Source of the DNA: a virus
Lineage: Duplodnaviria > Heunggongvirae > Uroviricota > Caudoviricetes
Strand: one strand, 5' to 3'
Length of the DNA: 64,000 nucleotides
IMG/VR virus record: IMGVR_UViG_3300017722_002988
Location: 67,760 to 131,759 of that record
Part shown: positions 1-64,000 of the stretch, in pieces
How the letters are laid out: every line of letters begins with the position of its first letter
Position numbering within the stretch: the stretch's first letter is position 1
The notes under the pieces: model-generated
Databases searched by the model: none
What the model was told of the DNA's origin: nothing
The model's input: the letters and a program-made list of their open reading frames with translations, nothing else
Translations under genes and position numbers: made by a program

Positions 1-3
1 ACG

Positions 4-234
4 TTGGATGAAGAATACAATATGCCAAATGACTTTGTGGCGTACATGGCCCATTACAGCACGAAGTGGTTTGATGGGCAAATCGCCCCATACAATCTTG
101 AAACTGTGGTCCGCTTTAACGAAGCCATGGTGAAGACTGCTGCCATTGCAGTTGCCGCCGCCGAACTATCGGAAAAGATCATCAACGGCGAAATCGACCG
201 GCCCGACATTCTACAAGCTGCAACGGAAGCGTAA
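4..234 (+). CDS. C-terminal fragment of an unidentified protein (the ORF runs in from upstream of the window)
   Basis: Open frame to the window edge; ends 1 nt before the dCMP deaminase start; no recognisable motif. Confidence 0.35.
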   Translation: MDEEYNMPNDFVAYMAHYSTKWFDGQIAPYNLETVVRFNEAMVKTAAIAVAAAELSEKIINGEIDRPDILQAATEA

Positions 235-725
235 TGAAAAACTCTTGGAAGACCAAGTATCTCGATCTTGCTCAACACTTCTCTACGTGGTCCAAGGATC
301 CGAGTTCTAAAATCGGCGCCGTCACGGTTGCCGATGACGGCCGAGTTCTGACCCAGGGGTACAATGGTTTTCCAAGAGGCATTGCTGACACGCCTGAGCG
401 TCTGAACGATAGGCCTACCAAATATGGTCTAGTGGTTCATGCTGAAATGAACTGCATTTACAACGCGGCTGACATGGGCATTAGTCTGAGAGATTCGTCT
501 CTATTCGTGTATGGGCTTCCTGTATGCGATCATTGCTCGTTGGGCATCATTCAGGCCGGCATCAAGAAGGTCTACATGAGACCTAACTATGAAAAACTCA
601 CGCCTACGTGGTTGGCTTCCTTCCATAACACAGCCAATAACTTTGCAGAGGCTGGGGTTCATTGGGAAATCGAAGTCCCTCGCCTTGAGGGTGTTGAGTA
701 CCTGGAGCTTCATAGGTTCACATGA
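234..725 (+). CDS. cd: dCMP deaminase (zinc-dependent cytidine/deoxycytidylate deaminase)
   Basis: HAEMNC...PCDHC zinc-binding deaminase motif; 163 aa is typical of T4 Cd. Confidence 0.85.
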   Translation: MKNSWKTKYLDLAQHFSTWSKDPSSKIGAVTVADDGRVLTQGYNGFPRGIADTPERLNDRPTKYGLVVHAEMNCIYNAADMGISLRDSSLFVYGLPVCDHCSLGIIQAGIKKVYMRPNYEKLTPTWLASFHNTANNFAEAGVHWEIEVPRLEGVEYLELHRFT

Positions 726-1915
726 CAATCACACTGACTCCGTATTACGATGAGTTTCTCCGTTACCACGAACTGGCAAAGAAACAGCAGGATCTCTGCA
801 ATCTAGGATCTGAGTCGTATCTTGGCTCTGTAGGCGATCCGCTCATGGAGCACGTTGAGTTGTATGATGTGGTCGAACGGAAGTATGCCGGCTTTAGCCA
901 GATCGTTCATGATGTTTGGTACGGTTGGCGAAAAGATCACCCATACTGGGACAAGATGGCAGTCGGCAATGTTTCGCGGCAACGGGAGATGATTGCCAAG
1001 GACTGGACCGGGAAGCACATCGGTCTACCTGAGTTTCTTTATATGCTGATCCTTCACCGGGTCACGGGTTCTGGCATTAATTACGCCGCCAAACCATCTG
1101 GTTACCATAACTCGATTTTGATGCATCTTCATCAATGCCATAACGGTGATAATGTAATCACTATGAATAAGATGGTTGATTTCATCAAGCATTACCCATC
1201 CACGTTCATGACATCAGTCGGGTATCAGTTTCCTAAATTCCCTAAGAGCCCAAGTTCTGAATACCGTATTGGCGGAATTTATTATCTCTGTGAATTTGCA
1301 CCAAAGCTCGCTAGAGACCTGGCCACGATGCTTCAGGACATCCAAACTCCAGGGCTTGGAATCACTAAATTGACATTTAGACAGCTCGGTGAATGGATGC
1401 TCAACTGGAATCTAGAGCATGGCCTCGGGCGATATATATTCCAGTACGCGGCCGTGATCGCAGACATTGCTGATTGGCTACCGCAGTACGTAGACCATTC
1501 GAGCATGTTCTACTATGGGACTAATGCGGTTAACTGCATGGGTTTCATGGGAACGTCCACCAAACTCAAAGGCCAAGATCTCCTTGATGCAATCATGGAG
1601 CAGGCAGTTAAAGACACAGGCGGGCACCCGTATAATCTGGAAGACGTCATGTGTGACACGATCCGGTACGTAGAGAATTACTGTCGGCCCGGAGACGCTT
1701 ACGGGCACCTGGATCTTGATAAGGTCTGGAACACGTCCAAGATCATCCATCCTTACGGACGCCAAAAGGCTATGTTGGATCTAGGTCTGGTCAAGACGTT
1801 CAATGACATCAAACATCACCCCACCGGCGACTCTGTTATCGCAGCCGCCGGCATGAAACCACATGAATATATTGAGAAAGTGAAAGACCTGCATGGCACT
1901 ACGCAGTCACTCTGA
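722..1915 (+). CDS. hypothetical protein (397 aa), translationally coupled to cd
   Basis: Long ORF overlapping the cd stop by 4 nt; no motif recognised; sits in the nucleotide-metabolism cluster. Confidence 0.6.
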   Translation: MTITLTPYYDEFLRYHELAKKQQDLCNLGSESYLGSVGDPLMEHVELYDVVERKYAGFSQIVHDVWYGWRKDHPYWDKMAVGNVSRQREMIAKDWTGKHIGLPEFLYMLILHRVTGSGINYAAKPSGYHNSILMHLHQCHNGDNVITMNKMVDFIKHYPSTFMTSVGYQFPKFPKSPSSEYRIGGIYYLCEFAPKLARDLATMLQDIQTPGLGITKLTFRQLGEWMLNWNLEHGLGRYIFQYAAVIADIADWLPQYVDHSSMFYYGTNAVNCMGFMGTSTKLKGQDLLDAIMEQAVKDTGGHPYNLEDVMCDTIRYVENYCRPGDAYGHLDLDKVWNTSKIIHPYGRQKAMLDLGLVKTFNDIKHHPTGDSVIAAAGMKPHEYIEKVKDLHGTTQSL

Positions 1916-2786
1916 ACACGTCCTAGATGGGCTCAACCGAGATGTTGGTGTCATCGGTTGGGAAGCAGCCAAGGAATATTATCTGGGCCTAGCTGAAGGT
2001 TGGAAACCTTACAACCCAGATCCCATCACAAAAATCCACGAAGGTATTACTGTAGTTCGCGATGATCTCGTAGCCGGTACAAAAACTCGCGCCGCAGACC
2101 TTCTTCTGAGTAGGACACAAGCCGATCGCTTTGTATACGTTCAGCCCCGTACTGGACTTGCTGGGGTATCGCTGCTTCACGCTGCCAAGGTTCACAACCG
2201 CGACGTTACTCTCTTCATGCCATCCTCCAAGAGGATCAGTCTTCACCAGGCCTGCTGCATCGAACAGGGAGCGACTCCTATATTCGAGCGAATTGCGGCT
2301 ATGCCAAATCTCAACAAAATTGCAAAGGAATGGTCAGATGACAACAAAGCCTTCTTCATACCCCTCGGGCTTCGTCACGAACTCGCAACTGCGGCCATCG
2401 TCGCCGCCGCCTCCAGTATTCCTGAACCCGACGAAGTCTACGTTGCAATCTCAACTGGGGTTCTTACCAGATCTCTCCAAATCGCATGGCCCAATGCCAA
2501 GTTCACCGCGGTGGCGGTCGCTAGGAACCTGAAGGCTGGTGAGGCCGGTCCTTCAAAGATCATCTCAGAACCCCTCGAGTTTCAAACTAAGGAGAAGGAA
2601 GAAAACCTCCCTCCGTTCCCATGTGTAGAAACCTACGACGGGAAAGTCTGGAAATATATTCCGAAGAACACGGGCCGCAACATCTTGTTCTGGAACGTCG
2701 GGCAGAACCCAGTTCTGAAGGATGAAACCATATATGATCGTGTTAACTCGGTAAGAGAGTGGAAGAAGAAATGTCCGGTAGATTAA
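1893..2786 (+). CDS. putative PLP-dependent enzyme (fold-type II, Trp-synthase-beta / ACC-deaminase-like)
   Basis: GTKTRAADLLL resembles the PLP-lysine motif GxNKxRKLE of fold-type II enzymes; the assignment is tentative. Confidence 0.45.
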   Translation: MALRSHSEHVLDGLNRDVGVIGWEAAKEYYLGLAEGWKPYNPDPITKIHEGITVVRDDLVAGTKTRAADLLLSRTQADRFVYVQPRTGLAGVSLLHAAKVHNRDVTLFMPSSKRISLHQACCIEQGATPIFERIAAMPNLNKIAKEWSDDNKAFFIPLGLRHELATAAIVAAASSIPEPDEVYVAISTGVLTRSLQIAWPNAKFTAVAVARNLKAGEAGPSKIISEPLEFQTKEKEENLPPFPCVETYDGKVWKYIPKNTGRNILFWNVGQNPVLKDETIYDRVNSVREWKKKCPVD

Positions 2787-3331
2787 CAGTAACCTGCGGC
2801 CCGATGTTTGCCGGCAAATCTACGGCCCTCCAGAGTGACATCGAGCTGTTTGCTAGCCCATATCGGGTTTTCAAACCTGAGCTTGATACTAGAAGCCCAG
2901 GCCGAATCGTCTTGCATAACGGTAGCTATATTGACGCCATAGAGATAGATGCAACAGACGGGTCGCTGTGCGCACATCTAGATGAAGGTGTTAGAACCAT
3001 CTTTATTGACGAGATCCAGTTCTTCGGGCCCTGGATTACTCGTGAGATCATTTATTTGATCTTGGAGCAAAATATTGATGTACATGTTTATGGACTTGAT
3101 TTAGATTATAAAGGTGGGGCCTGGCCACGCATGTCGGAACTACTGCCGTTGGCAGATGAGGTCCACAAGCTGAAGGCTGTGTGTCAGATGTGTGGGAAGT
3201 TCGCTTCCAAGACTGTTCGCATCTCCCACGAAGAATACCAAAACCAGGTTATGGTCGGCGCAGCTGACCTGTATGAACCTAGGTGCAACCTCCACTTTGC
3301 AGAGCATTTTCATGAAGATATTGCTGACTAG
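2759..3331 (+). CDS. tk: thymidine kinase
   Basis: N-terminal P-loop CGPMFAGKST; C-terminal CxxC zinc ribbon; about 190 aa. Confidence 0.9.
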   Translation: MEEEMSGRLTVTCGPMFAGKSTALQSDIELFASPYRVFKPELDTRSPGRIVLHNGSYIDAIEIDATDGSLCAHLDEGVRTIFIDEIQFFGPWITREIIYLILEQNIDVHVYGLDLDYKGGAWPRMSELLPLADEVHKLKAVCQMCGKFASKTVRISHEEYQNQVMVGAADLYEPRCNLHFAEHFHEDIAD

Positions 3332-4388
3332 TCCGGTAACGCCTATCTCGGAATCCGAGTACTCGCACCGGTCTGCTCAAGCTGAGATTTATGCTCAGAT
3401 GATCTATGATACCTTCGACTGCCCTATCGGCAATTTAGAAGTGGTCATTAACTATCGGAACAAGATCAAGGACTATTCAGATTTTGATCTCGTCTACGTC
3501 TATCACGGCAATGACTGGGGTGGAGCGCTGAACCTATTCGGAGGTATCAGCGGTTTGTCAGATCCAGAGGGTTTGGTCGCTTTGCATAAACTCGACACCA
3601 AGAATGTGGTGTCTATTGCAATCCCAATGCCTGATTATGCTGGCCTTCTGAGAAAGAGGCTGAAGCCTGGTGAGAAGTTCGACTCTATTTTGGACGAACT
3701 CCCAGAGAATACCCCGATGACCTATGCGGTCACCCCAGTATCGTTCGAGGGAACGTCCAATCTGGTCATCGGGGACTCACACGCTATTTGCATGTACCGC
3801 CCTGGTTGGGAAGTTCTGTCGATTCCATTCAAAACTCTTCACGGTGCTATGACTGGTCCTGGTAGCATCCGTCAGTTGGTGGCAGATAAGTTTGCACACT
3901 CCGGCCATTTCGAAAACCTTGAATTCTATTTTGGCAACATCGACATTCGTCATCACTTGATGCGGCAGACGTCGCCGGAGGCTGCCACTATTCTTTTGGC
4001 CAAGCGCTACTTTGAAGAGGTTGAAGGCCGCTTCCCTAATGCACTGTCCAAAGCCATCTACGAACCGCTTCCGATTGAAGACGAATCTCGGAAGCTCCCC
4101 AAAACTGGCTATTACAAGGGTCTTCCTTTTTACGGAACGTGGGAAGAGCGCAACAATATACGAGAACTGTTCGCTGCCACCCTAGAGAAACTATGTGTGG
4201 GCAGCTCGGTCAAGTTCATTCGATGGACCGACTATCTCAAAAATGCGCAAGGCCAACTTGATTTCAAACACATGGAGAAACCTAGGTCTGTCCATTTGGC
4301 TCGTGCTTCGTATCCGCATTGGCAAGGCATGAACAAAATTCCTGAAGCCGTAACTCCAACCTCATCGCTCGAAGGCTTTTTCACTTGA
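3312..4388 (+). CDS. hypothetical protein with a GDS(H) hydrolase-like motif
   Basis: First internal ATG (MKILLTSP) after the tk overlap; VIGDSHAICMY resembles a GDSL/SGNH motif, but its position in the protein is atypical. Confidence 0.5.
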   Translation: MKILLTSPVTPISESEYSHRSAQAEIYAQMIYDTFDCPIGNLEVVINYRNKIKDYSDFDLVYVYHGNDWGGALNLFGGISGLSDPEGLVALHKLDTKNVVSIAIPMPDYAGLLRKRLKPGEKFDSILDELPENTPMTYAVTPVSFEGTSNLVIGDSHAICMYRPGWEVLSIPFKTLHGAMTGPGSIRQLVADKFAHSGHFENLEFYFGNIDIRHHLMRQTSPEAATILLAKRYFEEVEGRFPNALSKAIYEPLPIEDESRKLPKTGYYKGLPFYGTWEERNNIRELFAATLEKLCVGSSVKFIRWTDYLKNAQGQLDFKHMEKPRSVHLARASYPHWQGMNKIPEAVTPTSSLEGFFT

Positions 4389-4918
4389 TTGACTTTCTCA
4401 CCCAAATCAAACAAGACCTGCATCTCTCTGGTCAAATCGACGCACTAGTCGCTGAGCCAGAAAGCTCATGGGTCTGGCAGGTTCCTGCAGGCGGACTTGT
4501 TATGGGAGCTAAGGCTTTTGAGGTGACTATGGAAGTCAGAGACGGCGTCAATTCCGACGGTACCATTCATACCGCAGACGGCCTCACATTTCAAATCTAC
4601 AAACAACCCCGATCAAAGGAACCATCAATGACAGATACCCCATCAAAAGTCGAATATCGTTTTGATGAAGACAAACTTCTGGCTGAGATCGGGGAATATA
4701 TCGCTGGCACATACTCGAAACATTACGCAACCAACGGCGGCATTCAGGCAATGGATGCCATTACAGCTACGGGTGCAGGTGTAGGATTCTGCGTTGGCAA
4801 TATTCTGAAGTACGCTTGGCGGCTCGGTAAGAAAGACGGATTTAACAAACTTGACATCATGAAGGTGATTCACTATTCGATCATCCTGATGTTCATTATG
4901 AAGAAGGAAACCAAATAA
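4385..4918 (+). CDS. hypothetical protein
   Basis: ORF coupled to its upstream and downstream neighbours. Confidence 0.5.
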   Translation: MIDFLTQIKQDLHLSGQIDALVAEPESSWVWQVPAGGLVMGAKAFEVTMEVRDGVNSDGTIHTADGLTFQIYKQPRSKEPSMTDTPSKVEYRFDEDKLLAEIGEYIAGTYSKHYATNGGIQAMDAITATGAGVGFCVGNILKYAWRLGKKDGFNKLDIMKVIHYSIILMFIMKKETK

Positions 4919-5520
4919 TGAGAGCATATATACTATTAGACCGTTCGGGCAGCATGGCTGGACTCTGGAATGAAGCCATCGGCTCCATCAACGCTTACGT
5001 CAAGGGCCTTCCGGCGAAGGCCAAGGTTACAGCTGACCTGTTTGATACTGGCACGTACGGTCAATCAGATACATATGTCCGCGTCCGCGACACCACGGTC
5101 AACAACTGGCAGGACATCAGCACTACCGAATATTCGCCCCGCGGTGGCACTCCGCTGAATGACGCTGCTGGCCGTCTTCTGACCGAGGTTCTGGCAGCCA
5201 AGGACAAGAAGGCCGTCGTGATCATCATGACTGATGGCTACGAGAACGCCTCCAAGGAATTCACTCTGGCCCAGGTCAAGGAACTCATCAAGAAAGTCGA
5301 AGCCCGTGGTTTCGAGGTCATCTTCCTGGGTGCCAACTTCGATAACGCAGAACAACAAGCTGTCGGCTATGGCGTCGCTATGGACAAGACCATGAACATC
5401 TCCAAGGGCAATCTCGAGAGCACCATGCGTAGCATGTCTCAGATGACGATGGCCTATATGTCGGGATCCTCCGCTTCAATCACACTGGACGCTGGCACCA
5501 AAGCCGCAGCCGTTAAATAA
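4918..5520 (+). CDS. von Willebrand factor A (vWA) domain protein
   Basis: MIDAS motif DRSGSM near the N-terminus and a conserved VVIIMTDG segment. Confidence 0.7.
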   Translation: MRAYILLDRSGSMAGLWNEAIGSINAYVKGLPAKAKVTADLFDTGTYGQSDTYVRVRDTTVNNWQDISTTEYSPRGGTPLNDAAGRLLTEVLAAKDKKAVVIIMTDGYENASKEFTLAQVKELIKKVEARGFEVIFLGANFDNAEQQAVGYGVAMDKTMNISKGNLESTMRSMSQMTMAYMSGSSASITLDAGTKAAAVK

Positions 5521-5528
5521 GGAATAAC

Positions 5529-6392
5529 ATGTCATTTGAACTAACCGTCCAACGCGAAGACCTGAAGAAGCAAAAACTCTTCATCGCCACTCCAATGTAT
5601 GGTGGCATGTGTGCCGGCATGTATTGCAGATCCATCGCCGACCTGAGCGCCCTCTGCACTGCGTACGGCATTTCCCTCCAGATCTACTACCTCTTCAATG
5701 AGAGCCTGATCACCAGGGGCCGGAACTACTGCGTCGATGAATTCCTACGTTCTGGCGCCGACCATTTGATGTTCATTGACGCTGACATCGGCTTCGATCC
5801 GAAAGACGTCATCGCCCTCATGGCCATGCAGATGTCTGATCCTGCGAAGTACAACATTGTCTGCGGTCCTTATCCTAAGAAGTCCATCTCTTGGGAGAAG
5901 ATCAAGCTGGCCGTGGATAAGGGCTTTGCCGATGAAAACCCTAACGACCTCGACAAGTTCGTTGGTGATTACGTCTTCAACCCAAAGGGCGGAACGCAGT
6001 CTATCTCCCTTGGCGAACCAGCTGAAGTTATGGAAGCCGGCACCGGCTTCATGATGATTCACAAGGACGTGTTCCCTAAATATCGGGAAGCATATCCTGA
6101 GCTGAGCTACAAGCCGGACCACGTTCGCTCTGAGCATTTCGACGGCACCAGAGAAATCCACGCCTACTTCGACTGCATCATCGATCCTGATACCAGACGG
6201 TACCTCTCTGAGGACTACATGTTCTGCTATAACGTCAACAAGATGGGTGGTCACATCTGGCTCTGCCCATGGATGAGACTGCAACATGTCGGGACCATGA
6301 TCTTCGGCGGCTCTCTTGCTGATCTTGCGTCAATCGGTGCATCCGCCACAGCGGATCCGAAGGCGATCACGAAAAACAAGAGAAATCAATAA
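5529..6392 (+). CDS. putative glycosyltransferase (GT-A fold, DxD)
   Basis: IATPMYGG...NESLITRGRN...HLMFIDADIGF resembles a GT2-like DxD region; the assignment is tentative. Confidence 0.4.
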   Translation: MSFELTVQREDLKKQKLFIATPMYGGMCAGMYCRSIADLSALCTAYGISLQIYYLFNESLITRGRNYCVDEFLRSGADHLMFIDADIGFDPKDVIALMAMQMSDPAKYNIVCGPYPKKSISWEKIKLAVDKGFADENPNDLDKFVGDYVFNPKGGTQSISLGEPAEVMEAGTGFMMIHKDVFPKYREAYPELSYKPDHVRSEHFDGTREIHAYFDCIIDPDTRRYLSEDYMFCYNVNKMGGHIWLCPWMRLQHVGTMIFGGSLADLASIGASATADPKAITKNKRNQ

Positions 6393-6462
6393 GCTGTGTA
6401 CTTAAATGGGCTCAAGTGCTAAAATGGCACTTGAGCCCCGACCATTTGGAGAATATTTCGTA

Positions 6463-7122
6463 ATGAATCTAGACCCCCGCACGCTGCAGATCCTTAAGTC
6501 GTTCTCAGCCATCAACCCATCCATCCATTTCAATGACGGGAAGACTCTAAAGACCATCTCGCCTACGAAGACCGTGATGGCAAAGGCTACTCTTGATGAC
6601 GGGTTCGACCGGCCATTTGCCATCTACGACCTGTCCAGGTTCCTCGGCGTTCTCAGTCTGTTCGATAACCCCGAACTGACCATCACAGACACCGCCGTTG
6701 AGATCCGCGGCCGCAATGGCGACAGCATCAACTACGTCGTTGCCGACCCTTCAAACATCGTGACTCCTCCTGAGAAGGAAATCAAACTCCCTTCAGTTGA
6801 TGCTACCTTCTCGCTGAAGCAAGATGACTTCAACCGCGTGATCAAGGCGCTTTCTGTCCTCGGTCTCCCTGAGATTGCAGTGGTCGGCGACGGTGAAAAA
6901 GTCTTCCTGCAAGCTGCTGACTCCAAGAACCCGACCGGTGACGTATATAAGACTCCAGTCGGTGAAACTGACAAGACTTTTCGAGCCATCTTCAAGTCTG
7001 AGAACCTGAAGATCTTGTCGGGTGACTATGAGGTCTCCATCAGCAAAGCCGGCCTGAGCCACTTTGCTGGAGCTGGCATCGAATATTGGATCGCCATGGA
7101 AGGCACGTCCAAGTTCAACTAA
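6463..7122 (+). CDS. 45: DNA polymerase sliding clamp gp45
   Basis: Recalled similarity to T4 gp45 (LKSFSAINPSI, AIYDLSRFLGVLSL); start chosen at MNLDPRTLQIL with an upstream GGAG. Confidence 0.85.
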   Translation: MNLDPRTLQILKSFSAINPSIHFNDGKTLKTISPTKTVMAKATLDDGFDRPFAIYDLSRFLGVLSLFDNPELTITDTAVEIRGRNGDSINYVVADPSNIVTPPEKEIKLPSVDATFSLKQDDFNRVIKALSVLGLPEIAVVGDGEKVFLQAADSKNPTGDVYKTPVGETDKTFRAIFKSENLKILSGDYEVSISKAGLSHFAGAGIEYWIAMEGTSKFN

Positions 7123-7152
7123 GACTACCTTTTATCATGGAGCTATTTCATA

Positions 7153-8094
7153 ATGCGTGAGCAATTCCTCTACGTGGAAAAATACCGCCCTCACACGGTG
7201 GCGGATACCATTCTTCCAGAGAGTCTCAAAGCGACCTTCCAGTCCTACGTCGACAAGGGCAACATTCCAAACATGACCCTGGTCGGTGGACCAGGCATTG
7301 GTAAAACCACCATTGCCAAGGCAATGTGCGACGAGTTGGGTATCGACTATATCGTCATCAACGGTTCGCTCGATCTGAACAAAGATGCTCTGCGAAACGA
7401 GGTGCAGCAGTTCGCATCTTCAGTCTCCTTCACGGGCGGCCGCAAGATGGTCATCGTCGACGAAGCCGATGGTTTGCGCGGCGACGTTCAGGGAGCACTT
7501 CGTGCTTTCACTGAAGAGTTCTCGGCCAACTGCGGTTTCATCCTGACTGCCAACTTCGGCAATAAGATCATGGAAGCTCTCCGCAGCCGCTGTCCTCCGG
7601 TGAACCTGACTATCCGCAAGGATGACAAGCCACAGATGGCCATGCAGTTCATGAAGCGTTGCCTGTCCATCCTTGACAAAGAGGGTGTCACCTATTCCAA
7701 AGAGGCGCTCGCTGCTATCATCCAGAAATACTTCCCCGATTTCCGTCGGACTCTGGGAGTTCTGCAGGAATACGCTTCGGCCACTGGCACTATTGATTCT
7801 GGTGCCCTCGTCGATTTGGCAGATGAATCCATCGATGCTATCAAGAAGCTGATCAAGGAGAAGAACTTCTCTGGCATGCGGAAGTGGGTCGGCGAACATT
7901 CGGACATGGACACAACTGTCTTCTTCCGGGCCCTCTATGACAAGATCACTCCAGATCTAGAACCCAACTCGGCTCCACAACTGGTCTTGATCTTGGCTGA
8001 CTATCAGTATAAGGCGGCCTTCGTCGCCGACCAGGAGATCAACACGGCCGCGGCTCTGACTGAGATCATGGCCTCCGTCATCTTCAAGGGGTAA
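7153..8094 (+). CDS. 44: clamp loader large subunit gp44 (AAA+)
   Basis: Walker A LVGGPGIGKTT, Walker B VIVDEAD, SRC motif; 313 aa. Confidence 0.9.
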   Translation: MREQFLYVEKYRPHTVADTILPESLKATFQSYVDKGNIPNMTLVGGPGIGKTTIAKAMCDELGIDYIVINGSLDLNKDALRNEVQQFASSVSFTGGRKMVIVDEADGLRGDVQGALRAFTEEFSANCGFILTANFGNKIMEALRSRCPPVNLTIRKDDKPQMAMQFMKRCLSILDKEGVTYSKEALAAIIQKYFPDFRRTLGVLQEYASATGTIDSGALVDLADESIDAIKKLIKEKNFSGMRKWVGEHSDMDTTVFFRALYDKITPDLEPNSAPQLVLILADYQYKAAFVADQEINTAAALTEIMASVIFKG

Positions 8095-8096
8095 AT

Positions 8097-8492
8097 ATGG
8101 CCGGCAACCCCTTCGAATACATTAACAACCTCACGTCCGGCCGGCAGAACATGATTCGCGAGAGCGATGATCCGTTTGTCGCCGAAAAGGAATACCCAGC
8201 GTTCATGGCGAACCGGGGCCTCTCCTACTTCATCGACACGATCATGTATGCTAATGACATGAACAGGCACGCTTCGCTTGATAACATCATGCAGTACGAA
8301 TACCTCTACTATTCTGTTCCTAAGAAGAAGAGGTTTACAAAATGGTCCAAGCCTGACAAGTCTGAAGAGGTCGCATTGGTCTCGGAATACTATGGCTATT
8401 CAAAGAAGCGAGCAGAAGAAGCTCTGCGGCTGTTGACTCCAGATCAACTTGCCACTATCAGAAAGGTCTTGGACAAGGGCGGAAAGTCTTAA
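8097..8492 (+). CDS. 62: clamp loader small subunit gp62 (assigned by position)
   Basis: Immediately follows gene 44 with a 2-nt gap, as in T4; 131 aa. Confidence 0.55.
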   Translation: MAGNPFEYINNLTSGRQNMIRESDDPFVAEKEYPAFMANRGLSYFIDTIMYANDMNRHASLDNIMQYEYLYYSVPKKKRFTKWSKPDKSEEVALVSEYYGYSKKRAEEALRLLTPDQLATIRKVLDKGGKS

Positions 8493-8538
8493 TGCATAAA
8501 TATCAACAACGTCATGGAGTAATGATGAGTTAGGAAGT

Positions 8539-8955
8539 GTGCAAACCATGGTTGATCAAGATATATTCCGCGGTCTAGGTGTTGAAATCCAGATTGCCAA
8601 GGAAGATGACTTCCTTAAAATCAAAGAGACTTTGACTCGTATAGGCATCGCCTCTAAAAAAGACCAAAAACTGTTTCAGTCATGCCATATTCTCCACAAG
8701 CGTGGACGGTATGCCATCATGCATTTTAAGGAACTCTTCATCTTAGATGCAAAGAAGACTGATTTCACCGATGACGACCTTGGTCGTAGAAATACCATCG
8801 CTAGCCTGCTTGAGGAATGGGGCCTCATCAAGATAGCCAATCCTAAAATGTGTGAATCTCCCCGTGCCGACCTTCGTAACATTAAAATCCTCCCATTTTC
8901 TCAGAAGCGAGATTGGGAGTTGTGCTCTAAATATACCATAGGAAACAAGCAATGA
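8539..8955 (+). CDS. regA: translational repressor RegA
   Basis: Recalled T4 RegA similarity: FLKIKETLTRIGIA, QSCHILHKRG, C-terminal KYTIGN. Confidence 0.85.
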   Translation: MQTMVDQDIFRGLGVEIQIAKEDDFLKIKETLTRIGIASKKDQKLFQSCHILHKRGRYAIMHFKELFILDAKKTDFTDDDLGRRNTIASLLEEWGLIKIANPKMCESPRADLRNIKILPFSQKRDWELCSKYTIGNKQ

Positions 8956-9152
8956 TTAAACTAGAAATGACCACCATTCAGGCATCCGCATTCCTGCAGA
9001 TTCTTGATAGCGCTGTTCGTGCCAACGGCCTGAACGCTGCTGAGACTCTTGTCATCGTCCAGCCGGTTCTGGCTCAGCTGATCAACGATTACCGTCTTGC
9101 AGTAGAGACGGAACAGCTGGCCGCTCAAGCCCCGGCCGCTCCGGCTAAGTAA
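8952..9152 (+). CDS. hypothetical small protein (66 aa)
   Basis: ORF coupled to regA. Confidence 0.4.
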   Translation: MIKLEMTTIQASAFLQILDSAVRANGLNAAETLVIVQPVLAQLINDYRLAVETEQLAAQAPAAPAK

Positions 9153-9176
9153 GGCCTACCGCACTTTTTAGTGTAC

Positions 9177-9231
9177 AAAATATCCTAAGTGGTTTATGGT
9201 GGTTTATACCCGTCTAACACTTAGGATATTT
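9177..9231. repeat. perfect 15-nt inverted repeat (AAAATATCCTAAGTG / CACTTAGGATATTTT) flanking a GGTTTAT direct repeat
   Basis: Read directly in the intergenic region between the regA cluster and the 370-aa ORF, just after a GTGTACA box. Confidence 0.8.
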
Positions 9232-9235
9232 TCGT

Positions 9236-10348
9236 ATGAGCAAAGCTAGCCTTGACGGTCTGAACCTTACCGTTTTCGATGAGATTTACGTTCAGACTAA
9301 GGATCGAGTGCCTTTCAACACCAAGGCTCCGCCTTTGGCATTCGCGACTCAGACTGGTGTTGGTTTCGACAAGCGTAAGGAAACCGTTGACACTTGGTCC
9401 GGTCCGACGTACCGCTATGTCGATAAGCTAGACGAAAATGGTAAGCGCGTGATGCGCAAGGATTATCCGAGCGTCGCCGAACAAGTCCGCGTCGATGCCC
9501 CGATGACGCCCGGGATCTATCTGAAAAACCTGCCACAATCTGGCTTCACCTTCGAGAAGTCAGTCAGCCGTTGGTCAACCTCCAATAAGTGGTTCACCAT
9601 CAACGATCCACGTGGATTCCAGCTACAAATCGCAGCTGATAACCTCGGCGACATCCTTATCAATGCCGGCGTGCTTAATGGCGATCTTCAGGGAGAATAT
9701 GTCTGGGCTCGAAATAAGGCCAGCATCTTTTTGTGCCGCACGAGCCACCCGGCATACAGAGATTTTGTCTCACCTAAAATCACTCGGACCAACTTGATCC
9801 CTGGTGACGTCATCCTGATGGGTCAGGAGACAACCGAGTATGAATTTCTCGGGACTTATTACACGACCCGGCTCGGTACCGAATACCGCTATGTGCATAA
9901 TCAAACAGGGCAAATTATGCCAGACAACTGGCGCAACCCTTCTCATTGGAACTATAGAGCCACATCTGTTCATACGCAGCAGGGAGTCACTTTCAGCACC
10001 CAAGATTCCAAGCTGGTTTTCGTCTTCAAGGGTGAAGGCGGCCAACTGAAGGTCATGCGACAGAAGCCAACCAAGGTCAAAATGGTTCGTGAAGGTAATC
10101 CATCGGTTCTGCTGAAAACTGGGCAACCATACACTATTTGGTCGAATCTGCCAGCCTCAAGTGTCGCCCTGTTCTGGGATTCTGTGGAAGACATGGAGGA
10201 GCATGGTCCTGCGTTTATCGAGTCACACGTAGATACTATGAGTGCTGCCGAGAAATTCGGTGGGTATTCCTATAACAGGGAATCACGGATCTTTGGAGGT
10301 GATTATGCCTACGACAAGGCAAATAACAAGGTAGTCGATGCTCGTTAA
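9236..10348 (+). CDS. hypothetical protein (370 aa)
   Basis: Long ORF immediately downstream of the palindrome. Confidence 0.6.
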   Translation: MSKASLDGLNLTVFDEIYVQTKDRVPFNTKAPPLAFATQTGVGFDKRKETVDTWSGPTYRYVDKLDENGKRVMRKDYPSVAEQVRVDAPMTPGIYLKNLPQSGFTFEKSVSRWSTSNKWFTINDPRGFQLQIAADNLGDILINAGVLNGDLQGEYVWARNKASIFLCRTSHPAYRDFVSPKITRTNLIPGDVILMGQETTEYEFLGTYYTTRLGTEYRYVHNQTGQIMPDNWRNPSHWNYRATSVHTQQGVTFSTQDSKLVFVFKGEGGQLKVMRQKPTKVKMVREGNPSVLLKTGQPYTIWSNLPASSVALFWDSVEDMEEHGPAFIESHVDTMSAAEKFGGYSYNRESRIFGGDYAYDKANNKVVDAR

Positions 10349-10514
10349 TGATTCTGCACTTCCCGGCAACGTAAAGAGGGCCCTGATCGATGATCATGGG
10401 CCCTCGAGTACGATTGAAGAGATTGTGGCGAAGCCTGATGCTGAGCTTGTCAGGTCGGCTAATGTAGGCCGTAAAACGATTCGTCTGCTGCGGGAATACG
10501 CTGCGACTATTTGA
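10338..10514 (+). CDS. small helix-hairpin-helix protein (RNAP alpha-CTD-like), not listed in the ORF track
   Basis: 58-codon ORF overlapping the upstream stop; ELVRSANVGRKTIRLLREYA resembles an alpha-CTD HhH. Confidence 0.35.
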   Translation: MLVNDSALPGNVKRALIDDHGPSSTIEEIVAKPDAELVRSANVGRKTIRLLREYAATI

Positions 10515-11097
10515 TGGGGTTTCCCGCCTTACCTAGCATCACTTTCGTGTGCCAGTGGTCGCCAATTTTACGCTGATAGAAGTGATTCTTAAACTCAGGG
10601 TGCCTGGTAACTTCAGGATCATCATCTGGAGCGTGTCGGATCGGATCCTCATCGCCAAGGTGTTTCTTGACTTCGTCATGATCCATAGCGTGATGGTGAA
10701 GATCAGGTGTATGACGTTTCATGAAACTCAAGGACGGCCCAGATACTTCCTTGTAAGAAGTCCCATGTTCAATCTCTGATTTCATGATATGCTTCAGGCC
10801 ATGCTTGCCTTCATCGGAACCATCGGTCCCTACAGCAACGCTCTTACGACCGCCTTTGTCTTTATACATGACTGCCGCATGGACTTTGCCATCCTTTTTG
10901 TGGAGCTTCCACATAGGAATGTTCTTGACCATGTCGTCTGCGTCTTTGAATCCAGACCCGTGGATTCCGCCTATTTTTTCATAGGATTTTTGCATGAGGC
11001 CAAAGACCTCGTGTTTGTGGGCTTCTTTTTCAGCCTCGTGGTGTGGCAAGAGGTTAACGAAACGCTCTGCTAAGACAAATTCACCGAACGTTTTCAT
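10507..11097 (-). CDS. His-rich protein with an N-terminal capsid-targeting-like sequence (MKTFGEFVLAE)
   Basis: N-terminus matches the MKTFxxF(I/V)xE paralog family; shares an HKKDGKVH motif with the 61841 paralog. Confidence 0.6.
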   Translation of the reverse strand: MKTFGEFVLAERFVNLLPHHEAEKEAHKHEVFGLMQKSYEKIGGIHGSGFKDADDMVKNIPMWKLHKKDGKVHAAVMYKDKGGRKSVAVGTDGSDEGKHGLKHIMKSEIEHGTSYKEVSGPSLSFMKRHTPDLHHHAMDHDEVKKHLGDEDPIRHAPDDDPEVTRHPEFKNHFYQRKIGDHWHTKVMLGKAGNPIK

Positions 11098-11105
11098 GTA
11101 GTCCC

Positions 11106-11642
11106 CTAGTGCATCAAGTGCTTCTTCATGATATTTATCACAGGACCCATGTTAACAATCCGGTGGCCTTCACCTTTTAGCCACGTGACGTTTTTGAACT
11201 TCTTAGCAGCATAGTCAGGCTTGACAACGTCATCCTGGTCGCTCAGAAACACGTGGTGGTTCTTCGAAGGTTCGCCCTTGGCAAGATTAAACTCTGCGTA
11301 ATCTTGCAGGACTTTGGCCTCGAGGCCGAACTTGGTGAGGTTCTTAACCGGCTCAAGCGACGGGTTCAGAAGAACCATCCGCGAGCCTTGTTGCTTGGCA
11401 AAGTGATATGCCCACAAGCCGCCGGCGCTGTTGCCGACCAGGATCACGTCTTCAGGGTGATACGTATCGAAGATGGTGTTGATGGCTTTTTCAAGCTTGG
11501 CAGCGATCTTCGTCGGGCCTTCTTGGTGAACGATCGGATACGATAGCACTAGGTGTTCAGGGAAGGCTTGTTGGATGGCGACCTTGCTGTCTGCCTCCGG
11601 GCTCCCGTTAAATCCATGAAAGTATACGATACACTTAGACAC
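11106..11642 (-). CDS. alpha/beta hydrolase, YqiA-type esterase
   Basis: YFHGFNGSP and a GNSAGG nucleophile elbow; a minus-strand short-form promoter lies upstream. Confidence 0.7.
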   Translation of the reverse strand: MSKCIVYFHGFNGSPEADSKVAIQQAFPEHLVLSYPIVHQEGPTKIAAKLEKAINTIFDTYHPEDVILVGNSAGGLWAYHFAKQQGSRMVLLNPSLEPVKNLTKFGLEAKVLQDYAEFNLAKGEPSKNHHVFLSDQDDVVKPDYAAKKFKNVTWLKGEGHRIVNMGPVINIMKKHLMH

Positions 11643-11750
11643 GCTTAGCTCCTCTTACATTATCAATGTACACTTATAGGAAATGAAGTACACTGCCTTC
11701 TTAGCAATATTTATGTGTACATCATTTTCCTCGTGTCGTACATTGATAAA

Positions 11751-12395
11751 ATGAATCAGGACCGTTACAAGTACCCGAGCACGCCACACCTACCGTTGTC
11801 CAAAGGACGACAGTGGGATGACACCGCTCTTGACGGCTACGCAAACTTCATCGGCCACGAGGTCGTGATCACGGAGAAAATGGACGGTGAGAATGCTTCC
11901 CTTTACCATGACTACTATCACGCCAGATCCCTTGATTCTCGCCACCATCCTTCTCGTGATTGGATTAAGTCTTTTTGGGGTCGCGTTCGGTTTGACATTC
12001 CCGCCGGCTGGCGGTTCTGCGGTGAAAACCTCTACGCTGCTCACAGTGTCAAGTATGATTCTCTGCCTAGCTACTTTATGCTATTTAGCGTTTGGGGTCA
12101 TAACAATTATTCTCTGAGCTGGGATGAAGTCGAGTTCTGGGCAGATCTTCTGGGCATAGATACTGTGCCTGTCCTTTATCGTGGTCAATTTGACAAGACC
12201 ATCGTCGAGAAGATTGCTCGAGAACAGGATCCTGAGAAATCTGAGGGCTTCGTGATCCGGAATGCAGAGTCATTCCATTTTGATGACTTTGCCAAAAACA
12301 TGGGTAAGTACGTTCGAGTCAATCACGTACAAACCGACCAACATTGGATGTTCGCTGAGATCGTCCCAAACCAACTGAGAGACAGCAATGAGTGA
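11751..12395 (+). CDS. KxDG nucleotidyltransferase-superfamily ligase-like protein (putative RNA ligase)
   Basis: ITEKMDGENASL is a KxDG motif-I; start chosen at MNQDRYKY after the promoter box. Confidence 0.5.
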   Translation: MNQDRYKYPSTPHLPLSKGRQWDDTALDGYANFIGHEVVITEKMDGENASLYHDYYHARSLDSRHHPSRDWIKSFWGRVRFDIPAGWRFCGENLYAAHSVKYDSLPSYFMLFSVWGHNNYSLSWDEVEFWADLLGIDTVPVLYRGQFDKTIVEKIAREQDPEKSEGFVIRNAESFHFDDFAKNMGKYVRVNHVQTDQHWMFAEIVPNQLRDSNE

Positions 12396-12993
12396 GATCT
12401 TTTACACCTCTGACCTTCATTGGGGTCATGAGGCAACCTGCACCAAGTTTACCAGAAACGATGGGACTCCTCTTCGTCCATTCTCCTGTGCGCAAGAGAT
12501 GGACGAAGAGATGATCCGCCGTTGGAACGCAACTGTATCACCGAACGACAAAGTGTACGTGTTGGGCGATGTGGCTATGAGGAGCCAGCACCTGAAGACT
12601 ATGGGCCGGGTCAACGGCAAGAAGACTCTCATCCGGGGAAACCATGACATCTTCGACATCAGGGATTACCTGAAATACTTTTCCGAGGTCCATGCTATTC
12701 GGTATCCGGAAACCCGTGAGTTCGTCATGACGCATATTCCTCTGCACCCAGATTCGGTTCGTGAGAGGTATAAGTACAATATCCACGGGCATCTGCACGC
12801 CAACCGGGTGACTATCGAAGCCGAACGCACTATCAGAAAATATGCCGACGGATCCTTTGACAGTGAGATTGTTAGGGTCACTGACCCGATGTATTTGAAC
12901 GTGTGTGTTGAACACACCGACTACACTCCAATCTCACATGACGAGGTCCTCCGCCGGATTCGCCAACAGCAAGAGGATTTTAACAATGCCTGA
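12388..12993 (+). CDS. calcineurin-like metallophosphoesterase
   Basis: DLHWGH, GDV and GNHD motifs; coupled to the ligase-like gene. Confidence 0.8.
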   Translation: MSEIFYTSDLHWGHEATCTKFTRNDGTPLRPFSCAQEMDEEMIRRWNATVSPNDKVYVLGDVAMRSQHLKTMGRVNGKKTLIRGNHDIFDIRDYLKYFSEVHAIRYPETREFVMTHIPLHPDSVRERYKYNIHGHLHANRVTIEAERTIRKYADGSFDSEIVRVTDPMYLNVCVEHTDYTPISHDEVLRRIRQQQEDFNNA

Positions 12994-13297
12994 ACCAACC
13001 GTTATGATCATAGTGGCAAGTCTTGTTGTATTGGCCTGCTTGACGTTTCTGACATGGGTCCTGCTTATCAGGCCGGGTCATCTCACAAAGCTTCATGACC
13101 AAGTAGTCGATGAAACTACTTCGGCCGTGCTTGAAGCGTGTCTGTCTTATGGACAGAGCCAACTCTCGTCTAGCGAGTATGAGAGATTCAAGACCCTGCT
13201 GACTGCCGAAATCAGTGAAGGCGCAGGCGGCATTAGCCTGGCGGTTCTCGTTGAACGCTGCATTGCAGAAGCTAGAGAGGAATCCAATGAAGCGTGA
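12987..13297 (+). CDS. small membrane protein
   Basis: Hydrophobic N-terminal helix VMIIVASLVVLACLTFLTWVLLI. Confidence 0.45.
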
Positions 13298-13484
13298 ATG
13301 GACTCCCATCACTGAAGATCAAAAAGATGGACGCATCTATCTCTTAGGAATCCCAGATAAGAAGATCGGCCCTTGGATGGGTTATTTCTGGAAGAACGGC
13401 AACTGCTGGCTCCAATGCGATCTTCCAGCCCACGGCAAGATGCCCACCCATTACTATGACTTGACGGGATTGCTTTTCGAATGA
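13287..13484 (+). CDS. hypothetical small protein
   Basis: Start at the internal ATG (MKREWTPITEDQ) preceded by GAGG. Confidence 0.4.
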   Translation: MKREWTPITEDQKDGRIYLLGIPDKKIGPWMGYFWKNGNCWLQCDLPAHGKMPTHYYDLTGLLFE

Positions 13485-13729
13485 ACGCTCTTGAGTTTGA
13501 CCGCGACGTTTTCATGGAACAGGGGTTCCAGTTCACTAAAAGCGGTAACAGCTGGATGGTCTCTGTTTTAGAGTCGTGGACCTCTGAAGGGGAAACGTGG
13601 CGCTTCATCGGCCACACCATGGGCCGAGAGGATCGTTGGGCCTCAATCAATTTCCGTAGAACGACGATCGGGCACAAGAGCCGCCTTGAGGCTGCTCAGC
13701 AACTCGAGAGATTATTTTACGGTAAGTGA
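13481..13729 (+). CDS. hypothetical protein
   Basis: ORF coupled to its upstream neighbour. Confidence 0.45.
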   Translation: MNALEFDRDVFMEQGFQFTKSGNSWMVSVLESWTSEGETWRFIGHTMGREDRWASINFRRTTIGHKSRLEAAQQLERLFYGK

Positions 13730-13734
13730 ATTTA

Positions 13735-13777
13735 GTTGTGTACCTATTTTCCAGTTATCGTATTATGAGAATGTAAC
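13735..13777 (+). promoter_or_regulatory. phage promoter motif (TTGTGTAC, N17, TATTATGAGAATGTAA)
   Basis: Matches the recurrent consensus; lies upstream of ORF 13790. Confidence 0.6.
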
Positions 13778-13789
13778 TTGGAGCTACCT

Positions 13790-14059
13790 ATGATGATCAA
13801 CGTTCTGGATGGCCGGGACATTCGTTCGGTTTCTCGTGTGGAACTGCAGCGGATTTCTGAGCAGCTGATGAAGATCACGCGGACGCTGAACCAGGAAATC
13901 GGAATGCGCAACGCCTCGGACAGCTTCGTCTACGGCTGGAGAAACACGGACGGTAGCGGAACGTACACGACGTTCGATACGTTCCTGGAAGCTTGGGCCG
14001 AAGCTGAAAAGCAGCTTGGTTCGGGCGGAGGTTATCGAGTGCAGAACGTGCATCTGTAA
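13790..14059 (+). CDS. hypothetical protein
   Basis: ATG downstream of the promoter with a GGAG RBS. Confidence 0.5.
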   Translation: MMINVLDGRDIRSVSRVELQRISEQLMKITRTLNQEIGMRNASDSFVYGWRNTDGSGTYTTFDTFLEAWAEAEKQLGSGGGYRVQNVHL

Positions 14060-14064
14060 GAGAT

Positions 14065-14335
14065 TCAACCGGCGAGGCCGGGGTCATTGCAAAGGACCGG
14101 GTGCGAATCCCGGGGGCAATGGGTGCAACTCCCTAAGCCCGCACGTTAGCCGGTAGTGATTGGATAATGTCTGGACCCGAGGTTGCAGCCTTGGCCCTCC
14201 ACACATGCGAAAAGAGTAGTGAGACTAGCTTAAGCTGGATAGAGCGGGGACCCTGCGGTCCTAGGTACACGGGTTCGAGTCCCGATTCACTTTCGTCCCC
14301 CGAGGCACTGCAATGACTTGCGGGGCCTCTTTTCG
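14065..14335 (+). ncRNA. candidate structured non-coding RNA with two T-arm-like hairpins (CCGGGTGCGAATCCCGG; CGGGTTCGAGTCCCG)
   Basis: About 270 nt with no ORF, lying between a CDS and the next promoter; tRNA-like T-arm motifs; ends at a GC stem plus CTCTTTT. Confidence 0.35.
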
Positions 14336-14351
14336 TATGCGCCACTTTTTA

Positions 14352-14389
14352 TTGTACATATTTGTCAGACGGTGTAGGATAAGAATATG
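14352..14389 (+). promoter_or_regulatory. phage promoter motif (variant with TAGGATAAGAATATGAG -10)
   Basis: TTGTACA box plus the variant extended -10 shared with the 27725 copy. Confidence 0.5.
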
Positions 14390-14620
14390 AGAAATGTTGA
14401 CACACAAATTCACGCCGTCTTTGAGTCCGCTCTGGATGATATGTACGTCTTCCCTGACAACTCGACCCTGCGTCGCGAGTCTGGCAAGACTCCAAATGGC
14501 AATGACATGGATGGCCAATGGGTCTACCGTGACGCTAATGGGAATTTCCTTGACTACGGCTCGTACCGCCACGACCTGGCGGATCGCTTTAATCTCGTCC
14601 TCTATCCCAGAATCGTCTGA
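14387..14620 (+). CDS. hypothetical protein
   Basis: ORF downstream of the promoter. Confidence 0.5.
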   Translation: MRNVDTQIHAVFESALDDMYVFPDNSTLRRESGKTPNGNDMDGQWVYRDANGNFLDYGSYRHDLADRFNLVLYPRIV

Positions 14621-14725
14621 CATGAGAGTCATTAAAACCAAAATCGACCTGAGCATTCCGCTTGGGATCTTCTTCCGCTTTCCAGAGACCGGCTTCGTTC
14701 TCTGGACTCTGCTGGGGCGCGTGCT

Positions 14726-15850
14726 GTGAAATACCAATTTCCTGTCATCAACACGATCAATGACGTCCTTCCGCACCTCGATGGTCGGAAGGAGTTTGTC
14801 GTTGCCAACCGTGGTGACCACATCATCATCAACTACGCCGTGGCCTTCGCCGACACCTTCTGTCCGGTGACAACTCTCGGCGACGCGATCCGTCGTGAAT
14901 GCCGTGGCTTGATCTTTGATGCCAAGACCGGCAAGATCATCCGCCGTCCGTACCACAAGTTCTTCAATGTGGGCGAAAAGGAAGAGACCGACCCCAAGAT
15001 CATCGATGAACTGATCGACGCCATCTCGCTCGAGAAGCTCGATGGTTCGATGATCGCTCCTTATCCGGCCGCCGACGGTACGCTCCGTTGGGGCACCAAG
15101 ATGGGTGACACCGACGTGGCCAAGATGGTTCTTCCGTTCCTAACCGCGAACTCGAACTATGTTCAGTTCGCTCAGGTCGCTGTAGAATGTGGCCTTACTC
15201 CGATCTTCGAATTTTGCTCGCGTCAGCAGCGGATCGTCGTGGATTATGAGACCGAGCGCCTCGTTCTGACTGCGGTCCGCCATATGGAATCAGGTGCTTA
15301 TGTTGGCTATGACGGCCTGTGCGCTCTGGCCGATTCGTGGAGCATCGATGTCGTTGGGACCCTGGAGTTCGACAAAAACGCTGTCGGCGTCGAGGGTGTG
15401 GTCATCCGCCTGTCGGACGGCCACATGGCTAAGATGAAGGCCGAGTCATACATGCGTATCCACAAGGCCAAGGACAAGATCACGGTTGAGAAGAATGCCG
15501 TGGACGCCATCCTGAACAACGAGATCGATGACCTTCTGCCTGAACTTGGTCAGGAAGACCGTGACCGTGTTGTGGCTCTTGATGTTGCTCTTCATCGGTT
15601 TTTGGACAGCCGCTCGAAGATGTTGGCTTTAGAGGTGGCTGAAGACGTGGAGCTCTTCAAGGATAAGAAGACTTACGCTCTTGAGGCTCAACGCCCACAA
15701 TATATCAAGGCGGCTGTTTTCAAGATGTGGGATGAGCCGGAAGGTGCTTACGAGTACCTTATGGCCCAACTCACCAAGAGCCTGGGTAAGGAAGTCAACT
15801 ACGCTGACTTCAAGCGCATGTGGGGCTTCGACTATGACTATTCTCAGTAA
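14726..15850 (+). CDS. rnlA: RNA ligase 1 (T4 gp63 / Rnl1 family)
   Basis: 374 aa, matching T4 Rnl1 length; motif-I-like EKLDGSMIAPY, EGVVIR and the C-terminal HMAKMKAESYMRIHKAKD resemble Rnl1. Confidence 0.75.
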   Translation: MKYQFPVINTINDVLPHLDGRKEFVVANRGDHIIINYAVAFADTFCPVTTLGDAIRRECRGLIFDAKTGKIIRRPYHKFFNVGEKEETDPKIIDELIDAISLEKLDGSMIAPYPAADGTLRWGTKMGDTDVAKMVLPFLTANSNYVQFAQVAVECGLTPIFEFCSRQQRIVVDYETERLVLTAVRHMESGAYVGYDGLCALADSWSIDVVGTLEFDKNAVGVEGVVIRLSDGHMAKMKAESYMRIHKAKDKITVEKNAVDAILNNEIDDLLPELGQEDRDRVVALDVALHRFLDSRSKMLALEVAEDVELFKDKKTYALEAQRPQYIKAAVFKMWDEPEGAYEYLMAQLTKSLGKEVNYADFKRMWGFDYDYSQ

Positions 15851-16031
15851 GATCCTAGACCGGTTTCAAGGCCCGAAAATATACATGGTCGTGGATGATG
15901 AGGGTGACGCTATGGCCCTCCATCCCGGCCGTGTGTTGAAAACCGACACTGTTATCTCTGGACCATTTCGTTATGCAAAGGCTCGGAAAATAGCCAGAGC
16001 CATCAACAAGGAAAACACCAATGCAGATTGA
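15834..16031 (+). CDS. hypothetical small protein
   Basis: Internal ATG (MTILSKILD) overlapping the rnlA stop. Confidence 0.4.
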   Translation: MTILSKILDRFQGPKIYMVVDDEGDAMALHPGRVLKTDTVISGPFRYAKARKIARAINKENTNAD

Positions 16032-16530
16032 ATCTCAGTTTCTGGCCGCCGGAATGATGTCGGCCTTCTTTGATTCTGGTGTTTATGAAAACGCACCAGC
16101 ACCTGTCAAAGCGAACATGCGGACCCTGGTTATGAAGGGATACGAGATCGCCTGCTCTATGCAGACAGCCGCTGATGTTGAACAAGAGCGCGAAAGGGAG
16201 CTGGCCGCGATTGAGAAGGAAGTGGAGTTCATCCTGAGCATTTGTGATCAGCTCAAGCGTAACCCCATTAACTCTGATTCGATCAACCTTCTTATCGCCA
16301 GCTTGCCCTGCGAGTGCGACCATCGCGATCTGATGCTGAACTACACTGGTGATTCTGCAGCTGTCACTGATTTTCTGCTGCGCCTCTTAGGGCGCCAATA
16401 TCAGGGTCACGTTTATGACACCTTCCGCTCACTGCGGGCTAACCCTTGCATTAGCGGACCAGACTCCGTACTGCTTCTTCTGGTCGGCTTATCGCAGCAC
16501 GGCTTCAATCTGAAACAGCAGTTTACGTAA
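16021..16530 (+). CDS. hypothetical protein
   Basis: Coupled ORF. Confidence 0.5.
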   Translation: MQIESQFLAAGMMSAFFDSGVYENAPAPVKANMRTLVMKGYEIACSMQTAADVEQERERELAAIEKEVEFILSICDQLKRNPINSDSINLLIASLPCECDHRDLMLNYTGDSAAVTDFLLRLLGRQYQGHVYDTFRSLRANPCISGPDSVLLLLVGLSQHGFNLKQQFT

Positions 16531-16574
16531 ACGCAGTCGAACTCATAAATATCCCTATAACAGGGGCACTAGCT

Positions 16575-16961
16575 ATGGGTACTACAGTACGAACTAAATG
16601 TAAGCATCGCACTTTGAAGCTATTGGCGAAAATGGCTGTAGGTACCGCATGGTTGTTAAGTCCCAGCGCAATCATGTTTGCTGTTGGGATTCTAGTGGGT
16701 CCATATATGCACTGGACCACGGATATGATTTATCTAGCTGCCACGAATGCGTTCATACTATGGGCTTCTATACTAATAACGTTTCTGGGCTGCATGCGTC
16801 ACATGCGCCACGAAATTAGATCTGATATCGAAGACTATCACGATCAGTTTGTGGCACTGCGCTATTGGACTGCGGAACCTGGCTCTCCAAAAACGGATTT
16901 GGATACACTGAAATCTCTTAAACAAAAACTACTAGCAAGCGCAAGCAATGCAAGCTCCTAG
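16575..16961 (+). CDS. integral membrane protein
   Basis: Several hydrophobic segments. Confidence 0.5.
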   Translation: MGTTVRTKCKHRTLKLLAKMAVGTAWLLSPSAIMFAVGILVGPYMHWTTDMIYLAATNAFILWASILITFLGCMRHMRHEIRSDIEDYHDQFVALRYWTAEPGSPKTDLDTLKSLKQKLLASASNASS

Positions 16962-17397
16962 ACTTGACGGGTTTGTCCCTATTTTCATCGCAGGAACTAT
17001 AGTCCTTGGCGCCGCTTGGTTTTTAGCACCTGCTGCCATTGTGTTCGCTGCCTGCTTTATTGTTTTGGGATTGTCTATGTCTCTCTCAAAACTGTTAGCC
17101 ATATGGGCTTGCGGCGTTTGGATTCTAGGCCATGGTATATTCTGGCTCTATATCAGGTTCCATGATTGGGTCGTTCTAAAAATCTATGAACGCAAGCATG
17201 AAGATTTCATGCGCATCAGGGATATATTTTACTATCCCACCGCGTGTTGCGCGGAATCTTATGAAGCTCTAAAAGAGCGTGAAAGGAATTGGCAAGATGG
17301 CAAAGGGCCGGGTTGTAACGTGCCGTACTCCGCACTGCGGTGCGAAAGTGAACTACGAGACGAGGTGGGTTCGTGGCTGGAGTTCGCCGGGGACTAG
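16948..17397 (+). CDS. integral membrane protein
   Basis: Several hydrophobic segments. Confidence 0.5.
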   Translation: MQAPRLDGFVPIFIAGTIVLGAAWFLAPAAIVFAACFIVLGLSMSLSKLLAIWACGVWILGHGIFWLYIRFHDWVVLKIYERKHEDFMRIRDIFYYPTACCAESYEALKERERNWQDGKGPGCNVPYSALRCESELRDEVGSWLEFAGD

Positions 17398-17521
17398 TGG
17401 CGAGTTCAACGTAACGAGTAACGTAAAAGAGCATCATTGCCCAATATGCAACAAGCCGCTCTTAACGCCTGAAGAAGATGCCGCAACTCCGATCAGACAG
17501 TACTATTCTAGTACCATGTGA
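17279..17521 (+). CDS. small zinc-ribbon protein
   Basis: CRTPHC...HHCPIC cysteine/histidine pairs; the start may instead be the internal MAKGRVV. Confidence 0.45.
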   Translation: MKGIGKMAKGRVVTCRTPHCGAKVNYETRWVRGWSSPGTSGEFNVTSNVKEHHCPICNKPLLTPEEDAATPIRQYYSSTM

Positions 17522-17547
17522 AAAGGGACCCCGTAGGGTCCCTTTCT
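17522..17547. terminator. bidirectional rho-independent terminator (AAAAGGGACCC-CGTA-GGGTCCCTTT)
   Basis: Perfect GC stem flanked by A/T runs, between convergent genes. Confidence 0.8.
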
Positions 17548-17553
17548 TCGTTC

Positions 17554-18063
17554 TTAGGCTTCGTTGGTCGAGACCTTGCCGGCGGCCGACCTTCTGATCA
17601 CCTTTGCAGGTGGTAGAGGCGCTTCTAGCGGCCAGCGCATGCCGCCCTCAGTCAGGCGACTCTTAGCAATCATAGTCTCGGAAACCGAGTTACCCTGATT
17701 GCCGCCTAGTACCCAATAATGGGTCGCCGTCTCGCCGGCATAAAAGCCAACATGTCCACCACCATCGCGAGTAAAGACCAGAACCGCACCAGCACGTGGC
17801 TCAGTTAGCTGCCGACCCCAGGTCGCCCATGCCTTAGCACGGACAGCGATAGGAGCAGTCTTAAGACCGGCAGTATCGATACAGTGGGCTACGAACGTGC
17901 CACACCAAGGAGTCTCGTCATCCTTGACAGCAATACCGAGCTTGTTGCCGAGGCGCTTTGCCCAAGCCATAATTGTAGGGTTATGCTTCGAGCCTGGGTA
18001 TTCCTTCAGGCCAATCCACTTACGGGCTTCGGTGTACCAAGCCGGATCAATAGTCTTTGTCAT
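17554..18063 (-). CDS. cell-wall hydrolase, CHAP / NlpC-P60-like (TIGR02594-like)
   Basis: Candidate catalytic Cys (WCGTFVAHC) and His (GGHVGFY); GGAG RBS on the minus strand. Confidence 0.6.
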   Translation of the reverse strand: MTKTIDPAWYTEARKWIGLKEYPGSKHNPTIMAWAKRLGNKLGIAVKDDETPWCGTFVAHCIDTAGLKTAPIAVRAKAWATWGRQLTEPRAGAVLVFTRDGGGHVGFYAGETATHYWVLGGNQGNSVSETMIAKSRLTEGGMRWPLEAPLPPAKVIRRSAAGKVSTNEA

Positions 18064-18101
18064 TATGTTTCTCCATTTTATATGACGTCCGAAGTTATTT
18101 A

Positions 18102-18143
18102 TGTGTACGTATTTTCTAGTTATCGTATTATGAATGAATGAGA
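18102..18143 (+). promoter_or_regulatory. phage promoter motif
   Basis: TGTGTAC box, then TATTATGAATGAATGAG. Confidence 0.5.
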
Positions 18144-18383
18144 GGCAGGAAGTTTGCCTCGTTTTGGAATGAAGCCATGTTTAAGATGAAACCGAAGCGT
18201 TGGCACCTGACGCTCATGCTGAAATACGGTCATGTGATCGAGGCCACCGTGGATACTTTTGAGTTTATCCGGGCTCCTGAAGGCCACATCACTAAGTGGT
18301 CGGTTACCGGAGTCAAAACCGGGTCTTTCGGCGTCAACCCTATGGACATCGTCGGTTATGAGGCCCGGCCTATCTACTTTTAA
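18138..18383 (+). CDS. hypothetical protein
   Basis: ORF after the promoter. Confidence 0.4.
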   Translation: MRGRKFASFWNEAMFKMKPKRWHLTLMLKYGHVIEATVDTFEFIRAPEGHITKWSVTGVKTGSFGVNPMDIVGYEARPIYF

Positions 18384-18391
18384 GGAGCGCT

Positions 18392-18661
18392 ATGCGATAC
18401 GCAGCTATTGAGACCACCACGACCCAGACTTGGGTTCCTGGTGATGAACGGAGCCGTACTAACCCAGGGCATGGTTACCCTGAGGGGTATGAAACGCACA
18501 CCACGATCACCATGCACGAGTTCGACACGATCGAACAGCTGACCGCATGGCTGACCCGTCAACAGCAGAGCACGTACAGCCGAGACCGCAAGTATCGGCT
18601 CATTCAGTTCGATGAGCTGCAGGCTCAAACGACCATCTCGGTTGCTGTGGTGCCGGCGTGA
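18392..18661 (+). CDS. hypothetical protein
   Basis: ORF. Confidence 0.45.
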   Translation: MRYAAIETTTTQTWVPGDERSRTNPGHGYPEGYETHTTITMHEFDTIEQLTAWLTRQQQSTYSRDRKYRLIQFDELQAQTTISVAVVPA

Positions 18662-18927
18662 CTCGGCTTCAGCCCGGTGATCGTCATTACGCCGTTCACA
18701 TGAACCATTGTAATGAGGGTGAGTGTTTCCGAATCTGTAAATACGGAGAATCGGACATTTGCCCGGCTTTGGAAGGAATCCTGCCGGACCCGGACCCAGA
18801 ATATGTGGTCAAGACTCTGACCCATATGGCTGAGCAGATGGAACGGCAGAACCCAGAATACATCAACAACATCTATCGTCAGGCAATCATCCTGATCGAT
18901 TATCATGGACACTATCATGAGTATTGA
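18658..18927 (+). CDS. hypothetical Cys/His-rich small protein
   Basis: ORF containing HCNEGEC...HGHYHEY. Confidence 0.45.
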   Translation: MTRLQPGDRHYAVHMNHCNEGECFRICKYGESDICPALEGILPDPDPEYVVKTLTHMAEQMERQNPEYINNIYRQAIILIDYHGHYHEY

Positions 18928-19080
18928 ACTTGAAGACCTCATTTCCGCTTTAGAACAAGGCGGCAAATCCGACGGTCGAGGCATCCGCCTCACGTCGTAT
19001 GACTCTCGCTTCACCGCTAAGGAAGCCAGACTTGAAATCATTGAACATTTGGCCCGTCTGAAAGATCTTCTCGATTAAGG

Positions 19081-19120
19081 GTGTACATAATATTCTAGTA
19101 TCGTATTATGTAATTGTAAG
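19081..19120 (+). promoter_or_regulatory. phage promoter motif
   Basis: GTGTACATAA, then TATTATGTAATTGTAAG. Confidence 0.55.
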
Positions 19121-19132
19121 GAGAGACTCTGA

Positions 19133-19585
19133 ATGACCCGCGGTGAGATGCTTGGAAAGATGCTGGTTCTGGCCACGACTGGTCACGCTGGCCAGTTCGA
19201 CAAGGGCGGCAAGCCCTACATCCTCCACCCTCTGGCGGTCATGAACATCCTCAACACGGATGACGAAGAGCTCCAGTGCATCGCCCTCGGCCACGACCTG
19301 ATCGAGGACACGGCTGCCACCTACCAAGATCTCCGCGATGCCGGAATGACCGAACGGGTCATCGACGGAATCCGCAGAATGACCAAGCAGCCCGGTCAAA
19401 CGCTGGACGAATACAAGGCGGTCATCTTCGAAAGCACTGACGCCATGCTGGTCAAGCAGGCCGACCTGACCCACAACTCGGACATTCGCCGACTGAAGGG
19501 GGTCTCCGAGAAGGACATTCAGCGGATGGCAAAGTACCACCGCTTCTACCTGGAAATCAGACAGAGACTGGAAGAGAAGAAGTGA
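19133..19585 (+). CDS. HD-domain phosphohydrolase, small alarmone (ppGpp) hydrolase-like
   Basis: HPLAVMNIL...ALGHDLIEDT matches the SpoT/Mesh1 HD motif. Confidence 0.7.
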   Translation: MTRGEMLGKMLVLATTGHAGQFDKGGKPYILHPLAVMNILNTDDEELQCIALGHDLIEDTAATYQDLRDAGMTERVIDGIRRMTKQPGQTLDEYKAVIFESTDAMLVKQADLTHNSDIRRLKGVSEKDIQRMAKYHRFYLEIRQRLEEKK

Positions 19586-19908
19586 AACCGTATAGCCTCG
19601 AATCTAAGGTTCAACATCAGACCAATGTCTTCGTCAGCGACCTGCTTGGCGGCGCCTATTCTGTGTCGAGCGGCATCACCAATCTGGTGATTGAAGGCCT
19701 CTCATTCGGCTATTACAATCCGGACGGCGCCACCAACCACATCCTCGGTGTAACTTTCCAAAGCCAAGAGGAAATTGAAGAGTATGCCCGTGAGCGTTTC
19801 TTCGAGGTCCTGACTGGTAAGATGGCGATCGGCAAGTTTTGTGAAGAGATTTTCACTTGCGCTGCAGTGTTCCGCCGTGAGACTCGTAAGAAGGAAGACG
19901 CTAAGTGA
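19582..19908 (+). CDS. hypothetical protein
   Basis: Coupled ORF. Confidence 0.45.
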   Translation: MKPYSLESKVQHQTNVFVSDLLGGAYSVSSGITNLVIEGLSFGYYNPDGATNHILGVTFQSQEEIEEYARERFFEVLTGKMAIGKFCEEIFTCAAVFRRETRKKEDAK

Positions 19909-20159
19909 GACCCTATTTCTTCAATCGCCGCATCCTAGTTCCGTTCTATCGGCTGCGCTATAGGCTGTTTGGCCCCAGGCCGCAGAAAGCGTACATGTGC
20001 CAAGTGGACTACGACCATCACCTTGATGGTGACAGCTATGGTTGCAAGGTTTTTGGCGATATCGAAGACCTTCGGAAGCATAAGCCATGTGTGTCCGCCT
20101 GCGGAATCGTCGAGGTCAAAATTGTTCGGACTAAGATCGTCCAGCCATCAAAGCACTGA
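19905..20159 (+). CDS. hypothetical protein
   Basis: Coupled ORF. Confidence 0.4.
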   Translation: MRPYFFNRRILVPFYRLRYRLFGPRPQKAYMCQVDYDHHLDGDSYGCKVFGDIEDLRKHKPCVSACGIVEVKIVRTKIVQPSKH

Positions 20160-20217
20160 TATATAAACATGTGCATCGGGATAGACCCACGCACCTCATA
20201 GCCCTAAGGAGTTTAGG

Positions 20218-21237
20218 ATGAAAGAATATAAGACTGCGGTCGTGATCATGCGAGCACAACCGCCACACATCGCCCACGTTGAGCTAATCCGTGAGGCATA
20301 TGACATCGCCGATCACGTCATTTTGATTTTTGGCAGTTCGTATCTCCCCCGATCCTACAAGAACCCATTTACTTTCGATGAGCGTAAGAGCATGATGCTC
20401 GACGCCCTCTATGATGCTGGTATGCCAGCCTTTAGCGGTTTCGAGTATCACGGTTCGCCGGACTTCAATGACAACAACGCTTGGGCAGCCAACATTCAAG
20501 AGTTGGTCGGCGACAGCGGCAAGACGGTTCTCGTCGGACACATGAAGGACAACTCGAGCTTCTATCTCGACATGTTCCCCCAATGGGATCGCTTTGACCC
20601 CGGCCTGGTTCATCCCCTGAATGCGACGGACGTGCGAGATCTCTATTTCCGCAAGGACTGCAATCTCCGTTATTTCTCAGACGTTCTGCCAACCTCTGTC
20701 ATTTCGTTCCTGCGTGCTTTCAAAGCAACCGAGGAATATCAGCAGGTCATCCGCGAGCGCGAACATATCGAAATGTATCGTCGCCAGTATGAACATCTCC
20801 CATACGCTCCAGTCTTCGTGACGGTTGACAACGTCATTTTCCAATGCGGTCACATCCTGATGGTCAAGCGTCGCTCGGAACCGGGCAAAGGGCTCTGGGC
20901 TCTACCCGGTGGATTCCTGAACGCGGCGACCGATCATTCTCTTGAGGATGCTGCCATCCGAGAACTGAAGGAAGAGACCAAGATCAAGATCCCTGTTCCT
21001 GTTCTCAAGGGTTCCATCAAGGGCAGCAAAGTCTTTGATGCGATCAACCGCTCGGCACGTGGACGGACCATCACTCACGCCTTCCACTACGTTCTTCCTG
21101 ACGGCGAACTGCCTAAGGTTCGTGGTGCTGACGACGCTGAGAAGGCCGTGTGGATTCCGATCTCGCAAGTCAATCGTGAAGAGTGCTTTGAAGACCACTA
21201 CCTCATCATCCAACACTTCGTGGGAGCCACAAAATGA
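20218..21237 (+). CDS. natV: bifunctional NMN adenylyltransferase / Nudix hydrolase (NadM/NatV-like)
   Basis: N-terminal nucleotidyltransferase PPHIAH; C-terminal Nudix box GGFLNAATDHSLEDAAIRELKEETKI. Confidence 0.8.
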   Translation: MKEYKTAVVIMRAQPPHIAHVELIREAYDIADHVILIFGSSYLPRSYKNPFTFDERKSMMLDALYDAGMPAFSGFEYHGSPDFNDNNAWAANIQELVGDSGKTVLVGHMKDNSSFYLDMFPQWDRFDPGLVHPLNATDVRDLYFRKDCNLRYFSDVLPTSVISFLRAFKATEEYQQVIREREHIEMYRRQYEHLPYAPVFVTVDNVIFQCGHILMVKRRSEPGKGLWALPGGFLNAATDHSLEDAAIRELKEETKIKIPVPVLKGSIKGSKVFDAINRSARGRTITHAFHYVLPDGELPKVRGADDAEKAVWIPISQVNREECFEDHYLIIQHFVGATK

Positions 21238-21506
21238 GAGTCTTTGTCTGGGTAGGCTATGGTAACAGTAGCGTCTATTACGCTGAGACACAAGAAGATC
21301 TTCGCAAGATCTACAACGAGGTTCGTAACGCTCTTCGGGACTTTTATACTCCTGAAGAATTCATCGAGACCTTTGGTCCTGAGCCTGATCTTCTCAGCCA
21401 CATTCGTGAGAGAGACGTTTGCGACATGATCGAACGCTTCGGCGGCTTCGGTCAGCACGACTCATTCGAATGGGGTACCGAATTCACCAAACTGCTGGGT
21501 CGATAG
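21234..21506 (+). CDS. hypothetical protein
   Basis: Coupled ORF. Confidence 0.45.
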   Translation: MRVFVWVGYGNSSVYYAETQEDLRKIYNEVRNALRDFYTPEEFIETFGPEPDLLSHIRERDVCDMIERFGGFGQHDSFEWGTEFTKLLGR

Positions 21507-21539
21507 ACGACCTCGCTTAAACCGCAAAGGAGCTTTGCA

Positions 21540-22907
21540 ATGCTAAACGAAAACAACATCATCTTCAACTCGGATTCCTACAAGTACAGTATGTACCTCC
21601 AGTATCCGCCAGAAACGAAAACCGTCTATTCTTACATCGAGAGCCGCGGAGGCAAGTGGGATTCGACTGTTTACTTCGGCCTCCAGGCTTTCATCAAGAA
21701 GTATCTGTTGACTCCGGTCACTATGGAAGACATTGATGAAGCCGAAGCAGTTATTCTGGCACACGGTGAACCATTCAATCGTGCCGGCTGGGAATACATT
21801 GTCAACGCTCACGGAGGCCGCTTGCCGATCGTGATCCGTTCGGCTCCTGAGGGTTCTATCATCCCCGGCAAGAACGTCCTGCTGGTTATCGAGAACACCG
21901 ACCCGGAATGCTTCTGGCTGACGACCTTCCTCGAGACGGCTCTGCTTCGTGCCATTTGGTATCCGACTACGGTCGCTACAAACTCTTATGAGTCCAAGAA
22001 GGAGATCTTGTCCTACCTCGAGAAGACCGGTGATCCTGAATCGATCGGCTTCAAGCTGCACGACTTTGGTGCACGTGGTGTGTCTTCCAAGGAATCTGCC
22101 GGCCTCGGCGGCATGGCTCACCTTGTGAACTTCAACGGCACCGACACTGTGATGGGTCTTGTCTACGCTCGCAACTTCTACGGTGCCGATATGGCCGGCT
22201 TCTCCATCCCTGCTGCCGAGCACAGCACCGTCACGTCGTGGGGCAAGGAGAACGAAGTTCTGCCTTATCGGAACATGCTGAAGCAGTTTGCTCGTGAGGG
22301 AACGGTTGTGGCGGTTGTTTCGGACAGCTATGACATCTTCAATGCTTGCGAGCTTTGGGGAACCGAACTGAAGCAAGAGGTGATTGACTCGGGTGCAACT
22401 GTCGTCATCCGTCCGGACTCCGGCAATCCTCCTGAGGTTGTTCTGTCGTGCGTTCAGATCTTGGACAAGAACTTTGGACACACGCTCAACGCGAAGGGCT
22501 ACAAAGTCCTGAACAACGTGCGTGTCATCCAGGGTGACGGCATCGACAAGCAGATGATCCGTGCCATCCTCTACACTCTGACTCTGGCCGGCTACTCGGC
22601 TGATAACGTTGCCTTCGGTCAAGGTGGAGCCCTCTTGCAGATGGTCAACCGTGACGACCTGGCTTTCGCCATGAAGTGCTCGGCCATTCAAATCGGTGAC
22701 CGTTGGGTTGAGGTTTTCAAAGACCCGATCACTGACCAGGGTAAGAAATCTAAGAGAGGTCGTGTTACCCTCTATCAAGAGAAGGATGGGACCTTCCACT
22801 CCGGCGTCGAGGATTGGCAAACGCCGGCCCTTGATGAGGTCTACCGAGACGGGGTTCTCGTCAAGGAAACCACCTGGGATGAGGTCACTGCTCGGGCAAG
22901 AAAATAA
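21540..22907 (+). CDS. nadV: nicotinamide phosphoribosyltransferase (NAMPT/NadV)
   Basis: 455 aa; NAMPT-family similarity (YSIPAAEHST, GDGID); paired with natV as in KVP40-type phages. Confidence 0.85.
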   Translation: MLNENNIIFNSDSYKYSMYLQYPPETKTVYSYIESRGGKWDSTVYFGLQAFIKKYLLTPVTMEDIDEAEAVILAHGEPFNRAGWEYIVNAHGGRLPIVIRSAPEGSIIPGKNVLLVIENTDPECFWLTTFLETALLRAIWYPTTVATNSYESKKEILSYLEKTGDPESIGFKLHDFGARGVSSKESAGLGGMAHLVNFNGTDTVMGLVYARNFYGADMAGFSIPAAEHSTVTSWGKENEVLPYRNMLKQFAREGTVVAVVSDSYDIFNACELWGTELKQEVIDSGATVVIRPDSGNPPEVVLSCVQILDKNFGHTLNAKGYKVLNNVRVIQGDGIDKQMIRAILYTLTLAGYSADNVAFGQGGALLQMVNRDDLAFAMKCSAIQIGDRWVEVFKDPITDQGKKSKRGRVTLYQEKDGTFHSGVEDWQTPALDEVYRDGVLVKETTWDEVTARARK

Positions 22908-22915
22908 GACGGAAA

Positions 22916-22936
22916 GGAGCCTTCGGGCTCCTTTTT
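22916..22936 (+). terminator. rho-independent terminator (GGAGCC-TTCG-GGCTCC-TTTTT)
   Basis: Perfect stem, a TTCG tetraloop and a T-run after nadV. Confidence 0.8.
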
Positions 22937-22937
22937 C

Positions 22938-22979
22938 GTTGTACACAATTAGCAGACTGCTTATTATAGGAATGTAAGC
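22938..22979 (+). promoter_or_regulatory. phage promoter motif (TTGTACA, then CTGCTTATTATAGGAATGTAAG)
   Basis: Consensus match. Confidence 0.6.
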
Positions 22980-22991
22980 AAGGAAACGAAC

Positions 22992-23279
22992 ATGCTCCCC
23001 ATTTCAGATGAAGCTCGTGCGGTCGCTGCCACTGGCGGTTATAGCGAAGATCGCTATCGCAGCTGGCCTGCTGTCGCGCAAGCCCTCCTCGACCGCGGTT
23101 ATACCGCACAGGAAGCCGAAGCCATCATGCGGTCTAAGTGGACTCGCTGGGCTGCTGACGTGTCTGATGCTCCGTACGGCCAAGCGACGGCCGACATGCT
23201 GATCCGGTTCATTGAGAGCTCGCCGCGTCATTACGGCCCGGGTGCTGTCGCTGCGCTGGTTCAGGAAACCTTCGGATGA
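22992..23279 (+). CDS. hypothetical protein
   Basis: ORF after the promoter. Confidence 0.5.
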   Translation: MLPISDEARAVAATGGYSEDRYRSWPAVAQALLDRGYTAQEAEAIMRSKWTRWAADVSDAPYGQATADMLIRFIESSPRHYGPGAVAALVQETFG

Positions 23280-23524
23280 TCCAGATTCGTTCGAGCCAGT
23301 TCGACTCGTTTGTCGATGATGGCGTGAAGGTTCTGACTGCTGAGATCTCCGAGCTTGAGCTTGCGGGATTCCCGGCCCAGTTCCAACTCATCACTTCGGC
23401 TGGTCTGAAAGTGATGTTCGAAATTGTCGACACCACTCGGAATGAAGGTGACATTGTTATGGTCACCTATAAGCCGATGAGCCCTGCGTTCGGCTCCGCT
23501 CAGGTGGTCATTTTCAATGATTGA
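23276..23524 (+). CDS. hypothetical protein
   Basis: Coupled ORF. Confidence 0.45.
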   Translation: MIQIRSSQFDSFVDDGVKVLTAEISELELAGFPAQFQLITSAGLKVMFEIVDTTRNEGDIVMVTYKPMSPAFGSAQVVIFND

Positions 23525-23578
23525 AAAATAAAGGTGTACAAATAAGTCGAATCAAGTTAGAATGGCATAATCGACCTG

Positions 23579-23586
23579 TATAAATA
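23579..23586 (+). promoter_or_regulatory. T4-type late promoter -10 box (TATAAATA)
   Basis: Exact TATAAATA about 25 nt upstream of a small ORF ATG. Confidence 0.4.
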
Positions 23587-23610
23587 AGATACCTGAGAGT
23601 GAGGCGTACG

Positions 23611-23769
23611 ATGGAAGACTTTGACATCATTAAGCAACTGGACGCCAATCTCAAGAAGTTTGTTGGTGATACCAACGTGGATGCAGTTTTTGCTGACCCG
23701 AAGCGATACCGTCGCCTCGCGGATCAGTTCTGGAATACCAAAGTGGTCAAGCCGTCTAAGGCTGCCTGA
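23611..23769 (+). CDS. hypothetical small protein (52 aa, not listed in the ORF track)
   Basis: ATG with a GAGG RBS downstream of the TATAAATA box. Confidence 0.3.
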   Translation: MEDFDIIKQLDANLKKFVGDTNVDAVFADPKRYRRLADQFWNTKVVKPSKAA

Positions 23770-23776
23770 CCCTTTT

Positions 23777-23847
23777 AGGGGTGTGTTGTACGGGAGCATG
23801 CGGGCCTCCAAAACCTTGCGGCGGGGGTTCGAATCCCTCCACCCCTG
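23777..23847 (+). tRNA. tRNA-Trp(CCA)-like with a degenerate anticodon stem
   Basis: Acceptor AGGGGTG/CACCCCT; CTCCAAA loop; GGGGGTTCGAATCCCTC T-arm; encoded CCA; resembles E. coli tRNA-Trp. Confidence 0.5.
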
Positions 23848-23909
23848 CCATTGTGTAGCCACCTTCGGGTGATAAAAGAAATGGGCGTGCTACCGTCCTA
23901 TTTTATTTT

Positions 23910-23981
23910 GGGCCTATAGTGATAACGGTAGCACTGTAGCTTTGCAAGCTTCAAGTCGGGGTTCGATTCCCCGTGGGTCCA
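23910..23981 (+). tRNA. tRNA-Ala(TGC)
   Basis: G3:U70 pair, TTTGCAA anticodon loop, canonical T-arm, CCA. Confidence 0.7.
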
Positions 23982-23992
23982 CCAAACACACC

Positions 23993-24065
23993 GCTCCTAT
24001 GGTGATACTGATGTGCATGAGCCCTTGGTACGGGTTAGGTAGAGGTTTGACTCCTCTTGGGAGCA
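23993..24065 (+). tRNA. tRNA-Thr(GGT)
   Basis: Acceptor GCTCCTA/TGGGAGC; anticodon stem AGCCC/GGGTT; TTGGTAC loop. Confidence 0.65.
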
Positions 24066-24075
24066 CCATTTTTGT

Positions 24076-24143
24076 GCCGAGGTGAACAGGGTTCACGCTG
24101 GGTTGTGTCCCCGGCGGGCACGGTTCGATACCGTGTCTCGGTT
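24076..24143 (+). tRNA. tRNA-like, anticodon GTG?, atypical D-arm
   Basis: Acceptor with G:U pairs; CTGGG-TTGTGTC-CCCGG arm; CACGGTTCGATACCGTG T-arm. Confidence 0.4.
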
Positions 24144-24152
24144 CCATTTCTT

Positions 24153-24226
24153 CCCGCCTTAGTGATAGCTGGTTAGCACGCTGGATTGTGGATCCGGTAG
24201 GCTGGGTTCGAATCCCAGGGGTGGGA
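24153..24226 (+). tRNA. tRNA-His(GTG)
   Basis: Anticodon arm CTGGA-TTGTGGA-TCCGG; T-arm CTGGGTTCGAATCCCAG. Confidence 0.55.
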
Positions 24227-24259
24227 CCATCTCATATATACTATGTAACATCAAATAAT

Positions 24260-24333
24260 CCGAGTGTAGGCCAGCCTGGTAGGTCGCTCCGTTTGGGTCG
24301 GAGAAGTCGTGAGTTCGAATCCCACCTCTCGGA
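24260..24333 (+). tRNA. tRNA-Pro(TGG)
   Basis: C1:G72 pair; arm CTCCG-TTTGGGT-CGGAG; D-arm GGCCAGCCTGGTAGGTC. Confidence 0.65.
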
Positions 24334-24379
24334 CCATTTTTAGTGTGTAGTGCTTGAAGTTTGAAGCATAAATATCTGC

Positions 24380-24838
24380 ATGACTATAGCAGATATGATC
24401 ACGAAGAAGCCTTGTATGTATTGCTCCAGAGAAATATCTTTGGGTAACATAGCAAAACATGAAAGGTCTTGTATAAAAAATCCTGGCAATGCCAAGATCT
24501 GTCCTTCGTGCTCTAAGCCATTCTTCTCTTCAGGCACTACATGCTCTTATGCCTGTTCAAATAAACATTTCCGGTCTGGATCGAATCATCCTAACTGGAA
24601 GCCAGATGGTTATAAGAACATGTGCTGGGAACATCATGGCAAGAAGTGTCTTGTTTGTGGTGAAGAAAAGATTGTTACGGTCCATCATGTAAATGAGGAT
24701 CACGATGATAATAGGCCTGAGAATGTAGTTCCGCTTTGTCCGACGCACCATCACTATGTGCACAGCCGATACAAGAACGAAGTTCAACCTATTATCGAAG
24801 AATATTTACATACGTTTCAACTGAGTCGACGAGGCTAG
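24380..24838 (+). CDS. HNH homing endonuclease
   Basis: N-terminal CxxC...H...C zinc finger; HHVNEDHDDNRPENVVPLCPTHHHYVH HNH motif. Confidence 0.7.
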   Translation: MTIADMITKKPCMYCSREISLGNIAKHERSCIKNPGNAKICPSCSKPFFSSGTTCSYACSNKHFRSGSNHPNWKPDGYKNMCWEHHGKKCLVCGEEKIVTVHHVNEDHDDNRPENVVPLCPTHHHYVHSRYKNEVQPIIEEYLHTFQLSRRG

Positions 24839-24892
24839 GACATCTCTCACGTTTGGAGCGTGGGAAGCCGGGTGCGATCCCCGGGACTCAGA
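24821..24892 (+). tRNA. tRNA (anticodon TGG?), overlapping the 3' end of the HNH ORF
   Basis: Acceptor CTGAGTC/GACTCAG; arm TCACG-TTTGGAG-CGTGG; T-arm CCGGG-TGCGATC-CCCGG (non-canonical loop); CCA. Confidence 0.5.
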
Positions 24893-24916
24893 CCATTTTC
24901 ATCTTAGGAGACACAT

Positions 24917-25171
24917 ATGCCTGAAGCAAATAAAGTAGTAGCCGCCACCGTCACAAAAGCAATCGAATCTGTCAAGCCAGCTGCAACTCCAGCCACTAAG
25001 ACGGTAAAGGTCGCCGACATTGTTGGCCCTATGGATGACGCAGAAGTGGTTGATGGTATCAACGCCCTTCTAGCTGAGTGGTCCGAGCAGAATCAGGGAG
25101 TTGCCAAGGTTGATCTTCAACTTGGAGCCTTCCGTACGATTCTGCAGACAGCACGAATCCCGGCCGAGTAA
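24917..25171 (+). CDS. hypothetical protein
   Basis: Strong RBS TAGGAGACACAT ahead of the ATG. Confidence 0.55.
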   Translation: MPEANKVVAATVTKAIESVKPAATPATKTVKVADIVGPMDDAEVVDGINALLAEWSEQNQGVAKVDLQLGAFRTILQTARIPAE

Positions 25172-25319
25172 GACAGAGAAAACCCAAGCGTCTGGAGCCA
25201 TGGGCGAGGCCAGTAAATAGCCTGTGTGTATCTCAAAGGGGCAGCTTCGTGGTCTCGAGCTGTTGTGGAGGTTCGCTCTCCGTATTTTATAAATACAGGA
25301 TAACACTAGAGGATCCTGC

Positions 25320-25700
25320 ATGAAAACGTTCAGACAACACATCGTAGAAGCCGTCGTTACCAGAAGTCTTCATGACATTTTGACTAAGGATCACGGATTC
25401 AAGCACGAAGAAGTTCACGGCGAAGGGTGGAGAAGCCCTCACTCTAGAGGTGTTGATCAATATCATACCTCAGAAATGCTTGAACCTGAGGATACACATA
25501 AGATTCTCACTAAAGCTGGTTACACGCATCTAACAAGATCCAAGGCCGATTCTAGAGTTTCTCTCGACAAGCATGTTCATTACGAAAAAGAACAGCTAGG
25601 TAGCAGACATTCTGTAACTGTGCATCATGAAACTGGGTTTGGCGATGCTCCTAAAGAAGTTAGCCACATTACGGCCCAGTGGCATACCACAAGAGATTAA
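25320..25700 (+). CDS. His-rich protein with a capsid-targeting-like N-terminus (MKTFRQHIVEA)
   Basis: Member of the MKTFxQ(H/F)(I/V)xE paralog family. Confidence 0.6.
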   Translation: MKTFRQHIVEAVVTRSLHDILTKDHGFKHEEVHGEGWRSPHSRGVDQYHTSEMLEPEDTHKILTKAGYTHLTRSKADSRVSLDKHVHYEKEQLGSRHSVTVHHETGFGDAPKEVSHITAQWHTTRD

Positions 25701-25707
25701 GAACAAC

Positions 25708-25779
25708 GCCTCCGTAGTGATAATGGTAGCACGGGTGTTTCGTAATCATCCAGTCGGGGTTCGATCCCTCGCGGGGGCA
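25708..25779 (+). tRNA. tRNA-Thr(CGT)
   Basis: Acceptor GCCTCCG/CGGGGGC; arm GGTGT-TTCGTAA-TCATC (T:T closing pair); canonical T-arm. Confidence 0.55.
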
Positions 25780-25796
25780 CCAACCAGGAATACCGA

Positions 25797-26459
25797 ATGA
25801 AGTCTTTTAGAGAACACATCGTCGAAGCCAAGGGCGTCACTCACTCAGCCCTCAGCAAACAGGTTGAGAAGCTATACGACGCCCATAAGGCTGGCAGTAA
25901 TGACCATGAAGTTGTTCATGTGAAGAAGAATGCCCACACGGGAGCATCTAGTTATAGCAGTGGTTCTGTCAAAGCCAATACACTAGCTTACCGACATAGA
26001 GCTGGTGTGAAGTACGTCGGTCACCCGATGAAGGACGATGTCCAGAAGCTGATTAAGAAGCACGGCGGGACCTCTACAGGATCTTCGGCTAACGGCAACG
26101 AGGGTGGCTATATTGACACCTCGGACGGCTATCGCCACCATTTCACTCGTCAGCTTGGGTCGAACTACAATACGTTCGACCATGAGGTTCACAAGAAGCA
26201 AATCTCTGAAGAGATGACTGACGACGAGATCGATGCGCATAACGATAGCTTCAATGAGAAGGTTGCTTCTGCTCACGATAAGTACATCACCAAGCATTTT
26301 GGTAAAAATGCCGATGTGAACTGGGGTTCAGGTCATGATGAAGACGGTGAACACGGAATGTTTACCTCTAAAGTCTTCCATCCAGATCATGGCCGAGTTT
26401 ATGTAACGACACATTATAACACCAAGACGCACAAAGTGCTCAAGCACGAAGAAGAATAA
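25797..26459 (+). CDS. His-rich protein with a capsid-targeting-like N-terminus (MKSFREHIVEA)
   Basis: Paralog of 25320, 60831 and 61841. Confidence 0.6.
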   Translation: MKSFREHIVEAKGVTHSALSKQVEKLYDAHKAGSNDHEVVHVKKNAHTGASSYSSGSVKANTLAYRHRAGVKYVGHPMKDDVQKLIKKHGGTSTGSSANGNEGGYIDTSDGYRHHFTRQLGSNYNTFDHEVHKKQISEEMTDDEIDAHNDSFNEKVASAHDKYITKHFGKNADVNWGSGHDEDGEHGMFTSKVFHPDHGRVYVTTHYNTKTHKVLKHEEE

Positions 26460-26466
26460 GATTTAA

Positions 26467-26538
26467 GCCTCTGTAGTGGTAATGGTAGCACGGGTGTTTT
26501 GTACTCACCCAGTCGGGGTTCGATTCCTCGGGGAGGCA
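26467..26538 (+). tRNA. tRNA-Thr(TGT)
   Basis: Near-duplicate of the Thr(CGT) gene; arm GGTGT-TTTGTAC-TCACC. Confidence 0.6.
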
Positions 26539-26667
26539 CCATACGGCTTCGGCCGCTCGGTTCTTCGGAACCACACCCTTAGCAGGACTTAAGAAACCGC
26601 TAAGGGTCAATATTTGGAACCGTGGCAGAGTGGACTATCGCACTGTCTTGATTTGCATAAATAACTA

Positions 26668-27297
26668 ATGCAAACACTCTGTCAATTCTGCGATAAAAGC
26701 TCTAGTAACCCTGGGGCATTAGCAAAACATCAAAAACACTGTAAAAACAATCCCGGCTACGTTAAGGCTTTTAGGAGTCCTAGAGCTGGGGCAAAAAAGG
26801 GTAGTACTCCTTGGAATAAAGGGAAATCTGGAGTTTACTCTTCTACAACCCTTGACAAAATGCGATCTTCTGGAGGACACCTTCATACCGAAGAGACCAA
26901 AAACAAGTTAAGTGTCATCGCTAAAAATAGCGGCCTCGGCGGATATACAAAAAATGGAGGTCGAGGCAAAAAAGGATATTTCAAAGGTATATGGTGTGAT
27001 AGCTCGTGGGAACTGGCCTATGTCATTTTCAATCTTGATCATGGGCATAAGATAGAGAAAAACTCTAAAGGCTTTCCTTACGAGCATGAAGGAAAAACAA
27101 AGAATTATATACCGGATTTTGTTTTAGAAGATGGCACATACGTAGAAATCAAAGGTTATTCTACTGAACAATGGCTACACAAGCAACACCACTTCAGTTA
27201 TCCATTGGTTACGCTATATAAAAGCGATATGAATACATACCTTTCTTATGTTATCGAAAAATACGGAAAGAATTTCATAGATCTTTACGAGAAATAA
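26668..27297 (+). CDS. putative homing endonuclease (Zn finger, NUMOD3-like, PD-(D/E)xK-like)
   Basis: CQFCDK...HQKHC finger shared with the HNH ORF; HTEETKNKLS NUMOD3-like repeat; IPDFVLEDGTYVEIKG. Confidence 0.5.
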   Translation: MQTLCQFCDKSSSNPGALAKHQKHCKNNPGYVKAFRSPRAGAKKGSTPWNKGKSGVYSSTTLDKMRSSGGHLHTEETKNKLSVIAKNSGLGGYTKNGGRGKKGYFKGIWCDSSWELAYVIFNLDHGHKIEKNSKGFPYEHEGKTKNYIPDFVLEDGTYVEIKGYSTEQWLHKQHHFSYPLVTLYKSDMNTYLSYVIEKYGKNFIDLYEK

Positions 27298-27298
27298 T

Positions 27299-27386
27299 GG
27301 ATGCGGTTCCCTGATGGTGAGGGGCGTCGCCTGGAAAGCGCACGGTAGGCAGCAATGTCTACGGAGTTCGATTCTTCTCGCATCCG
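27299..27386 (+). tRNA. tRNA-Ser(GGA), type II
   Basis: 88 nt; CTGGAAA anticodon loop; long variable arm; acceptor GGATGCG/CGCATCC. Confidence 0.55.
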
Positions 27387-27414
27387 CCATTATTTAATGT
27401 GCATCGAATAATAG

Positions 27415-27455
27415 TTGTGTACTTAATATCCCAGCCGATTAGAATGGGAAGATAA
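27415..27455 (+). promoter_or_regulatory. phage promoter motif upstream of the tRNA block
   Basis: TTGTGTAC, then TTAGAATGGGAAGATAAATA. Confidence 0.4.
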
Positions 27456-27468
27456 ATACAGACTTAAT

Positions 27469-27545
27469 GCTCGCGTATCTCCTCTGGCTACGAACCAGTT
27501 GAAAGAGTAACTGGATACATGGAGGTTCGACTCCTCTCGTGAGCG
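27469..27545 (+). tRNA. tRNA-like with an atypical 8-10-nt anticodon loop
   Basis: Perfect acceptor GCTCGCG/CGTGAGC; T-arm GGAGGTTCGACTCCTCT; CCAGTT-GAAAGAGT-AACTGG arm. Confidence 0.4.
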
Positions 27546-27559
27546 CCAATTCAAACAAT

Positions 27560-27631
27560 ACCAGTGAGTCCGAAAAGTGAGGGCCAGAGCTGATAACTCT
27601 GTGGTAGGTGGAGCGTTACCACCCGCTGGTA
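27560..27631 (+). tRNA. tRNA-like (anticodon GAT) with the non-canonical T-loop AGCGTTA
   Basis: Arm CAGAG-CTGATAA-CTCTG; T-arm GGTGG-AGCGTTA-CCACC; CCA. Confidence 0.4.
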
Positions 27632-27642
27632 CCAAATTCTGA

Positions 27643-27714
27643 CGGCCTGTCTTCCAATGGTCAGGAAACCCGGCCGATAACCGGGCAATGGTGGTTCAAG
27701 TCCACTCAGGCCTA
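27643..27714 (+). tRNA. tRNA-Ile(GAT)
   Basis: D-arm TTCC/GGAA; arm CCCGG-CCGATAA-CCGGG; T-arm GGTGGTTCAAGTCCACT. Confidence 0.6.
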
Positions 27715-27724
27715 CCAACTTTCT

Positions 27725-27765
27725 TGTGTACATATTATTCCTACGGTGTAGGATGAGAATATGAG
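27725..27765 (+). promoter_or_regulatory. phage promoter motif (variant)
   Basis: TTGTGTACA, then GGTGTAGGATGAGAATATGAG. Confidence 0.5.
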
Positions 27766-27912
27766 TAATGAAGATTATCTTGATGGTTACGATGCTGGCT
27801 GGGAGTTCCATATGGGATCCGGCCAGAGGGAAGAGCCTTCGGACGCCGTATGGCGGGATGATCAACGCCTTGCCAACTGGCAGCGCGGCTTCAATGACGC
27901 AGGAGACGACTC

Positions 27913-28125
27913 GTGATTATCACTCGCACTTCCATGATTAGTGGTAAGACCCACTCTCTGGACCTCGATGTGTCTGAAGCCCAACTGAACCGGTATCACT
28001 CCGGCTCTGGTTACCTTCAGGACATCTTCTCGAACCTGTCGGCAGATGAACGGGAGTTCATCAAGACGGGCATCACGGCTGCTGAATGGAACGATGTGTT
28101 CAACCGCGCCGAAGAAGATGCATAA
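27913..28125 (+). CDS. hypothetical protein
   Basis: ORF. Confidence 0.45.
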   Translation: MIITRTSMISGKTHSLDLDVSEAQLNRYHSGSGYLQDIFSNLSADEREFIKTGITAAEWNDVFNRAEEDA

Positions 28126-28141
28126 ATAAAAAAACCTAATG

Positions 28142-28213
28142 CCTAGGTAGCTCAGGGGTAGAGCAAGGGACTGAAAATCCCTGTGTCGGTGGTTCGAGAC
28201 CGCCTCTAGGCGC
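28142..28213 (+). tRNA. tRNA-Phe(GAA)
   Basis: GCCTAGG/TCTAGGC acceptor; AGGGA-CTGAAAA-TCCCT arm; canonical D- and T-arms. Confidence 0.8.
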
Positions 28214-28224
28214 CATACATTATG

Positions 28225-28297
28225 CCGCTCTGGTGAAGCTGGGGCTCACATCGGCTTGAAACCCCGAAGATAGAGGTTCGATCCCTCTGGGCGGCAC
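28225..28297 (+). tRNA. tRNA (anticodon uncertain, loop TTGAAAC)
   Basis: Acceptor GCCGCTC/GGGCGGC; T-arm AGAGGTTCGATCCCTCT; CCA. Confidence 0.5.
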
Positions 28298-28313
28298 CAT
28301 AACATTTACTGCT

Positions 28314-28386
28314 GGGGAGTAGGGCAACGGTAGTTCGGTCTGATTCTGAGTCAGAAAGGTGTGGGTTCGAATCCTACCTCCCCATC
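28314..28386 (+). tRNA. tRNA-Gln(CTG)
   Basis: U1:A72 pair; arm TCTGA-TTCTGAG-TCAGA. Confidence 0.7.
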
Positions 28387-28405
28387 CAACATTAAAGGCT
28401 ATATC

Positions 28406-28660
28406 ATGGACGAACCTGAAGTCTTCGAAATTACTGACGAACAGATTGAGCAGATTGATCTTTATCAAATGCTCCAGTTTCATCAGACTGGAGAAGGTGT
28501 TCAGATCTCTGTCGTTCAAGTCCCGGTGCCACGGGTTCTCATTGAGAACTTCCAGAAGCAGTTCGGGGAAGAGATGGCTAAAGTCAATTTGAAGCTGGTC
28601 ACCTATAAGGGGCAGGTCTTCTTAGCTCCGGTTAAGACGACCTCTCTGATCGGCATCTAA
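28406..28660 (+). CDS. hypothetical acidic protein
   Basis: ATG (MDEPEVFEIT) just past the tRNA. Confidence 0.45.
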   Translation: MDEPEVFEITDEQIEQIDLYQMLQFHQTGEGVQISVVQVPVPRVLIENFQKQFGEEMAKVNLKLVTYKGQVFLAPVKTTSLIGI

Positions 28661-28669
28661 CCATATTAC

Positions 28670-28742
28670 CCCGGCGGACCCAGCTGGTGACGGGAGCCGC
28701 TTGTCAGGCGGATGCAGGGGAGTTCGATCCTCCTCGTCGGGG
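28670..28742 (+). tRNA. tRNA-Asp(GTC)
   Basis: TTGTCAG anticodon loop; T-arm GGGAGTTCGATCCTCCT; CCA. Confidence 0.6.
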
Positions 28743-28936
28743 CCATAAGTTTGGAGTTACTCAGGAAGGGTGTCGCGACCTCTGAGAATAGTCTTAGACA
28801 ATGTTGGGTGCAACACCAACCTCCGAAGCCAATCATAGAGCTGCACCATGGTGGTGGCTAGCGTCTCATAAGCGCTAAGGTCGGGATCGTTACCCGATGG
28901 CTCTTCTCTAAAAAGTTCTGAGAAAATGCATTTTAG

Positions 28937-28976
28937 CTGTGTACATAATAACCAGCCAGTGTATATTGGGAGAATG
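28937..28976 (+). promoter_or_regulatory. phage promoter motif
   Basis: GTGTACATAATAA, then TATATTGGGAGAATGAG. Confidence 0.5.
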
Positions 28977-29047
28977 AGTTGAGCATCTAATGTTCCTCCT
29001 CTTCCACGGCAGCCCATCGGGTTGACGGCTTAGGATGAGACTGCCCT

Positions 29048-29077
29048 GGCAGACGGCTTGATAATAGTCTGCCACCA
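29048..29077 (+). ncRNA. acceptor-like mini-helix with encoded ACCA (GGCAGAC, 12-nt loop, GTCTGCC-ACCA)
   Basis: Perfect 7-bp stem followed by ACCA, then the AAGTTTAC spacer. Confidence 0.4.
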
Positions 29078-29085
29078 AAGTTTAC

Positions 29086-29160
29086 GGAGATGTCGTCTAA
29101 GACCGAGGACACCAGCGTAGAGCTGGAAATGGGGGTATCGAAATCCACCCTTCTCCACCA
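29086..29160 (+). ncRNA. degenerate tRNA-Glu-like unit with encoded CCA
   Basis: Acceptor GGAGATG/CTTCTCC; Glu-type D-arm TCGTCTAAGACCGAGGACACC; 5-nt-loop hairpin in place of the anticodon arm; GGTATCGAAATCC in place of the T-arm. Confidence 0.45.
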
Positions 29161-29168
29161 AAGTTTAC

Positions 29169-29242
29169 GGGCGGGTCGTCTAACATTTAGGACACCGGCA
29201 TTTGAGCCGGCAATGGTAGTGAAAATCTGCCCCCGCCCACCA
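29169..29242 (+). ncRNA. degenerate tRNA-Glu-like unit with encoded CCA
   Basis: Perfect acceptor GGGCGGG/CCCGCCC; D-arm TCGTCTAACATTTAGGACACC; preceded by the same AAGTTTAC spacer. Confidence 0.45.
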
Positions 29243-29450
29243 AATCAGCGATAGAGCCGGTTCGAGTCCGGCCCTGGGGTCAGCCCCGGGACTCTACTGG
29301 AGAGATGTGGCTGCTAGGAGCTAACCTAGAGGGAGTAACTGAGACAACCCTCGAACTGTTGGACTGCTGGAAAATCCGATAACCGCCTTCTCAGGCTGTG
29401 CAGGACCAGAGAGTTAGCTTCGAAACTATTTGTTAGTTCTGATAAAATAG

Positions 29451-29490
29451 TTGTGTACATTAAATCAGAACTGCTTAGAATGAGAATATA
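29451..29490 (+). promoter_or_regulatory. phage promoter motif driving a non-coding region
   Basis: TTGTGTACAT, then CTGCTTAGAATGAGAATATAAG; no ORF follows. Confidence 0.5.
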
Positions 29491-30190
29491 AGATTGAGGC
29501 AGGGTGATGAACCCGTTAAGTCCTCCCAAGTTCGTGCTGCCGGGTTCGAAACCGCCAGTAAGAAGAAAGCGTCCTCCTGTAGGAACCCTCGAGGGAGATC
29601 GGGGTTGCGACTGTCGCAGGGAGGATGGGGTAAAAGTCCTCACGAGATCCCACCATTTCGCTCGAATGAGCAAACAAGATTGAATGAACGTGTGTGCGCA
29701 ACGGGCCACATGTAACCCTCGGTTGGGGTTCATTCATAAGATTGCCGTGTGCGGCAAAAGTCTGGGTAACCAGATGACAGGGAACGCCTCCCATAGGCCT
29801 CCCGACCTCTCCGGAGGGTAAAGCACACCGAACGGGCTACGAGAGGAGACTCTCGGCTTCATGTACCAATCATGGAGATACGTCCTAAGGATGGGAACTG
29901 AAAAGCCGGCCCCTAGCCGATGGTGGGGGGTTCTAACGGCAGGTCCGCAAGACCTAGGTTCACGCAAACCATTCTAAGACCGATGGCAAACGTTCAGAGG
30001 GTACCGCAAGTCCGAGGCCGCAACCAAGGGCAGGTATCATATCGATAGGAGACGGGCATACGGGCCGAAGGGTTCTGAGGAGACGTCATCTAGAAGATTT
30101 TTCGAGTAACTCGCAAGGTGAAAGGAATGAGTCGTGTTGCATTCTGTAGGGTAAAAGCCTTATGGAACAACTGGTCAAGCACGACTTGGT
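29491..30190 (+). ncRNA. large structured non-coding RNA candidate (about 700 nt) rich in C-GCAA-G hairpins
   Basis: No + strand ORF; recurrent CGCAAG GNRA-type hairpins (AGGTCCGCAAGACCT, CTCGCAAGGTG and others); promoter upstream. Confidence 0.4.
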
Positions 30191-30195
30191 GGGTT

Positions 30196-30267
30196 CCAAA
30201 CATAGCTCATTGGTAGAGCAATCGCATTGAACGCGATAGGCTGTGGGTTCGATCCCCACTGTTTATT
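30196..30267 (+). tRNA. tRNA with anticodon TGA (type I body); acceptor pairs only partially
   Basis: Canonical D-arm AGCTCATTGGTAGAGCA, arm ATCGC-ATTGAAC-GCGAT and T-arm GTGGGTTCGATCCCCAC. Confidence 0.5.
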
Positions 30268-30609
30268 TAAAAAAGCAAAGACTTGACCGAGAGTAAGTGT
30301 AAGAAGCCAAATGCCACAGCCGTAAGGTAATGTGGTCACTTGAAGCTCGCAAGGCGGACGGTGTTGATGTACGGAAGTTCGTAAGGGGTTAGCGCCCTTG
30401 AGTGGCTCGCAAGGTCAGCGGATGGAAAGATGTCGAGTAGCTTGCTCTGCATGTTGGATGGTCACCAACTCAAAAACGACTGGCTTTGATCGGATACCCT
30501 ATCATGTATATAGGTGTGGAGATCTAGGGAATATGCCGGGTCGCACTGGCAGAATAATCCTAGGAGACTGATCATTTAAGCGAGTAACTCTCATCGCTTT
30601 ACAAACGAT

Positions 30610-31167
30610 TTAGGCACCCTCGGGTGTCTTTTTTCGTATTTGGGGGCTAATTCCTCTAAGCTTCATAGTAGCTGAAATTTTAGCTTTACGTTCTTCAGAA
30701 AATGGTTTGCCAATCATCAGTTTTCTTGCTGCTGAGATCTTAGCCTTTGCCTCTTCACTCATTGGTTTGGTGTTGCGGCGTGGTTTGCCAGTTTTAGATT
30801 TAGAAATCTTGGCCTTTGTTTCTTCAGAATGTCTATACACTTTGAGTTGCTCCACAACATTTTGTTTCACCGATTCATAAAATTTGGAACCACGCAGAGT
30901 CATCATTTTGATTGCCCTAGTTTGGCTACCTCCATATGTTTTCCATAACAAAAGATGTGCCACATAGTGTTCGCGTGGTGTTAGATCAATTCGATTCCAT
31001 GGATGGTCATAAAAACTTCCGTATTCTGGAAAGAGATCCTTTGCTCTTGGGCAAATATGGTGCTTTTCAATTGGACCGCTCTTAGGGGTTCTTGTTTCTA
31101 TGAATTTCACATAGCGGGCGAGTTGTCGCCCGTCGTGTGGTTTAGTTCTAAGAATTTCAGCTATCAT
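30610..31167 (-). CDS. HNH-type homing endonuclease with NUMOD3 repeats
   Basis: HHICPRAKD...N...H core; triple SEE(T/A)KAKIS NUMOD3-like repeats. Confidence 0.6.
   Translation of the reverse strand: MIAEILRTKPHDGRQLARYVKFIETRTPKSGPIEKHHICPRAKDLFPEYGSFYDHPWNRIDLTPREHYVAHLLLWKTYGGSQTRAIKMMTLRGSKFYESVKQNVVEQLKVYRHSEETKAKISKSKTGKPRRNTKPMSEEAKAKISAARKLMIGKPFSEERKAKISATMKLRGISPQIRKKTPEGA
30613..30636. terminator. rho-independent terminator (GGCACCC-TCG-GGTGTC-TTTTTT)
   Basis: GC stem plus T-run at the end of the non-coding transcript, abutting the 3' end of the minus-strand endonuclease gene. Confidence 0.65.
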
Positions 31168-31303
31168 GGGAATCTCCTGAGATATTTATGTTCTTCTCAT
31201 CCCTAGGCGCCTTTTTTGTATGTACCTATTTAATGCTATGGCTTAAAGTGAGCCTACGGACGATCATGTCCGAATCACCAACTTCATTATGAGGATCCAT
31301 TTA

Positions 31304-32758
31304 ATGGACATTGCAACCATTCTCTTGCTCGCCGGTATCGCCCTTGGCGTTTTCGTCGCGCTTTGCCTGACGGTGTGGGTTATCACCAAACGACGGGTCG
31401 TTCCGACCAATATGACGCACATCGTGCAGCGAAAGAAGACCACCACTCTCTACGGACAAGGTCAAGTCGCCGGCAACGTTTACTACCACTGGCCAAAATG
31501 GATGCCGATCATCGGTATCGACGTTTCTGTCTTCCAAGGCTCAATCTTCGACGTGACGCTGAAAGACTATGAGGCATATGACGCAGGTCGACTGCCTTTC
31601 GTGGTTGACGTAAAGGCCTTCTTCCGAGTCGACGATGCTGATGTCGCTGCTAAGCGAGTCTCGACCTTCGAGGAGCTGAAAACCCAGCTGACCGCCGTCC
31701 TGCAAGGTTCGGTTCGTCGCATTCTGGCCACTAACGACCTCGAGACCATCATGCAAGACCGTTCCAAGCTGGGCGGCGAGTTCACTACCGAAGTGGATGA
31801 GCAGCTCAAGGAGTGGGGCGTGAAAACCGTCAAGTCTATCGAGTTCATGGATATCCGTGACTCCGGAGGCTCGAACGTCATCGACAACATCATGGCTAAA
31901 GAGAAGTCGCGTATCGACCGTGAATCTCGTGTGGCAGTTGCCGAGAACAACCGTGCTGCTGAGGAAAAGGAAATCGAGGCACGCCGTCAAGTCGAGCTTC
32001 AACGCCAAGACGCCGAACAACAAGTCGGCATTCGTACGGCTATGAAGGAACAAGTCGTGGGTCAAGCCGAGGAGCAATCCAAGCAAGAGATCTTGCTGCA
32101 GGCCAAGGTCACGACCGAACGCGACATGGACGTTAAGAAGGTGCAAGAGGTCCGTGCGGCCGACATCGCCAAGGACGTCGCCGTGGTTCGAGCCAATCAG
32201 GAAAAAGAGGTCCAGATCGTGGCCGCTAACGCTGCCAAGGAGCAGACCATCATCTCGGCTAACGCCACGAAGACGGAAACTGAGACCGTGGCTGCGGGTA
32301 ACCTGACGGCTGCCAAACTGTCCGCCGAAGGCACTCTCGCCACCGGTACGGCCGAAGCTGAGTCGCGCAAGCTGATGGAACTGGCACCCGTCCAAGCTCA
32401 GATCACGCTGGCTCAGGAGATCGGTGACAACGAAGGTTATCAGACCTACCTGCAAACCATCCGCCAGATCGAGGCCTCTCAGGCTGTCGGTATCGAACTG
32501 GCCGGCGCGATGGCCAAGGCCGACCTGAAGGTCATCGCCAACGCTGGAGACCCCCAATCGGGAGTCGCCAAGCTTGGTGACCTGTTCACCACGAGCGGAG
32601 GCACCGGGTTGACCGGAATGTTGACCGCTTTGTCTCAGACTCCTGAAGGCGCCGCTCTTGTGGAACGCGTTACCGGCAAGAAGGGCCCGACCCTGAATGC
32701 TGATGACATTGCTGAGGCAGTCATCGAAAAGGCAAGCGCCAAACGTCCTACCAAATAG
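31304..32758 (+). CDS. SPFH/band-7 (flotillin-like) membrane protein
   Basis: N-terminal transmembrane helix; SPFH core (VDVKAFFRV...LETIMQDR); long Ala/Glu/Gln-rich coiled coil; start chosen at the second ATG, which has an AGGA RBS. Confidence 0.7.
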   Translation: MDIATILLLAGIALGVFVALCLTVWVITKRRVVPTNMTHIVQRKKTTTLYGQGQVAGNVYYHWPKWMPIIGIDVSVFQGSIFDVTLKDYEAYDAGRLPFVVDVKAFFRVDDADVAAKRVSTFEELKTQLTAVLQGSVRRILATNDLETIMQDRSKLGGEFTTEVDEQLKEWGVKTVKSIEFMDIRDSGGSNVIDNIMAKEKSRIDRESRVAVAENNRAAEEKEIEARRQVELQRQDAEQQVGIRTAMKEQVVGQAEEQSKQEILLQAKVTTERDMDVKKVQEVRAADIAKDVAVVRANQEKEVQIVAANAAKEQTIISANATKTETETVAAGNLTAAKLSAEGTLATGTAEAESRKLMELAPVQAQITLAQEIGDNEGYQTYLQTIRQIEASQAVGIELAGAMAKADLKVIANAGDPQSGVAKLGDLFTTSGGTGLTGMLTALSQTPEGAALVERVTGKKGPTLNADDIAEAVIEKASAKRPTK

Positions 32759-32780
32759 GTAACGGACATCTCGACGAAAA

Positions 32781-32803
32781 AGGGCCCTTCGGGGCCCTTT
32801 TTC
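32781..32803 (+). terminator. rho-independent terminator (GGGCCC-TTCG-GGGCCC-TTTTT)
   Basis: Perfect stem plus T-run. Confidence 0.8.
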
Positions 32804-32804
32804 A

Positions 32805-32845
32805 ATTGTACTTAATATCAGGACTTTGTATTATGAGAATGTAAG
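32805..32845 (+). promoter_or_regulatory. phage promoter motif
   Basis: TTGTACTTAAT, then TGTATTATGAGAATGTAAG. Confidence 0.6.
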
Positions 32846-32858
32846 AAGGAACACCGCT

Positions 32859-33038
32859 ATGACCTCGATTGAAGCTGCTACTGATCTGCGGGCCATCCTT
32901 GATGTCTTGACAGCCCATCTTTTGACAAGCCCAGAGATTGGCCCTGGCGAGATGGTCATCATGTCCGTCACCGAGGAACTGGAGGAGATCATGCTTGGTC
33001 TTCTGCCTACTCAAGAAGAGTCATACGATGAAACATAA
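32859..33038 (+). CDS. hypothetical small protein
   Basis: ATG after the promoter (MTSIEAATDL). Confidence 0.4.
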   Translation: MTSIEAATDLRAILDVLTAHLLTSPEIGPGEMVIMSVTEELEEIMLGLLPTQEESYDET

Positions 33039-33133
33039 CGTCGCCGCTAAGGCGCTGGCTTCACCCCAGTTCCGCCAGCAAATCGTCAAGCCTAAGAAGG
33101 GCAAGGGTTCTTTCAAACGGACCCGCACTTTTT

Positions 33134-33175
33134 AGTGTACATAAATGCCCAATGGCTTACTATGAGATAGTAAGC
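33134..33175 (+). promoter_or_regulatory. phage promoter motif
   Basis: TAGTGTACATAAAT, then TACTATGAGATAGTAAG. Confidence 0.5.
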
Positions 33176-33188
33176 TGAGGACGAGACT

Positions 33189-33419
33189 ATGTGGATCAAG
33201 ACCGTTAACAAAGCGATCGCCGCCGAGGGTATCAACCTCGAGCTGGTTGCCGGTGACGGCTATTTCTACTTCGTCGGTCCTGGGTCTGAGAACCTGAGCA
33301 CTGCTTCGGTTATGGTCTATCGGCTGAACGAGCTTAGCCTTGATCAATGGATGACCGAAGCCCGCGAAGTGGCTCGGCTGATTACCAACTATGAGGATGA
33401 ACGTGATGGAAAATATTGA
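33189..33419 (+). CDS. hypothetical protein
   Basis: ORF after the promoter. Confidence 0.45.
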   Translation: MWIKTVNKAIAAEGINLELVAGDGYFYFVGPGSENLSTASVMVYRLNELSLDQWMTEAREVARLITNYEDERDGKY

Positions 33420-33672
33420 AGAAACCTACGACTTCGTTCGCGTTCGCGTTCGCGAGCCGTTTCAGATCACCGCCTACAAAGCGCTGGCCGGCGAAGGTCA
33501 AGCCCTCAAGGAGGCCCTGACCGCAGCTCTCTCGCTCTCCGATGGAGAGTACGAGATCGAGCTGTTTAACAGCGCCGAGGTCGATGATGTCATCACGGCT
33601 TCCAATGATCTTCACAAGCGCCTGAAGGCAGAAACTGCCAACGGCGACGACATTCCGCCCATCGTGGCTTAA
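33406..33672 (+). CDS. hypothetical protein
   Basis: Coupled ORF starting at MENIEE. Confidence 0.4.
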   Translation: MENIEETYDFVRVRVREPFQITAYKALAGEGQALKEALTAALSLSDGEYEIELFNSAEVDDVITASNDLHKRLKAETANGDDIPPIVA

Positions 33673-33682
33673 GGAAACACTA

Positions 33683-33919
33683 ATGCACCTCTATGAATGC
33701 AAGATTGGAACTCTGGTAACTCAAAAAGAGTATCCAAAGTTTGTCGGCTATATTTCTGGCATGGAATGGAATGGTTTGGAAACCATTCCAGTGGTCACTT
33801 GGCCTATTCCTGAGCCGCACCGAATGGTTGATCTTAAATCTAAATATATGTGCGTGCCGTGGATTCAGCTCGATTTGCGAACTCAGGCAATTCACCAAGA
33901 TAATCTGGAACCCTACTAA
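33683..33919 (+). CDS. hypothetical protein
   Basis: ORF. Confidence 0.45.
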   Translation: MHLYECKIGTLVTQKEYPKFVGYISGMEWNGLETIPVVTWPIPEPHRMVDLKSKYMCVPWIQLDLRTQAIHQDNLEPY

Positions 33920-34801
33920 ATGCTACTCCACACTCTAGAAAAGGACAAGTTGATCTCGCCGCCTCGTTGGCTGCCAGACAACACCGCCTATCTGACCGCC
34001 ATGGGCTCTGTTGCTTATGGCGTCAGCGGCGACATGTCCGACGTGGACATCTACGGATTCGCTATGCCTCCTAAGGATATGGTGTTCCCACATCTGGCCG
34101 GCCATATCCCTGGTTTCGGTCCTGCACCTCCGAAGTTCGAGTGCTGGGAGCAACACCACGTTCAGGATAAGAGCGGTAAGAAGGAATACGATTTCCAAGT
34201 CTTCTCCATAGTTCGGTTCTTCCACCTTCTGGTCGAGAACAACCCGAACATGACTGACTCGCTCTTCACTCCGGATCGTTGCGTTCTGCATCAGACTCGA
34301 GTGGCTCAGCTGGTCCGTGAGAACCGGAAGCTGTTCCTGCATAAGGGTGCCTACCACAAGTTCCGTGGGTACGCCTATCAGCAACTCAAGAAGGTTCAGG
34401 CAAAGACGCCTTCCAATCCGAAGCGTCAAGCTCTGGTCGATGCCTATGGCTACGACACCAAGTTCGCCTACCACATCGTTCGCCTAGCGCTCGAGTGCGA
34501 GGAGATCTTGACTCAGGGTAATCTGACTCTGGACGCGAACGTGGCGGTTCTGAAGGCTGTCCGTGAAGGACAGTGGACTTTGGAGCGGCTTGAGCAGTGG
34601 TTCGAAGGTAAGGAACTGCAACTCGAGCAGGCCAAGATGGACTCTAAGCTTCCAGAAGGTCCGAACTATGACGTGATCAAAGTGCTGCTCTTGCAGTGCC
34701 TGGAACAACACTACGGCGATCTGTCCAAGGCCGTTGCCAAGGATAACGGTGGCCAAAATGTCATCAACGAGGTCCAGGCTGTTCTGGATAGATATAGGTA
34801 G
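33920..34801 (+). CDS. Pol-beta-superfamily nucleotidyltransferase
   Basis: GSVAYGVSGDMSDVDIYG is a GS...D(x)D nucleotidyltransferase motif. Confidence 0.6.
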   Translation: MLLHTLEKDKLISPPRWLPDNTAYLTAMGSVAYGVSGDMSDVDIYGFAMPPKDMVFPHLAGHIPGFGPAPPKFECWEQHHVQDKSGKKEYDFQVFSIVRFFHLLVENNPNMTDSLFTPDRCVLHQTRVAQLVRENRKLFLHKGAYHKFRGYAYQQLKKVQAKTPSNPKRQALVDAYGYDTKFAYHIVRLALECEEILTQGNLTLDANVAVLKAVREGQWTLERLEQWFEGKELQLEQAKMDSKLPEGPNYDVIKVLLLQCLEQHYGDLSKAVAKDNGGQNVINEVQAVLDRYR

Positions 34802-34806
34802 GGGCA

Positions 34807-34992
34807 ATGTTTACTGCAATCGTTTGGACTGTTCTGGGCATCTGCGGAGCCCTTGTTCTCTTCGGCCTCATATTCCCGTTTGTGCTCGTCAATCGGTGCG
34901 ATCACATCTGGGAAGTGATTTCTAGCGACGACCGCTCGTTCACCAAAGAGTGCCGTCGTTGCCACAAAACCAAAATGGAGAAACGCGCTTGA
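34807..34992 (+). CDS. small membrane protein with a C-terminal Cys/His cluster
   Basis: TM helix plus CDH...CRRCH. Confidence 0.4.
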   Translation: MFTAIVWTVLGICGALVLFGLIFPFVLVNRCDHIWEVISSDDRSFTKECRRCHKTKMEKRA

Positions 34993-35288
34993 GTATCAAT
35001 ATTGACCTGCTGCTGCGGGAAACCGTCAGCCCGATCCACTCAGATGTGTATAGTATGCAGGTGAAGCTCAATGAGAGTTTCGCCGCCGACTATCATATCG
35101 CCTACGCCTATGGCAATGAGAACTCGCCTGAAGAGGTTCACAAGAAGGTGGCTGCCGTCGGCGCCGAACAATTGGATATGCCGGTGGAAGATTACCTCCG
35201 GCTGTGGACCGAGGCTGTAGAGTGCATCCTTCAATTCCATGAAGTGCCTGCACAGTTTCAGGACGAACGGTATCTGATCAATGACTGA
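34950..35288 (+). CDS. hypothetical protein
   Basis: ORF. Confidence 0.45.
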   Translation: MPSLPQNQNGETRLSINIDLLLRETVSPIHSDVYSMQVKLNESFAADYHIAYAYGNENSPEEVHKKVAAVGAEQLDMPVEDYLRLWTEAVECILQFHEVPAQFQDERYLIND

Positions 35289-35453
35289 ACGTGAGATGTT
35301 CGAACGGTCATTCCAACGGCCCTGCAACTTTATGGATCTAGGTCCATCGGAGCAGTGGGAGATCGATAAGAGTCTCGGCATTCTCGATTGGGAAGGAACG
35401 GGTCTTAACGAAGAGGACCTTAAGAGGTTCAACGCTCACTACCGCAAATAAGC

Positions 35454-35492
35454 TGTGTACATAATATCCCGGTGCTGTATATTGGGATTATG
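35454..35492 (+). promoter_or_regulatory. phage promoter motif
   Basis: GTGTACATAATA, then TGTATATTGGGATTATGAG. Confidence 0.5.
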
Positions 35493-35702
35493 AGCAATCA
35501 ATCCTGCACCCACTTCGTCGGCTTCAAAGGCGAAGAGTTTCATCGGGCGATCGCCGTGTTCGGCAAGCCTGATTTCATCCATCGTCAGAATGACGGCCGT
35601 TGCCGTTCGATGATCATGGATGAGGACGTGGCTGTTTATGCAAACGGGGCCGAAGTGCCCCACTCGAGCGTTTTTTCGTTCGATGATAGCTCTGTGATGT
35701 AA
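35490..35702 (+). CDS. hypothetical protein
   Basis: ATG within the extended -10 region (MSNQSCTHF). Confidence 0.4.
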   Translation: MSNQSCTHFVGFKGEEFHRAIAVFGKPDFIHRQNDGRCRSMIMDEDVAVYANGAEVPHSSVFSFDDSSVM

Positions 35703-35729
35703 TTAATCTCGGAGCCTAGTCGCGCCGAG

Positions 35730-35737
35730 TATAAATA
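35730..35737 (+). promoter_or_regulatory. T4-type late promoter box (TATAAATA) 14 nt upstream of a tRNA cluster
   Basis: Exact TATAAATA immediately 5' of tRNA-Asn. Confidence 0.4.
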
Positions 35738-35751
35738 AACCACAAGTTCAT

Positions 35752-35825
35752 TCCTAACGGTCCCTCTCGGTGAGGGAACGACACTGTTAATGTCGACGCG
35801 TCAGGTTCGATCCCTGAGTTAGGAG
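35752..35825 (+). tRNA. tRNA-Asn(GTT)
   Basis: Perfect acceptor TCCTAAC/GTTAGGA; arm CGACA-CTGTTAA-TGTCG; T-arm TCAGGTTCGATCCCTGA. Confidence 0.7.
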
Positions 35826-35834
35826 CCAATTCAT

Positions 35835-35906
35835 TCTTCAGTAGCTCAATGGTAGAGCTTCCGATTGTTAATCGGACGGTTGTTGGTTCGAGTCCAGCCT
35901 GGAGAG
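35835..35906 (+). tRNA. tRNA-Asn(GTT), second copy
   Basis: D-arm GCTCAATGGTAGAGC; arm TCCGA-TTGTTAA-TCGGA. Confidence 0.65.
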
Positions 35907-35910
35907 CCAC

Positions 35911-35981
35911 GCGGGTATGATGTAGTGGTAGCCTGTGACCTTGCCAAGGTCAACGTCCGGATTCGATTTCCGGTACCCGCT
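35911..35981 (+). tRNA. tRNA-Gly(GCC)
   Basis: Perfect acceptor GCGGGTA/TACCCGC; arm TGACC-TTGCCAA-GGTCA; T-arm CCGGATTCGATTTCCGG. Confidence 0.7.
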
Positions 35982-35990
35982 CCAATAGAC

Positions 35991-36057
35991 TAACCTCGTC
36001 TTTACAGGGGTCGTAGACGTCAGCGTTAGGCGTGACCGGGGGAGAGTCTCCACCAAA
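35991..36057 (+). ncRNA. degenerate tRNA-like unit ending in CCACCA, followed by an AAATTTC spacer
   Basis: GTCGTAGACGTCAGCG... GGAGAGTCTCC-ACCA; same architecture as the 29086-29242 units. Confidence 0.35.
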
Positions 36058-36062
36058 TTTCT

Positions 36063-36135
36063 GCGGGTATGGTGTTTAACGGTAGCACAGCAGCCTTCCA
36101 AGCTAAAAGTCCCGATTCGAATTCGGGTATCCGCT
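36063..36135 (+). tRNA. tRNA-Gly(TCC)
   Basis: Same acceptor as the Gly(GCC) gene; CTTCCAA loop; T-arm CCCGATTCGAATTCGGG. Confidence 0.6.
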
Positions 36136-36154
36136 CCAAAAATCTAAGAATCCT

Positions 36155-36240
36155 GGGTGGGTTCAATAAGGCTCGGAAGTCCGGGCAACCGGCTGTAAAC
36201 CGGTTCCGTAAGGCATGGGGAGCGTTACCTCACCCACCTA
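36155..36240 (+). tRNA. tRNA-Tyr(GTA)-like, type II, with the AGCGTTA T-loop and a 6-bp D-stem
   Basis: Acceptor GGGTGGG/CCCACCT; arm ACCGG-CTGTAAA-CCGGT; T-arm TGGGG-AGCGTTA-CCTCA; CCA. Confidence 0.45.
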
Positions 36241-36248
36241 CCATTTAT

Positions 36249-36337
36249 GCGGCTGTCGTCTAAGACAGGACACCCTGATGAACCTCCCCGAGGTCATTCC
36301 GGCGCGGGGAGATCAGGTATCAAATCCTGCGGCTGCA
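36249..36337 (+). ncRNA. degenerate tRNA-Glu-like unit with encoded CCA
   Basis: Acceptor GCGGCTG/CGGCTGC with G:U pairs; Glu-type D-arm TCGTCTAAGACAGGACACC; hairpins in place of the anticodon arm; T-arm-like CAGGTATCAAATCCTG. Confidence 0.4.
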
Positions 36338-36352
36338 CCATTTTGAGATGAT

Positions 36353-36527
36353 CATGTCTGATAAGAAGATTGAAAAGAAGCGTCGTAAACTGCAAGAGCA
36401 GATCGATCTACTTGAAAATCAAGTTCGCAGTTCCCTCGGTAAGAAGGACAGCAGAACTGATGAGATCAATGTTCCAGATCTGATGAGAAAAATTGCGGAT
36501 TATCGAGCACAGATAACCCGTCTATAA
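36353..36527 (+). CDS. small coiled-coil protein (58 aa, not listed in the ORF track)
   Basis: ATG-initiated ORF between tRNA-like units (MSDKKIEKKRRKLQEQIDLLENQ...). Confidence 0.3.
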
Positions 36528-36532
36528 GTTAC

Positions 36533-36606
36533 GCCTCTGTACTCCAACTGGCAGAGAGAGCAGGTCGAGAGCCTGTCCAGTGTCGGTTCGAATCCGACTA
36601 GGGGCA
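36533..36606 (+). tRNA. type-I tRNA with Leu anticodon GAG (A73)
   Basis: Acceptor GCCTCTG/TAGGGGC; arm GCAGG-TCGAGAG-CCTGT; T-arm GTCGGTTCGAATCCGAC; short variable loop. Confidence 0.5.
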
Positions 36607-36616
36607 CCAAAGTTTG

Positions 36617-36687
36617 TGCAGGTAGGATGCGGTATCCCACTCGGGCTCATAACCCTTGCTACGTCGGTTCGACTCCGACACCTGCTT
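36617..36687 (+). tRNA. initiator-like tRNA-fMet(CAT)
   Basis: Unpaired 1:72; three G:C pairs closing the anticodon stem (GGG/CCC); CTCATAA loop. Confidence 0.5.
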
Positions 36688-36695
36688 CATATAAT

Positions 36696-36769
36696 GCCTT
36701 TGTACCCCAACTGGTAGAGGGAGCGGTCTTAGAAACCGTACAGTGTCAGTTCGAATCTGACCAGAGGCA
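36696..36769 (+). tRNA. type-I tRNA with Leu anticodon TAG (A73)
   Basis: Paralog of 36533; arm GCGGT-CTTAGAA-ACCGT. Confidence 0.5.
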
Positions 36770-36787
36770 CCAATCAAGGAGACCAGC

Positions 36788-36937
36788 TTGAACCATAAGC
36801 GTGGAAAGCCTAAGAACGCCAGGAGCGGTTGCCTGATGTGCAAACCCTGGAAAGTCAATGGCTGCTGCATGGATAAGCACTCCGATGCTATAAGGAAAGA
36901 GTCTGCTAAGGATCAGATTCGTTTCATCTGCGAATAA
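36788..36937 (+). CDS. Cys-rich small protein (TTG start, 49 aa, not listed in the ORF track)
   Basis: AAGGAG sits 7 nt upstream of the TTG; CLMC...GCC...FIC. Confidence 0.25.
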   Translation: MNHKRGKPKNARSGCLMCKPWKVNGCCMDKHSDAIRKESAKDQIRFICE

Positions 36938-36938
36938 C

Positions 36939-37013
36939 GCCCCTGTAGTCCAACTGGCAGGAGACAGCGGTTTCAAAAGCCGCACAGTGTCGGTTCGAAT
37001 CCGACTGGGGGCA
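36939..37013 (+). tRNA. type-I tRNA with Leu anticodon CAA (A73)
   Basis: Cleanest member of the family: GCGGT-TTCAAAA-GCCGC arm, 5-nt variable loop, canonical T-arm. Confidence 0.55.
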
Positions 37014-37021
37014 CCAATAAC

Positions 37022-37096
37022 GCCTGAGTACTCCAACGGAAGAGAGCCCGGTCTTAAAAACCGTGGAACGTGTGGGTTCGAATCTCACCTTAGGCA
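37022..37096 (+). tRNA. type-I tRNA with Leu anticodon TAA (A73)
   Basis: Paralog; CTTAAAA loop. Confidence 0.5.
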
Positions 37097-37106
37097 CCAT
37101 TCTACA

Positions 37107-37185
37107 GCCCGCCTCCATGGGCAAATTGGCAAAGTCGCTGTGTTCAGATCGCAGAGTTTTCCCGGTTCGACTCCGGGTGGGGGCA
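37107..37185 (+). tRNA. tRNA-like with Leu anticodon CAG (A73) and an extended D-region
   Basis: Arm CTGTG-TTCAGAT-CGCAG; T-arm CCCGGTTCGACTCCGGG. Confidence 0.4.
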
Positions 37186-37240
37186 CATCGGCGTCAAATG
37201 CATAAATAGAGTAGAATCTATTTGCACGCGAGGCCCGCTA

Positions 37241-37864
37241 ATGTTGTACACCATCTATCGCGTGACTCATCTAGAATCCGGGAAGTGCTACATTGGAAAA
37301 CATCAGACTAGGGACCCTAATGATGGATACATGGGTTCCGGTCAACTTATAAGACGTGCCGTCAAGAAGCATGGATTGAGCGCCTTCAAGAAAGAGGTTC
37401 TTCATGTCTTCGAAACGGAGTCCGAGATGAACGCTAAGGAGGCCGAAATGGTCACCGAGGAGTTTTGTGCTAGAGACGACACGTATAACGTGTGCCCAGG
37501 AGGGCAAGGTGGTTGGGGCTATGTGAATCGTACAATTTTAAGTCCAGCTGAGAGATATAAGAGAAGCTCAAAAGGCGGTAAAGCTGCTTTTGAAAAGTTT
37601 CCTGATTCTTTCAAGAAAGCGTGTATCGCCGGCGGAAAGTCCACCGGAGCTAAGAACGGAAGCAAAAATCAAGCATCAACACTTACTGAATCTGCGAGAC
37701 TAAAGCGAAAAGCGACCATGAAAGCCAATAGGCATATGTGTGGAGCTAAGAATAGTCAGTTTGGAACTTGCTGGATTACAGACGGGGTCTCTTCTAAAAA
37801 GATCCAAAAATCAGAAATTGAAAACCATCCTGGCTGGGAAAGAGGCCGGGTTATTAGAGGATGA
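37241..37864 (+). CDS. GIY-YIG homing endonuclease (Seg-like)
   Basis: IYRVTHLESGKCYIGKH...YMGSG GIY-YIG motif. Confidence 0.8.
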   Translation: MLYTIYRVTHLESGKCYIGKHQTRDPNDGYMGSGQLIRRAVKKHGLSAFKKEVLHVFETESEMNAKEAEMVTEEFCARDDTYNVCPGGQGGWGYVNRTILSPAERYKRSSKGGKAAFEKFPDSFKKACIAGGKSTGAKNGSKNQASTLTESARLKRKATMKANRHMCGAKNSQFGTCWITDGVSSKKIQKSEIENHPGWERGRVIRG

Positions 37865-38055
37865 ATAACATGAGCGATAAGAACACCTTCGTAGTTCGTT
37901 TTGAAGATATGCCAGAACGACAGATTGAAGCCGATGGCTTTCAAATCTATGACCGTGGAGATCTTGTGTTCTTCAATCAAGGTGAGAATCAATATGACCA
38001 AGACTGCTCGGCAGCTTTTGCCGGCGGCAAATGGATCTCAGTCAACAAGGTTTAA
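37861..38055 (+). CDS. hypothetical protein
   Basis: Coupled ORF. Confidence 0.45.
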   Translation: MNNMSDKNTFVVRFEDMPERQIEADGFQIYDRGDLVFFNQGENQYDQDCSAAFAGGKWISVNKV

Positions 38056-38060
38056 TAAAT

Positions 38061-38129
38061 ACCCTCGGTAGCGGATCTACCACCGGGCCTCCGAAGCTTG
38101 GATGGGTGGTTCGATTCCACTCGAGGGCG
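38061..38129 (+). tRNA. tRNA-Arg(CCG)
   Basis: Arm CGGGC-CTCCGAA-GCTTG; T-arm GGTGGTTCGATTCCACT; CCA. Confidence 0.5.
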
Positions 38130-38216
38130 CCAACTAATAAATAGGACTATGATGACTTTCAACCAACGACAGCAAAGCCAAAGTTAAGCCACTGGGACAC
38201 ACCTCCCAGTGAATGC

Positions 38217-38287
38217 TGGGGACTGGTGTAATGGTAGCATAACACGCTTTGAACGTGTTGGTTCAGGTTCGAGCCCTGGGTCCCCAT
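38217..38287 (+). tRNA. tRNA-Gln(TTG)
   Basis: U1:A72 pair; perfect acceptor TGGGGAC/GTCCCCA; arm ACACG-CTTTGAA-CGTGT. Confidence 0.75.
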
Positions 38288-38294
38288 CCAATTT

Positions 38295-38366
38295 GTCTTC
38301 GTAGTTTAACGGATAGAACGAGAGTTTCCTAAACTTTTGGCGGGGGTTCGATTCCCTCCGAAGACG
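38295..38366 (+). tRNA. tRNA-Arg(CCT)
   Basis: Perfect acceptor GTCTTCG/CGAAGAC; TTCCTAA loop; T-arm GGGGGTTCGATTCCCTC. Confidence 0.65.
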
Positions 38367-38387
38367 CCATAATGAGAAAAGTGATAC

Positions 38388-38996
38388 ATGCTTGAAACCA
38401 TTTGCGAAGTCCTCTCTGAGGCGTATAAGAGAAACTGGATCACGGCAAGAGACGGCAATGCCTCCTTGCGATTCGCAAATGACCACAAGATCTACGTAAC
38501 TCCATCTGCAGTCAGGAAGCAAACCATGCAGCCTGGTATGTTCAAGATCATTGACGCCAGGTCAGGTGCAGAGCTTGAAGGCTGTCCTATCCAAGTCGGC
38601 CTGCGTCCGACCGGAGAGCTACCTCTCCACTATGGCCTTCAGAAGGTCATCGACGAAGACGTTAGAGTCGTCCTCCATCTTCATCCCACTTACACAATCG
38701 CCGCCATGTTGGCTGGCATCGACCTGAGCAAGCTAGTGAATGAGTTCCCAGAGCTTGGTCGCTATACGTCCGTGGCACCTACGGTGCCTGACGTTCCTCC
38801 GATCAGCCAAGAGCTGGCCGATGCGTGTATGGAAAACCTTGTGCTCGATGGTAAAGGTTCCATCCGCTATAACATAGTTGGCATTGATCGGCATGGTGTT
38901 GTAGCCATTGCCAACACCCCGTGGAGAGCCATGGAACATATCGAACGTCTCGAACATATCTGCAAGATCGCTCTTGCATCTAGAACCACTTTTTAG
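38388..38996 (+). CDS. class II aldolase / adducin-family protein
   Basis: NW...GNASLR...YVTPSA and HLHP (zinc ligands), typical of the fuculose-phosphate aldolase family. Confidence 0.6.
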   Translation: MLETICEVLSEAYKRNWITARDGNASLRFANDHKIYVTPSAVRKQTMQPGMFKIIDARSGAELEGCPIQVGLRPTGELPLHYGLQKVIDEDVRVVLHLHPTYTIAAMLAGIDLSKLVNEFPELGRYTSVAPTVPDVPPISQELADACMENLVLDGKGSIRYNIVGIDRHGVVAIANTPWRAMEHIERLEHICKIALASRTTF

Positions 38997-39005
38997 GAGA
39001 TACCC

Positions 39006-39305
39006 ATGCAAGCAACCCTAGATCGCCTCATCGTTGAAAAGGAATCCAAGCCTGAGAAGATTGGTTCGATCATCTTGACCGACACTGCTCGTCAGCCGTT
39101 TGCCACTGGTGTGGTTTTCCGGGCTGGGCCTGGAACCCCGTCAGCCAATGGTGACACCATCTACAACAACATCGTAGAAGGTGATAGGATCTTGTTTGCT
39201 GCCAACGTCGGCACGGAGATCACCCTGAATGGCACCACCTATCTCTTGATGCGAGAGATCGACGTCATCGCTGTCCTCGAAAAGGATGACCGCATCGGCT
39301 CATAA
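39006..39305 (+). CDS. groES: co-chaperonin GroES homolog
   Basis: DRLIVEKES...IGSIILTDTA... aligns with the GroES mobile-loop region; 99 aa. Confidence 0.8.
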   Translation: MQATLDRLIVEKESKPEKIGSIILTDTARQPFATGVVFRAGPGTPSANGDTIYNNIVEGDRILFAANVGTEITLNGTTYLLMREIDVIAVLEKDDRIGS

Positions 39306-39306
39306 A

Positions 39307-39349
39307 GTTGTGTACTTACTTTCTTAACTGGTTATGATAAGAAAGTAAG
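39307..39349 (+). promoter_or_regulatory. phage promoter motif
   Basis: TTGTGTACTTAC, then TGGTTATGATAAGAAAGTAAG. Confidence 0.55.
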
Positions 39350-39359
39350 GAGACACACA

Positions 39360-39614
39360 ATGTCTGTTGATCTGACCAAAACCCCGACTGCTGAACTCAT
39401 TCTGGCCCGACTGCTGCTTGTTCCGTCGAACAAGTGCCTCATTCAGGATGACATGGAGAACGATCTTTCCCTCGGCGAGGACGAGATCATTCCGTTCATC
39501 ACTGATGTTTTCCAGGCTCTGTCTGAGGCCGACCTGATTGATCGTCAGGTTTATGATGGTGACCTGCGGGTCCGCGGTCAAGGCCCTGCCAAATACGGCC
39601 GCTACACGAGCTAA
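39360..39614 (+). CDS. hypothetical protein
   Basis: ORF after the promoter. Confidence 0.45.
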   Translation: MSVDLTKTPTAELILARLLLVPSNKCLIQDDMENDLSLGEDEIIPFITDVFQALSEADLIDRQVYDGDLRVRGQGPAKYGRYTS

Positions 39615-39621
39615 ACTTTTC

Positions 39622-39662
39622 GTTGTACATAAATCCACAACTGCTTATGATAAGAAAGTAAG
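39622..39662 (+). promoter_or_regulatory. phage promoter motif
   Basis: TTGTACATAAAT, then CTGCTTATGATAAGAAAGTAAG. Confidence 0.55.
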
Positions 39663-39676
39663 CTAGGAAAACGGAA

Positions 39677-40102
39677 ATGATTGACAAGAAGCAACTCTCG
39701 AAGATGATGCTGGAAATGGCTGCTGTCGGCGCCAAGTACGGCTACAAGGTCACCCCGAACGGCGGAAGCCTTGGAACCGGTCTGACCGACGCGAAGATCA
39801 AGTTCAATGTCCTGACCATGGTCACCTCGGGTGAAGGTAAAGCCGCTGTCGCTGTGAGCGGCCGGGCCACGCAAGAAGCCAAGTTCGCCGGCATCGACAT
39901 TACCAAGTCCTTCAAGGACAGCAAGGGTAAGACGCACCGCGTCATCGATTACCGCCCTCGGGCTTACAAGTCCCCTTGGGTGACTGAAGCTTCGGACGGC
40001 AAGACCTACATCTGGCCGACGACTGCGCTGAAGAGCGCTATGTCGCCTCTGATGGCGGCCGCCAAAACCAGTGGTGTGGACGGGCTGTCCCACCTCCTCT
40101 AG
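39677..40102 (+). CDS. hypothetical protein
   Basis: ORF after the promoter. Confidence 0.5.
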   Translation: MIDKKQLSKMMLEMAAVGAKYGYKVTPNGGSLGTGLTDAKIKFNVLTMVTSGEGKAAVAVSGRATQEAKFAGIDITKSFKDSKGKTHRVIDYRPRAYKSPWVTEASDGKTYIWPTTALKSAMSPLMAAAKTSGVDGLSHLL

Positions 40103-40115
40103 GAAGGGATAACCT

Positions 40116-40562
40116 ATGAACCTTACTTTCAACGAAGCACACACTTGCTCCGATTCGTACTCGAGCAATGAGCAGTACGGCGACTGGTGGGCTCACTACG
40201 ACTTCGCCGCTCCGAGCTATGCATGGTCTCTAAACGAGTCCAGCTACCGGTCGTATCCGTACGCCGGGCCTGACATCGAACCGGGAACTCCGCTCTTCGT
40301 TGTTTATGCTGTTTGGTCCTCAGGAGACAGCTTTGGTTCCGATACTCGGGGTAACTATGAGTTCATGTCTGTTACGACTGATATGAACCGTGCTTTGCGG
40401 AACATGGAGGCCCTTCGTAAGGAGGGTAAGGCTGTGCTCGAGAACGACAACGGAACCACCATGGAAATGGGTTGGAAGCCGTGGGCCGGTTATTTCGAAT
40501 CGCTCGATGAGCTGTCTATCGCCACTGTGATGTTCATGGGTCCGAAGTCGGCCTACGAATAG
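40116..40562 (+). CDS. hypothetical protein
   Basis: ORF with a GGAAGGG RBS. Confidence 0.5.
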   Translation: MNLTFNEAHTCSDSYSSNEQYGDWWAHYDFAAPSYAWSLNESSYRSYPYAGPDIEPGTPLFVVYAVWSSGDSFGSDTRGNYEFMSVTTDMNRALRNMEALRKEGKAVLENDNGTTMEMGWKPWAGYFESLDELSIATVMFMGPKSAYE

Positions 40563-40584
40563 GACTCATATATAATTCAGATAC

Positions 40585-40656
40585 GTTCCATTGGCAGAGT
40601 GGCTGATGCGGGGGCCTGCAAAGCCTCATACGGGGGTTCGATTCCCTCATGGAACT
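40585..40656 (+). tRNA. tRNA-Cys(GCA)
   Basis: Perfect acceptor GTTCCAT/ATGGAAC; CTGCAAA loop; T-arm GGGGGTTCGATTCCCTC. Confidence 0.7.
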
Positions 40657-40677
40657 CCATTATAAGAGAGAAGCACC

Positions 40678-40848
40678 ATGTCCTCATGCAGAATTAGAGA
40701 TATTCCCGAAGGCTGGGGTGGTAACGGCTGTTCTGAAGGATTCGGTGGCCTGCGCATCGGTGATGGCGGCTCAGAGTTCGTCGAAGGCGACAACGGCCTC
40801 GGCGGCATTGAAGGCTGGCCAGATCTCAGCGCTACAGAATCAATTTAA
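40678..40848 (+). CDS. Gly-rich small protein (56 aa, not listed in the ORF track)
   Basis: Its stop overlaps the next ATG (TAATG); preferred over the listed 40649 ORF, which starts inside the tRNA. Confidence 0.3.
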   Translation: MSSCRIRDIPEGWGGNGCSEGFGGLRIGDGGSEFVEGDNGLGGIEGWPDLSATESI

Positions 40849-41153
40849 TGAAACCCTTCAAAGACTTCATTACTGAATCTGCCGACATTCATAAAGCCGT
40901 CGGCGATAGAGACACCTATGATGTGACCCATGCGCCGGATTGTGATCGCAAGCACATCACTCTTGGCCATGGCCATGGCATTAAAGTTGTCGTCCATAGT
41001 GACGAGACCGATGATAAGACAGCCTCGGAACACCGTGAGATTGTCAAGAAGAACTTGGCAGCTGCAGGACATCGAGTAGCTCATGTCGGCATTTTGCATT
41101 CTTCCCCGGAAGAGAGATCTTTCCATCTTACCGTGTTCGGTAAGGACAAATAG
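40848..41153 (+). CDS. His-rich protein with a capsid-targeting-like N-terminus (MKPFKDFITES)
   Basis: CTS-like N-terminus; HGHGIKVVVH. Confidence 0.5.
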   Translation: MKPFKDFITESADIHKAVGDRDTYDVTHAPDCDRKHITLGHGHGIKVVVHSDETDDKTASEHREIVKKNLAAAGHRVAHVGILHSSPEERSFHLTVFGKDK

Positions 41154-41159
41154 GCTTAT

Positions 41160-41232
41160 GCCCCTCTAGCTCAAAAGTCAGAGCGCTGCATTGACATTGC
41201 AGAGGCACCCGGAGCGTTACCGGGGAGGGGCA
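41160..41232 (+). tRNA. tRNA-Val(GAC) with the non-canonical T-loop AGCGTTA
   Basis: Perfect acceptor GCCCCTC/GAGGGGC; arm CTGCA-TTGACAT-TGCAG; T-arm CCCGG-AGCGTTA-CCGGG. Confidence 0.6.
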
Positions 41233-41239
41233 CCATTTC

Positions 41240-41629
41240 ATGGAGTTTGTTATGACTACACCTCTAATCGCATCTAACATCGCTAGAATCTGTCATGAGG
41301 TCAACAAGGCCTTCTGTCATTCGATCGGCGATGACTCCCAGCCAAGTTGGGATGCCGCTCCTGAGTGGCAAAAAGAATCTGCAATCTCAGGTGTTCTCGG
41401 TATCATCTCAGGCGAGATTCAAACTCCTTCAGACTCCCACAAATCGTGGATGAAGCAGAAGGAAGCTGACGGTTGGATCTATGGAGATCTTAAGAATCCT
41501 GATGCCAAGCCACCTACCCATCCTTGCATGGTACCCTACGACAAGCTGCCCGTGACCCAGCAAACCAAGGACTATCTGTTCTTCGCCGTGGTCCGCAGCT
41601 ATTTGGACGGAGTTAATTCGGGAGAATAA
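41240..41629 (+). CDS. RyR-domain-like protein
   Basis: KSWMKQKEADGWIYGDLKNPDAKPPTHPCMVPYDKLP resembles the RyR (PF02026) signature. Confidence 0.5.
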   Translation: MEFVMTTPLIASNIARICHEVNKAFCHSIGDDSQPSWDAAPEWQKESAISGVLGIISGEIQTPSDSHKSWMKQKEADGWIYGDLKNPDAKPPTHPCMVPYDKLPVTQQTKDYLFFAVVRSYLDGVNSGE

Positions 41630-41810
41630 GCCGATGCAGTTTGAAGACAAGGTCATCAATGCTCTTAAAAGTCATATGACAACAGGGCTTTTTAGACGGT
41701 GTCTACAGGAGTATTTGTTCGCGACTGGTCATCTCGCCTTGGAGCCACGAACCGGCTTGCTTCTTTATCGTGGGCATGTTGCGTGGTGGTTCTAAAATCG
41801 CACAAAGTGA

Positions 41811-41850
41811 TGTACACATATTTCAGACAGTGTATATTGGTAATGAGAGT
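41811..41850 (+). promoter_or_regulatory. phage promoter motif driving a single tRNA
   Basis: TGTACACATATTT, then TGTATATTGGTAATGAGAG directly 5' of the tRNA. Confidence 0.5.
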
Positions 41851-41853
41851 TAC

Positions 41854-41925
41854 GCACCTATGGCCTAATGGTTAAGGCAGGGGTCTCTAAAACCTTGAAT
41901 CCGGGTTCGAGCCCCGGTAGGTGCA
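41854..41925 (+). tRNA. tRNA with anticodon CTA (amber-reading, suppressor-type)
   Basis: Perfect acceptor GCACCTA/TAGGTGC; D-arm GCCTAATGGTTAAGGC; arm GGGGT-CTCTAAA-ACCTT; T-arm CCGGGTTCGAGCCCCGG; CCA. Confidence 0.6.
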
Positions 41926-42181
41926 CCAAGTTTCAGTTTTCCCCTCAAGAGGGGAGATGGAGACCACAAAGGAGAGTGCTATCATGGACTAATCTGACTC
42001 TGTAGAGATAGAATGATTTTTGATAGATAAAGTTTAATTGGTAAGAACACCGTCCTCGAGACGAAAAGGAAAAAGATATGCATTCGTAGAATCGCTGTCA
42101 ACATGACCCTCCGTGATGTAAAGATCACATTACACTAAGACCACTTATGGTAACACCATCTTTACATTACGGAGACGTCAA

Positions 42182-42559
42182 ATGCAAAATCAAATCATCA
42201 CGACCTGGAAAGCCCTTGCTCGTGCTAAACAGGCCACCGCTGCGGATACGCTTAGCTATATCCTTATTCGAGCTGATGGCCCTACCGAGGCCCTGTACCA
42301 TATTCGTCGGGCCTTTTCTCCTGTCCGGAACAAGACTAAGTTGGCCAACGGCCGTTCTGCTTACGATTGCCTCTGGACGAACGAGAACTATCAACTTGGG
42401 TACTTGCTCAATCCGTTTATGATGAGCCCTCTTCGGAGGACCATGTTGACGAACCAAATCCGCTTGCGATTCCAAAAGTTTGGGATTGAACCCACCGAAG
42501 AACAGATTCAACAGTTCGAGGCCAACTACCTCTACTGCTGCAAAAGTCTGGGAGCTTGA
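42182..42559 (+). CDS. hypothetical protein
   Basis: ORF with a GGAG RBS after an AT-rich region. Confidence 0.5.
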   Translation: MQNQIITTWKALARAKQATAADTLSYILIRADGPTEALYHIRRAFSPVRNKTKLANGRSAYDCLWTNENYQLGYLLNPFMMSPLRRTMLTNQIRLRFQKFGIEPTEEQIQQFEANYLYCCKSLGA

Positions 42560-42945
42560 TTATGACAGACACCAAATACTACTACTGCTTCCTGCGGAAG
42601 GATCTGTATCCCTTCGGTCCGGAAAACCCGGCCTACCTGATCATCCAAGCGTCTCACGCTTGTTTCGAGATGGCGCGTCGACTGCCTGCTCCGGCTCCCG
42701 GTGAACAGCCCGCTTCGATGGTTCTGTTCGAGGTTGCCAATGAAGAGGAGCTGTTCCAGACGTACCGCTACCTGAAGTTCAACGGCCTGATTGAGAACGA
42801 GGACTTCCATGTCTTCTTCGAACCCGACCATGGCACTGGCTTTACCGCCATCTGCACTCGGCCCTTCGAAGGACGACAGAAGATGTTCAATGATTTTCAG
42901 CTGTTCGGCTCTCCGGAGTGCATTCAAGAAGATCTGCAAGGCTAA
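42556..42945 (+). CDS. hypothetical protein
   Basis: Coupled ORF. Confidence 0.5.
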   Translation: MIMTDTKYYYCFLRKDLYPFGPENPAYLIIQASHACFEMARRLPAPAPGEQPASMVLFEVANEEELFQTYRYLKFNGLIENEDFHVFFEPDHGTGFTAICTRPFEGRQKMFNDFQLFGSPECIQEDLQG

Positions 42946-43202
42946 TGAAGAAGCGTCAATACCAATCCCCCTTCGAGGTTGTGGTGCGGCGGCCAGGCAA
43001 CGATGACATCGCCCTGGCCGCCGCGTGGCGGTTCAACTCTGATGAAACCATCCGGCGTGAAATCGCCAAAGAGCTGGCGGACATTAGTCTTCTGCAGGAT
43101 TGGAGGCCTATCAACCACAATCTTCTAAACGCTAAGAAGGTTCGCGTCCATAAGATGCGGCGAGTGCAGGCCATCAGATCGGCCGAAATCATTTCAAAAT
43201 AG
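42918..43202 (+). CDS. hypothetical protein
   Basis: ORF. Confidence 0.4.
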   Translation: MHSRRSARLMKKRQYQSPFEVVVRRPGNDDIALAAAWRFNSDETIRREIAKELADISLLQDWRPINHNLLNAKKVRVHKMRRVQAIRSAEIISK

Positions 43203-43245
43203 TTGTGTACTTAAATCCCAGACTGCTTATGATGGGAAAGTAAGA
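43203..43245 (+). promoter_or_regulatory. phage promoter motif
   Basis: TTGTGTACTTAAAT, then CTGCTTATGATGGGAAAGTAAG. Confidence 0.55.
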
Positions 43246-43264
43246 GTTAAGGAGATATATAATC

Positions 43265-43396
43265 ATGTTCCTGCAGTTCACGCAAGACGGCCGTTGGTAC
43301 CTTCGCAATGAGGTTGGCCAGATTGTCTCGAAGCTGTTCCTCTGCTATGAGGATCTGATCGACCATCTGGAAGGTCGAGTTCTGCAAGAAGTGTAA
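43265..43396 (+). CDS. hypothetical small protein (43 aa, not listed in the ORF track)
   Basis: AAGGAG RBS followed by ATG after the promoter. Confidence 0.35.
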   Translation: MFLQFTQDGRWYLRNEVGQIVSKLFLCYEDLIDHLEGRVLQEV

Positions 43397-43399
43397 GTC

Positions 43400-44215
43400 T
43401 GCACTCTGTTCTGGAGTGTGCAACATAATAGCCGAGTGGCGAGGCACCCCGCAACGGGGACGTTGGTTCAGTTCAGGATCGCTACCTGACAGCAGAAGGG
43501 TCGCACCCAAACGCTGATGAATAGCTAGGTTCGAATCCTAGATCCAGAACTGAATGCAGATAGAGCCTCGGCTCTGGTAGGTGCAATGTTGATTGAACCG
43601 GTGCGCAAGCAGCGGCCCTAGACTGGGGAGTCTGGGAGGGTGTCCTCAAGCAGAGGGAGTGCCTGGTCAAATCCCCCTTTGCGCCTTCCTGAACCGAAGT
43701 ATCAGAATTGGTAAGAGTAGTGAGTAAGGCCGGATAAAGCCCGGTGAGGAACACCAGAAACCCATTAGGGAGACGGCCTCAAGCTCTTGCCAACTAAACA
43801 GGTGAAGTCGCGAGGGACGCGGGATCGGAATGCTAGCCGCCCGAGCTTCGAGGCTTCACCTACCTAACGTAGAGAGCAAGCAAAGCTGAAGGTCGGAGAA
43901 AGTCCGATGTGGAGAGTCCATCTCGACGGAGATGGCGGACACCACGAAGCTCTCTACCATTCTATGTGACTGAGACGAAGCTATTTCCCCCTGTGCTATA
44001 CGCCGGCAATGCGAATGGGGGCGGTTCGAAACCTTATCCGGCGTTGCTGTCCTCAGTCACTACATTTTTGGGCGCCTAGTGTGAACTGGCCTAACACGCC
44101 GATAGGATCGTGCCGATCGTAAGCGCTTACGATCCAAGCAAACGAGGACTGTACACCCTCGGCGATACCGTTGGAAATCCTGGTTCGATTCCGGGGGTGT
44201 CCACCATTTTTTTAT
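43400..44215 (+). ncRNA. structured non-coding region (about 800 nt) ending in a tRNA-like T-arm, acceptor and CCA plus a T-run
   Basis: No ORF; contains CTAGGTTCGAATCCTAG and CCTGGTTCGATTCCGGGGGTGTCCACCA followed by TTTTTTT; a type-II-like D-arm AGCCGAGTGGCGAGGCA; a CCCCGCAACGGGG hairpin. Confidence 0.35.
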
Positions 44216-44306
44216 ACCCCTCCCTATAGGCGGTCTGACTCGTACGGCGTTCCGGAAGACGTTGAGTCGGTGGCAGTGCAAGTCTGGCCAAGGGGTGTCA
44301 ATTTTA

Positions 44307-44347
44307 TTGTACATAATTGTGCAACTGCTTATTATGGGAATGTAAGA
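44307..44347 (+). promoter_or_regulatory. phage promoter motif
   Basis: TTGTACATAATTGTG, then CAACTGCTTATTATGGGAATGTAAG. Confidence 0.6.
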
Positions 44348-44358
44348 AGGAATTCGAC

Positions 44359-44634
44359 ATGACCCAATATGCAGCTCCTCATAGTGCTATGGAAGCTCGT
44401 TTCAACCAAGCTTCGCTTTTCGATGAGGTCGATGACTCGGTTGAACTGTACTTTAAGGGCAAGGAAGTTGCCCACGTTCAGATCATGCGCGGCGCCGATT
44501 ACGGCGGCCGGACGCAGTATGCCGCTAGCATCTGGCTGACTGAAACCACTATGTGGATGGGCGTTCATCGCCTGACCTATAAAGAAGCGGCGAGCGATGC
44601 ACTGATTAAGTTGATCGGTCTCGGTCGTTACTAA
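44359..44634 (+). CDS. hypothetical protein
   Basis: ATG after the promoter (MTQYAAPHS). Confidence 0.5.
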   Translation: MTQYAAPHSAMEARFNQASLFDEVDDSVELYFKGKEVAHVQIMRGADYGGRTQYAASIWLTETTMWMGVHRLTYKEAASDALIKLIGLGRY

Positions 44635-44650
44635 TAAATAACCTTATCAT

Positions 44651-44721
44651 GCCCCTGGCGATGGAGTCGCGCGGATCCTTTACACGGAACCGGTCATTCA
44701 GTTCAATCCTGAATAGGGGTA
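44651..44721 (+). tRNA. tRNA-Val(TAC)
   Basis: TTTACAC loop; T-arm TTCAGTTCAATCCTGAA; CCA. Confidence 0.55.
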
Positions 44722-44729
44722 CCAATCAT

Positions 44730-44813
44730 GGAAGGTACCGGCAAGGTGTCAAACTGGACTTGAAATCCAGGGGCACGTGATGAGCGTGCGGGTTTCGATT
44801 ACTCTACCTTCCT
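44730..44813 (+). tRNA. tRNA-Ser(TGA), type II
   Basis: Perfect acceptor GGAAGGT/ACCTTCC; arm CTGGA-CTTGAAA-TCCAG; variable-arm hairpin GCACG...CGTGC. Confidence 0.55.
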
Positions 44814-44822
44814 CCACATTTT

Positions 44823-44895
44823 GGACCCATCGTCTAACAGCCTAGGATGACTGCCCCTCAAGCAGTAGATGCCGGTGCGACTCCGGTTGGGTCTT
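44823..44895 (+). tRNA. tRNA-Glu(CTC)
   Basis: Glu-type D-arm GTCTAACAGCCTAGGATG; arm ACTGC-CCCTCAA-GCAGT; T-arm GCCGG-TGCGACT-CCGGT. Confidence 0.55.
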
Positions 44896-44904
44896 CCATA
44901 TTAT

Positions 44905-44977
44905 GCTCCCGTCGACTAGCGGTCTAGGTCGCCGCCCTTTCAAGGCGTAAACGCCGGTTCGAATCCGGTCGGGAGTA
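44905..44977 (+). tRNA. tRNA-Glu(TTC)
   Basis: Arm CCGCC-CTTTCAA-GGCGT as in E. coli tRNA-Glu; T-arm GCCGGTTCGAATCCGGT. Confidence 0.65.
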
Positions 44978-44993
44978 CCAATCAGGAGTGATT

Positions 44994-45263
44994 ATGAAGC
45001 GCCTAACTGCAGATGCGTATGCGGAGCTAATCCTCCGAGGGGATGATCTTAAGCTTTCCCAAGACACAATCAAGGAACTGAGGGCGTGCGATAAAGCCGA
45101 CCTTATTCGATACCATTCTTCCCTAGGAAGGGCGATTCGAAACTCTCTTGGCCTCTGGCAAATCCCCTGGAAGCCGAGAATTAAAGATGGGGTTGATGTT
45201 TCTAAGGACCATCCGGACGCATTGTCCATGGCAATCTTGGAGGCAATACACAAGAAGTTGTAG
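44994..45263 (+). CDS. hypothetical protein
   Basis: AGGAG RBS followed by ATG. Confidence 0.5.
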   Translation: MKRLTADAYAELILRGDDLKLSQDTIKELRACDKADLIRYHSSLGRAIRNSLGLWQIPWKPRIKDGVDVSKDHPDALSMAILEAIHKKL

Positions 45264-45269
45264 AAATAT

Positions 45270-45353
45270 GGAGGGACGGTGCGCTGGGCGCTAACGGGCT
45301 TGCTAAGCCTGCCCAAGGTGAAAGTCTTGAGGGTTCGATTCCCTGCCCCTCCT
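45270..45353 (+). tRNA. tRNA-Ser(GCT), type II
   Basis: 84 nt; arm CGGGC-TTGCTAA-GCCTG; long variable arm. Confidence 0.55.
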
Positions 45354-45379
45354 CCAAACAATATGAAGAGGAATTAATC

Positions 45380-45826
45380 ATGGCCGACACGATGGACAAA
45401 GCAAGAGACGCAATCGCTGCAAGCTCGCCACAATCCGCAGTCTACATCGGCTGTGACTCAATCCGTTTCAAGAAGGGTGGACGTTGGTTCGCCAAGTATT
45501 CGGTCGTTGTGATCCTGCACATGGATCAAAGACACGGCTGCAAGCTCTTCCATAGGACTGAGATCCAACCAGACTATGGCAACCTGAGAATGCGTCTGAT
45601 GACCGAAGTTGGGTACGCCGTTGAGACCGCTCTGGAACTGGTCGATGTGATCGGCGACAGGGTCTTCCAGGTTCACTTGGACATCAACCCCGATGAGAAG
45701 CACAAGTCCTACGTGGCTTTGAAAGAAGCCCAGGGCTATGTTCGTGGTGTGATGGGCTTCGATCCTCACGTGAAGCCTGACGGCTTCGCAGCAACTCACG
45801 CGGCCGACCATGTCGTTAGACATTAG
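45380..45826 (+). CDS. hypothetical protein
   Basis: ORF. Confidence 0.5.
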   Translation: MADTMDKARDAIAASSPQSAVYIGCDSIRFKKGGRWFAKYSVVVILHMDQRHGCKLFHRTEIQPDYGNLRMRLMTEVGYAVETALELVDVIGDRVFQVHLDINPDEKHKSYVALKEAQGYVRGVMGFDPHVKPDGFAATHAADHVVRH

Positions 45827-46052
45827 GCTGACTGACGAGGAAGAAAAGTTCCTCCATATCATGGCACGTAAGATCTACCCGACCGCTTGGGGTGCTGGTT
45901 CTTTTTATACAGAGAACCATCAAGCTACAGCGGTCGGGCATGTTCGTGCTGCTTTCTTGGATGCCTGCAAAGGATCCAATGTGAAAATCACTCGAAAGAG
46001 AAAGACTAAACCATGTCGCCCATCTACGAAACCATCAAAAGAGACAGCCTAA
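45810..46052 (+). CDS. hypothetical protein
   Basis: Coupled ORF. Confidence 0.4.
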   Translation: MSLDIRLTDEEEKFLHIMARKIYPTAWGAGSFYTENHQATAVGHVRAAFLDACKGSNVKITRKRKTKPCRPSTKPSKETA

Positions 46053-46453
46053 CCGCCCGCAAAGCCGGCGACAAGGCTACAGCATCCCTTCTTGTTACTC
46101 TAGCGTCTGAGATTCAGGCAGCAGGTAGATCTGTTGAAGAGCGTGAGAACCCGTCGAACGATGTGGCTATCGCTACGATTAAGAAGTTCATTAAGAACGC
46201 TTACATCACTGTGGAAGCTAATAAAAACAGCAGAGACAGGGAGACGGCTGCAATGCGAGAAGTTGAGATTTTGGAATCGTATCTGCCTAAGCAGCTAACC
46301 GAAACCGAAATCAAGGTGATCATCGCTGGGCTCAAGGCTAAGCCTGGCGAAGCCAACATCATGGAACCCACCATGGGTAACATTATGGGGTATTTCAAGA
46401 CGATGTATCCTGGGCGATACGACGGAGCTTTGGTAGCCAAGCACGCCAGATAA
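46013..46453 (+). CDS. GatB/YqeY-domain protein
   Basis: EILESYLPKQLTETE...MGNIMGYF...GRYDGALVAKHAR matches the YqeY pattern. Confidence 0.65.
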   Translation: MSPIYETIKRDSLTARKAGDKATASLLVTLASEIQAAGRSVEERENPSNDVAIATIKKFIKNAYITVEANKNSRDRETAAMREVEILESYLPKQLTETEIKVIIAGLKAKPGEANIMEPTMGNIMGYFKTMYPGRYDGALVAKHAR

Positions 46454-46493
46454 AGGTGTCATCATTTTCTAATCAGTGTACTATTTGATTATG

Positions 46494-46811
46494 AAACAGA
46501 TGTGGGAAATCCTGGTCCCTACCCAGCTTAACTGTGGGAAGCCGATCAGAACAAGACAGCACAGAGAATGGGACAGTCGGGTTCGTAAGATCACCGGCGG
46601 TCTTACTGTTCTGTCACCAGCTAAAGGCCAGTGGGTTGCGCCAGACGGGGTTCTCTTCACAGAGAGGATGATTCCTGTCCGGATTATCGCCACGAGGGAA
46701 GAGATCGATAAGATCATCGATATCACCATGGTCTTCTACGACCAGCTGGCCATTCTGTGTTATAAGGTGTCCGACGAGGTCATTTTGAAGCACAGGGTAA
46801 CGACTCTTTAA
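46494..46811 (+). CDS. hypothetical protein
   Basis: ATG after a short-form promoter box. Confidence 0.45.
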   Translation, partial: KQMWEILVPTQLNCGKPIRTRQHREWDSRVRKITGGLTVLSPAKGQWVAPDGVLFTERMIPVRIIATREEIDKIIDITMVFYDQLAILCYKVSDEVILKHRVTTL

Positions 46812-47094
46812 CCGCTTGTGGTGTACTATGGGATAGTAAGCCATGGAGACCATTATGTTCGACTTCCTCATCTGCCTTCCTATGATCTTCGTCGGTTTCG
46901 TCCTGCTGGGCGTGGCTGCTAAGATTTGGGGTCCTTATATTCTGGACAAGTTTGTATGAGCGAGGATTATCGTAGAGGGCAATGGGCCGCTCTAGATCGT
47001 GTCTTGCAGCTCCTTAACACTATCGAGGAGCGGCATATTGATCGCTCTAAATTGTATGCTATGATTCTTGATCTGCGGCCTCGTTGATCTTTCT

Positions 47095-47135
47095 AGTGTA
47101 CATTTAATTCAGACAGTGTACATTGGATAAATAAG
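47095..47135 (+). promoter_or_regulatory. phage promoter motif upstream of a tRNA block
   Basis: TAGTGTACATTTAAT, then AGTGTACATTGGATAAATAAG. Confidence 0.5.
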
Positions 47136-47142
47136 AGACTGA

Positions 47143-47216
47143 TCGCCCTTAGCTTAATTGGCCAGAGCCAGCTGCTCATAACAGCTCAGATGTCGGTTCG
47201 AGTCCGACAGGGCGTA
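47143..47216 (+). tRNA. tRNA-Met/Ile2(CAT), elongator type
   Basis: D-arm GCTTAATTGGCCAGAGC; arm AGCTG-CTCATAA-CAGCT; T-arm GTCGGTTCGAGTCCGAC. Confidence 0.65.
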
Positions 47217-47297
47217 CCATTTAAGAAGTGCAGGGTGATGATCCCATAAGTCATTTCGTGAGTCCTGGGCAAGGACGTTAAAAGGCCCAACAGATTT

Positions 47298-47373
47298 GCG
47301 TCCGTATCGGAACCGCCTTCTAAGCGGTAGTACCGTAAGTGGAACGATGGGGGTTCGAGTCCCTCCGGGCGCG
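47298..47373 (+). tRNA. tRNA-like (anticodon TCT) lacking a D-arm, with a long variable region
   Basis: Acceptor GCGTCCG/CGGGCGC; arm ACCGC-CTTCTAA-GCGGT; T-arm GGGGGTTCGAGTCCCTC; only about 5 nt between the acceptor and anticodon stems. Confidence 0.4.
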
Positions 47374-47383
47374 CCATATTTCT

Positions 47384-47468
47384 GGACGAGTTGGACAATT
47401 GGTTGGTCCGCGGGACTCTTAATCCCGTTCGCGAAAGCGGCTTGTGGGTTCGAACCCCACCTCGTTCA
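47384..47468 (+). tRNA. type-II-shaped tRNA with Lys anticodon CTT
   Basis: Acceptor GGACGAG/CTCGTTC; D-arm GGACAATTGGTTGGTCC; perfect arm CGGGA-CTCTTAA-TCCCG; 16-nt variable arm with a GAAA tetraloop. Confidence 0.5.
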
Positions 47469-47472
47469 CCAT

Positions 47473-47542
47473 CCAGCCGTAGTGTAGGTTTGCACGGCAC
47501 CCATTTGGGGGTGTTAGACTAGGTTCAACTCCTAGCGGCCGG
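47473..47542 (+). tRNA. tRNA-like with a 6-nt anticodon loop
   Basis: Acceptor CCAGCCG/CGGCCGG; CACCC-ATTTGG-GGGTG; T-arm CTAGGTTCAACTCCTAG; CCA. Confidence 0.35.
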
Positions 47543-47741
47543 ACCAAGACCCGTCCTAAGGATTCTGTGGGACGTTAAATCACTAGGAATCGGGCTTTCT
47601 CTCCTTTGCCTTAAGAAAGGAGACTGGAATCAGCCTAGAAGAGCTGGTCGAAGTCCCGTAATGTGGCACCGCCTCCGTCCGGGCGACCCTCGCAAAGGGT
47701 TAAGAGATCGGCATGGTAACCGAAATCAGGCTTCCAATTTA

Positions 47742-47825
47742 GGACGCGTCACCTCAGCAGCGAGAGGCCGGGCCTTTTAAGCCCACGGAGAAATCCCATC
47801 GGGGGTGCGAGTCCCTCCGCGTTCA
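47742..47825 (+). tRNA. type-II-shaped tRNA with Lys anticodon TTT
   Basis: Acceptor GGACGCG/CGCGTTC; CTTTTAA loop; variable arm GGAGAAATCC (GAAA tetraloop); T-arm GGGGG-TGCGAGT-CCCTC. Confidence 0.45.
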
Positions 47826-47969
47826 CCAAATTTGATGCGGACCACCTCGGACGTGGTTGCCAAGTCTGGCCAGACGGTAGAAGCCCTCGGCCGAGGGCGG
47901 ACACTTATAAAGTGATTTGGGTAGGTGGTTCGAATCCGCCCACTTTGATGGCAACGCATCAACTCATTC

Positions 47970-48042
47970 GGGTTCATAGCTCAATGGCGTAGAGCAGCGG
48001 GTTTTTACCCCGTAGATCTCGGTTCAAATCCGAGTGGACCCT
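47970..48042 (+). tRNA. tRNA-Lys(TTT), canonical type I
   Basis: Acceptor GGGTTCA/TGGACCC; D-arm GCTCAATGGCGTAGAGC; arm GCGGG-TTTTTAC-CCCGT. Confidence 0.75.
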
Positions 48043-48082
48043 CCAGATAAATAAGACAGAACCCTCAAAGCAGAGAAGCAAA

Positions 48083-48295
48083 ATGAAACTGAGAAACACC
48101 CTTATCGCAGTAGTCGCTGGTCTTGCGCTTGCTGCTGGCCATGCTTCCGCAGCAAGCACCGTAGTGATCGATCGCGTAGGTGTTACCGCAGAAGACTCAG
48201 GAATGTCCTCAGTGACGCTTGTGGGCCTCGCCGGTGGCATTCTTACCACCGTATTGGTCAACAGCTCTCGTGCTGACGAAGCGGAATCTGCATAA
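48083..48295 (+). CDS. small secreted protein (signal peptide)
   Basis: MKLRNTLIAVVAGLALAAGHASA followed by a mature Thr/Val/Ser-rich region. Confidence 0.5.
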   Translation: MKLRNTLIAVVAGLALAAGHASAASTVVIDRVGVTAEDSGMSSVTLVGLAGGILTTVLVNSSRADEAESA

Positions 48296-48419
48296 TCACG
48301 CTGCAACTAGTGTAATGGAAGCACACGTGCCTGAAGACTTGGCGGTTCAATCCCGTCTTAAATGGTGGTCCAGGTCGTACACGTAGAGCCGTTCGATCCG
48401 GCAGGCGGCACCAAATAAA

Positions 48420-48446
48420 GGCCCTAGGATTCCCTAGGGCCTTTTT
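48420..48446 (+). terminator. rho-independent terminator (AAAGGCCCTAGG-ATTC-CCTAGGGCCTTTTT)
   Basis: Perfect 10-bp stem plus T-run closing the tRNA region. Confidence 0.85.
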
Positions 48447-48458
48447 CGTGAGTAGAAT

Positions 48459-48740
48459 ATGAAACACGTCGGCCACTGTAAGAAGGAAGCCTATGACGTC
48501 TATATCGGCAGACCGTCGGTATGGGGCAACCCATTCGTGGTTGGAGTCGATGGTACGCGCTCTGAGGTGATTCGAAAGCATGCTGAGTGGATTGTCACCC
48601 AACCAGATCTCATGGCTCGCATCCATGAGCTAAGAGGTAAGAGGCTTGGGTGTTGGTGTTCTCCTAAAACGTGTCATGGTGACATTCTCGCAAAGCTGGC
48701 GAATGATTCCAGCCTGACCGCTTTTTTCGATGTACAATAA
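48459..48740 (+). CDS. DUF4326-like protein
   Basis: YDVYIGRPSVWGNPF...LRGKRLGCWCSPKTCHGD pattern. Confidence 0.5.
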   Translation: MKHVGHCKKEAYDVYIGRPSVWGNPFVVGVDGTRSEVIRKHAEWIVTQPDLMARIHELRGKRLGCWCSPKTCHGDILAKLANDSSLTAFFDVQ

Positions 48741-48770
48741 TAGCAGATAGCTTATTATAGGAATGTAAGT
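48730..48770 (+). promoter_or_regulatory. phage promoter motif
   Basis: TGTACAATAATAG, then CAGATAGCTTATTATAGGAATGTAAG. Confidence 0.55.
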
Positions 48771-48787
48771 CAGAACCCAAATAGGAT

Positions 48788-49015
48788 TTGAAAATGGCTA
48801 TTCGTCAAAAACAACCTCGCCAGGGCAAGATCGAGATCGACATCTCTGGTCCGGCTGGCAACGCCTTCGCCCTCATGGGCTATGCTCGCCAGTACGCCAA
48901 GCAACTCAGCATGGATCCGAAGCCGATCATCGAAGAGATGATGTCTGGTGACTACGAGAACCTGCTGGAGGTCTTCGACAAGAACTTCGGCGACTACATC
49001 GATCTTGTGCGCTGA
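48788..49015 (+). CDS. hypothetical protein
   Basis: ORF after the promoter. Confidence 0.45.
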   Translation: MKMAIRQKQPRQGKIEIDISGPAGNAFALMGYARQYAKQLSMDPKPIIEEMMSGDYENLLEVFDKNFGDYIDLVR

Positions 49016-49380
49016 TGGGAGTCGACACGCGCCCTTGGATGGGCCTCGGCTATATGCTCCGTAAGGAAACCGCCGAAGATTTCAAGATCATGGACTACGA
49101 AAAGATCTATGATGAACTGATGGATCGTCAGCACGAAATCGAGGAAGAAACCAGTATTGCCTGGATTTCTTCAGATTGTTATTGCGGGGACTGGGTCTTC
49201 TTTGGCGTATCTCGATACGGCTCAGAAGACACTATAGAACAGATTCCTTACGGCGAGCGAGGGTATCTGTTCTCAAACGGTGACGATATCGACATCGATA
49301 TCAAGCAAGTTCTGGGAGCCGATCACCCCTTCCTCAAACACGCCACATTCGGTTTCTATTTCGGAACAGATTACACATGA
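49015..49380 (+). CDS. hypothetical protein
   Basis: Coupled ORF. Confidence 0.5.
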   Translation: MGVDTRPWMGLGYMLRKETAEDFKIMDYEKIYDELMDRQHEIEEETSIAWISSDCYCGDWVFFGVSRYGSEDTIEQIPYGERGYLFSNGDDIDIDIKQVLGADHPFLKHATFGFYFGTDYT

Positions 49381-49673
49381 GCTATATGAAGCCCGACGGC
49401 GATGGCCGTCAATATATCTACATGGACACCAGCGGCAAGGTCATTCAAAGCCTGCCGAATGAGCCAGGTTACCCGAAAGTAATCTATGGTCAGAATCCGC
49501 AGAGTATCAATGAGGCAATGGCCCTGATGTCTGCGATGAGAGACTTTCTGGAGTCCAATGGTGTCAAGGTGACTCTTGGCCGTAACTGGAAATTTAAGAA
49601 GGATCTCCGGTTCAACGGCCGCACGTGGTTCGACATCAACAATTTGCTACACACCCTCAGATACGGAAAGTAG
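49377..49673 (+). CDS. hypothetical protein
   Basis: Coupled ORF. Confidence 0.5.
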   Translation: MSYMKPDGDGRQYIYMDTSGKVIQSLPNEPGYPKVIYGQNPQSINEAMALMSAMRDFLESNGVKVTLGRNWKFKKDLRFNGRTWFDINNLLHTLRYGK

Positions 49674-49679
49674 AATCAC

Positions 49680-50003
49680 ATGCGTGAAGTCACATATCAA
49701 CTGAGCTGCCCTGAATACCCAGGGCTCGCTAAGGTAATCGAAGAGAGTGGTGAAATCGGACAGGTCTTTGGAAAGATCATGTCGAACGGTGGGCATCGTT
49801 TCGACCCTTGGGTTGGCAATGACCTTGGCGCCAAGCTAGACGAGGAAGCCGCCGACCTGTTGGCTGCTCTTTCGTTTATGGTCACATACTGCCCGCATAT
49901 TGATGAAAACATTGTGGGCGACAGGGTGGCCCGAAAATTCAAGTTGTTCGAAGAATGGGCAGCTGGACGAACTGATACCCGATACGATGATATTGTGCTA
50001 TAG
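49680..50003 (+). CDS. MazG-like nucleotide pyrophosphohydrolase
   Basis: EESGEIGQVFGKI...EEAADLLAAL resembles the MazG EExxE and metal-binding helices. Confidence 0.6.
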   Translation: MREVTYQLSCPEYPGLAKVIEESGEIGQVFGKIMSNGGHRFDPWVGNDLGAKLDEEAADLLAALSFMVTYCPHIDENIVGDRVARKFKLFEEWAAGRTDTRYDDIVL

Positions 50004-50188
50004 TGCTTGCTAGACTCTACGACATAACTACTTGGAAAGAAGGTGTTGAACACGGCATCTTCTGCGATCCTGACGGTTATGGCGAGGGTCTAGACGCGCT
50101 TTTTAACAAGATTGATCCCTACGTTAAACCATCAGACATTGATGTCTTGAGCAAAAACATTCGCCACATTCGGTGGTATGGAGAATAA
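50003..50188 (+). CDS. hypothetical protein
   Basis: Coupled ORF. Confidence 0.4.
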   Translation: MLARLYDITTWKEGVEHGIFCDPDGYGEGLDALFNKIDPYVKPSDIDVLSKNIRHIRWYGE

Positions 50189-50379
50189 ACATGTCAGACC
50201 AAGTTTTTGTCATCCTGCGGGTTGACTACAGTCCTTCGGCAAAGCAAGAAATTGCCGTTGGGTATGTTCATTACGAGTTCGATGCCAAGAGGGTTATCGA
50301 TAAGCTCAAAATTGAAAATGGCGCTGAATATACCTTCCGTCCCATTCCGTGTTTGACGACTATTCCTGGGCACTGCTGA
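50173..50379 (+). CDS. hypothetical protein
   Basis: ORF. Confidence 0.4.
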   Translation: MVWRINMSDQVFVILRVDYSPSAKQEIAVGYVHYEFDAKRVIDKLKIENGAEYTFRPIPCLTTIPGHC

Positions 50380-50384
50380 TTGGC

Positions 50385-50422
50385 GGTGTACTTAATTACC
50401 AATCGTTATAGTATGAGAATAT
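50385..50422 (+). promoter_or_regulatory. phage promoter motif
   Basis: GTGTACTTAATTACC, then TATAGTATGAGAATATGAC. Confidence 0.5.
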
Positions 50423-51479
50423 GACAATGATCAAATTTCCTTCCATCGAGCAGCTGCGGACGGTCGTAAAGAACGTCCAGCACCAGTCTCGATTTGCCGG
50501 TGTCGATGACACCGGGGAGCCCATCTTTGACAGCACTCGGCCCATCCCGACCCTTCGGTTTGTTGGCACGGTGAAGCTACATGGCACAAACGCCGGTATC
50601 GTTCTGGATCGTACCGGAACTGACTTCATCTACCAGTCCCGTGAGCGTGTTCTGACTCTTGAAGCTGACAACGCTGGTTTCATGGCCCATATGCAGGCTA
50701 ATCAGGACAGCGTCGATACGCTGTTCGCAACTGTCATGCTGCAGATTGAAGATCTCGACTCAGTCAAGTTCATCTGCATCTACGGCGAATGGTGTGGCGG
50801 AAACATTCAAAAAGGGGTCGGCATCTCCGGTCTTCCCAAGATGTTTGTGGTGTTCGGTATCAAGGTCATCTACGAGACTGACGATGACGGCTCCGAAGGT
50901 GTGTGGATTCCGGTTCAAAACATCCAATACGAAGACAAGGATGCTGGCATCTACAATGTCCATCAGTTCGGTTCTTGGACGATCGACATCGACTTCAACC
51001 ATCCCCAACTGTCTCAGCCCAAGCTCATCGAGCTGACCGAGATGGTTGAGGCTGAGTGCCCTGCCGGCAAGTTCTTCGGAAACACTGGTATCGGCGAGGG
51101 CATCGTCTGGCACTGTGAAGAGCCTGGCTTTACCTCTAGCCGCCTGTGGTTCAAGGTGAAGGGCGAGAAGCACTCTGTCTCCAAGGTCAAGACGCTGGCT
51201 CCGGTCGATGTTGAGGCCTACAAGAAGCAGCAGGACTTCATCGACTCTGTCGTGACCGAAGCTCGGCTGGAACAAGGCATTCAGAATCTCATCAACGAAC
51301 AGCAGAAGCCGTTCGAGATGGCGTCCATGGGTGACTTCATTCGTTGGGTCTTCAATGACATCGTCAAGGAAGAGACTGACACAATCGAGGCCAACGGCTT
51401 TGACTCTAAGAAGCTCGGTGGTCCTATTGCCAATAAGGCACGGCCCTGGTTCATTCAGCGGCTGAACAGCGAAGGTTAA
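50421..51479 (+). CDS. rnlB: RNA ligase 2 (T4 Rnl2 family)
   Basis: Motif I KLHGTN (T4 Rnl2 has KIHGTN); IYGEWCGGNIQKGVGI resembles VFGEFAGPGIQKNVDY; FVVFGI resembles FYVFDI; 352 aa. Confidence 0.75.
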   Translation: MTMIKFPSIEQLRTVVKNVQHQSRFAGVDDTGEPIFDSTRPIPTLRFVGTVKLHGTNAGIVLDRTGTDFIYQSRERVLTLEADNAGFMAHMQANQDSVDTLFATVMLQIEDLDSVKFICIYGEWCGGNIQKGVGISGLPKMFVVFGIKVIYETDDDGSEGVWIPVQNIQYEDKDAGIYNVHQFGSWTIDIDFNHPQLSQPKLIELTEMVEAECPAGKFFGNTGIGEGIVWHCEEPGFTSSRLWFKVKGEKHSVSKVKTLAPVDVEAYKKQQDFIDSVVTEARLEQGIQNLINEQQKPFEMASMGDFIRWVFNDIVKEETDTIEANGFDSKKLGGPIANKARPWFIQRLNSEG

Positions 51480-51482
51480 GCT

Positions 51483-51950
51483 ATGAAAATCGACTTGTTT
51501 TCTCTAATAGTGCCCACCATTGCAATTGTGGCAGTGGGCACTTCTACGATTATGACGCATAAGGATCGTTATCCCGATCCAGTCGGCGCTGTGGCAGTTG
51601 AACAGTATCCTGGGTCGACCATCGACTATTCGCCGGACCGTGAGCACGGCGCTTCTGGGCCCGACGACTACAGTCTGATGTGGTCGTGCAGCCGTACCAA
51701 TTCCAACGGCTCAGGGACTGTTCCTTGCATTATCGTCCGCGAGGTGAATAACATTGTCTTCAACTTTACGGATGATGCTGACATCACCTTCTGGCACGGT
51801 CCAGTGGAAGGCAACTCCGCGGAAGTTTCCGGAGTTCAAGCCGAGGGTTCTTACAGAGAGCAGGCCTTTGGGTTCTGCGAGTTCATTGGTGACGGCGCCC
51901 GCTGCCGCGCATCCAACGGCCCCGAGATGGTTGAGTACGAAGCCCAATGA
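51483..51950 (+). CDS. membrane-anchored hypothetical protein
   Basis: N-terminal TM helix LFSLIVPTIAIVAVG. Confidence 0.5.
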   Translation: MKIDLFSLIVPTIAIVAVGTSTIMTHKDRYPDPVGAVAVEQYPGSTIDYSPDREHGASGPDDYSLMWSCSRTNSNGSGTVPCIIVREVNNIVFNFTDDADITFWHGPVEGNSAEVSGVQAEGSYREQAFGFCEFIGDGARCRASNGPEMVEYEAQ

Positions 51951-52156
51951 TGGTTGATAAGAACGGCCGGTGGGTTATCAACGGCCGTGGTAGGTGTGTT
52001 GGGTTTCAAAGTCACATACCCAAGGACCTGGGAGGGTTCATCAACTATTACATCTTCAATCTAAAATATAAGACCATCTGGGAACGAGGTGGGGAACGAA
52101 CCACTCGCCTCGCCACCCGTGATGACATTATTAGAGACGTTCACGAGTACCCATGA
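51947..52156 (+). CDS. hypothetical protein
   Basis: Coupled ORF. Confidence 0.4.
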   Translation: MMVDKNGRWVINGRGRCVGFQSHIPKDLGGFINYYIFNLKYKTIWERGGERTTRLATRDDIIRDVHEYP

Positions 52157-52623
52157 AAACCATCGAATGCACTTATAGATCTGACGCTTCCGGCAGGAAG
52201 CTGTCGAACCTGTATCCATATCAATTCGATCTGGACGGGTTTCGTTGTGCCTCAATGGAGGGATTTCTGCAGTCTCTTAAATGCAACACTGTCGAAGGAT
52301 CTGCTTCGCTTAGAGCCATGTCTGGTGTTGAGGCTTGGAAAGAAGGTCAGGCGTTTACTCGCAAGTGGCAAGAGTCGCAGACGCTTTATTGGCAGGGCAA
52401 GCCGTACAACCGCCAATCAGCTGGTTACTTCAATCTAATCAAGAGAGCCTACGATGCGCTGGCTTGGAATCAACAGTTCGCCAACGCTCTGATGCTTACA
52501 ACTGATAACGAGCTTGCGCATTCTATTGGAAACAACGACAGTACTTTGACTGTACTAACACAAGCTGAGTTTCTCTTTAATCTTTACAGGATCCGGTCGA
52601 TCCTGCTCAGTATCAACGCCTAA
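52153..52623 (+). CDS. NADAR (YbiA-like) domain protein
   Basis: LSNLYPYQFDLDGFRCASMEGFLQSLKC resembles the NADAR signature (SNFYP...F...DG...S.EH..QA.KF). Confidence 0.5.
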   Translation: MKTIECTYRSDASGRKLSNLYPYQFDLDGFRCASMEGFLQSLKCNTVEGSASLRAMSGVEAWKEGQAFTRKWQESQTLYWQGKPYNRQSAGYFNLIKRAYDALAWNQQFANALMLTTDNELAHSIGNNDSTLTVLTQAEFLFNLYRIRSILLSINA

Positions 52624-52646
52624 TCATTACGAATCGCTAAAGGTTT

Positions 52647-52669
52647 AGGGCCATAACTGGGCCCTTTTC
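52647..52669 (+). terminator. rho-independent terminator (GGGCC-ATAACT-GGGCCC-TTTT)
   Basis: GC stem plus T-run after the NADAR gene. Confidence 0.7.
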
Positions 52670-52671
52670 CT

Positions 52672-52712
52672 ATGTACACTATTGATTCGCCAGTGTAATA
52701 TGGGAGAATAGG
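52672..52712 (+). promoter_or_regulatory. phage promoter motif upstream of the DNA polymerase gene
   Basis: TATGTACACTATTG, then GTGTAATATGGGAGAATAGGAATG. Confidence 0.5.
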
Positions 52713-52724
52713 AATGGAGACCTA

Positions 52725-55280
52725 ATGACAGAACCCTATTTTTACACAGCAGTAGATCAGGCCAAGAATGGTGACCTTCTCGTTAGAGGTTATCAGAATG
52801 GCAAGCGCTTCATGCGCAAAGTTCAATACCGGCCACATCTCTTCGTTCCCACCAAAGGCGAGTCTAAGTACCGCACTCTTGATGGGAAGCCAGTCAAGCG
52901 GATGGACTTTGAGTCCATCAAGGAAGCCAAGACTTTCATCTATGACTATAAGGAAGTTCAGAACTTCGAGATATTCGGCCAAGACAAGTTTGCCTACTCG
53001 TACATCAATGATGAGTTTTACGGCGAGATCAACTTTGACCCTCAGCTAATCTCCGTGGTCGGTCTCGACATTGAGACCAAGACCGTGTCCGATGATGGCA
53101 AGAAGGGTTTCCCAGACATCGCCAAGGCTTCTCACCCGATCACGGCTATCACCATGAAGAAGTTCGGTGGCCCGACCTATATGTTCGGTCTGAAGGATTA
53201 TCGGCCGAAGGATAAGACTGTCACGTATTTCAAATGTGTGGACGAAGCATCCCTGCTGGCTGCCTTCATTGAACTGTGGGATGGTGAGGAGATGACTCCT
53301 GACATTCTCACCGGCTGGAACATCGAGTTCTTCGACATTCCCTATCTGGTCAACCGGATCACTAAGATCTTGGGTCCGACCATGGCCAAAATGCTGAGCC
53401 CGTGGCGTATCCTTGAAGAATATGAGGTTCTGGCTCGTGGCCGTACGCAAATGGCATTCCGCCCTGTCGGTGTGTCTTGTATGGACTACCTTCCCCTCTA
53501 CAAGAAGTTCAGCTTTAAGAACCAGGAGTCCTTTACCCTCGAGTACATCTCACAGGTGGAACTCAAGGAAGGCAAGACTGATACGTCAAACTATAAAGGT
53601 CTGGATGACCTGTACGAAAGAAACCCGACTCTCTACTATGACTACAACCTTCGAGATGTCCTTCTCATCGAACGACTGGAAGCCAAGCTCGGATTCATTG
53701 CGATGGTCGAGGCCTTCGCCTATGATGCCAAGGTGAACTACAACGACACTTTGGCAACCGTGAAGCCGTGGGACGTCATCATCTCGAACTTCCTTCTCGG
53801 CCGTAACATCGTGGTCCCGCAGTTCCGTCCGAAGCACCAAGAGAAGACGATCGTCGGCGGCTATGTCAAAGAACCCGTGCTTGGTATGTCCAAATGGGTC
53901 GTGTCTTTCGACTTGAATTCCCTGTATCCGTCTCTCATCATGGCTTACAACATCGGCCCTGACACCTTCATCGAGCAACTCGAAGAGGAAGATGATCTAG
54001 AGATGACCAATGCTAAGGTCGTCGAGATCATGAACGGTAAGCTGAACCAAAAGTATCAAGACGCACTTAGAGAAGACAACGTCTGCATCACAGCCAACAT
54101 GGCTCTGTATTCCAAGAAGAAGATCGGCTTTATGGCCGAACTCATGCAGCAGAAGTACGATCAGCGTAAGATCTATCAGGCTAAGCTCAAGGAAGCCAAG
54201 AAGGAATATGCCAAGACGAAGGATCCGGCTCAGGCTATTCTCATCAGTCGGTATCATGCGCTTCAGTTGTCCAAGAAGATCCAGATCAACGCCTTCTATG
54301 GTTCGATCGCCAACAAATATTGCCGTTGGTTCTCCCTGATCAACGCTGAGGCCATTACCACGACCGGCCAGCTGACCATCCAGTGGGTTCAGAAGGACAT
54401 CAACAAGTACCTGAACAAGGTGCTCGAGACTGAGGGTCTCGACTTCGTCATTGCTTCTGATACTGACTCCGCTTACATCACACTTGACAAGTTCGTTGAG
54501 AAGTTCTGTCAGAGTATGGATGACGGAGCTATCACTGACATGTTGGATAAGGTCTGCAAGACCAAGCTCCAAGACGTGATCAACAAGTCGTTCGAGCAAC
54601 AAGGCATCTATACTAACGCCTTTGACGCCACCAAGCTAGTCATGAAGCGTGAGTCCATTGCCTCCAAAGGTATCTGGGTTGCCAAGAAGCGCTACATCCT
54701 TTACGTCTGGGATAATGAGGGCATCCGTTATGAAGAGCCTGAGATCAAGATCACTGGTCTCGAGGTTGTGAAGTCCTCAACCCCGGGCGTATGCAAGAAG
54801 GCTATGAAGGAATGCTTTAAGCTGATCTTGACCAGGCCAGAGGATGAGCTCCACAGTTACATCGATGACTTCTATTCTCGGTTCATGGAACTACCATTCG
54901 AAGAAGTTGCTTCGCCACGTGGTATCTCTGACATGGACAAGTGGGTAGATCCTGCCACTATCTTCAAGAGTGGAACGCCGATGCATGTGAAGGGTGCCAT
55001 CATGTGGAACCATGCAATCTCTAAGAAAGGTCTTGATGATCGGCTGCCGACTCTTTATAACGGCGACAAGATCAAATATTCCTATCTGAAGAAACCCAAT
55101 CCCCTTAACGTAAACGTAATTTCTACCCCTGGTAATCTGCCATCAGAGCTGGGTCTGGACTCATACATAGATCGGGATATACAATTCCAAAAGACATTCA
55201 TCGATCCAATGAAATTGGTCACAGATGTCATCGGATGGACGCCCCAAAAAACGTATACACTCGATTCATTTTTTAGCTAG
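52725..55280 (+). CDS. 43: DNA polymerase gp43 (family B)
   Basis: Exonuclease motif DIETK; SLYPSLI; motif B KIQINAFYGS; motif C IASDTDSAYI; 851 aa. Confidence 0.95.
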   Translation: MTEPYFYTAVDQAKNGDLLVRGYQNGKRFMRKVQYRPHLFVPTKGESKYRTLDGKPVKRMDFESIKEAKTFIYDYKEVQNFEIFGQDKFAYSYINDEFYGEINFDPQLISVVGLDIETKTVSDDGKKGFPDIAKASHPITAITMKKFGGPTYMFGLKDYRPKDKTVTYFKCVDEASLLAAFIELWDGEEMTPDILTGWNIEFFDIPYLVNRITKILGPTMAKMLSPWRILEEYEVLARGRTQMAFRPVGVSCMDYLPLYKKFSFKNQESFTLEYISQVELKEGKTDTSNYKGLDDLYERNPTLYYDYNLRDVLLIERLEAKLGFIAMVEAFAYDAKVNYNDTLATVKPWDVIISNFLLGRNIVVPQFRPKHQEKTIVGGYVKEPVLGMSKWVVSFDLNSLYPSLIMAYNIGPDTFIEQLEEEDDLEMTNAKVVEIMNGKLNQKYQDALREDNVCITANMALYSKKKIGFMAELMQQKYDQRKIYQAKLKEAKKEYAKTKDPAQAILISRYHALQLSKKIQINAFYGSIANKYCRWFSLINAEAITTTGQLTIQWVQKDINKYLNKVLETEGLDFVIASDTDSAYITLDKFVEKFCQSMDDGAITDMLDKVCKTKLQDVINKSFEQQGIYTNAFDATKLVMKRESIASKGIWVAKKRYILYVWDNEGIRYEEPEIKITGLEVVKSSTPGVCKKAMKECFKLILTRPEDELHSYIDDFYSRFMELPFEEVASPRGISDMDKWVDPATIFKSGTPMHVKGAIMWNHAISKKGLDDRLPTLYNGDKIKYSYLKKPNPLNVNVISTPGNLPSELGLDSYIDRDIQFQKTFIDPMKLVTDVIGWTPQKTYTLDSFFS

Positions 55281-55292
55281 GAACATACAATC

Positions 55293-56399
55293 ATGACTGA
55301 CTTCTTCCGTGGACTCGCTGAGTCCGTGAAGGACGCCGACACGTCCATCGTTGCCGACGGCCTTGGTGCCGCTGAGTTTGAGGGCTATGTCGACACCGGC
55401 TGCTACATGCTCAACGCAGTCCTTTCAGGCTCACTTTATGGTGGTCTGGCCTCCAACAAAATCACAGGACTTGCCGGTGAAAACTCCACCGGCAAAACGT
55501 TCATCGCCCTCGGTATGGTGAAGAACTTCCTCGAAGCCGATCCCCAAGCCGGGGTCATCTACTACGATACCGAAGCCGCTATCACTCGCGAGATGATGGA
55601 AGAGCGTGGCATCGATACTCGCCGGGTCATCCTGGCTGAACCTGATACAGTTCAAAAGTTCCGTCACCACGCAATCAAGCTGGTTGACAAGTATATTGAA
55701 ACCCCGAAAGCCAAGCGTCCTAAGATGCTGATGGTCCTTGACTCTCTCGGCATGCTCTCTACGACTAAGGAAGTTGAGGACTCCGCCGAGGGCAAAGAGA
55801 CCAAAGACATGACGCGGCCTGCCATCATCAAGGCTGCTTTCCGTATTCTCACCCTCAAACTAGCCCGTGCTGGCATCCCAATGGTTGTAACGAACCACGT
55901 GTATGCGGCAATGGGTTCCATGTATCCCACCAATGAAGTTGCCGGTGGTTCCGGTCTGAAATACTCGGCATCCTCTATCGCAGTTCTTGGCAAGGCCAAA
56001 GACAAAGACGGTACTGAGGTTGTCGGTAACTTCATCAGGGTCAAGATGCTGAAGAGCCGTCTCTCGAAGGAAAACTCCGAGGTTCGTCTGCGTCTCAGCT
56101 ACAAGACCGGTCTCGACCGTTTCTATGGTCTGCTGGACTTGGCAGAAGAGTTCAAGATCTTCAAGAAGGTTTCAACCCGCTTTGAACTGCCGGATGGCCG
56201 CAAGGTATTTGGCAAGGAGATCAACGACAACCCTGAAAAGTACTACACCCCAGAGATCATGGCGAGGCTGGAAGAAGCAGCACGTCGCAAGTTCTCGTAC
56301 GGCGATACTGACGATGGTGAGGCGGATCCTCACTTTAACCTTGATGATGGAGATGATGATGTTCGAGACGTTCAACCGGACGGAGGAGTCGTGGGGTAA
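55293..56399 (+). CDS. uvsX: UvsX recombinase (RecA-like)
   Basis: Walker A GLAGENSTGKTF; RecA fold; acidic C-terminal tail. Confidence 0.9.
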   Translation: MTDFFRGLAESVKDADTSIVADGLGAAEFEGYVDTGCYMLNAVLSGSLYGGLASNKITGLAGENSTGKTFIALGMVKNFLEADPQAGVIYYDTEAAITREMMEERGIDTRRVILAEPDTVQKFRHHAIKLVDKYIETPKAKRPKMLMVLDSLGMLSTTKEVEDSAEGKETKDMTRPAIIKAAFRILTLKLARAGIPMVVTNHVYAAMGSMYPTNEVAGGSGLKYSASSIAVLGKAKDKDGTEVVGNFIRVKMLKSRLSKENSEVRLRLSYKTGLDRFYGLLDLAEEFKIFKKVSTRFELPDGRKVFGKEINDNPEKYYTPEIMARLEEAARRKFSYGDTDDGEADPHFNLDDGDDDVRDVQPDGGVVG

Positions 56400-56706
56400 G
56401 GTTGCCCATGTTAAGCCCGAGGATCTAGGTCGTATCCTAGCCTCGGGCGACAGCCTGAAGAAACTAGCAATCGGGAAAGGTCACAAACCTTTCAAAGTCA
56501 CGCTGACCGAGACTCTTGAGATTAAAAGAAAGAGTGAACCAGCAATTGTCTACGCTACATCACAGGACAGAGTGACTGCTGCTGCACAGGACGTCACTTT
56601 CGACATGATTCCAAGCCAAGTGTATGAGGATGTTCAGGCGCTCCTTAAGCAATACGGTTTGGAAGTTCGTCCTAGGACTGTCTATTCCATTCAAAGGACC
56701 ACATGA
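56353..56706 (+). CDS. hypothetical protein at the position of T4 gene 40
   Basis: ORF overlapping the uvsX stop; its real start lies among the clustered ATGs after GGAG and is uncertain. Confidence 0.4.
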   Translation: MMMFETFNRTEESWGKVAHVKPEDLGRILASGDSLKKLAIGKGHKPFKVTLTETLEIKRKSEPAIVYATSQDRVTAAAQDVTFDMIPSQVYEDVQALLKQYGLEVRPRTVYSIQRTT

Positions 56707-58100
56707 AACTAGAACACGTCATATTCAGCAACCTGGTTTCAAACGAGGATTACCTGCGTAAGGTGTTTCCGTTCATCCAGAGGGATTACTTTTCAGACAC
56801 ATCTGACAAAGTAATCTTCGAGCTGATCCACGATTACATTACAAAATACAATAGGGCTCCGTCAAAGGAAGCTCTTAAAGTCGACCTGCAACTCAAAGAC
56901 AGCATCTCAGGAGATGTTTACTCGAACGTTGAAAAGACGATCGATGAACTGGCTCCTGATGCTATGACTAACATGAACTGGTTGGTGGATAACACCGAGA
57001 AGTTCTGTCAAGACAAGGCACTCTACAATGCTGTCCTAGAGTCTATCAAGATCATGGATGACAATCAGACACAGATTCCTAGGTCTGCTATTCCTAAGAT
57101 CCTGCAAGACGCACTGGGTATTTCGTTCGACTCTCAGATCGGCCACGACTTCATTGAGGATGCCGACGAACGCTTCGAGTTCTATCATCGTCATGACTCT
57201 AGATTGCCGTTCGACATTGAACTGCTGAACAAGATCACAGGCGGTGGTCTGCCTCCGAAGTCTCTGTCAGTCCTTCTGGCCGGCACGGGAGTCGGTAAGT
57301 CTCTAGCCATGTGTCATATGGCCTCTGCCAACCTGATGCTCGGCAAAAACGTCCTCTACATCACGATGGAGATGTCTGAGGAGAAGATTGCCGAACGTAT
57401 CGATGCCAACCTGATGAACACTCCTATTCAGGAGATGCTCCTCATGGACAAAGAGACGTTCGACCGTAAGATCGCACGCATCAAGTCCAAAACCGTCGGC
57501 AAGCTTGTTGTCAAGGAGTATCCTACGGCTTCGGCAGGGTCTGCAAACTTCAGACACCTGCTGAATGAACTGAAGATGAAGCGGAACTTTGTTCCTGACG
57601 TCATCTACATCGACTACCTGAACATCTGCACCAGCTCGCGTATTAAAGCCGGTGCCAATGTCAACTCCTACACGATGATCAAGGCGATCGCTGAAGAGCT
57701 TCGTGGTTTGGCTGTTGAGTTCAACGTTCCGATCATCACTGCCACCCAGATCAATCGTACTGGCTTTGCCAGTTCAGATCCTGAACTGACCGATACCTCT
57801 GAGTCATTTGGTCTGCCGGCCACGGCCGACTTCATGATTGCTATGTCTCAATCCGAGCAACTCGCTGAACTTGGTCAGATCATGTTCAAGCAGCTGAAGA
57901 ACCGCTACAACGACATCAACTATTATAAGAGGTTCGTGGTTGGTGTTGACAAATCTAAGATGAGACTGTTTGATATTGACCAAGATGAAGCCAACACGGA
58001 AGATAAACCGCTGATGGATAAGACTGAGTTCGGTCAACAAGACTTTGATCGGAAGAAACCTAAGAGTAAGTTCGCTAACAAGTTTGGAGATTTCAAATAA
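56703..58100 (+). CDS. 41: replicative DNA helicase gp41 (DnaB-like)
   Basis: Walker A AGTGVGKS; DnaB-family RecA-like core; 465 aa. Confidence 0.9.
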   Translation: MKLEHVIFSNLVSNEDYLRKVFPFIQRDYFSDTSDKVIFELIHDYITKYNRAPSKEALKVDLQLKDSISGDVYSNVEKTIDELAPDAMTNMNWLVDNTEKFCQDKALYNAVLESIKIMDDNQTQIPRSAIPKILQDALGISFDSQIGHDFIEDADERFEFYHRHDSRLPFDIELLNKITGGGLPPKSLSVLLAGTGVGKSLAMCHMASANLMLGKNVLYITMEMSEEKIAERIDANLMNTPIQEMLLMDKETFDRKIARIKSKTVGKLVVKEYPTASAGSANFRHLLNELKMKRNFVPDVIYIDYLNICTSSRIKAGANVNSYTMIKAIAEELRGLAVEFNVPIITATQINRTGFASSDPELTDTSESFGLPATADFMIAMSQSEQLAELGQIMFKQLKNRYNDINYYKRFVVGVDKSKMRLFDIDQDEANTEDKPLMDKTEFGQQDFDRKKPKSKFANKFGDFK

Positions 58101-58306
58101 TGGCTCGTAACCCTATCAACTATTCTGTGACTCATGAGAATGATGGAGTCTTTGATGTCTTCGAGAACAACACCAAGCAAGTCATCAGTTCACATAACCA
58201 TCATGATACAGCGCATGCGATGAAAAAGTTCCTTAATCTCGGAGGCGCTTTTGATGGAAACACCCCTGAGTTCTTCTTGCATACTGGCCCAGTGTTGGTT
58301 AAATAA
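58100..58306 (+). CDS. hypothetical protein
   Basis: Coupled ORF. Confidence 0.45.
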   Translation: MARNPINYSVTHENDGVFDVFENNTKQVISSHNHHDTAHAMKKFLNLGGAFDGNTPEFFLHTGPVLVK

Positions 58307-58455
58307 CGAAACTTTAATCTGAAAAATCCGTGCTCCAATGCATAAATAAGTGCACACATGATACGTGTCCAGCCTTCGGGCTAGAGGCAAGAGTTTTGAA
58401 CTAAGGAAGTGGCGAGACAAATGGTGGAGGTTCCACTCGCTCACGTATCGAGAAA

Positions 58456-58480
58456 ATAGCGGCTTCGGCCGCTATTTTCG
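58456..58480 (+). terminator. rho-independent terminator (ATAGCGGC-TTCG-GCCGCTAT-TTTCG)
   Basis: Perfect stem with a TTCG loop and a T-run. Confidence 0.8.
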
Positions 58481-58481
58481 T

Positions 58482-58520
58482 ATGTACTTAATATCGTGGT
58501 ATCGTATTATAGGAATATAA
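58482..58520 (+). promoter_or_regulatory. phage promoter motif
   Basis: TATGTACTTAATATCG, then TATCGTATTATAGGAATATAAC. Confidence 0.55.
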
Positions 58521-58534
58521 CCTGGAGAGAGATT

Positions 58535-58732
58535 ATGTTCCTCGAAATTGGTCGGACCACGCATCTGGTTCACACTGTGAAAGAAGCTGTCGAAATCTTC
58601 GAAGCTGAACGTGACGCCTCTTACGAAGGCGCTTCGACTTGGCCTGATGGCATTCTTTGCCAAGGCAAGACGCCTTTCGCCCGCATCAGCTACAACGGCC
58701 GGGTTTGGAATCTGGATGGGAGCGAATTTTGA
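58535..58732 (+). CDS. hypothetical protein
   Basis: ATG after the promoter with a GGAGAGAG RBS (MFLEIGRTTH). Confidence 0.45.
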   Translation: MFLEIGRTTHLVHTVKEAVEIFEAERDASYEGASTWPDGILCQGKTPFARISYNGRVWNLDGSEF

Positions 58733-58947
58733 ATGAATTAACCTTTCTACTTTCAGTGTATGGCGCGGTGATTTACGCCTTAGTCGGATTGGGAACGTTC
58801 GCCAGTGTGACATCAAGCTGGACGAACCCGTGGCCTGGCGATAAAGCTTTTGCACTCGCTGCTCTTTGGCCAGTATGGTTAGTTCTCTTCCTCAGTAAGA
58901 GTCTGATCATGGGAACTAAAAAGCTGGCTAAGGAGCTTGTCAGTTGA
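58657..58947 (+). CDS. small two-TM membrane protein (start uncertain; probably an internal TTG near 58723)
   Basis: Hydrophobic LTFLLSVYGAVIYALVGLGTFA and ALAALWPVWLVLFL. Confidence 0.35.
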   Translation: MPRQDAFRPHQLQRPGLESGWERILNELTFLLSVYGAVIYALVGLGTFASVTSSWTNPWPGDKAFALAALWPVWLVLFLSKSLIMGTKKLAKELVS

Positions 58948-59198
58948 TCTACGCTCCATTTGTATTTCTCGGCATTCTGTGTTATGTCGTTGTGGCTGGG
59001 TTCGTTTGGACTGTAGAGCGGGATTCTGCATACAGCCCGGACCTTGCTGAACGTCAGGCCATATTGGGTAGAGCCATTTGGTGGCTCCCCTGCCTGATCT
59101 ATTGGGGGGTCACGAGCATTTTCAAACTCGTGATCTTTGTGATTCGTAGCTTCTACAATGCTACGTATCAGATGCTTCTCTCGGAGTTCGGAAAATGA
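58944..59198 (+). CDS. small membrane protein
   Basis: Two hydrophobic helices. Confidence 0.45.
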   Translation: MIYAPFVFLGILCYVVVAGFVWTVERDSAYSPDLAERQAILGRAIWWLPCLIYWGVTSIFKLVIFVIRSFYNATYQMLLSEFGK

Positions 59199-59452
59199 AA
59201 TGGACTCCAATCGAGACGCCGCTTGAAGACGGCCGAGACCCAAAAAACGCCGGGGTCCTTCTCCTGAGGGGGACCCTCGATCATTCTACCCTTACCGGGC
59301 CGGGGGAAGAAATGTTCCCTCGCCAAACTGTCAGAACCGTAGGATACTGGGATTCTCTAGATGAGGCCTGGGCCCTGACTACCACTCCGTGGTACGGACC
59401 TTTCTTTAACCCAACCCACTATGCTGTCTTTCCAGATAGCCTTGATTTGTAG
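59195..59452 (+). CDS. hypothetical protein
   Basis: Coupled ORF. Confidence 0.45.
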   Translation: MKWTPIETPLEDGRDPKNAGVLLLRGTLDHSTLTGPGEEMFPRQTVRTVGYWDSLDEAWALTTTPWYGPFFNPTHYAVFPDSLDL

Positions 59453-59460
59453 GAGCACAC

Positions 59461-59670
59461 ATGAGCCAACTCATTCTTAACGACGGCCAGAACACCCAAG
59501 TCGTCACCACTGACCTGTTTCTGGACGCTTTCCGCCAGGCAAACATGTCTGACCCGTCCGGCATTGCCGAGACTCTGGTCAACATCTTCCGTAAGCACGC
59601 TAGCCCTGAAGAGGTCCAGCAACTGGAAGAGATTGCTGCCCAGTCCACTGCGCAATATCTCGAAGGCTAA
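59461..59670 (+). CDS. hypothetical protein
   Basis: ORF. Confidence 0.45.
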   Translation: MSQLILNDGQNTQVVTTDLFLDAFRQANMSDPSGIAETLVNIFRKHASPEEVQQLEEIAAQSTAQYLEG

Positions 59671-59694
59671 TAGACCTTCCAAAACACACTCGTG

Positions 59695-59730
59695 AAGCCC
59701 GCTGGATCGTTCTGGCGGGCTTTGCTTTTT
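59695..59730 (+). terminator. rho-independent terminator (AAGCCCGC, loop, GCGGGCTT-TGCTTTTT)
   Basis: 8-bp stem plus T-run. Confidence 0.75.
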
Positions 59731-59769
59731 ATGGACGATAAATACCACATGAACTGAGGCAAGGAATCT

Positions 59770-60834
59770 ATGGACTACAAAGTTGTAGGCGCAGCATTGA
59801 CAGAAGCAGTTAAGGCCTACAACTTTCAAGTGGGCCCGAAAGCGATTGGCGGTAAGCCTGGCAAGAACATTAAAAACATGAGGGAGTACCGTCTCCAGCT
59901 CATTAACAAACATGACGACACCTCAGACAAACTGAAGGCGGACCTCAAGGGTATTCTGGAGAAGACATTTGGCGGGGCCATCAGTCACCTCAAATTCAAC
60001 CCGGTGTCTCCTAACAGCTCCAAATACTCTAGCTATTCGTTTGAGCTAACTAACCAAATGTATGATGTGGTTATTGCACGGGGAGCCAACAAAGGTGAAA
60101 ACTTTGAAGTTGTTACTACCAATAACCTAGCCGCTGCATTTCATACAAGGGGTGGAACAACGGAGTTCCACAAATTGATTGAGCAACTCAATAATGCTCA
60201 CGATGGATTCGAGCAGGTAGAGATCTCTAAGGTTGAACAGCGCAAGGGAAGCACCCGCAAAACTGGGGTCCCTCTAGAGCGCCTAGGTGAAGTCATCGGC
60301 GATATTATTCTCACTGATGAGAATAACCACAAGTGGTTCGTTAGCCTGAAAGACGTCAACGGTATTACCTTCTCCGCTTTCCCCGGCGGCGGCACTCTAT
60401 TTGATAAGCAGGGCAATCTTCAGCCTAGATCAGACGGCGCCAAGTTTCTACAGGCCTTCGGCGTAGATCTGGCCAAGGTCCAAGATGGATTTGACGAACG
60501 CCGTGGTAGCATCGAGAATGCTAATAACCGTGAAAACATTCCTACAGGTGGAAGGCCTGATCTAGCCAAGATCAAAGCCCTCTTTGAACAGGCCTGGGGC
60601 ATGAACTATTTCTACGTACGAAAGAAGTCATTTGGATGGGAAGTGTTTTGGCTAGATAGGGCGATGCTCACAAAGCTTGCATCGAATATCAGGATCGAAG
60701 AGATCCGGTACCCTAGCAAAAAGTCAAAATCGATAATGATTCTGTGTACAAACCAATACAAGAAGTATAAGGTGGAAATGCGAAACTCTGCGGGTAGGGA
60801 ATACCCGAACGATATTAAGTTTAGTGTCCGATGA
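59770..60834 (+). CDS. hypothetical protein (354 aa)
   Basis: Long ORF with an AGGAATC RBS; no recognised motif. Confidence 0.55.
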   Translation: MDYKVVGAALTEAVKAYNFQVGPKAIGGKPGKNIKNMREYRLQLINKHDDTSDKLKADLKGILEKTFGGAISHLKFNPVSPNSSKYSSYSFELTNQMYDVVIARGANKGENFEVVTTNNLAAAFHTRGGTTEFHKLIEQLNNAHDGFEQVEISKVEQRKGSTRKTGVPLERLGEVIGDIILTDENNHKWFVSLKDVNGITFSAFPGGGTLFDKQGNLQPRSDGAKFLQAFGVDLAKVQDGFDERRGSIENANNRENIPTGGRPDLAKIKALFEQAWGMNYFYVRKKSFGWEVFWLDRAMLTKLASNIRIEEIRYPSKKSKSIMILCTNQYKKYKVEMRNSAGREYPNDIKFSVR

Positions 60835-61841
60835 AAACATTTGCCCAATTTGTAACCGAGAGCCTGGGTCGCATGACGACCTATGACGAAATTGTGCACG
60901 CCATTGCTGCCTATAAGAAAGCCGGAGAGATTCCGAATCCTGTATATCAGGATCTCGGCAGCCAAGCTCGCCGTGTTTTTGGAAAAGAAGCAGGAGCCGG
61001 ACGGGACTTGATCCTTAAAGTCATGCATGCTGGTGACGGTGCACAAAACCGAGATGATGACATCTCTGACTTGTATTATGCATGGCCGAGCGATTCATTC
61101 CAAGGCCTTATCAAGTTCGAGAAGATTCTCCTCAAAGTCGAGAAGATGAACAAGCCGAATATGGCCCCTGTCATTAAAGCCGGCAAGGACGTTCTAGCTA
61201 ACTGGAAACCAGTAGCAGATGACCTGAAAGTCTTGAAGGACAAGATCGTCAAGATGACCACCAAGCGTGCTGAAGCCAAAGAGGTCGCAGCCAAAGAGAT
61301 GGGTGCAAAGTTTGCTGATTCATCCTCGTTGATCAAGGTTCTTGAGAGCCATCTCGGCGAATACAAAGCTGCTGCTCATCAGCGGGCAGTTGAGTTCATC
61401 AAGTCCAAGCTTGACTTCCTCATGAAGCATGATTGGGATCTCAATAAAGCTGTGCCTCGCCACACGGGTCATTACGGAACTGCTTACAAGATGACCGAAA
61501 GCCAGCGGTCTCTTTATCGGTCTATTACGAGGAGCAAGTCGGCCAGCCTCCGTGTTGGAGAGCCTGATATTCGTGAGCCGGACCAACACCTAATCGACCG
61601 CTATGTTCTAGCCAGTGTCGCAGGTGCTGAAGCTAGTTATCGTGAATTCATGCACAAGATGATTACGAAGATCGGTAAGCCGGTTGTTAACGCCAAAATG
61701 ATTGGCAACATCTGGACTAATGCTATCCTGACAGTTACGACCAATGACGGTGAAGAGCAAGTCTGGAACACGAAGATGATCCTGAACTTCTCGAAATATC
61801 AAACCATGTTCAACCAGTTCCCATCCCGCAGGAAGAAATAA
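60831..61841 (+). CDS. protein with a capsid-targeting-like N-terminus (MKTFAQFVTES)
   Basis: Paralog family; start overlaps the upstream stop (ATGA). Confidence 0.6.
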   Translation: MKTFAQFVTESLGRMTTYDEIVHAIAAYKKAGEIPNPVYQDLGSQARRVFGKEAGAGRDLILKVMHAGDGAQNRDDDISDLYYAWPSDSFQGLIKFEKILLKVEKMNKPNMAPVIKAGKDVLANWKPVADDLKVLKDKIVKMTTKRAEAKEVAAKEMGAKFADSSSLIKVLESHLGEYKAAAHQRAVEFIKSKLDFLMKHDWDLNKAVPRHTGHYGTAYKMTESQRSLYRSITRSKSASLRVGEPDIREPDQHLIDRYVLASVAGAEASYREFMHKMITKIGKPVVNAKMIGNIWTNAILTVTTNDGEEQVWNTKMILNFSKYQTMFNQFPSRRKK

Positions 61842-62776
61842 TGAAGACGTTCGCACAGTTTGTAGCCGAGGCGTCCATTCGTCAAGGTCTGCCCCACATC
61901 ACGACCATGAACCATGAGCAGTTCAAAAACCTTCTCCATAAAGACGGCAAGGTTCACATTCACGATGTGACTGAAAAGACCGATGGTATGACCCACGTGA
62001 TGGGCCACGACGAACATGGGTTCTACACTCAATCGTCTGGATCAGGCAACGAGAAAATGCGTAGCCCTGAGGATTTCCACACGCGCGCCAAGCGCCGTGC
62101 TGAGGAAACTGGGAAGCCTTACAACCCTACTGCTGCCAACGCCTTTGGCCACGTCCACAAGATGATGCAGTCTAACAAGGCCGTAACCGATCACCTGGCA
62201 GCCGCGCATGCTAAGCACGGTGAGACCAGGATCCGCGGTGAGGTTTTCTACAAGCCGCTAGGCACTCCATCTGAGACCCACAAGCACGAGATCAAGTTCG
62301 TAGGAACCTCGTACGATCCGTCCCACATGGCTGAGCATGGCAAGTACGTCATTCACACAAAGCTGCCTGACAACCACCACGTGGACGCTGAGGCATTCAA
62401 GAGGCACTCTACGGCTCACATCAACTTCGATGATGACAAGACTCACATCACGACCGGACACGTCGACGCCTCGGATGAACACAAAGAGTTCCACAAACTC
62501 GATCATGACTTGATCAACTCGCGGACTGTTCCGAAGAACAAGGAAGCCAAGATGGCTGAGCTGGCCAAGATGGCTCACATCCAGAAGCGGGTTGCTGATA
62601 AGGTTGATGATCACGTCAAAAAGTTAGGTGTTACGCCTAAATGGGGTTCTGGCAGTGAAGGACTTGTGATACATCCATCTAAGCATAACCCAAATGCTCC
62701 GAGGTTCAAGGTAACCTCTGACGCATTCCGGGCCTATCGGGCCGACCCTAAGACTAAGGACAAGTGGAAGAAATGA
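61841..62776 (+). CDS. His-rich protein with a capsid-targeting-like N-terminus (MKTFAQFVAEA)
   Basis: Paralog family; shares HKDGKVH with the 10507 protein. Confidence 0.6.
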   Translation: MKTFAQFVAEASIRQGLPHITTMNHEQFKNLLHKDGKVHIHDVTEKTDGMTHVMGHDEHGFYTQSSGSGNEKMRSPEDFHTRAKRRAEETGKPYNPTAANAFGHVHKMMQSNKAVTDHLAAAHAKHGETRIRGEVFYKPLGTPSETHKHEIKFVGTSYDPSHMAEHGKYVIHTKLPDNHHVDAEAFKRHSTAHINFDDDKTHITTGHVDASDEHKEFHKLDHDLINSRTVPKNKEAKMAELAKMAHIQKRVADKVDDHVKKLGVTPKWGSGSEGLVIHPSKHNPNAPRFKVTSDAFRAYRADPKTKDKWKK

Positions 62777-64000
62777 AAACCTTTATCTCCTACATCGCTG
62801 AAGGCGGTAACATCAAAGTAGGTGAGCACGAAGCTGCTCCCTTCACAATGACCGCTCAGAACCGCGACTCACGGGTCAAAGACATCCACGACTCTATGCA
62901 TGAGCTAAACAAGTCGTTCCACGCTGAGCATGGTCATGACCTGTTCCATGGCGGCAAAGCCCACTATGGTGGTTCCTCCATGCAGCTGATGGACAAGAAC
63001 ATTCCAGCGGCTGAGTTCGCAAAGCACAAGCCACAGGTTGGTGATGTTGACGTTCATGTTCCTCATGAGCACGGGGACAAGCTACATGCCCATCTGAAAA
63101 CTGGAGCACGCTTCGGCAAGTACACCGTTGCAGGAACCAAGAAACACGGCATCGACGTTTCGGCTGTGATGCAGCATGACAATGGCGAACTGCATCAAAT
63201 CGACTTCATCAAAGGCAAGCACGGGCGTGCTGAGCAATCCTTCTTGCATTCGTCTCACTGGGACGACGTCAAGCGTGGTGTGAAGGGTTCTCACCACAAG
63301 CTGCTCCTTAACGTGGCAGCAGGCGACACGCACAAGTTCTCCATCTCCGGCGGACTGAAGTCCAGAACCGATGAAGACGACAAGGGGCACCAACACCCTG
63401 AGAAGATCTCTAAAGCCCTGTTTGGTAAGGATGCTGACCACTCGAAGATCCATTCGTTCCATGGGTTGGCTGAGCTGGTTCGTGATCACATTCCTGCATC
63501 TAAGCATCAGGACATCTACAACCGGTTCAAGTCGTCCACCGATCGTGCTGGCCGTGATACCGATCACACCAAGGCAATCGCCCATCTGAAGAAGACTCTG
63601 AATGCCAAGGATGAAGTGAAAGAATCTCTCGATGAAGAAAAGATCCGCTGCGAATCCTGCAAAGGCCGTGGAATGAGAATCAAGTTCACGAAGTCAGGGC
63701 CTCTAAAGGTTCCTTGCGGTATCTGTCTATCTACTGGGAGTCTTGAACATAGGACCAAGGCACTAGCTGAAGAAACTGAGCACCACGCTTCAGTCATTCC
63801 TTTGGTTGGTTTCTCCCCCATCTCCCATATGGGTCACGCCCATGATCTCGGTGGAGCCATGAAGAAACTACCTGGCAAAAAGCACATCGGTATCTCTCAG
63901 AAGGACGACGTGTTTTCGCCTGAGGAACGCTCCCACATCATGAAGAAACAGTGGGCCCAAGAAGGCGTCAATCACCACTTCACGAAGTCCGGTGGTGACA
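62773..64000 (+). CDS. His-rich protein with a capsid-targeting-like N-terminus (MKTFISYIAEG), 3'-truncated by the window edge
   Basis: 409 codons read by hand with no stop; C-terminal CxxC...CGIC; absent from the ORF track because there is no in-window stop. Confidence 0.55.
   Translation, partial: MKTFISYIAEGGNIKVGEHEAAPFTMTAQNRDSRVKDIHDSMHELNKSFHAEHGHDLFHGGKAHYGGSSMQLMDKNIPAAEFAKHKPQVGDVDVHVPHEHGDKLHAHLKTGARFGKYTVAGTKKHGIDVSAVMQHDNGELHQIDFIKGKHGRAEQSFLHSSHWDDVKRGVKGSHHKLLLNVAAGDTHKFSISGGLKSRTDEDDKGHQHPEKISKALFGKDADHSKIHSFHGLAELVRDHIPASKHQDIYNRFKSSTDRAGRDTDHTKAIAHLKKTLNAKDEVKESLDEEKIRCESCKGRGMRIKFTKSGPLKVPCGICLSTGSLEHRTKALAEETEHHASVIPLVGFSPISHMGHAHDLGGAMKKLPGKKHIGISQKDDVFSPEERSHIMKKQWAQEGVNHHFTKSGGD

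Follow-up and report, generated by a model that had tools for sequence, protein, structure and literature searches.

Seven open reading frames (ORFs) in a 64,000-nucleotide stretch of DNA from an uncultivated phage (the window, meaning the whole stretch analysed) begin with a common short peptide, and the reading of this leader as a T4-type capsid-targeting sequence (CTS) is well supported by comparison with T4 and its relatives. The likely explanation is that the leader is a detachable propeptide of 10-11 residues on proteins that are otherwise mutually unrelated, judging from their sequences, and that these proteins would be packaged in the head, cut by gp21 and ejected as cargo. In the late phase of infection, the tagged protein would dock on the gp22/gp21 prohead core through its aromatic residues at leader positions 4 and 7. 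A gp21-type prohead protease would then cleave after the Glu of an [I/V/L]-x-E motif to leave the mature protein inside the head, and this protein would be ejected along with the DNA when the next cell is infected. These steps are modelled on T4 IPIII, and it is by analogy that we infer packaging, cleavage, ejection or injection, and any role of the tagged proteins in the host. The cargo is new relative to known T4-type CTS proteins, and the tag is a possible sequence marker of what such phages inject, because an RNA-ligase-like enzyme and a double nucleotidyltransferase are among the proteins that carry it.

Leader-bearing ORFs

Six-frame scans of the window with three progressively looser patterns returned the same seven ORFs and no others, the motif MK[TSP]Fxx[FHY][IV]x(x)E standing at the N-terminus of exactly these. 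All seven had been listed with their coordinates in the initial annotation and were recovered there as genuine ORF starts, each leader ATG being the first ATG, 2-29 codons after the upstream stop. The shuffled control gave 0 pattern matches in 200 shuffles. The ORFs, together with the first gene of the operon that holds three of them, are as follows.

A: 10507-11097, minus strand, 196 aa, 10.7% His, N-terminus MKTFGEFVLAE, leader-coding stretch 11065-11097 (minus)
B: 25320-25700, plus strand, 126 aa, 12.7% His, N-terminus MKTFRQHIVEA, leader-coding stretch 25320-25349
C: 25797-26459, plus strand, 220 aa, 10.5% His, N-terminus MKSFREHIVEA, leader-coding stretch 25797-25826
D: 40848-41153, plus strand, 101 aa, His- and Asp-rich, 10.9% His, N-terminus MKPFKDFITES, leader-coding stretch 40848-40877
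X: 59770-60834, plus strand, 354 aa, first gene of the operon, without the canonical leader
E: 60831-61841, plus strand, 336 aa, 2.7% His, N-terminus MKTFAQFVTES, leader-coding stretch 60831-60860
F: 61841-62776, plus strand, 311 aa, 10% His, N-terminus MKTFAQFVAEA, leader-coding stretch 61841-61870
G: 62773-64000, plus strand, running past the window end (525 aa long in contig L002, which overlaps the window), N-terminus MKTFISYIAEG, leader-coding stretch 62773-62802

The members had been described as His-rich, which was true of six of the seven (10.3-12.7% His, against a background of 3.3%) and not of E. Among window ORFs of at least 100 aa, a His content of at least 10% was confined to leader ORFs (Fisher p = 1e-7). 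Two members had been placed in the tRNA region; the number lying between tRNA genes is three (B, C and D).

Source phage

The source phage encodes gp43, UvsX, gp41 and the gp44 clamp loader, and gp45, gp62, RegA, gp46, gp47 and UvsW are encoded inside the window or shortly upstream. The phage DNA polymerase was 44% identical to the phiM12 and cyanomyovirus polymerases, the best identity to any isolate in the phage collection was 44.6%, and no close isolate of the source phage was present among the 50,697 records of that collection. On these gene and protein matches, the window is assigned to a distant T4-superfamily phage. Genes for gp21 and gp22 were absent from the window and the flanks examined, the head genes of the source phage sitting outside the window; because the T4 replication core is present and the core genome shared by T4 relatives contains gp21 and gp22 (PMC2993671), both are expected in the source phage.

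Leader positions and junction

In mutagenesis of the T4 IPIII CTS, targeting was assigned to residues 4 and 7 and processing to residues 8 and 10, and gp21 cleaves after L/I-x-E (PMC9026906). In T4, the N-terminus of IPII and IPIII is MKTYQEFIAEA, to be compared with MKTFAQFVAEA of F; the start MKTYQEFIAE had been ascribed to IPI and Alt as well, which in fact begin MKTFKEFTST...ITEA and MELITELFDE, respectively. Position 4 was F in 7/7 members, and position 7 was F, H or Y. In the G family, 66 leaders of ten residues, chosen without use of the motif, had F at position 4 in 61/66, F or Y at position 7 in 64/66, I or L at position 8 in 64/66 and E at position 10 in 66/66, with the remaining positions variable; the four best-conserved positions (4, 7, 8 and 10) are those mapped in the T4 IPIII CTS (PMC9026906). 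All seven leaders end in the Glu, not Asp, that the gp21 motif calls for, as IVE (B and C), ITE (D), IAE (G), VTE (E), VAE (F) or LAE (A), with Val for the Ile or Leu of the cleavage motif in E and F. Val at position 8 in A, E and F, where the T4 rule has Leu or Ile, counts against the CTS reading.

The leader ends at a domain boundary. In the G family, a leader of 10-20 residues ending in [ILVMF]xE abuts an invariant GGN in 115 of the 116 homologs with a recognisable start, and in the F family h-x-E and 0-2 further residues are followed by a conserved IRQGLPH in 109/114 homologs. Leaderless G homologs of the isolates Va1 and BUDD, and also P0061, have the N-terminus MGGNV, and BLASTP paired G residue 11 with residue 2 of these homologs. 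AlphaFold pLDDT was below 50 for residues 1-11 of G and 5-14 of F and about 88-92 in the rest of the models, in which the leader is predicted to stand outside the fold of both proteins. The leader is transferable, since different folds and families lie behind the tag, leaderless homologs start from the junction and modules are shuffled. The seven leaders differ synonymously (AAA/AAG, ACG/ACA/ACC, TTC/TTT, CAA/CAG), and selection on the leader acts at the peptide level. The positions, the junction, the prohead-core gene context described below and the assignment to the T4 superfamily support the original proposal of a T4-type capsid-targeting propeptide.

Nearly all members of the F and G families carry the leader, and this counts against the CTS reading in so far as the leader may serve the enzymes themselves.

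Leader loci in IMG/VR

The back-translated leader motif was found at no fewer than 120 IMG/VR loci, with about 1 estimated by chance, and all matches lay at ORF starts, on diverse proteins. T4 core genes were present in the flanks (few kb) of 67 of 136 leader-bearing loci; the remaining loci carried baseplate-wedge, primase, helicase, single-strand DNA-binding protein and ribonucleotide reductase (RNR) families. L123 has two His-rich leader ORFs between gp21 and a gp67-like gene, with a third adjoining gp23; in six loci, L014 among them, gp23 is followed by a leader-tagged RlpA-type lytic transglycosylase; and five tandem leader ORFs lie between gp19 and gp18 in L043. Both gp21 and gp22 were found beside leader ORFs in L014, L109, L123 and L125; L097 had gp21 only. 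The gp23 site equivalent to that of T4 (LTE followed by A) reads LYE followed by A in L014 and LTE followed by N in L123. For phiM12, which has the most similar DNA polymerase among the isolates, no such leader was found in the 50 kb examined, and the leader system is therefore not universal among T4 relatives.

His-rich members A-D

A, B, C and D are small His-rich proteins made of modules shuffled behind the leader. The predicted mature N-terminus of A is RFVNLL, and in 10 of its 11 IMG/VR homologs (L128-L138) a leader ending in xE precedes a conserved RF[IV]NL, the exception (L133) having HWLNF at that junction; A gave no sequence match in Pfam, NCBIfam or PDB. B stops 8 nt short of a tRNA-Thr gene, and its homologs carry the leader in 4/4, with another His-rich module separating leader from B module in two. 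C, with a tRNA-Thr gene on either side, has two modules, at about residues 11-135 and 136-220. An exhaustive HMMER search gave 10 relatives of C, and the eight retrieved each hold just one C module; seven of these eight begin with a leader ending in h-x-E, and P0249 (MLKFSEINESA...) falls outside the motif. D, flanked by tRNA-Cys and tRNA-Val, is the weakest of the seven members: a homolog search detected none, no Shine-Dalgarno sequence is present, and a weak match to phrog_24925 was obtained (E = 0.0095). A-D matched no enzyme family in Pfam, PHROGs or sequence searches of other family and structure databases. The IPI*-like anti-restriction role suggested earlier for the members is hypothetical. 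Among the seven, none was IPI*-like (GmrSD inhibitor) in sequence, none matched an internal-protein family in PHROGs or Pfam, and none resembled the T4 IP sequences beyond the leader.

The X-E-F-G operon

X begins MDYKVVGAALTEA..., with LTE at residues 10-12, overlaps E by ATGA and gave a weak phrog_8438 match only. The C-terminal half of E is phrog_4687; its homolog in an isolate, CBA120 orf232, is without leader, and among four IMG/VR relatives the leader was present in L141-L143, L140 having no in-frame ATG at the match start. The two members that can be assigned, F and G, are nucleic-acid or nucleotide enzymes.

F has a predicted adenylyltransferase fold with an invariant EKTDG at residues 45-49 as ligase motif I (KxDG lysine), and no sequence-level match in Pfam, NCBIfam or PDB; it is an RNA-ligase-like nucleotidyltransferase by fold, with putative ligase activity. 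The N-terminal domain of G (about residues 12-283) carries GDVDV at residue 90, and G90, D91 and D93 of this motif and D144 are invariant or nearly so across G homologs. Foldseek matched this domain to PolX (probability 1.00) and also to Cid1, TUT1 and FAM46, and the model points to a Pol-beta-type, PolX/TUTase-like nucleotidyltransferase. The C-terminal domain, from about residue 333, has its HxGH as SHMGH at residue 351, matched NadD and PPAT in Foldseek (probability 0.94-1.00) and is modelled as a NadD/PPAT-type HxGH nucleotidyltransferase; H352, G354 and H355, and S476, G477, T478 and R481 of an ISxxxxR-type motif, are invariant. This domain had no Pfam match at threshold, and G gave weak tblastn matches to cyanophage cytidylyltransferases. 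The CxxC pairs reported earlier in G are present (63649-63726), but in a low-confidence insertion found in only 5/120 homologs. Because F and G are fused in some relatives, a joint action on nucleotides or the ends of nucleic acids is probable.

Late-promoter-like motifs

ATAAATA occurs 21 times, against 4.2 expected, with every copy oriented as the gene that follows it. The motif stands 24-34 nt upstream of three gene units, A, B and the X-E-F-G operon, as listed.

11132-11139, minus strand: GATAAATA, late-promoter-like core, 34 nt upstream of the A ATG
25288-25295, plus strand: TATAAATA, identical to a T4 late-promoter core, 24 nt before the B ATG
59737-59744, plus strand: GATAAATA, late-promoter-like core, 25 nt upstream of X in the X-E-F-G operon

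The core at 25288-25295 probably serves the downstream tRNA-Thr and C too, and the core at 59737-59744 is preceded by a hairpin, then a T-run. This short ATAAATA-type motif is a putative late promoter by likeness to those of T4 and cyanophages.

Alternative explanations

The leader might target the prohead while A-D are not injected effectors but internal structural, DNA-associated or accessory scaffold proteins (like IPIII and gp68), serving head assembly or DNA condensation. We regard this as possible but doubtful. It agrees with the two His-rich leader ORFs filling the gp68 position of L123, with the lack of an enzyme-family match for A-D, and with T4, whose IPs are basic, DNA-binding and present at about 300 copies per head, IPIII affecting head morphogenesis (PMC9026906). 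However, B, C and D are not basic, because their pI is 6.6-6.9, the genes are dispersed among tRNA and replication genes outside any head module, and F and G are clearly enzymes. A function of the leader outside the capsid, whether as an mRNA-level initiation enhancer, an N-terminal degron or regulatory protease tag, or an export or membrane signal, appears unlikely. AUG-AAA starts are generally good for translation, the leader is very widespread and its presence on a peptidoglycan-cleaving RlpA-type protein could suggest export; yet conservation at positions 4, 7, 8 and 10 is at the amino-acid level with synonymous variation, h-x-E always falls at the domain boundary although leader length varies, and the leader is specifically associated with T4-like head genes and the gp21 motif. 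Ten residues with an acidic Glu and no hydrophobic core are no signal peptide, and F and G are taken to be cytoplasmic, because they act on nucleotides or nucleic acids.

The seven had also been called paralogous, which would make the N-terminus a structural element conserved by descent. Common N-termini and a similar His/Lys/Asp-rich composition in six of the seven would fit, as would the motif HKKDGKVH said to be shared by several members; a 7-residue HK(K)DGKVH match does exist, but only between A and F, which are otherwise unrelated. In all-against-all BLASTP, no pair reached an E-value below 5e-5 even when the leader was kept, the fold of F differs from that of G, the leader is of low confidence in AlphaFold, leaderless homologs exist and each C module is found alone behind its own leader. 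Common descent is thus already contradicted by the present analysis and is highly improbable.

Comparison with known systems

A propeptide on unrelated proteins is also what the T4 IPs have: an N-terminal propeptide of 10-19 residues, MKT[YF]xxF[IV]xE, with aromatics at 4 and 7 and h-x-E at 8-10, before mature parts that are mutually unrelated. Both sets have genes by or in the tRNA region, which in T4 separates ipI from ipII and ipIII and here holds B, C and D; and the double-motif leader of IPI recurs in some F homologs (e.g., MKTFLSYISEQALITE followed by AG). Unlike T4, the source phage is distant (polymerase at most 44.6% identical to collection isolates) and has seven members within 64 kb, whereas the whole of T4 has three; its cargo includes large enzymes and shuffled His-rich modules, none resembling IPI*, IPII or IPIII; and Val is frequent at position 8. 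T4 Alt, an ADP-ribosyltransferase that gp21 processes at L/I-x-E sites, shows that the T4 head can package a large enzyme and inject it with the DNA (PMC9026906), but it lacks an IP-type leader and belongs to an enzyme family other than those of F and G.

The closest known proteins to F are RNA ligases (Naegleria NgrRnl, T4 Rnl1 and Rnl2, trypanosome REL1 and fungal Trl1), from which it differs in its leader, its 10% His and its fusion, in some phages, to a Pol-beta/HxGH nucleotidyltransferase. In Xanthomonas phage BUDD and Vibrio phage Va1, the F and G domains occur as neighbouring genes of a cluster (Pol-beta-type nucleotidyltransferase, ligase-like protein and cytidylyltransferase), and the MGGNV start of the homologs of the G N-terminal domain equals the predicted mature N-terminus of G; in contrast, these proteins are leaderless and the domains are split or fused otherwise, with ligase-like and cytidylyltransferase parts in one protein in Va1. 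In the giant phages phiKZ and SPN3US, cleavage follows S/A/G-x-E, the propeptides are long and differ from one another, and no common 10-residue tag is known. The likeness to these phages lies in propeptide-bearing ejection proteins and Glu-specific, gp21-related processing, many of their head-internal proteins being cleaved after Glu by a gp21-related prohead protease (PMC5694885, PMC7411985).

The leader open reading frames

Seven open reading frames (ORFs) of the window, labeled A-G, share an N-terminal leader of the form MK[TSP]Fxx[FHY][IV]x(x)E, which is probably a T4-type capsid-targeting propeptide that undergoes cleavage.

A: 10507-11097, minus strand, leader MKTFGEFVLAE
B: 25320-25700, plus strand, leader MKTFRQHIVEA
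C: 25797-26459, plus strand, leader MKSFREHIVEA
D: 40848-41153, plus strand, leader MKPFKDFITES
E: 60831-61841, plus strand, leader MKTFAQFVTES
F: 61841-62776, plus strand, leader MKTFAQFVAEA
G: 62773 to past the window end, plus strand, leader MKTFISYIAEG; 525 aa in the overlapping metagenome contig L002

ORF listing and translation bore out all seven at the positions first proposed, and six-frame scans of the window with three increasingly loose patterns returned exactly these ORFs and none besides. Each starts at the first ATG, 2-29 codons past a stop, and 200 shuffles of the sequence gave 0 leader matches. The initial annotation had described the seven as His-rich paralogs. Six of them are indeed His-rich (10.3-12.7% His vs 3.3% background, a level of 10% being reached by 0 of 56 other ORFs ≥100 aa; Fisher p = 1e-7), and E, with 2.7%, is not. 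Paralogy is contradicted by the absence of strong pairs in all-against-all BLASTP (best E = 5e-5 for B vs C, leader included; most pairs >0.01) and by the differing folds of F and G. B, C and D each sit tightly between tRNA genes, only 7-15 nt from the neighbouring gene on at least one side, so that three members, not the two originally counted, lie in the tRNA region. E, F and G follow gene X (59770-60834) in an operon, X-E-F-G, that is translationally coupled via ATGA and TAATG overlaps. X is without the canonical leader but has LTE|A at residues 10-12 (MDYKVVGAALTEA), a start that may be a variant propeptide.

Phage identity and genomic setting

The window encodes a T4-type DNA polymerase, UvsX, gp41 helicase, gp44 clamp loader, RNA ligase and NAMPT, and contigs overlapping its left end add gp45, gp62, RegA, gp46, gp47 and UvsW. 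Among 50,697 phage records, none shows more than 44.6% identity to the DNA polymerase (top matches, Sinorhizobium phiM12 and cyanomyoviruses), and a megablast search of these records with 6 kb of window sequence found no DNA-level match. Together, the T4-type gene set, the low polymerase identity and the lack of a DNA match place the phage, by its sequence, as an uncultivated, distant member of the T4 superfamily. Contigs identical or near-identical to the window originate from freshwater metagenomes. The prohead protease gp21 and the scaffold core protein gp22 are part of the T4-superfamily core genome (PMC2993671); the flanks reached (5 kb downstream, 9-10 kb upstream) hold only replication, recombination and nucleotide-metabolism genes or genes without a Pfam match.

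The 38 tRNA genes of the window lie within 23777-48045 and include an amber-reading tRNA with anticodon CTA (41854-41928; labeled Pyl by ARAGORN), a 'Tyr' tRNA with anticodon ATA (47874-47947) and one at 47473-47546 that could not be assigned. Homing-endonuclease-like ORFs are scattered among them (24380-24838, 26668-27297 and 37241-37864), one Cys/His-rich and HNH-like and another with a GIY-YIG-like start; each of the three has CATAAATA shortly upstream. Elsewhere, at 20218-22907, a nicotinamide phosphoribosyltransferase (phrog_448, E = 4e-153) adjoins a 339-aa ORF with the N-terminus PPHIAH and the look of a nucleotidyltransferase, and the two may be an NAD salvage pair. Directly upstream of A on the same strand is a UPF0227-family alpha/beta-hydrolase gene (11106-11642, minus strand; Pfam E = 1e-19) with its own upstream CATAAATA.

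Expression signals

T4 late promoters have the sequence TATAAATA, with the core ATAAATA, and those of cyanomyoviruses NATAAATA. ATAAATA occurs 21 times in the window, compared with 4.2 ± 2.2 after shuffling (21 is not reached in any of 100 shuffles), and without exception on the coding strand of the next gene. Examples are:

Plus strand, ATAAATA: 8496, 16545, 23580, 24368, 25289, 26657, 28122, 35731, 37202, 47127, 59738
Minus strand, ATAAATA: 11138, 11714, 18102, 31189

The motif precedes the ATG of A by 34 nt, that of B by 24 nt (an exact TATAAATA) and X, which opens the X-E-F-G operon, by 25 nt. C and D lack an ATAAATA of their own and are probably expressed from upstream transcripts. As a motif match, this placement fits synthesis during prohead assembly. 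Some of the sites stand immediately before tRNA clusters or homing-endonuclease-like ORFs.

Conservation of the leader and its junction

In T4 IPIII, the first 10 residues are enough for packaging; residues 4 and 7 of the capsid-targeting sequence (CTS) contribute most to targeting, residues 8 and 10 are needed for processing, and gp21 cleaves after L/I-x-E (PMC9026906). The corresponding positions were compared in 66 ten-residue leaders of the G family, selected for mature-part homology with no use of the motif. F occupies position 4 in 61 of 66, F or Y position 7 in 64, I or L position 8 in 64 and E position 10 in all 66, while the remaining positions vary; judged from these alignments, the four conserved positions are precisely those experimentally important in T4.

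The leader also behaves as a unit that comes and goes. Among the best 120 G homologs, 116 have a recognisable start and the other four are fusions of F and G. A leader of 10-20 residues, with an [ILVMF]-x-E end directly before an invariant GGN, is present in 115 of the 116. One of the 116 begins MGGNV, as do the sole homologs from cultured phages (Vibrio phage Va1 and Xanthomonas phage BUDD), to whose residue 2 BLASTP aligned residue 11 of G. In the F family, 109 of 114 leaders end in hydrophobic-x-Glu (h-x-E) plus 0-2 small residues, followed by a conserved IRQGLPH block; their length ranges from 3 to 29 residues, and some carry two motifs in succession (MKTFLSYISEQALITE|AG...), a double-motif leader like that of T4 IPI. 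Most relatives of A, B, C and E have kept the leader as well, which usually stands just before RF[IV]NL in those of A and is present in 3 of 4 relatives of E. AlphaFold pLDDT is below 50 for residues 1-11 of G and 5-14 of F. These alignments and models indicate that the leader is a detachable module with a cleavage-type junction.

A search for an isolate with both virion proteomics and the leader covered three cultured phages: the first 50 kb of phiM12, including the head module, contain no leader ORF; orf232 of CBA120, a homolog of E, is without a leader; and in S-CBWM1 the RlpA match lies within a large protein of the tail region, as an internal domain, and is thus uninformative on the leader.

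Distribution in other contigs

IMG/VR was scanned with back-translated MKTFxQF[IVM]xE, giving at least 120 matching stretches where about one chance match was estimated. Every match listed opens an ORF of 40 codons or more, the proteins are very diverse, and several contigs have 2-5 leader ORFs each. T4 core genes lie near the leader in 67 of 136 loci (local tblastn, queried with core proteins of phiM12, T4 and the window, over few-kb flanks); large ORFs at other leader loci match baseplate-wedge, primase, helicase, single-strand DNA-binding protein, RNR and cytidylyltransferase PHROGs.

In contig L123 (2604-7895), the order is portal ... gp67-like, leader ORF (8% His), leader ORF (7% His), gp21, gp22, gp23 and leader ORF (8% His), which puts leader genes in the slot of T4 gp68 and His-rich leader proteins within the prohead-core gene cluster. 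Five tandem leader ORFs occupy 6505-9422 of contig L043, with gp19 on one side and gp18 on the other. Directly downstream of gp23 in T4-like contigs is a conserved RlpA-type lytic transglycosylase of about 135 aa with an MKTFxQF..E leader (L014:5135-5554, minus strand; also L030, L048, L119, L124 and L125), a candidate for a packaged peptidoglycan-cutting enzyme. The gp23 of L014 has LYE|A, and that of L123 LTE|N, where T4 gp23 has LTE|A, its maturation site; these putative sites fit a conserved protease specificity.

Leader mechanism and alternatives

Under the propeptide reading, the leader would bind the gp22/gp21 core, gp21 would cut after Glu10 (Glu11 in A), and the mature protein would stay in the head and then be ejected. 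The basis for this reading in sequence and models is the motif, the T4-matching conservation of positions, modularity, the exact junction with the mature domain and the unrelated cargo, together with the T4-like genomic setting, the place of leader genes in the head module of relatives and the motifs resembling late promoters. A role of the leader at the mRNA level, as a degron or in export appears very unlikely: it would not explain why amino acids are conserved at positions 4, 7, 8 and 10, why leaders of differing length keep an h-x-E end, or why they are associated with head genes. The seven window leaders, moreover, vary at synonymous sites, which points to constraint on the peptide rather than on DNA or RNA. 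A signal peptide was also considered and dropped, the leader being too short, containing Glu and lacking a hydrophobic core.

What the cargo does is much less certain than its targeting and cleavage. Effectors, internal DNA-associated proteins and scaffold accessories are all candidate roles for the small His-rich proteins; that A-D are structural rather than effector proteins we consider somewhat unlikely.

Predicted cargo proteins

AlphaFold models of F and G were built from metagenomic alignments (pLDDT 91.5 and 88.0, respectively). F has a conserved E45-K46-T47-D48 (49 sequences) followed by a nearly invariant G49, corresponding to ligase motif I, and is, as modeled, an RNA-ligase-like enzyme. 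Residues 12-283 of G match the fold of PolX, Cid1, TUT1 and FAM46 (Pol-beta-type nucleotidyltransferases), with an invariant GDVDV, and residues 333-525 match NadD and PPAT (HxGH nucleotidyltransferases), with HxGH and SGT..R invariant. The CxxC pairs noted earlier in G are present and fall within a low-confidence insertion (residues 284-332) restricted to its five closest homologs. Family profiles of F and G had no match among PDB sequences (E cutoff 1), nor did tblastn of F against the 50,697 phage records. E resembles phrog_4687 and a hypothetical ViI-like phage protein in its C-terminal half; weak hints aside, the phrog_4687 match was the only usable assignment from Pfam, PHROGs and NCBIfam scans of the seven.

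The four F+G fusions (P0058, P0083, P0093 and P0096; 813-893 aa) join the F-type ligase-like part to the G-type double nucleotidyltransferase, with a leader at the F end only, and the F and G domains are neighbours in BUDD and Va1, in the latter with a tRNA nucleotidyltransferase alongside. From the fusions and this adjacency, F and G probably act jointly on nucleic-acid ends or nucleotides. A bolder and fairly unlikely proposal is that they form an injected RNA/tRNA end-repair or nucleotide-transfer module, synthesized late, loaded into the capsid via the CTS and ejected with the DNA, so that repair capacity would be in place ahead of any phage gene expression. If true, this phage, with its 38 tRNA genes, would pre-emptively counter host anticodon nucleases or other defences directed at RNA or nucleotides.

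A-D had no match in the curated families, and an A family profile none among PDB sequences (E cutoff 10). IMG/VR pattern searches found no relatives of B, C or D; relatives of B and C are present in larger protein collections. Some B relatives have a second His-rich module inserted behind the leader, and the two modules of C are each also found alone, nearly always with their own leader. The same accessory modules precede the B module and the C-terminal module of C (P0253 and P0248; P0254 and P0247), a recurrence from which small His-rich modules appear to be shuffled behind a constant tag.

Past the window end, L002 (4037-7527) holds four genes without a canonical leader (428, 156, 387 and 194 aa), three of them basic (pI 9.5-10.0, about 10-12% Lys). 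The 194-aa product, a few genes downstream of G, has 11.9% His and begins MNRLIE; its homolog in L123, encoded beside gp23, has the canonical leader MKTYHQFITE.

Comparison with known systems

The proposed mechanism is the known T4 one, and the predicted cargo is new. In the literature consulted, we found no description of the same tag and functional positions in distant uncultivated T4-like lineages, of the tag on RNA-ligase/nucleotidyltransferase-class enzymes, a lytic transglycosylase or shuffled His-rich modules, or of seven tag copies in 64 kb. If the tag works as in T4, this ten-residue motif alone would reveal which proteins uncultivated T4-like phages pack and deliver, and MKTFxQF[IV]xE would make the injected proteome, lytic transglycosylases and shuffled His-rich modules included, directly readable from metagenomes. 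No proteins are harder to find, or likelier to decide the outcome against host defences, than those present in the first seconds of infection. The tag's presence on at least 120 viral contigs and hundreds of metagenomic homologs offers a candidate catalogue for counter-defence screens and natural CTS variants for T4-based protein-delivery vectors.

In the T4 record, IPII and IPIII start MKTYQEFIAEA, IPI starts MKTFKEFTSTTTPVSTITEA and Alt starts MELITELFDE, so that the MKTYQEFIAE start initially ascribed to all four belongs to IPII and IPIII and not to IPI or Alt. The F leader, MKTFAQFVAEA, is very close to that of IPII and IPIII. T-even internal proteins are themselves a diverse set with only the CTS in common (PMC3012670, PMC9026906). 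Whereas T4 IPI* is a small inhibitor, the cargo predicted here comprises an RNA-ligase-like protein, a double nucleotidyltransferase and combinatorial His-rich modules.

What the first reader, a model, noticed from the sequence alone, without database searches (positions are those of the whole stretch)
13735..58520. Highly conserved bipartite promoter-like motif recurs more than 25 times, with a MotA-box-like CTGCTTA next to the -10
I read a consensus TTGTGTACA(T)AAT, about 16 nt, (a)CTGCTTA-TTATGAGAATGTAAG (a TATTAT -10 plus conserved downstream GAGAATGTAAG), 10-25 nt upstream of start codons or tRNA/ncRNA 5' ends. Copies sit near 13735, 14352, 18102, 19081, 22938, 27415, 27725, 28937, 29451, 32805, 33134, 35454, 39307, 39622, 41811, 43203, 44307, 47095, 48730, 50385, 52672 and 58482. 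Short-spacer variants occur near 46470 and 46805, and on the minus strand near 11655. The TGTACA element resembles a -35, and the TGCTTA immediately 5' of the -10 resembles the T4 middle-promoter MotA box. This is an unusually rigid and extended promoter architecture, and the conserved GAGAATGTAAG downstream of the -10 is unexplained.
Basis: seen in the sequence. Interest (0 to 1): 0.55.

Follow-up and report, generated by a model that had tools for sequence, protein, structure and literature searches.

The report
Early promoter cassettes of T4-like phage
The repeated motif is the lineage-specific early promoter of an uncultured T4-like phage, an expected kind of element, but about a third of the copies place the transcription start exactly on an ATG start codon, so those genes probably make leaderless mRNAs.

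Summary
There are 22 strong copies plus 3 weaker ones (leave-one-out scores 31-52 bits; best shuffle 13.5). All are intergenic, and 24 of 25 point the same way as the genes.

The window comes from a T4-superfamily phage: gp45, gp44, gp62 and regA, then a 43-kb plastic region with about 40 tRNAs, then gp43.

The geometry is that of a sigma70-type promoter: kTGTAC (-35), a 17-bp spacer in 23 of 25 copies, TAnnAT (-10), then GRGAAT and R-T-R-A-G. The -35 differs at one base from the T4 early GTTTAC.

The MotA-box idea fails. TGCTTA occurs in only 5 of 25 copies, at -16 to -11 rather than about -30. A -35 box is present, and Pfam and PHROGs found no MotA or AsiA in the window.

The "unexplained" downstream block fits a discriminator plus start site. 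Position +1 is a purine 7 nt after the -10. Where +1 to +3 is ATG, it nearly always opens an ORF: 26 of 30 pooled copies, from 15 unrelated protein families.

Diverged uncultured phages carry the same motif. In close relatives it marks ORF-swap junctions, as PeSL cassettes do. This is a new member of a known kind, and the probable leaderless subclass is the notable part.

The parts
11654..11693 (-). Promoter copy on the minus strand: GTGTAC-17-TACATT, GATAAT, GTAAG, then SD and a GTG start for ORF 11642..11106. It forms a divergent pair with the next copy.
11715..11755 (+). Promoter copy with an 18-bp spacer. ATG at predicted +1 (11751) opens an RNA-ligase-like ORF that runs to 12395.
13738..13777 (+). 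Promoter copy with a 17-nt leader containing GGAG.
14352..14391 (+). Promoter copy. ATG at +1 (14387) is the first possible start of a 77-aa ORF (leaderless type).
18103..18142 (+). Promoter copy. ATG at +1 (18138) opens an 81-aa ORF. The L127 orthologue has GTG at the same position.
19081..19120 (+). Promoter copy with a 17-nt leader containing AAGGAG.
22939..22978 (+). Promoter copy directly after a GC hairpin and T-run (terminator-like). Belongs to the TGCTTA subclass.
27417..27456 (+). Promoter copy inside the tRNA region. No ORF follows it; the next tRNA is 191 nt downstream.
27726..27765 (+). Promoter copy. ATG at +1 (27761) opens a 51-aa ORF.
28939..28978 (+). Promoter copy in front of an ORF-free stretch. 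ATG at +1 is followed by a stop after 2 codons, so the product is probably an RNA.
29453..29492 (+). Promoter copy upstream of the GOLLD RNA region. Belongs to the TGCTTA subclass.
32806..32845 (+). Promoter copy directly after a strong hairpin and T-run. The ORF downstream of it is replaced in relative L124.
33135..33174 (+). Promoter copy after a hairpin and T-run. It is the right-hand boundary of the ORF replacement seen against L124.
35455..35494 (+). Promoter copy. ATG at +1 (35490) opens a 70-aa ORF.
39310..39349 (+). Promoter copy with a 15-nt leader containing AAGGAG.
39623..39662 (+). Promoter copy of the TGCTTA subclass with a 19-nt leader.
41810..41849 (+). Promoter copy. The tRNA with anticodon CTA starts 9 nt after predicted +1.
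43205..43244 (+). Promoter copy with the highest score (55 bits). TGCTTA subclass.
44307..44346 (+). Promoter copy. Promoter plus ORF (44305-44645) behave as one cassette, which a different segment replaces in L144 and L150.
46456..46495 (+). Weak copy with a degraded -35 (GTGTCA). ATG at +1 (46491) opens a 106-aa ORF.
47096..47135 (+). Promoter copy 12 nt upstream of a tRNA. In L144 the same promoter, up to two bases past the -10, is joined to an ORF instead.
48730..48769 (+). Promoter copy. It is 85-87% identical over 55-62 nt to copies in otherwise unrelated contigs L014, L015, L017 and L036.
50386..50425 (+). Promoter copy. ATG at +1 (50421) opens the 352-aa RNA ligase gene.
52672..52712 (+). 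Weaker copy with an 18-bp spacer, after a hairpin and T-run, upstream of the DNA polymerase gene (gp43).
58482..58521 (+). Promoter copy after a hairpin and T-run. Orthologues in L037 and L038 keep the core positions, and a diverged copy sits at the same genomic place in L106.
9171..9192 (+). Half copy: the -35 block only, after a T-run, upstream of ORF 9236..10348.
46819..46840 (+). Half copy: -10 block, discriminator and GTAAG only, with no -35 box.

Best explanation
Each copy is an early-type transcription promoter of an uncultured T4-superfamily phage. It is most likely read by the host's primary-sigma RNA polymerase.

Proposed layout:
- An A/T-rich stretch at about -41 to -39.
- A -35 box, kTGTAC(w)TAAt.
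- A 17-bp spacer whose last bases are semi-conserved (CTGCT, CAGTG or ATCG).
- A -10 hexamer, TAnnAT.
- A purine-rich discriminator, GRGAAT.
- Initiation at the purine 7 nt downstream of the -10, giving RNAs that begin R-U-R-A-G.

The copies cut the 47-kb plastic region into about 25 short transcription units of small ORFs, tRNA clusters and a GOLLD RNA. There are two output types. In about 14 copies a 15-29-nt leader with a Shine-Dalgarno sequence follows. In 7 copies +1 to +3 is the ATG of the gene, so the mRNA would be leaderless.

Because the roughly 45-bp element is repeated and conserved, it also acts as a patch of homology at which ORF cassettes are swapped. This is how PeSL elements of T4-like phages are described.

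Shown here: the motif, its geometry, its placement, its conservation in other phages, the ATG/ORF association and the swap junctions. Inferred: that RNA polymerase starts at position 33, which polymerase form reads the motif, and early timing.
For: Identity of the phage:
- gp43 DNA polymerase is 44-45% identical to those of Sinorhizobium phiM12-group phages and cyanomyoviruses.
- gp45, gp44, regA, a UvsX-like RecA, a gp41-like helicase and RNA ligases are present.

Statistics:
- 22 sites score 39-55 bits against a shuffle maximum of 13.5.
- Leave-one-out scores are 31-52 bits, and all copies are intergenic in a window that is 79% coding.

Geometry:
- The spacer is 17 bp in 23 of 25 copies.
- In the 22 strong copies used for the matrix, the T and A at the first two -10 positions and the T at the last are invariant.
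- T at -1 and a purine at +1 predominate (about 60% T and about 96% purine in the pseudocount-smoothed matrix).
- GTGTAC differs from the T4 early -35 GTTTAC at one base (PMC1524935).
- Early -35 consensus is known to vary between T4-like groups: TTGACA, TTTACW and TTGYVH, each with N17 (PMC4122927).

Start site:
- Among 105 unique copies pooled from the window and relatives, ATG occupies +1 to +3 in 30.
- 26 of those 30 open ORFs of at least 40 codons, against 15 of 72 for non-start triplets (Fisher p = 6e-10).
- These ORFs belong to 15 unrelated protein families. They include N-termini that look native, MKLALISDTHH (metallophosphoesterase-like) and MKNPPVLYMFVGLPGSGKST (P-loop).
- One orthologue has GTG in place of ATG.
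- In 4 window cases the ATG is the first start codon of its ORF.

Leadered copies carry GGAG, AGGA or AAGG 4-12 nt before the start codon.

Six copies directly follow a GC hairpin and T-run.

Conservation:
- The motif recurs several times per contig in IMG/VR contigs of 42-56% GC.
- These contigs share few ORFs with the window (32-57% amino-acid identity), and the only nucleotide similarity is the promoter itself.
- In close relatives, mismatches are 0-12% inside the motif against 20-36% immediately upstream.

Cassette junctions at the motif are documented.
Against: - There are no transcript data, so the start site, the timing and the polymerase are all inferred.
- Against the E. coli consensus the copies score only 9 of 12, and only when TGTACA is paired with a 16-bp spacer. 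A generic sigma70 scan of 27-47 kb is not enriched overall (20 found, 16.6 expected). The strongly conserved bases are therefore partly non-consensus and could reflect another recognition factor.
- The host is unknown.
- Only 64 kb of the genome was available, so a phage-encoded activator could lie elsewhere.
- In two leaderless-type copies the -10 hexamer TAGGAT supplies an AGGA 7 nt before the ATG. That could serve read-through transcripts.
- Relatives chosen by motif score bias the orthologue conservation profile.
Confidence: 0.75

Rival explanations
1. The copies are promoters, but the extended -35 box GTGTACwTAAt (about -35 to -24) is the binding site of a phage-encoded or virion-injected factor. 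That factor would replace or assist sigma region 4, as in sigma appropriation but without a MotA homologue. The motif would then be a phage-specific (middle-like) promoter class rather than a plain host promoter.
For: - The box is 11-12 bp long, is centred near -30, and ends 13 bp before the -10. That is the geometry described for the MotA box (PMC2988021).
- Its invariant bases, TGTAC, are not the sigma70 consensus. They score 3-4 of 6.
- The same box is kept across phages of 42-56% GC.
- Total information is about 44 bits, which I judge to be more than sigma recognition alone needs.
Against: - No MotA, AsiA, sigma or other transcription-factor family was detected in the window ORFs with Pfam or PHROGs.
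- No second, more host-like promoter class is visible in front of the small early-type ORFs, so something must fire these units on unmodified polymerase.
- T4 early promoters show the same kind of non-consensus, extended -35, GTTTACw (PMC1524935).
- TTG-T-ACA contains both halves of TTGACA.
Confidence: 0.13
2. The repeats are primarily recombination or mobility sequences, that is, cassette boundaries or homing and integration targets. Their promoter-like look would be incidental.
For: - Indel and replacement junctions between close relatives fall in or next to the motif: in the 5'UTR after 32808, just after the -10 of 47098, and at the -35 edge of 44309.
- About 14 of 61 alignment breaks lie within 40 nt of a motif centre. 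My rough estimate is about 5 if breaks were placed at random.
- Homing-endonuclease-like genes are present in the region.
Against: - Orientation is always that of the downstream gene.
- The distance to the start codon is fixed.
- The conserved positions are exactly those of -35, -10 and +1.
- The ATG-at-+1 rule has no explanation under a pure recombination-site model.
- There are no inverted repeats or target-site duplications.
- Most breaks are not at motifs, and intergenic DNA is break-prone anyway.
- PeSL work shows that promoter function and recombination coexist (PMC2839356).
Confidence: 0.05
3. The ATG-at-+1 genes are not leaderless. They would be translated from longer read-through transcripts started at upstream copies. 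The purine-rich GRGA of the discriminator, or AGGA within the -10, would act as a close-spaced Shine-Dalgarno sequence.
For: - TAGGAT at -10 in copies 14354 and 27728 puts AGGA 7 nt before the ATG.
- GGGA or GAGA lies 2-4 nt before the ATG in others.
- Only about a quarter of the copies have an upstream terminator hairpin, so read-through is plausible.
Against: - Most ATG-at-+1 copies in the window and relatives have no SD-like run at a workable spacing (TATTATGAATGAATG, TACTATTTGATTATG, TATGATAAGAATATG).
- The same discriminator is conserved in copies that have their own downstream SD.
- The exact 7-nt distance from the -10 to the ATG is what leaderless genes show, and an SD model does not require it.
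Confidence: 0.2

Closest known systems
T4-type early promoters (T4, RB69, RB49, 44RR, Aeh1, KVP40; PMC1524935, PMC2988021)
   Same: - Bipartite sigma70-type layout with N17 spacing.
- A -35 that deviates from TTGACA in a phage-specific way (T4 GTTTAC against GTGTAC here).
- A/T-rich upstream region.
- Conserved bases just 5' of the -10.
- Extra consensus beyond the hexamers.
- Dozens of copies upstream of small novel ORFs and tRNA genes, all co-oriented with them.
   Different: - G at the third base of the -35 box.
- A/T-rich extension wTAAt after the box.
- No TGn at -15/-14; the TG, where present, sits one base further upstream.
- Strong conservation of -6 to +5 (GRGAAT, then RTRAG).
- About 30% of copies start on an ATG.
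- The host and the timing are unknown.
PeSL cassettes (promoter-early stem-loops) of T4-like phages (Arbiol et al. 2010, PMC2839356; Comeau et al. 2014, PMC4122927)
   Same: - A conserved composite intergenic element with an early promoter, SD and start codon at its 3' end.
- Concentrated in hyperplastic regions rich in ORFans.
- ORF insertions, deletions and replacements between close relatives have junctions between the -10 and the ATG or at the upstream A/T-rich edge.
- Degraded half copies exist.
   Different: - A clear stem-loop with T-run accompanies only about 6 of 25 copies.
- About 7 copies lack the SD part altogether (leaderless type).
- Several copies drive tRNAs or a GOLLD RNA.
- Mini-circle formation was not tested.
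T4 middle (MotA/AsiA-dependent) promoters
   Same: - A good -10 element.
- The hexamer TGCTTA occurs in 5 copies.
- The -35 box here has a length and position similar to a MotA box.
   Different: - TGCTTA sits at -16 to -11, not at -35 to -26.
- A conserved -35-type box is present.
- The box sequence (GTGTACwTAA) is not (a/t)(a/t)(a/t)TGCTTtA.
- No motA or asiA homologue was found in the window.
Leaderless genes of bacteria, where the -10 lies about 7 nt upstream of the start codon, as in Actinobacteria and Deinococcus (general knowledge; modelled in GeneMarkS-2)
   Same: - The ATG lies exactly 7 nt after a TAnnnT-type -10.
- No SD is present.
- The pattern recurs across many unrelated genes.
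   Different: - It is seen here in a T4-like phage, mixed with SD-led genes under the same promoter type.
- My two searches combining 'leaderless' with T4-like phage and promoter terms found no description of it.

Membership tests
T4-type early (host sigma70-class) promoter | Two hexamers, -35 and -10, separated by 17 +/- 1 bp, with A at -11 and T at -7 | tested here: met
   kTGTAC-N17-TAnnAT in 23 of 25 copies and N18 in 2. In the 22 strong copies, T and A at the first two -10 positions and T at the last are invariant.
T4-type early (host sigma70-class) promoter | The -35 region resembles T4 GTTTAC or host TTGACA | tested here: met
   GTGTAC matches GTTTAC at 5 of 6 positions (PMC1524935). 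It matches TTGACA at 3-4 of 6. The generic scan scores 9 of 12.
T4-type early (host sigma70-class) promoter | Located 5' of, and co-oriented with, early-type genes, novel ORFs and tRNA genes | tested here: met
   25 of 25 copies are intergenic. All precede a co-oriented ORF, tRNA or ncRNA.
T4-type early (host sigma70-class) promoter | A/T-rich UP-like region upstream of the -35 | tested here: inconclusive
   Positions -41 to -39 are W-rich (0.5-1.0 bit), often as the T-run of a terminator or as AAATAG. No extended A-tract consensus is present.
T4-type early (host sigma70-class) promoter | Transcribed by unmodified host RNA polymerase immediately after infection | not testable with these tools
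   No RNA data are available and the host is unknown.
PeSL cassette | A stem-loop (terminator or attenuator) joined to the promoter | tested here: inconclusive
   A clear GC hairpin with T-run lies within 55 nt upstream of copies 14354, 22941, 32808, 33137, 52674 and 58484. The other copies follow a stop codon directly.
PeSL cassette | SD and start codon at the 3' end of the element | tested here: inconclusive
   Met in 13-14 copies, with leaders of 15-29 nt. Not met in 7 ATG-at-+1 copies or in 4 RNA-gene copies.
PeSL cassette | Concentrated in hyperplastic regions with ORFans | tested here: met
   All copies lie between 11.6 and 58.5 kb, mostly in the tRNA- and ORFan-rich stretch between regA (8539-8955) and gp43 (52725). 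None lies in 1-9 kb or 59-64 kb.
PeSL cassette | Insertions, deletions and replacements between close relatives have junctions in the element | tested here: met
   Three junctions were verified by alignment (32808/33137 against L124, 47098 against L144, 44305-44645 against L144/L150). About 14 of 61 breaks lie within 40 nt of a motif centre.
PeSL cassette | Formation of excised mini-circles | not testable with these tools
   Needs inverse PCR on infected cells.
T4 middle (MotA-dependent) promoter | MotA box (a/t)(a/t)(a/t)TGCTTtA centred at -30, 12 +/- 1 bp from the -10 | tested here: not met
   TGCTTA occupies -16 to -11 and overlaps the -10. It is present in 5 of 25 copies. The definition is taken from PMC2988021.
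T4 middle (MotA-dependent) promoter | No sigma70-type -35 element | tested here: not met
   A conserved kTGTAC box at -35 to -30 is present in 24 of 25 copies.
T4 middle (MotA-dependent) promoter | The phage encodes MotA and AsiA | tested here: inconclusive
   No hit to MotA or AsiA families in Pfam or PHROGs for ORFs of the 64-kb window. The rest of the genome was not available.
T4 late promoter | TATAAATA at -13 to -6 with no -35 element | tested here: not met
   The motif lacks TATAAATA. Only 3 TATAAATA occur in the window (23579, 25288, 35730). I estimate about 2 by chance over both strands.
Single-subunit phage RNA polymerase promoter (T7-like) | One contiguous block of about 20 bp from -17 to +6, and a phage RNAP gene | tested here: not met
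   The conservation is bipartite, reaching to -41 with sigma-type hexamers. No RNAP domain was found in the window.
Leaderless mRNA gene | The primary 5' end coincides with the A of the start codon | not testable with these tools
   Only genomic support is available. ATG lies exactly 7 nt after the -10 in 30 of 105 unique copies. 26 of these open ORFs, from 15 unrelated families.

The most novel reading that the evidence does not exclude
This clade of uncultured T4-like phages may run its early programme from a dedicated initiation signal. The unusual 12-bp box GTGTACwTAAt would be read by something other than unmodified host sigma region 4, such as an injected or early phage factor with no MotA or AsiA homology. 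The hard-wired start site would yield leaderless mRNAs for about a third of early genes. That would be a previously undescribed mode of expression for the T4 superfamily.
Probability: 0.12. Interest if true: 0.6.

Novelty: new member of a known kind. Interest (0 to 1): 0.3.

Why it matters
- The motif gives a ready-made, very specific signature (about 44 bits) for annotating transcription units and true start codons in a lineage of uncultured T4-like phages. Standard gene callers would mis-start about 30% of the promoter-proximal genes there.
- It extends the PeSL idea, in which promoters double as recombination linkers, to a distant branch of the T4 superfamily, with concrete swap junctions.
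- If the leaderless reading is confirmed, it would be the first case I am aware of in the T4 superfamily (my two targeted literature searches found none). It would also hint at a host with efficient leaderless translation, which would help host assignment.

Tried and rejected
1. Megablast of 20 kb against 50,697 phage records found no match. An exact-protein look-up of gp43 found nothing on record. The phage could therefore not be named.
2. My genome-contig scan used a pattern whose spacer was one base too long. It is uninformative, and host inference from bacterial genomes was lost.
3. In gp43 relatives from IMG/VR, only L037 and L038 (97-98% identity) and one distant locus (L106, weak 18-bp-spacer copy) carry the motif. 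The 77 loci at 46-49% identity or below (about 0.85 Mb) do not. The motif is therefore not a general feature of that wider gp43 clade.
4. The T4 late motif TATAAATA occurs 3 times, which I judge not to be above chance.
5. The generic sigma70 scan is not enriched overall and flags only the TGTACA-16-TAnnAT copies, at 9 of 12. It is of little use as independent support.
6. The MotA/AsiA reading was rejected on position, frequency and absence of homologues in the window.
7. A control using 'all ATGs in the window' was inappropriate: 42% are in open frames because the strand is mostly coding. I replaced it with non-start triplets at +1.
8. Literature searches combining TGTAC, early promoter and T4-like, and combining leaderless with T4-like phage and promoter terms, found no prior description.
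9. By eye, 23536 and 31222 look like further diverged 18-bp-spacer copies. They fall below my score threshold and are not counted.

Full report
**What the window is.** ORF translations identify a T4-superfamily phage.
- There is a family-B DNA polymerase (52725-55280) that is 44-45% identical to gp43 of the Sinorhizobium phiM12 group and of cyanomyoviruses.
- There is also a UvsX-like RecA, a DnaB-type helicase, two kinds of RNA ligase and NAMPT.
- The sliding clamp gp45 (6406-7122) and clamp loader gp44 (7153-8094) are followed by an ORF at the gp62 position (8097-8492; no family hit, assigned by gene order). Then comes the translational regulator RegA (8539-8955).
- No close DNA relative exists among 50,697 phage records.
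- ARAGORN finds 38 tRNA genes between 23.7 and 48 kb, and Rfam finds three more plus a GOLLD RNA.
- From my memory of the T4 gene order, regA and gene 43 are neighbours in T4. Here they are 43 kb apart, and the space is filled with small ORFs, tRNAs and homing-endonuclease-like genes. That is a hyperplastic region.

**Is the motif there?** Yes.
- I anchored on the G of GTAC (position 0). The listed sites align without gaps: kTGTACwTAAt at -2 to +9, T-A-n-n-A-T at 21-26, GRGAAT at 27-32, and R-T-R-A-G at 33-37.
- A 46-column matrix finds 22 sites at 39-55 bits. Thirty first-order shuffles peak at 13.5.
- Leave-one-out scores are 31-52 bits, and total information is about 44 bits. Scores are bimodal: 22 positions score at least 30 and 3 fall between 8 and 30.
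- Allowing the second block to shift adds 11717(+) and 52674(+), both with one extra spacer base, and a weak copy at 46458.
- Half copies lie at 9173 (-35 half) and 46822 (-10 half).
- Of the 25 full copies, 24 are on the plus strand, like almost all genes here. The minus-strand copy (11654-11693) faces the only minus-strand gene pair next to a copy and forms a divergent pair with 11717(+).
- No copy lies inside a gene, although about 79% of the window is CDS or tRNA.
TGCTTA is present in 5 of 25 copies.

**What the geometry says.** I place TAnnAT at -12 to -7.
- The box kTGTAC then falls at -35 to -30 with a 17-bp spacer in 23 of 25 copies. This is the canonical primary-sigma layout, with the first two and the last bases of the -10 invariant.
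- TTG-T-ACA contains both halves of TTGACA split by one T. A generic scan reads TGTACA-16-TAnnAT at 9 of 12.
- GTGTAC differs at one base from GTTTAC, the T4 early -35. Other T4-like groups are reported with TTGACA, TTTACW or TTGYVH, each with N17 (PMC1524935; PMC4122927).
- The same papers describe an A-rich region upstream, a GT-rich stretch just 5' of -12, and extra regions of consensus in T4 early promoters (PMC2988021).

**The MotA-box idea.**
- A MotA box is centred at -30, lies 12 +/- 1 bp from the -10 and replaces the -35 element (PMC2988021).
- Here TGCTTA occupies -16 to -11, is in a minority of copies, and coexists with a conserved -35 box.
- Pfam and PHROGs scans of the window's called ORFs gave no MotA, AsiA, sigma or RNA polymerase hit.
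- I reject this part of the interpretation. One caveat remains: the rest of the genome is unseen. The extended -35 box itself has MotA-box-like size and position, and I keep that as a minority rival.

**The downstream block.**
- Position 33 is 7 nt after the -10. It is a purine in about 96% of the matrix, and the base before it is mostly T (about 60%). From general knowledge of bacterial RNA polymerase, a pyrimidine at -1 and a purine at +1 is the usual start-site preference.
- GRGAAT is then the discriminator. It is purine-rich and often GGGA-like, a sequence that (from memory of work on sigma region 1.2) stabilises open complexes. RTRAG is the first five transcribed bases.
- Independent genomic support for this start site comes from the copies in which 33-35 is ATG.
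  - In the window there are 8 such copies, and 7 open ORFs of 51-352 codons (11751, 14387, 18138, 27761, 35490, 46491 and 50421, the last being an RNA ligase). For four of them the ATG is the first start codon in the frame.
  - Pooling 105 unique copies from the window and related contigs gives 30 with ATG at +1. Of these, 26 open ORFs of at least 40 codons, against 15 of 72 when +1 is not a start triplet (Fisher p = 6e-10).
  - The ORFs fall into 15 unrelated families. Two have N-termini that look native for their folds (MKLALISDTHH... and MKNPPVLYMFVGLPGSGKST...).
  - One orthologue carries GTG instead of ATG.
  - Most of these copies have no usable Shine-Dalgarno sequence.
- The other copies carry GGAG, AGGA or AAGG 4-12 nt before a start codon that lies 15-29 nt from +1. 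Alternatively they sit 9-12 nt before a tRNA, or upstream of the GOLLD region.
- The simplest reading is one promoter type with two outputs: short SD leaders, and leaderless mRNAs.

**Relatives.**
- Pattern scans of IMG/VR and of JGI metagenomes returned many contigs with several copies each.
- One set (L003, L006/L009, L012, L014, L015, L017, L023, L024, L026, L033, L034, L036; GC 42-56%) shares almost no ORFs with the window. The few shared ones are 32-57% identical. The only nucleotide similarity is the promoter itself, 85-87% over 55-62 nt.
- A second set (L124-L127, L137, L139, L144, L146, L150, L153, L037, L038) is 79-100% identical to parts of the window.
- In 25 orthologous pairs, mismatches are 0-12% inside the motif and 20-36% just upstream of it. 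That comparison is biased, because the sites were chosen by score.
- Loci whose gp43 is only 46-49% identical lack the motif, except L106, which has a diverged copy at the same genomic place as 58484.

**Cassette behaviour.** The close relatives differ from the window by dozens of insertions, deletions and replacements. I checked three by alignment.
- Between copies 32808 and 33137 the ORF is replaced in L124 (329 against 859 nt between the boxes). Identity runs through terminator, promoter and leader up to AAGGAACA and resumes at the next promoter.
- Copy 47098 is identical in L144 up to two bases past the -10. It then continues into an SD and an ORF instead of the tRNA.
- The unit 44305-44645 (promoter plus a 91-codon ORF) is replaced in L144 and L150 by an unrelated 206-nt segment.

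These junctions (between the -10 and the ATG, and at the upstream edge) are the ones reported for PeSL-mediated shuffling in RB49/phi1, T4/PST and KVP40/nt-1 (PMC2839356; PMC4122927). About 14 of 61 breaks lie within 40 nt of a motif centre. My rough estimate is about 5 if breaks fell at random. That enrichment is not corrected for the general fragility of intergenic DNA or for shared ancestry of events. A clear hairpin with T-run precedes only about six copies, so the 'SL' part of PeSL is only partly met.

**Verdict.**
- The promoter reading is supported, and the MotA reading is not.
- The downstream block is explained as discriminator plus start site.
- The element is a new member of a known kind: T4-type early promoters that double as PeSL-like recombination linkers, in an uncultured lineage.
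- The part a specialist might not expect is the systematic ATG-at-+1 subclass. It implies leaderless early mRNAs in a T4-like phage, and I found no description of this in two targeted literature searches.
- Everything about actual transcription (start site, timing and which polymerase form) remains inferred.

**Errors and limits.**
- One collection scan was wasted on a mis-spaced pattern.
- Gene calls are my own crude codon-usage calls.
- Relatives are not independent samples.
- The host is unknown.

Noticed in passing
window 30129-30597 (+), with 29453-29492 upstream: Rfam GOLLD RNA (RF02032, 173.5 bits against a gathering score of 150) with tRNA-Ser(tga) 30196-30267 embedded. It lies in an ORF-poor stretch (28.9-31.2 kb) downstream of two promoter copies. 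Predicted +1 at 29488 could be its 5' end. A 59-codon GTG ORF called there is probably spurious.
   Followed up: partly
window 41854-41928: A tRNA with anticodon CTA (amber-reading; ARAGORN labels it 'Pyl') starts 9 nt after the predicted +1 of promoter copy 41812. In relatives L126 and L150 the same promoter is followed by a tRNA whose 5' sequence differs (GCACCTTTAGCTCAGT against GCACCTATGGCCTAATGG).
   Followed up: partly
window 8955-52725: regA and gene 43 are separated here by about 43 kb of small ORFs, about 40 tRNA genes, homing-endonuclease-like genes and the GOLLD RNA. From my memory of the T4 map, the two genes are adjacent in T4. This is an unusually large hyperplastic insertion inside the replication module.
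   Followed up: partly
window 44182-44206; also 43400-44300: A T-arm and acceptor-like sequence ending in CCA (GGTTCGATTCCGGGGGTGTCCACCA) lies in a 0.9-kb ORF-free gap. Neither ARAGORN nor Rfam calls it as a tRNA. It may be an atypical tRNA or part of another structured RNA.
   Followed up: no
window 28974-29450: About 480 nt lie between two promoter copies with no ORF (ATG at +1 is followed by a stop after 2 codons) and no Rfam hit at gathering threshold. This is a candidate unannotated RNA.
   Followed up: no
window 23579, 25288, 35730 (+): Three exact T4-late-type TATAAATA octamers, all on the plus strand and intergenic, lie upstream of ORF 23599, ORF 25320 and tRNA-Asn 35752. By my estimate the number is not above chance (about 2 expected over both strands).
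   Followed up: partly
window 26668-27297 and 37241-37864: Homing-endonuclease-like ORFs (a PHROGs endonuclease, and a GIY-YIG SegE-like / PHROGs homing endonuclease) are interspersed among the tRNA clusters.
   Followed up: no
L127 around 6444-6480, against window 18138: The orthologue of the leaderless-type gene 18138 has GTG instead of ATG at predicted +1, and the ORF is otherwise conserved. This is a start-codon-type substitution.
   Followed up: partly
window 11106-11642 (-), 11751-12395 (+), 14726-15850, 33920-34801, 50421-51479: There is a dense set of RNA-repair-type genes: two PF09414 RNA ligases, a T4 Rnl1-type ligase, a RlaP-type nucleotidyltransferase and a metallophosphoesterase. 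They sit alongside the very large tRNA set.
   Followed up: no
window 23536 and 31222 (+): By eye these are two further diverged promoter-like copies with an 18-bp spacer (GTGTAC...TAGAAT and TGTACC...TAAAGT), upstream of ORF 23599 and of the SPFH-domain gene 31289. Both fall below my score threshold and are not counted.
   Followed up: no
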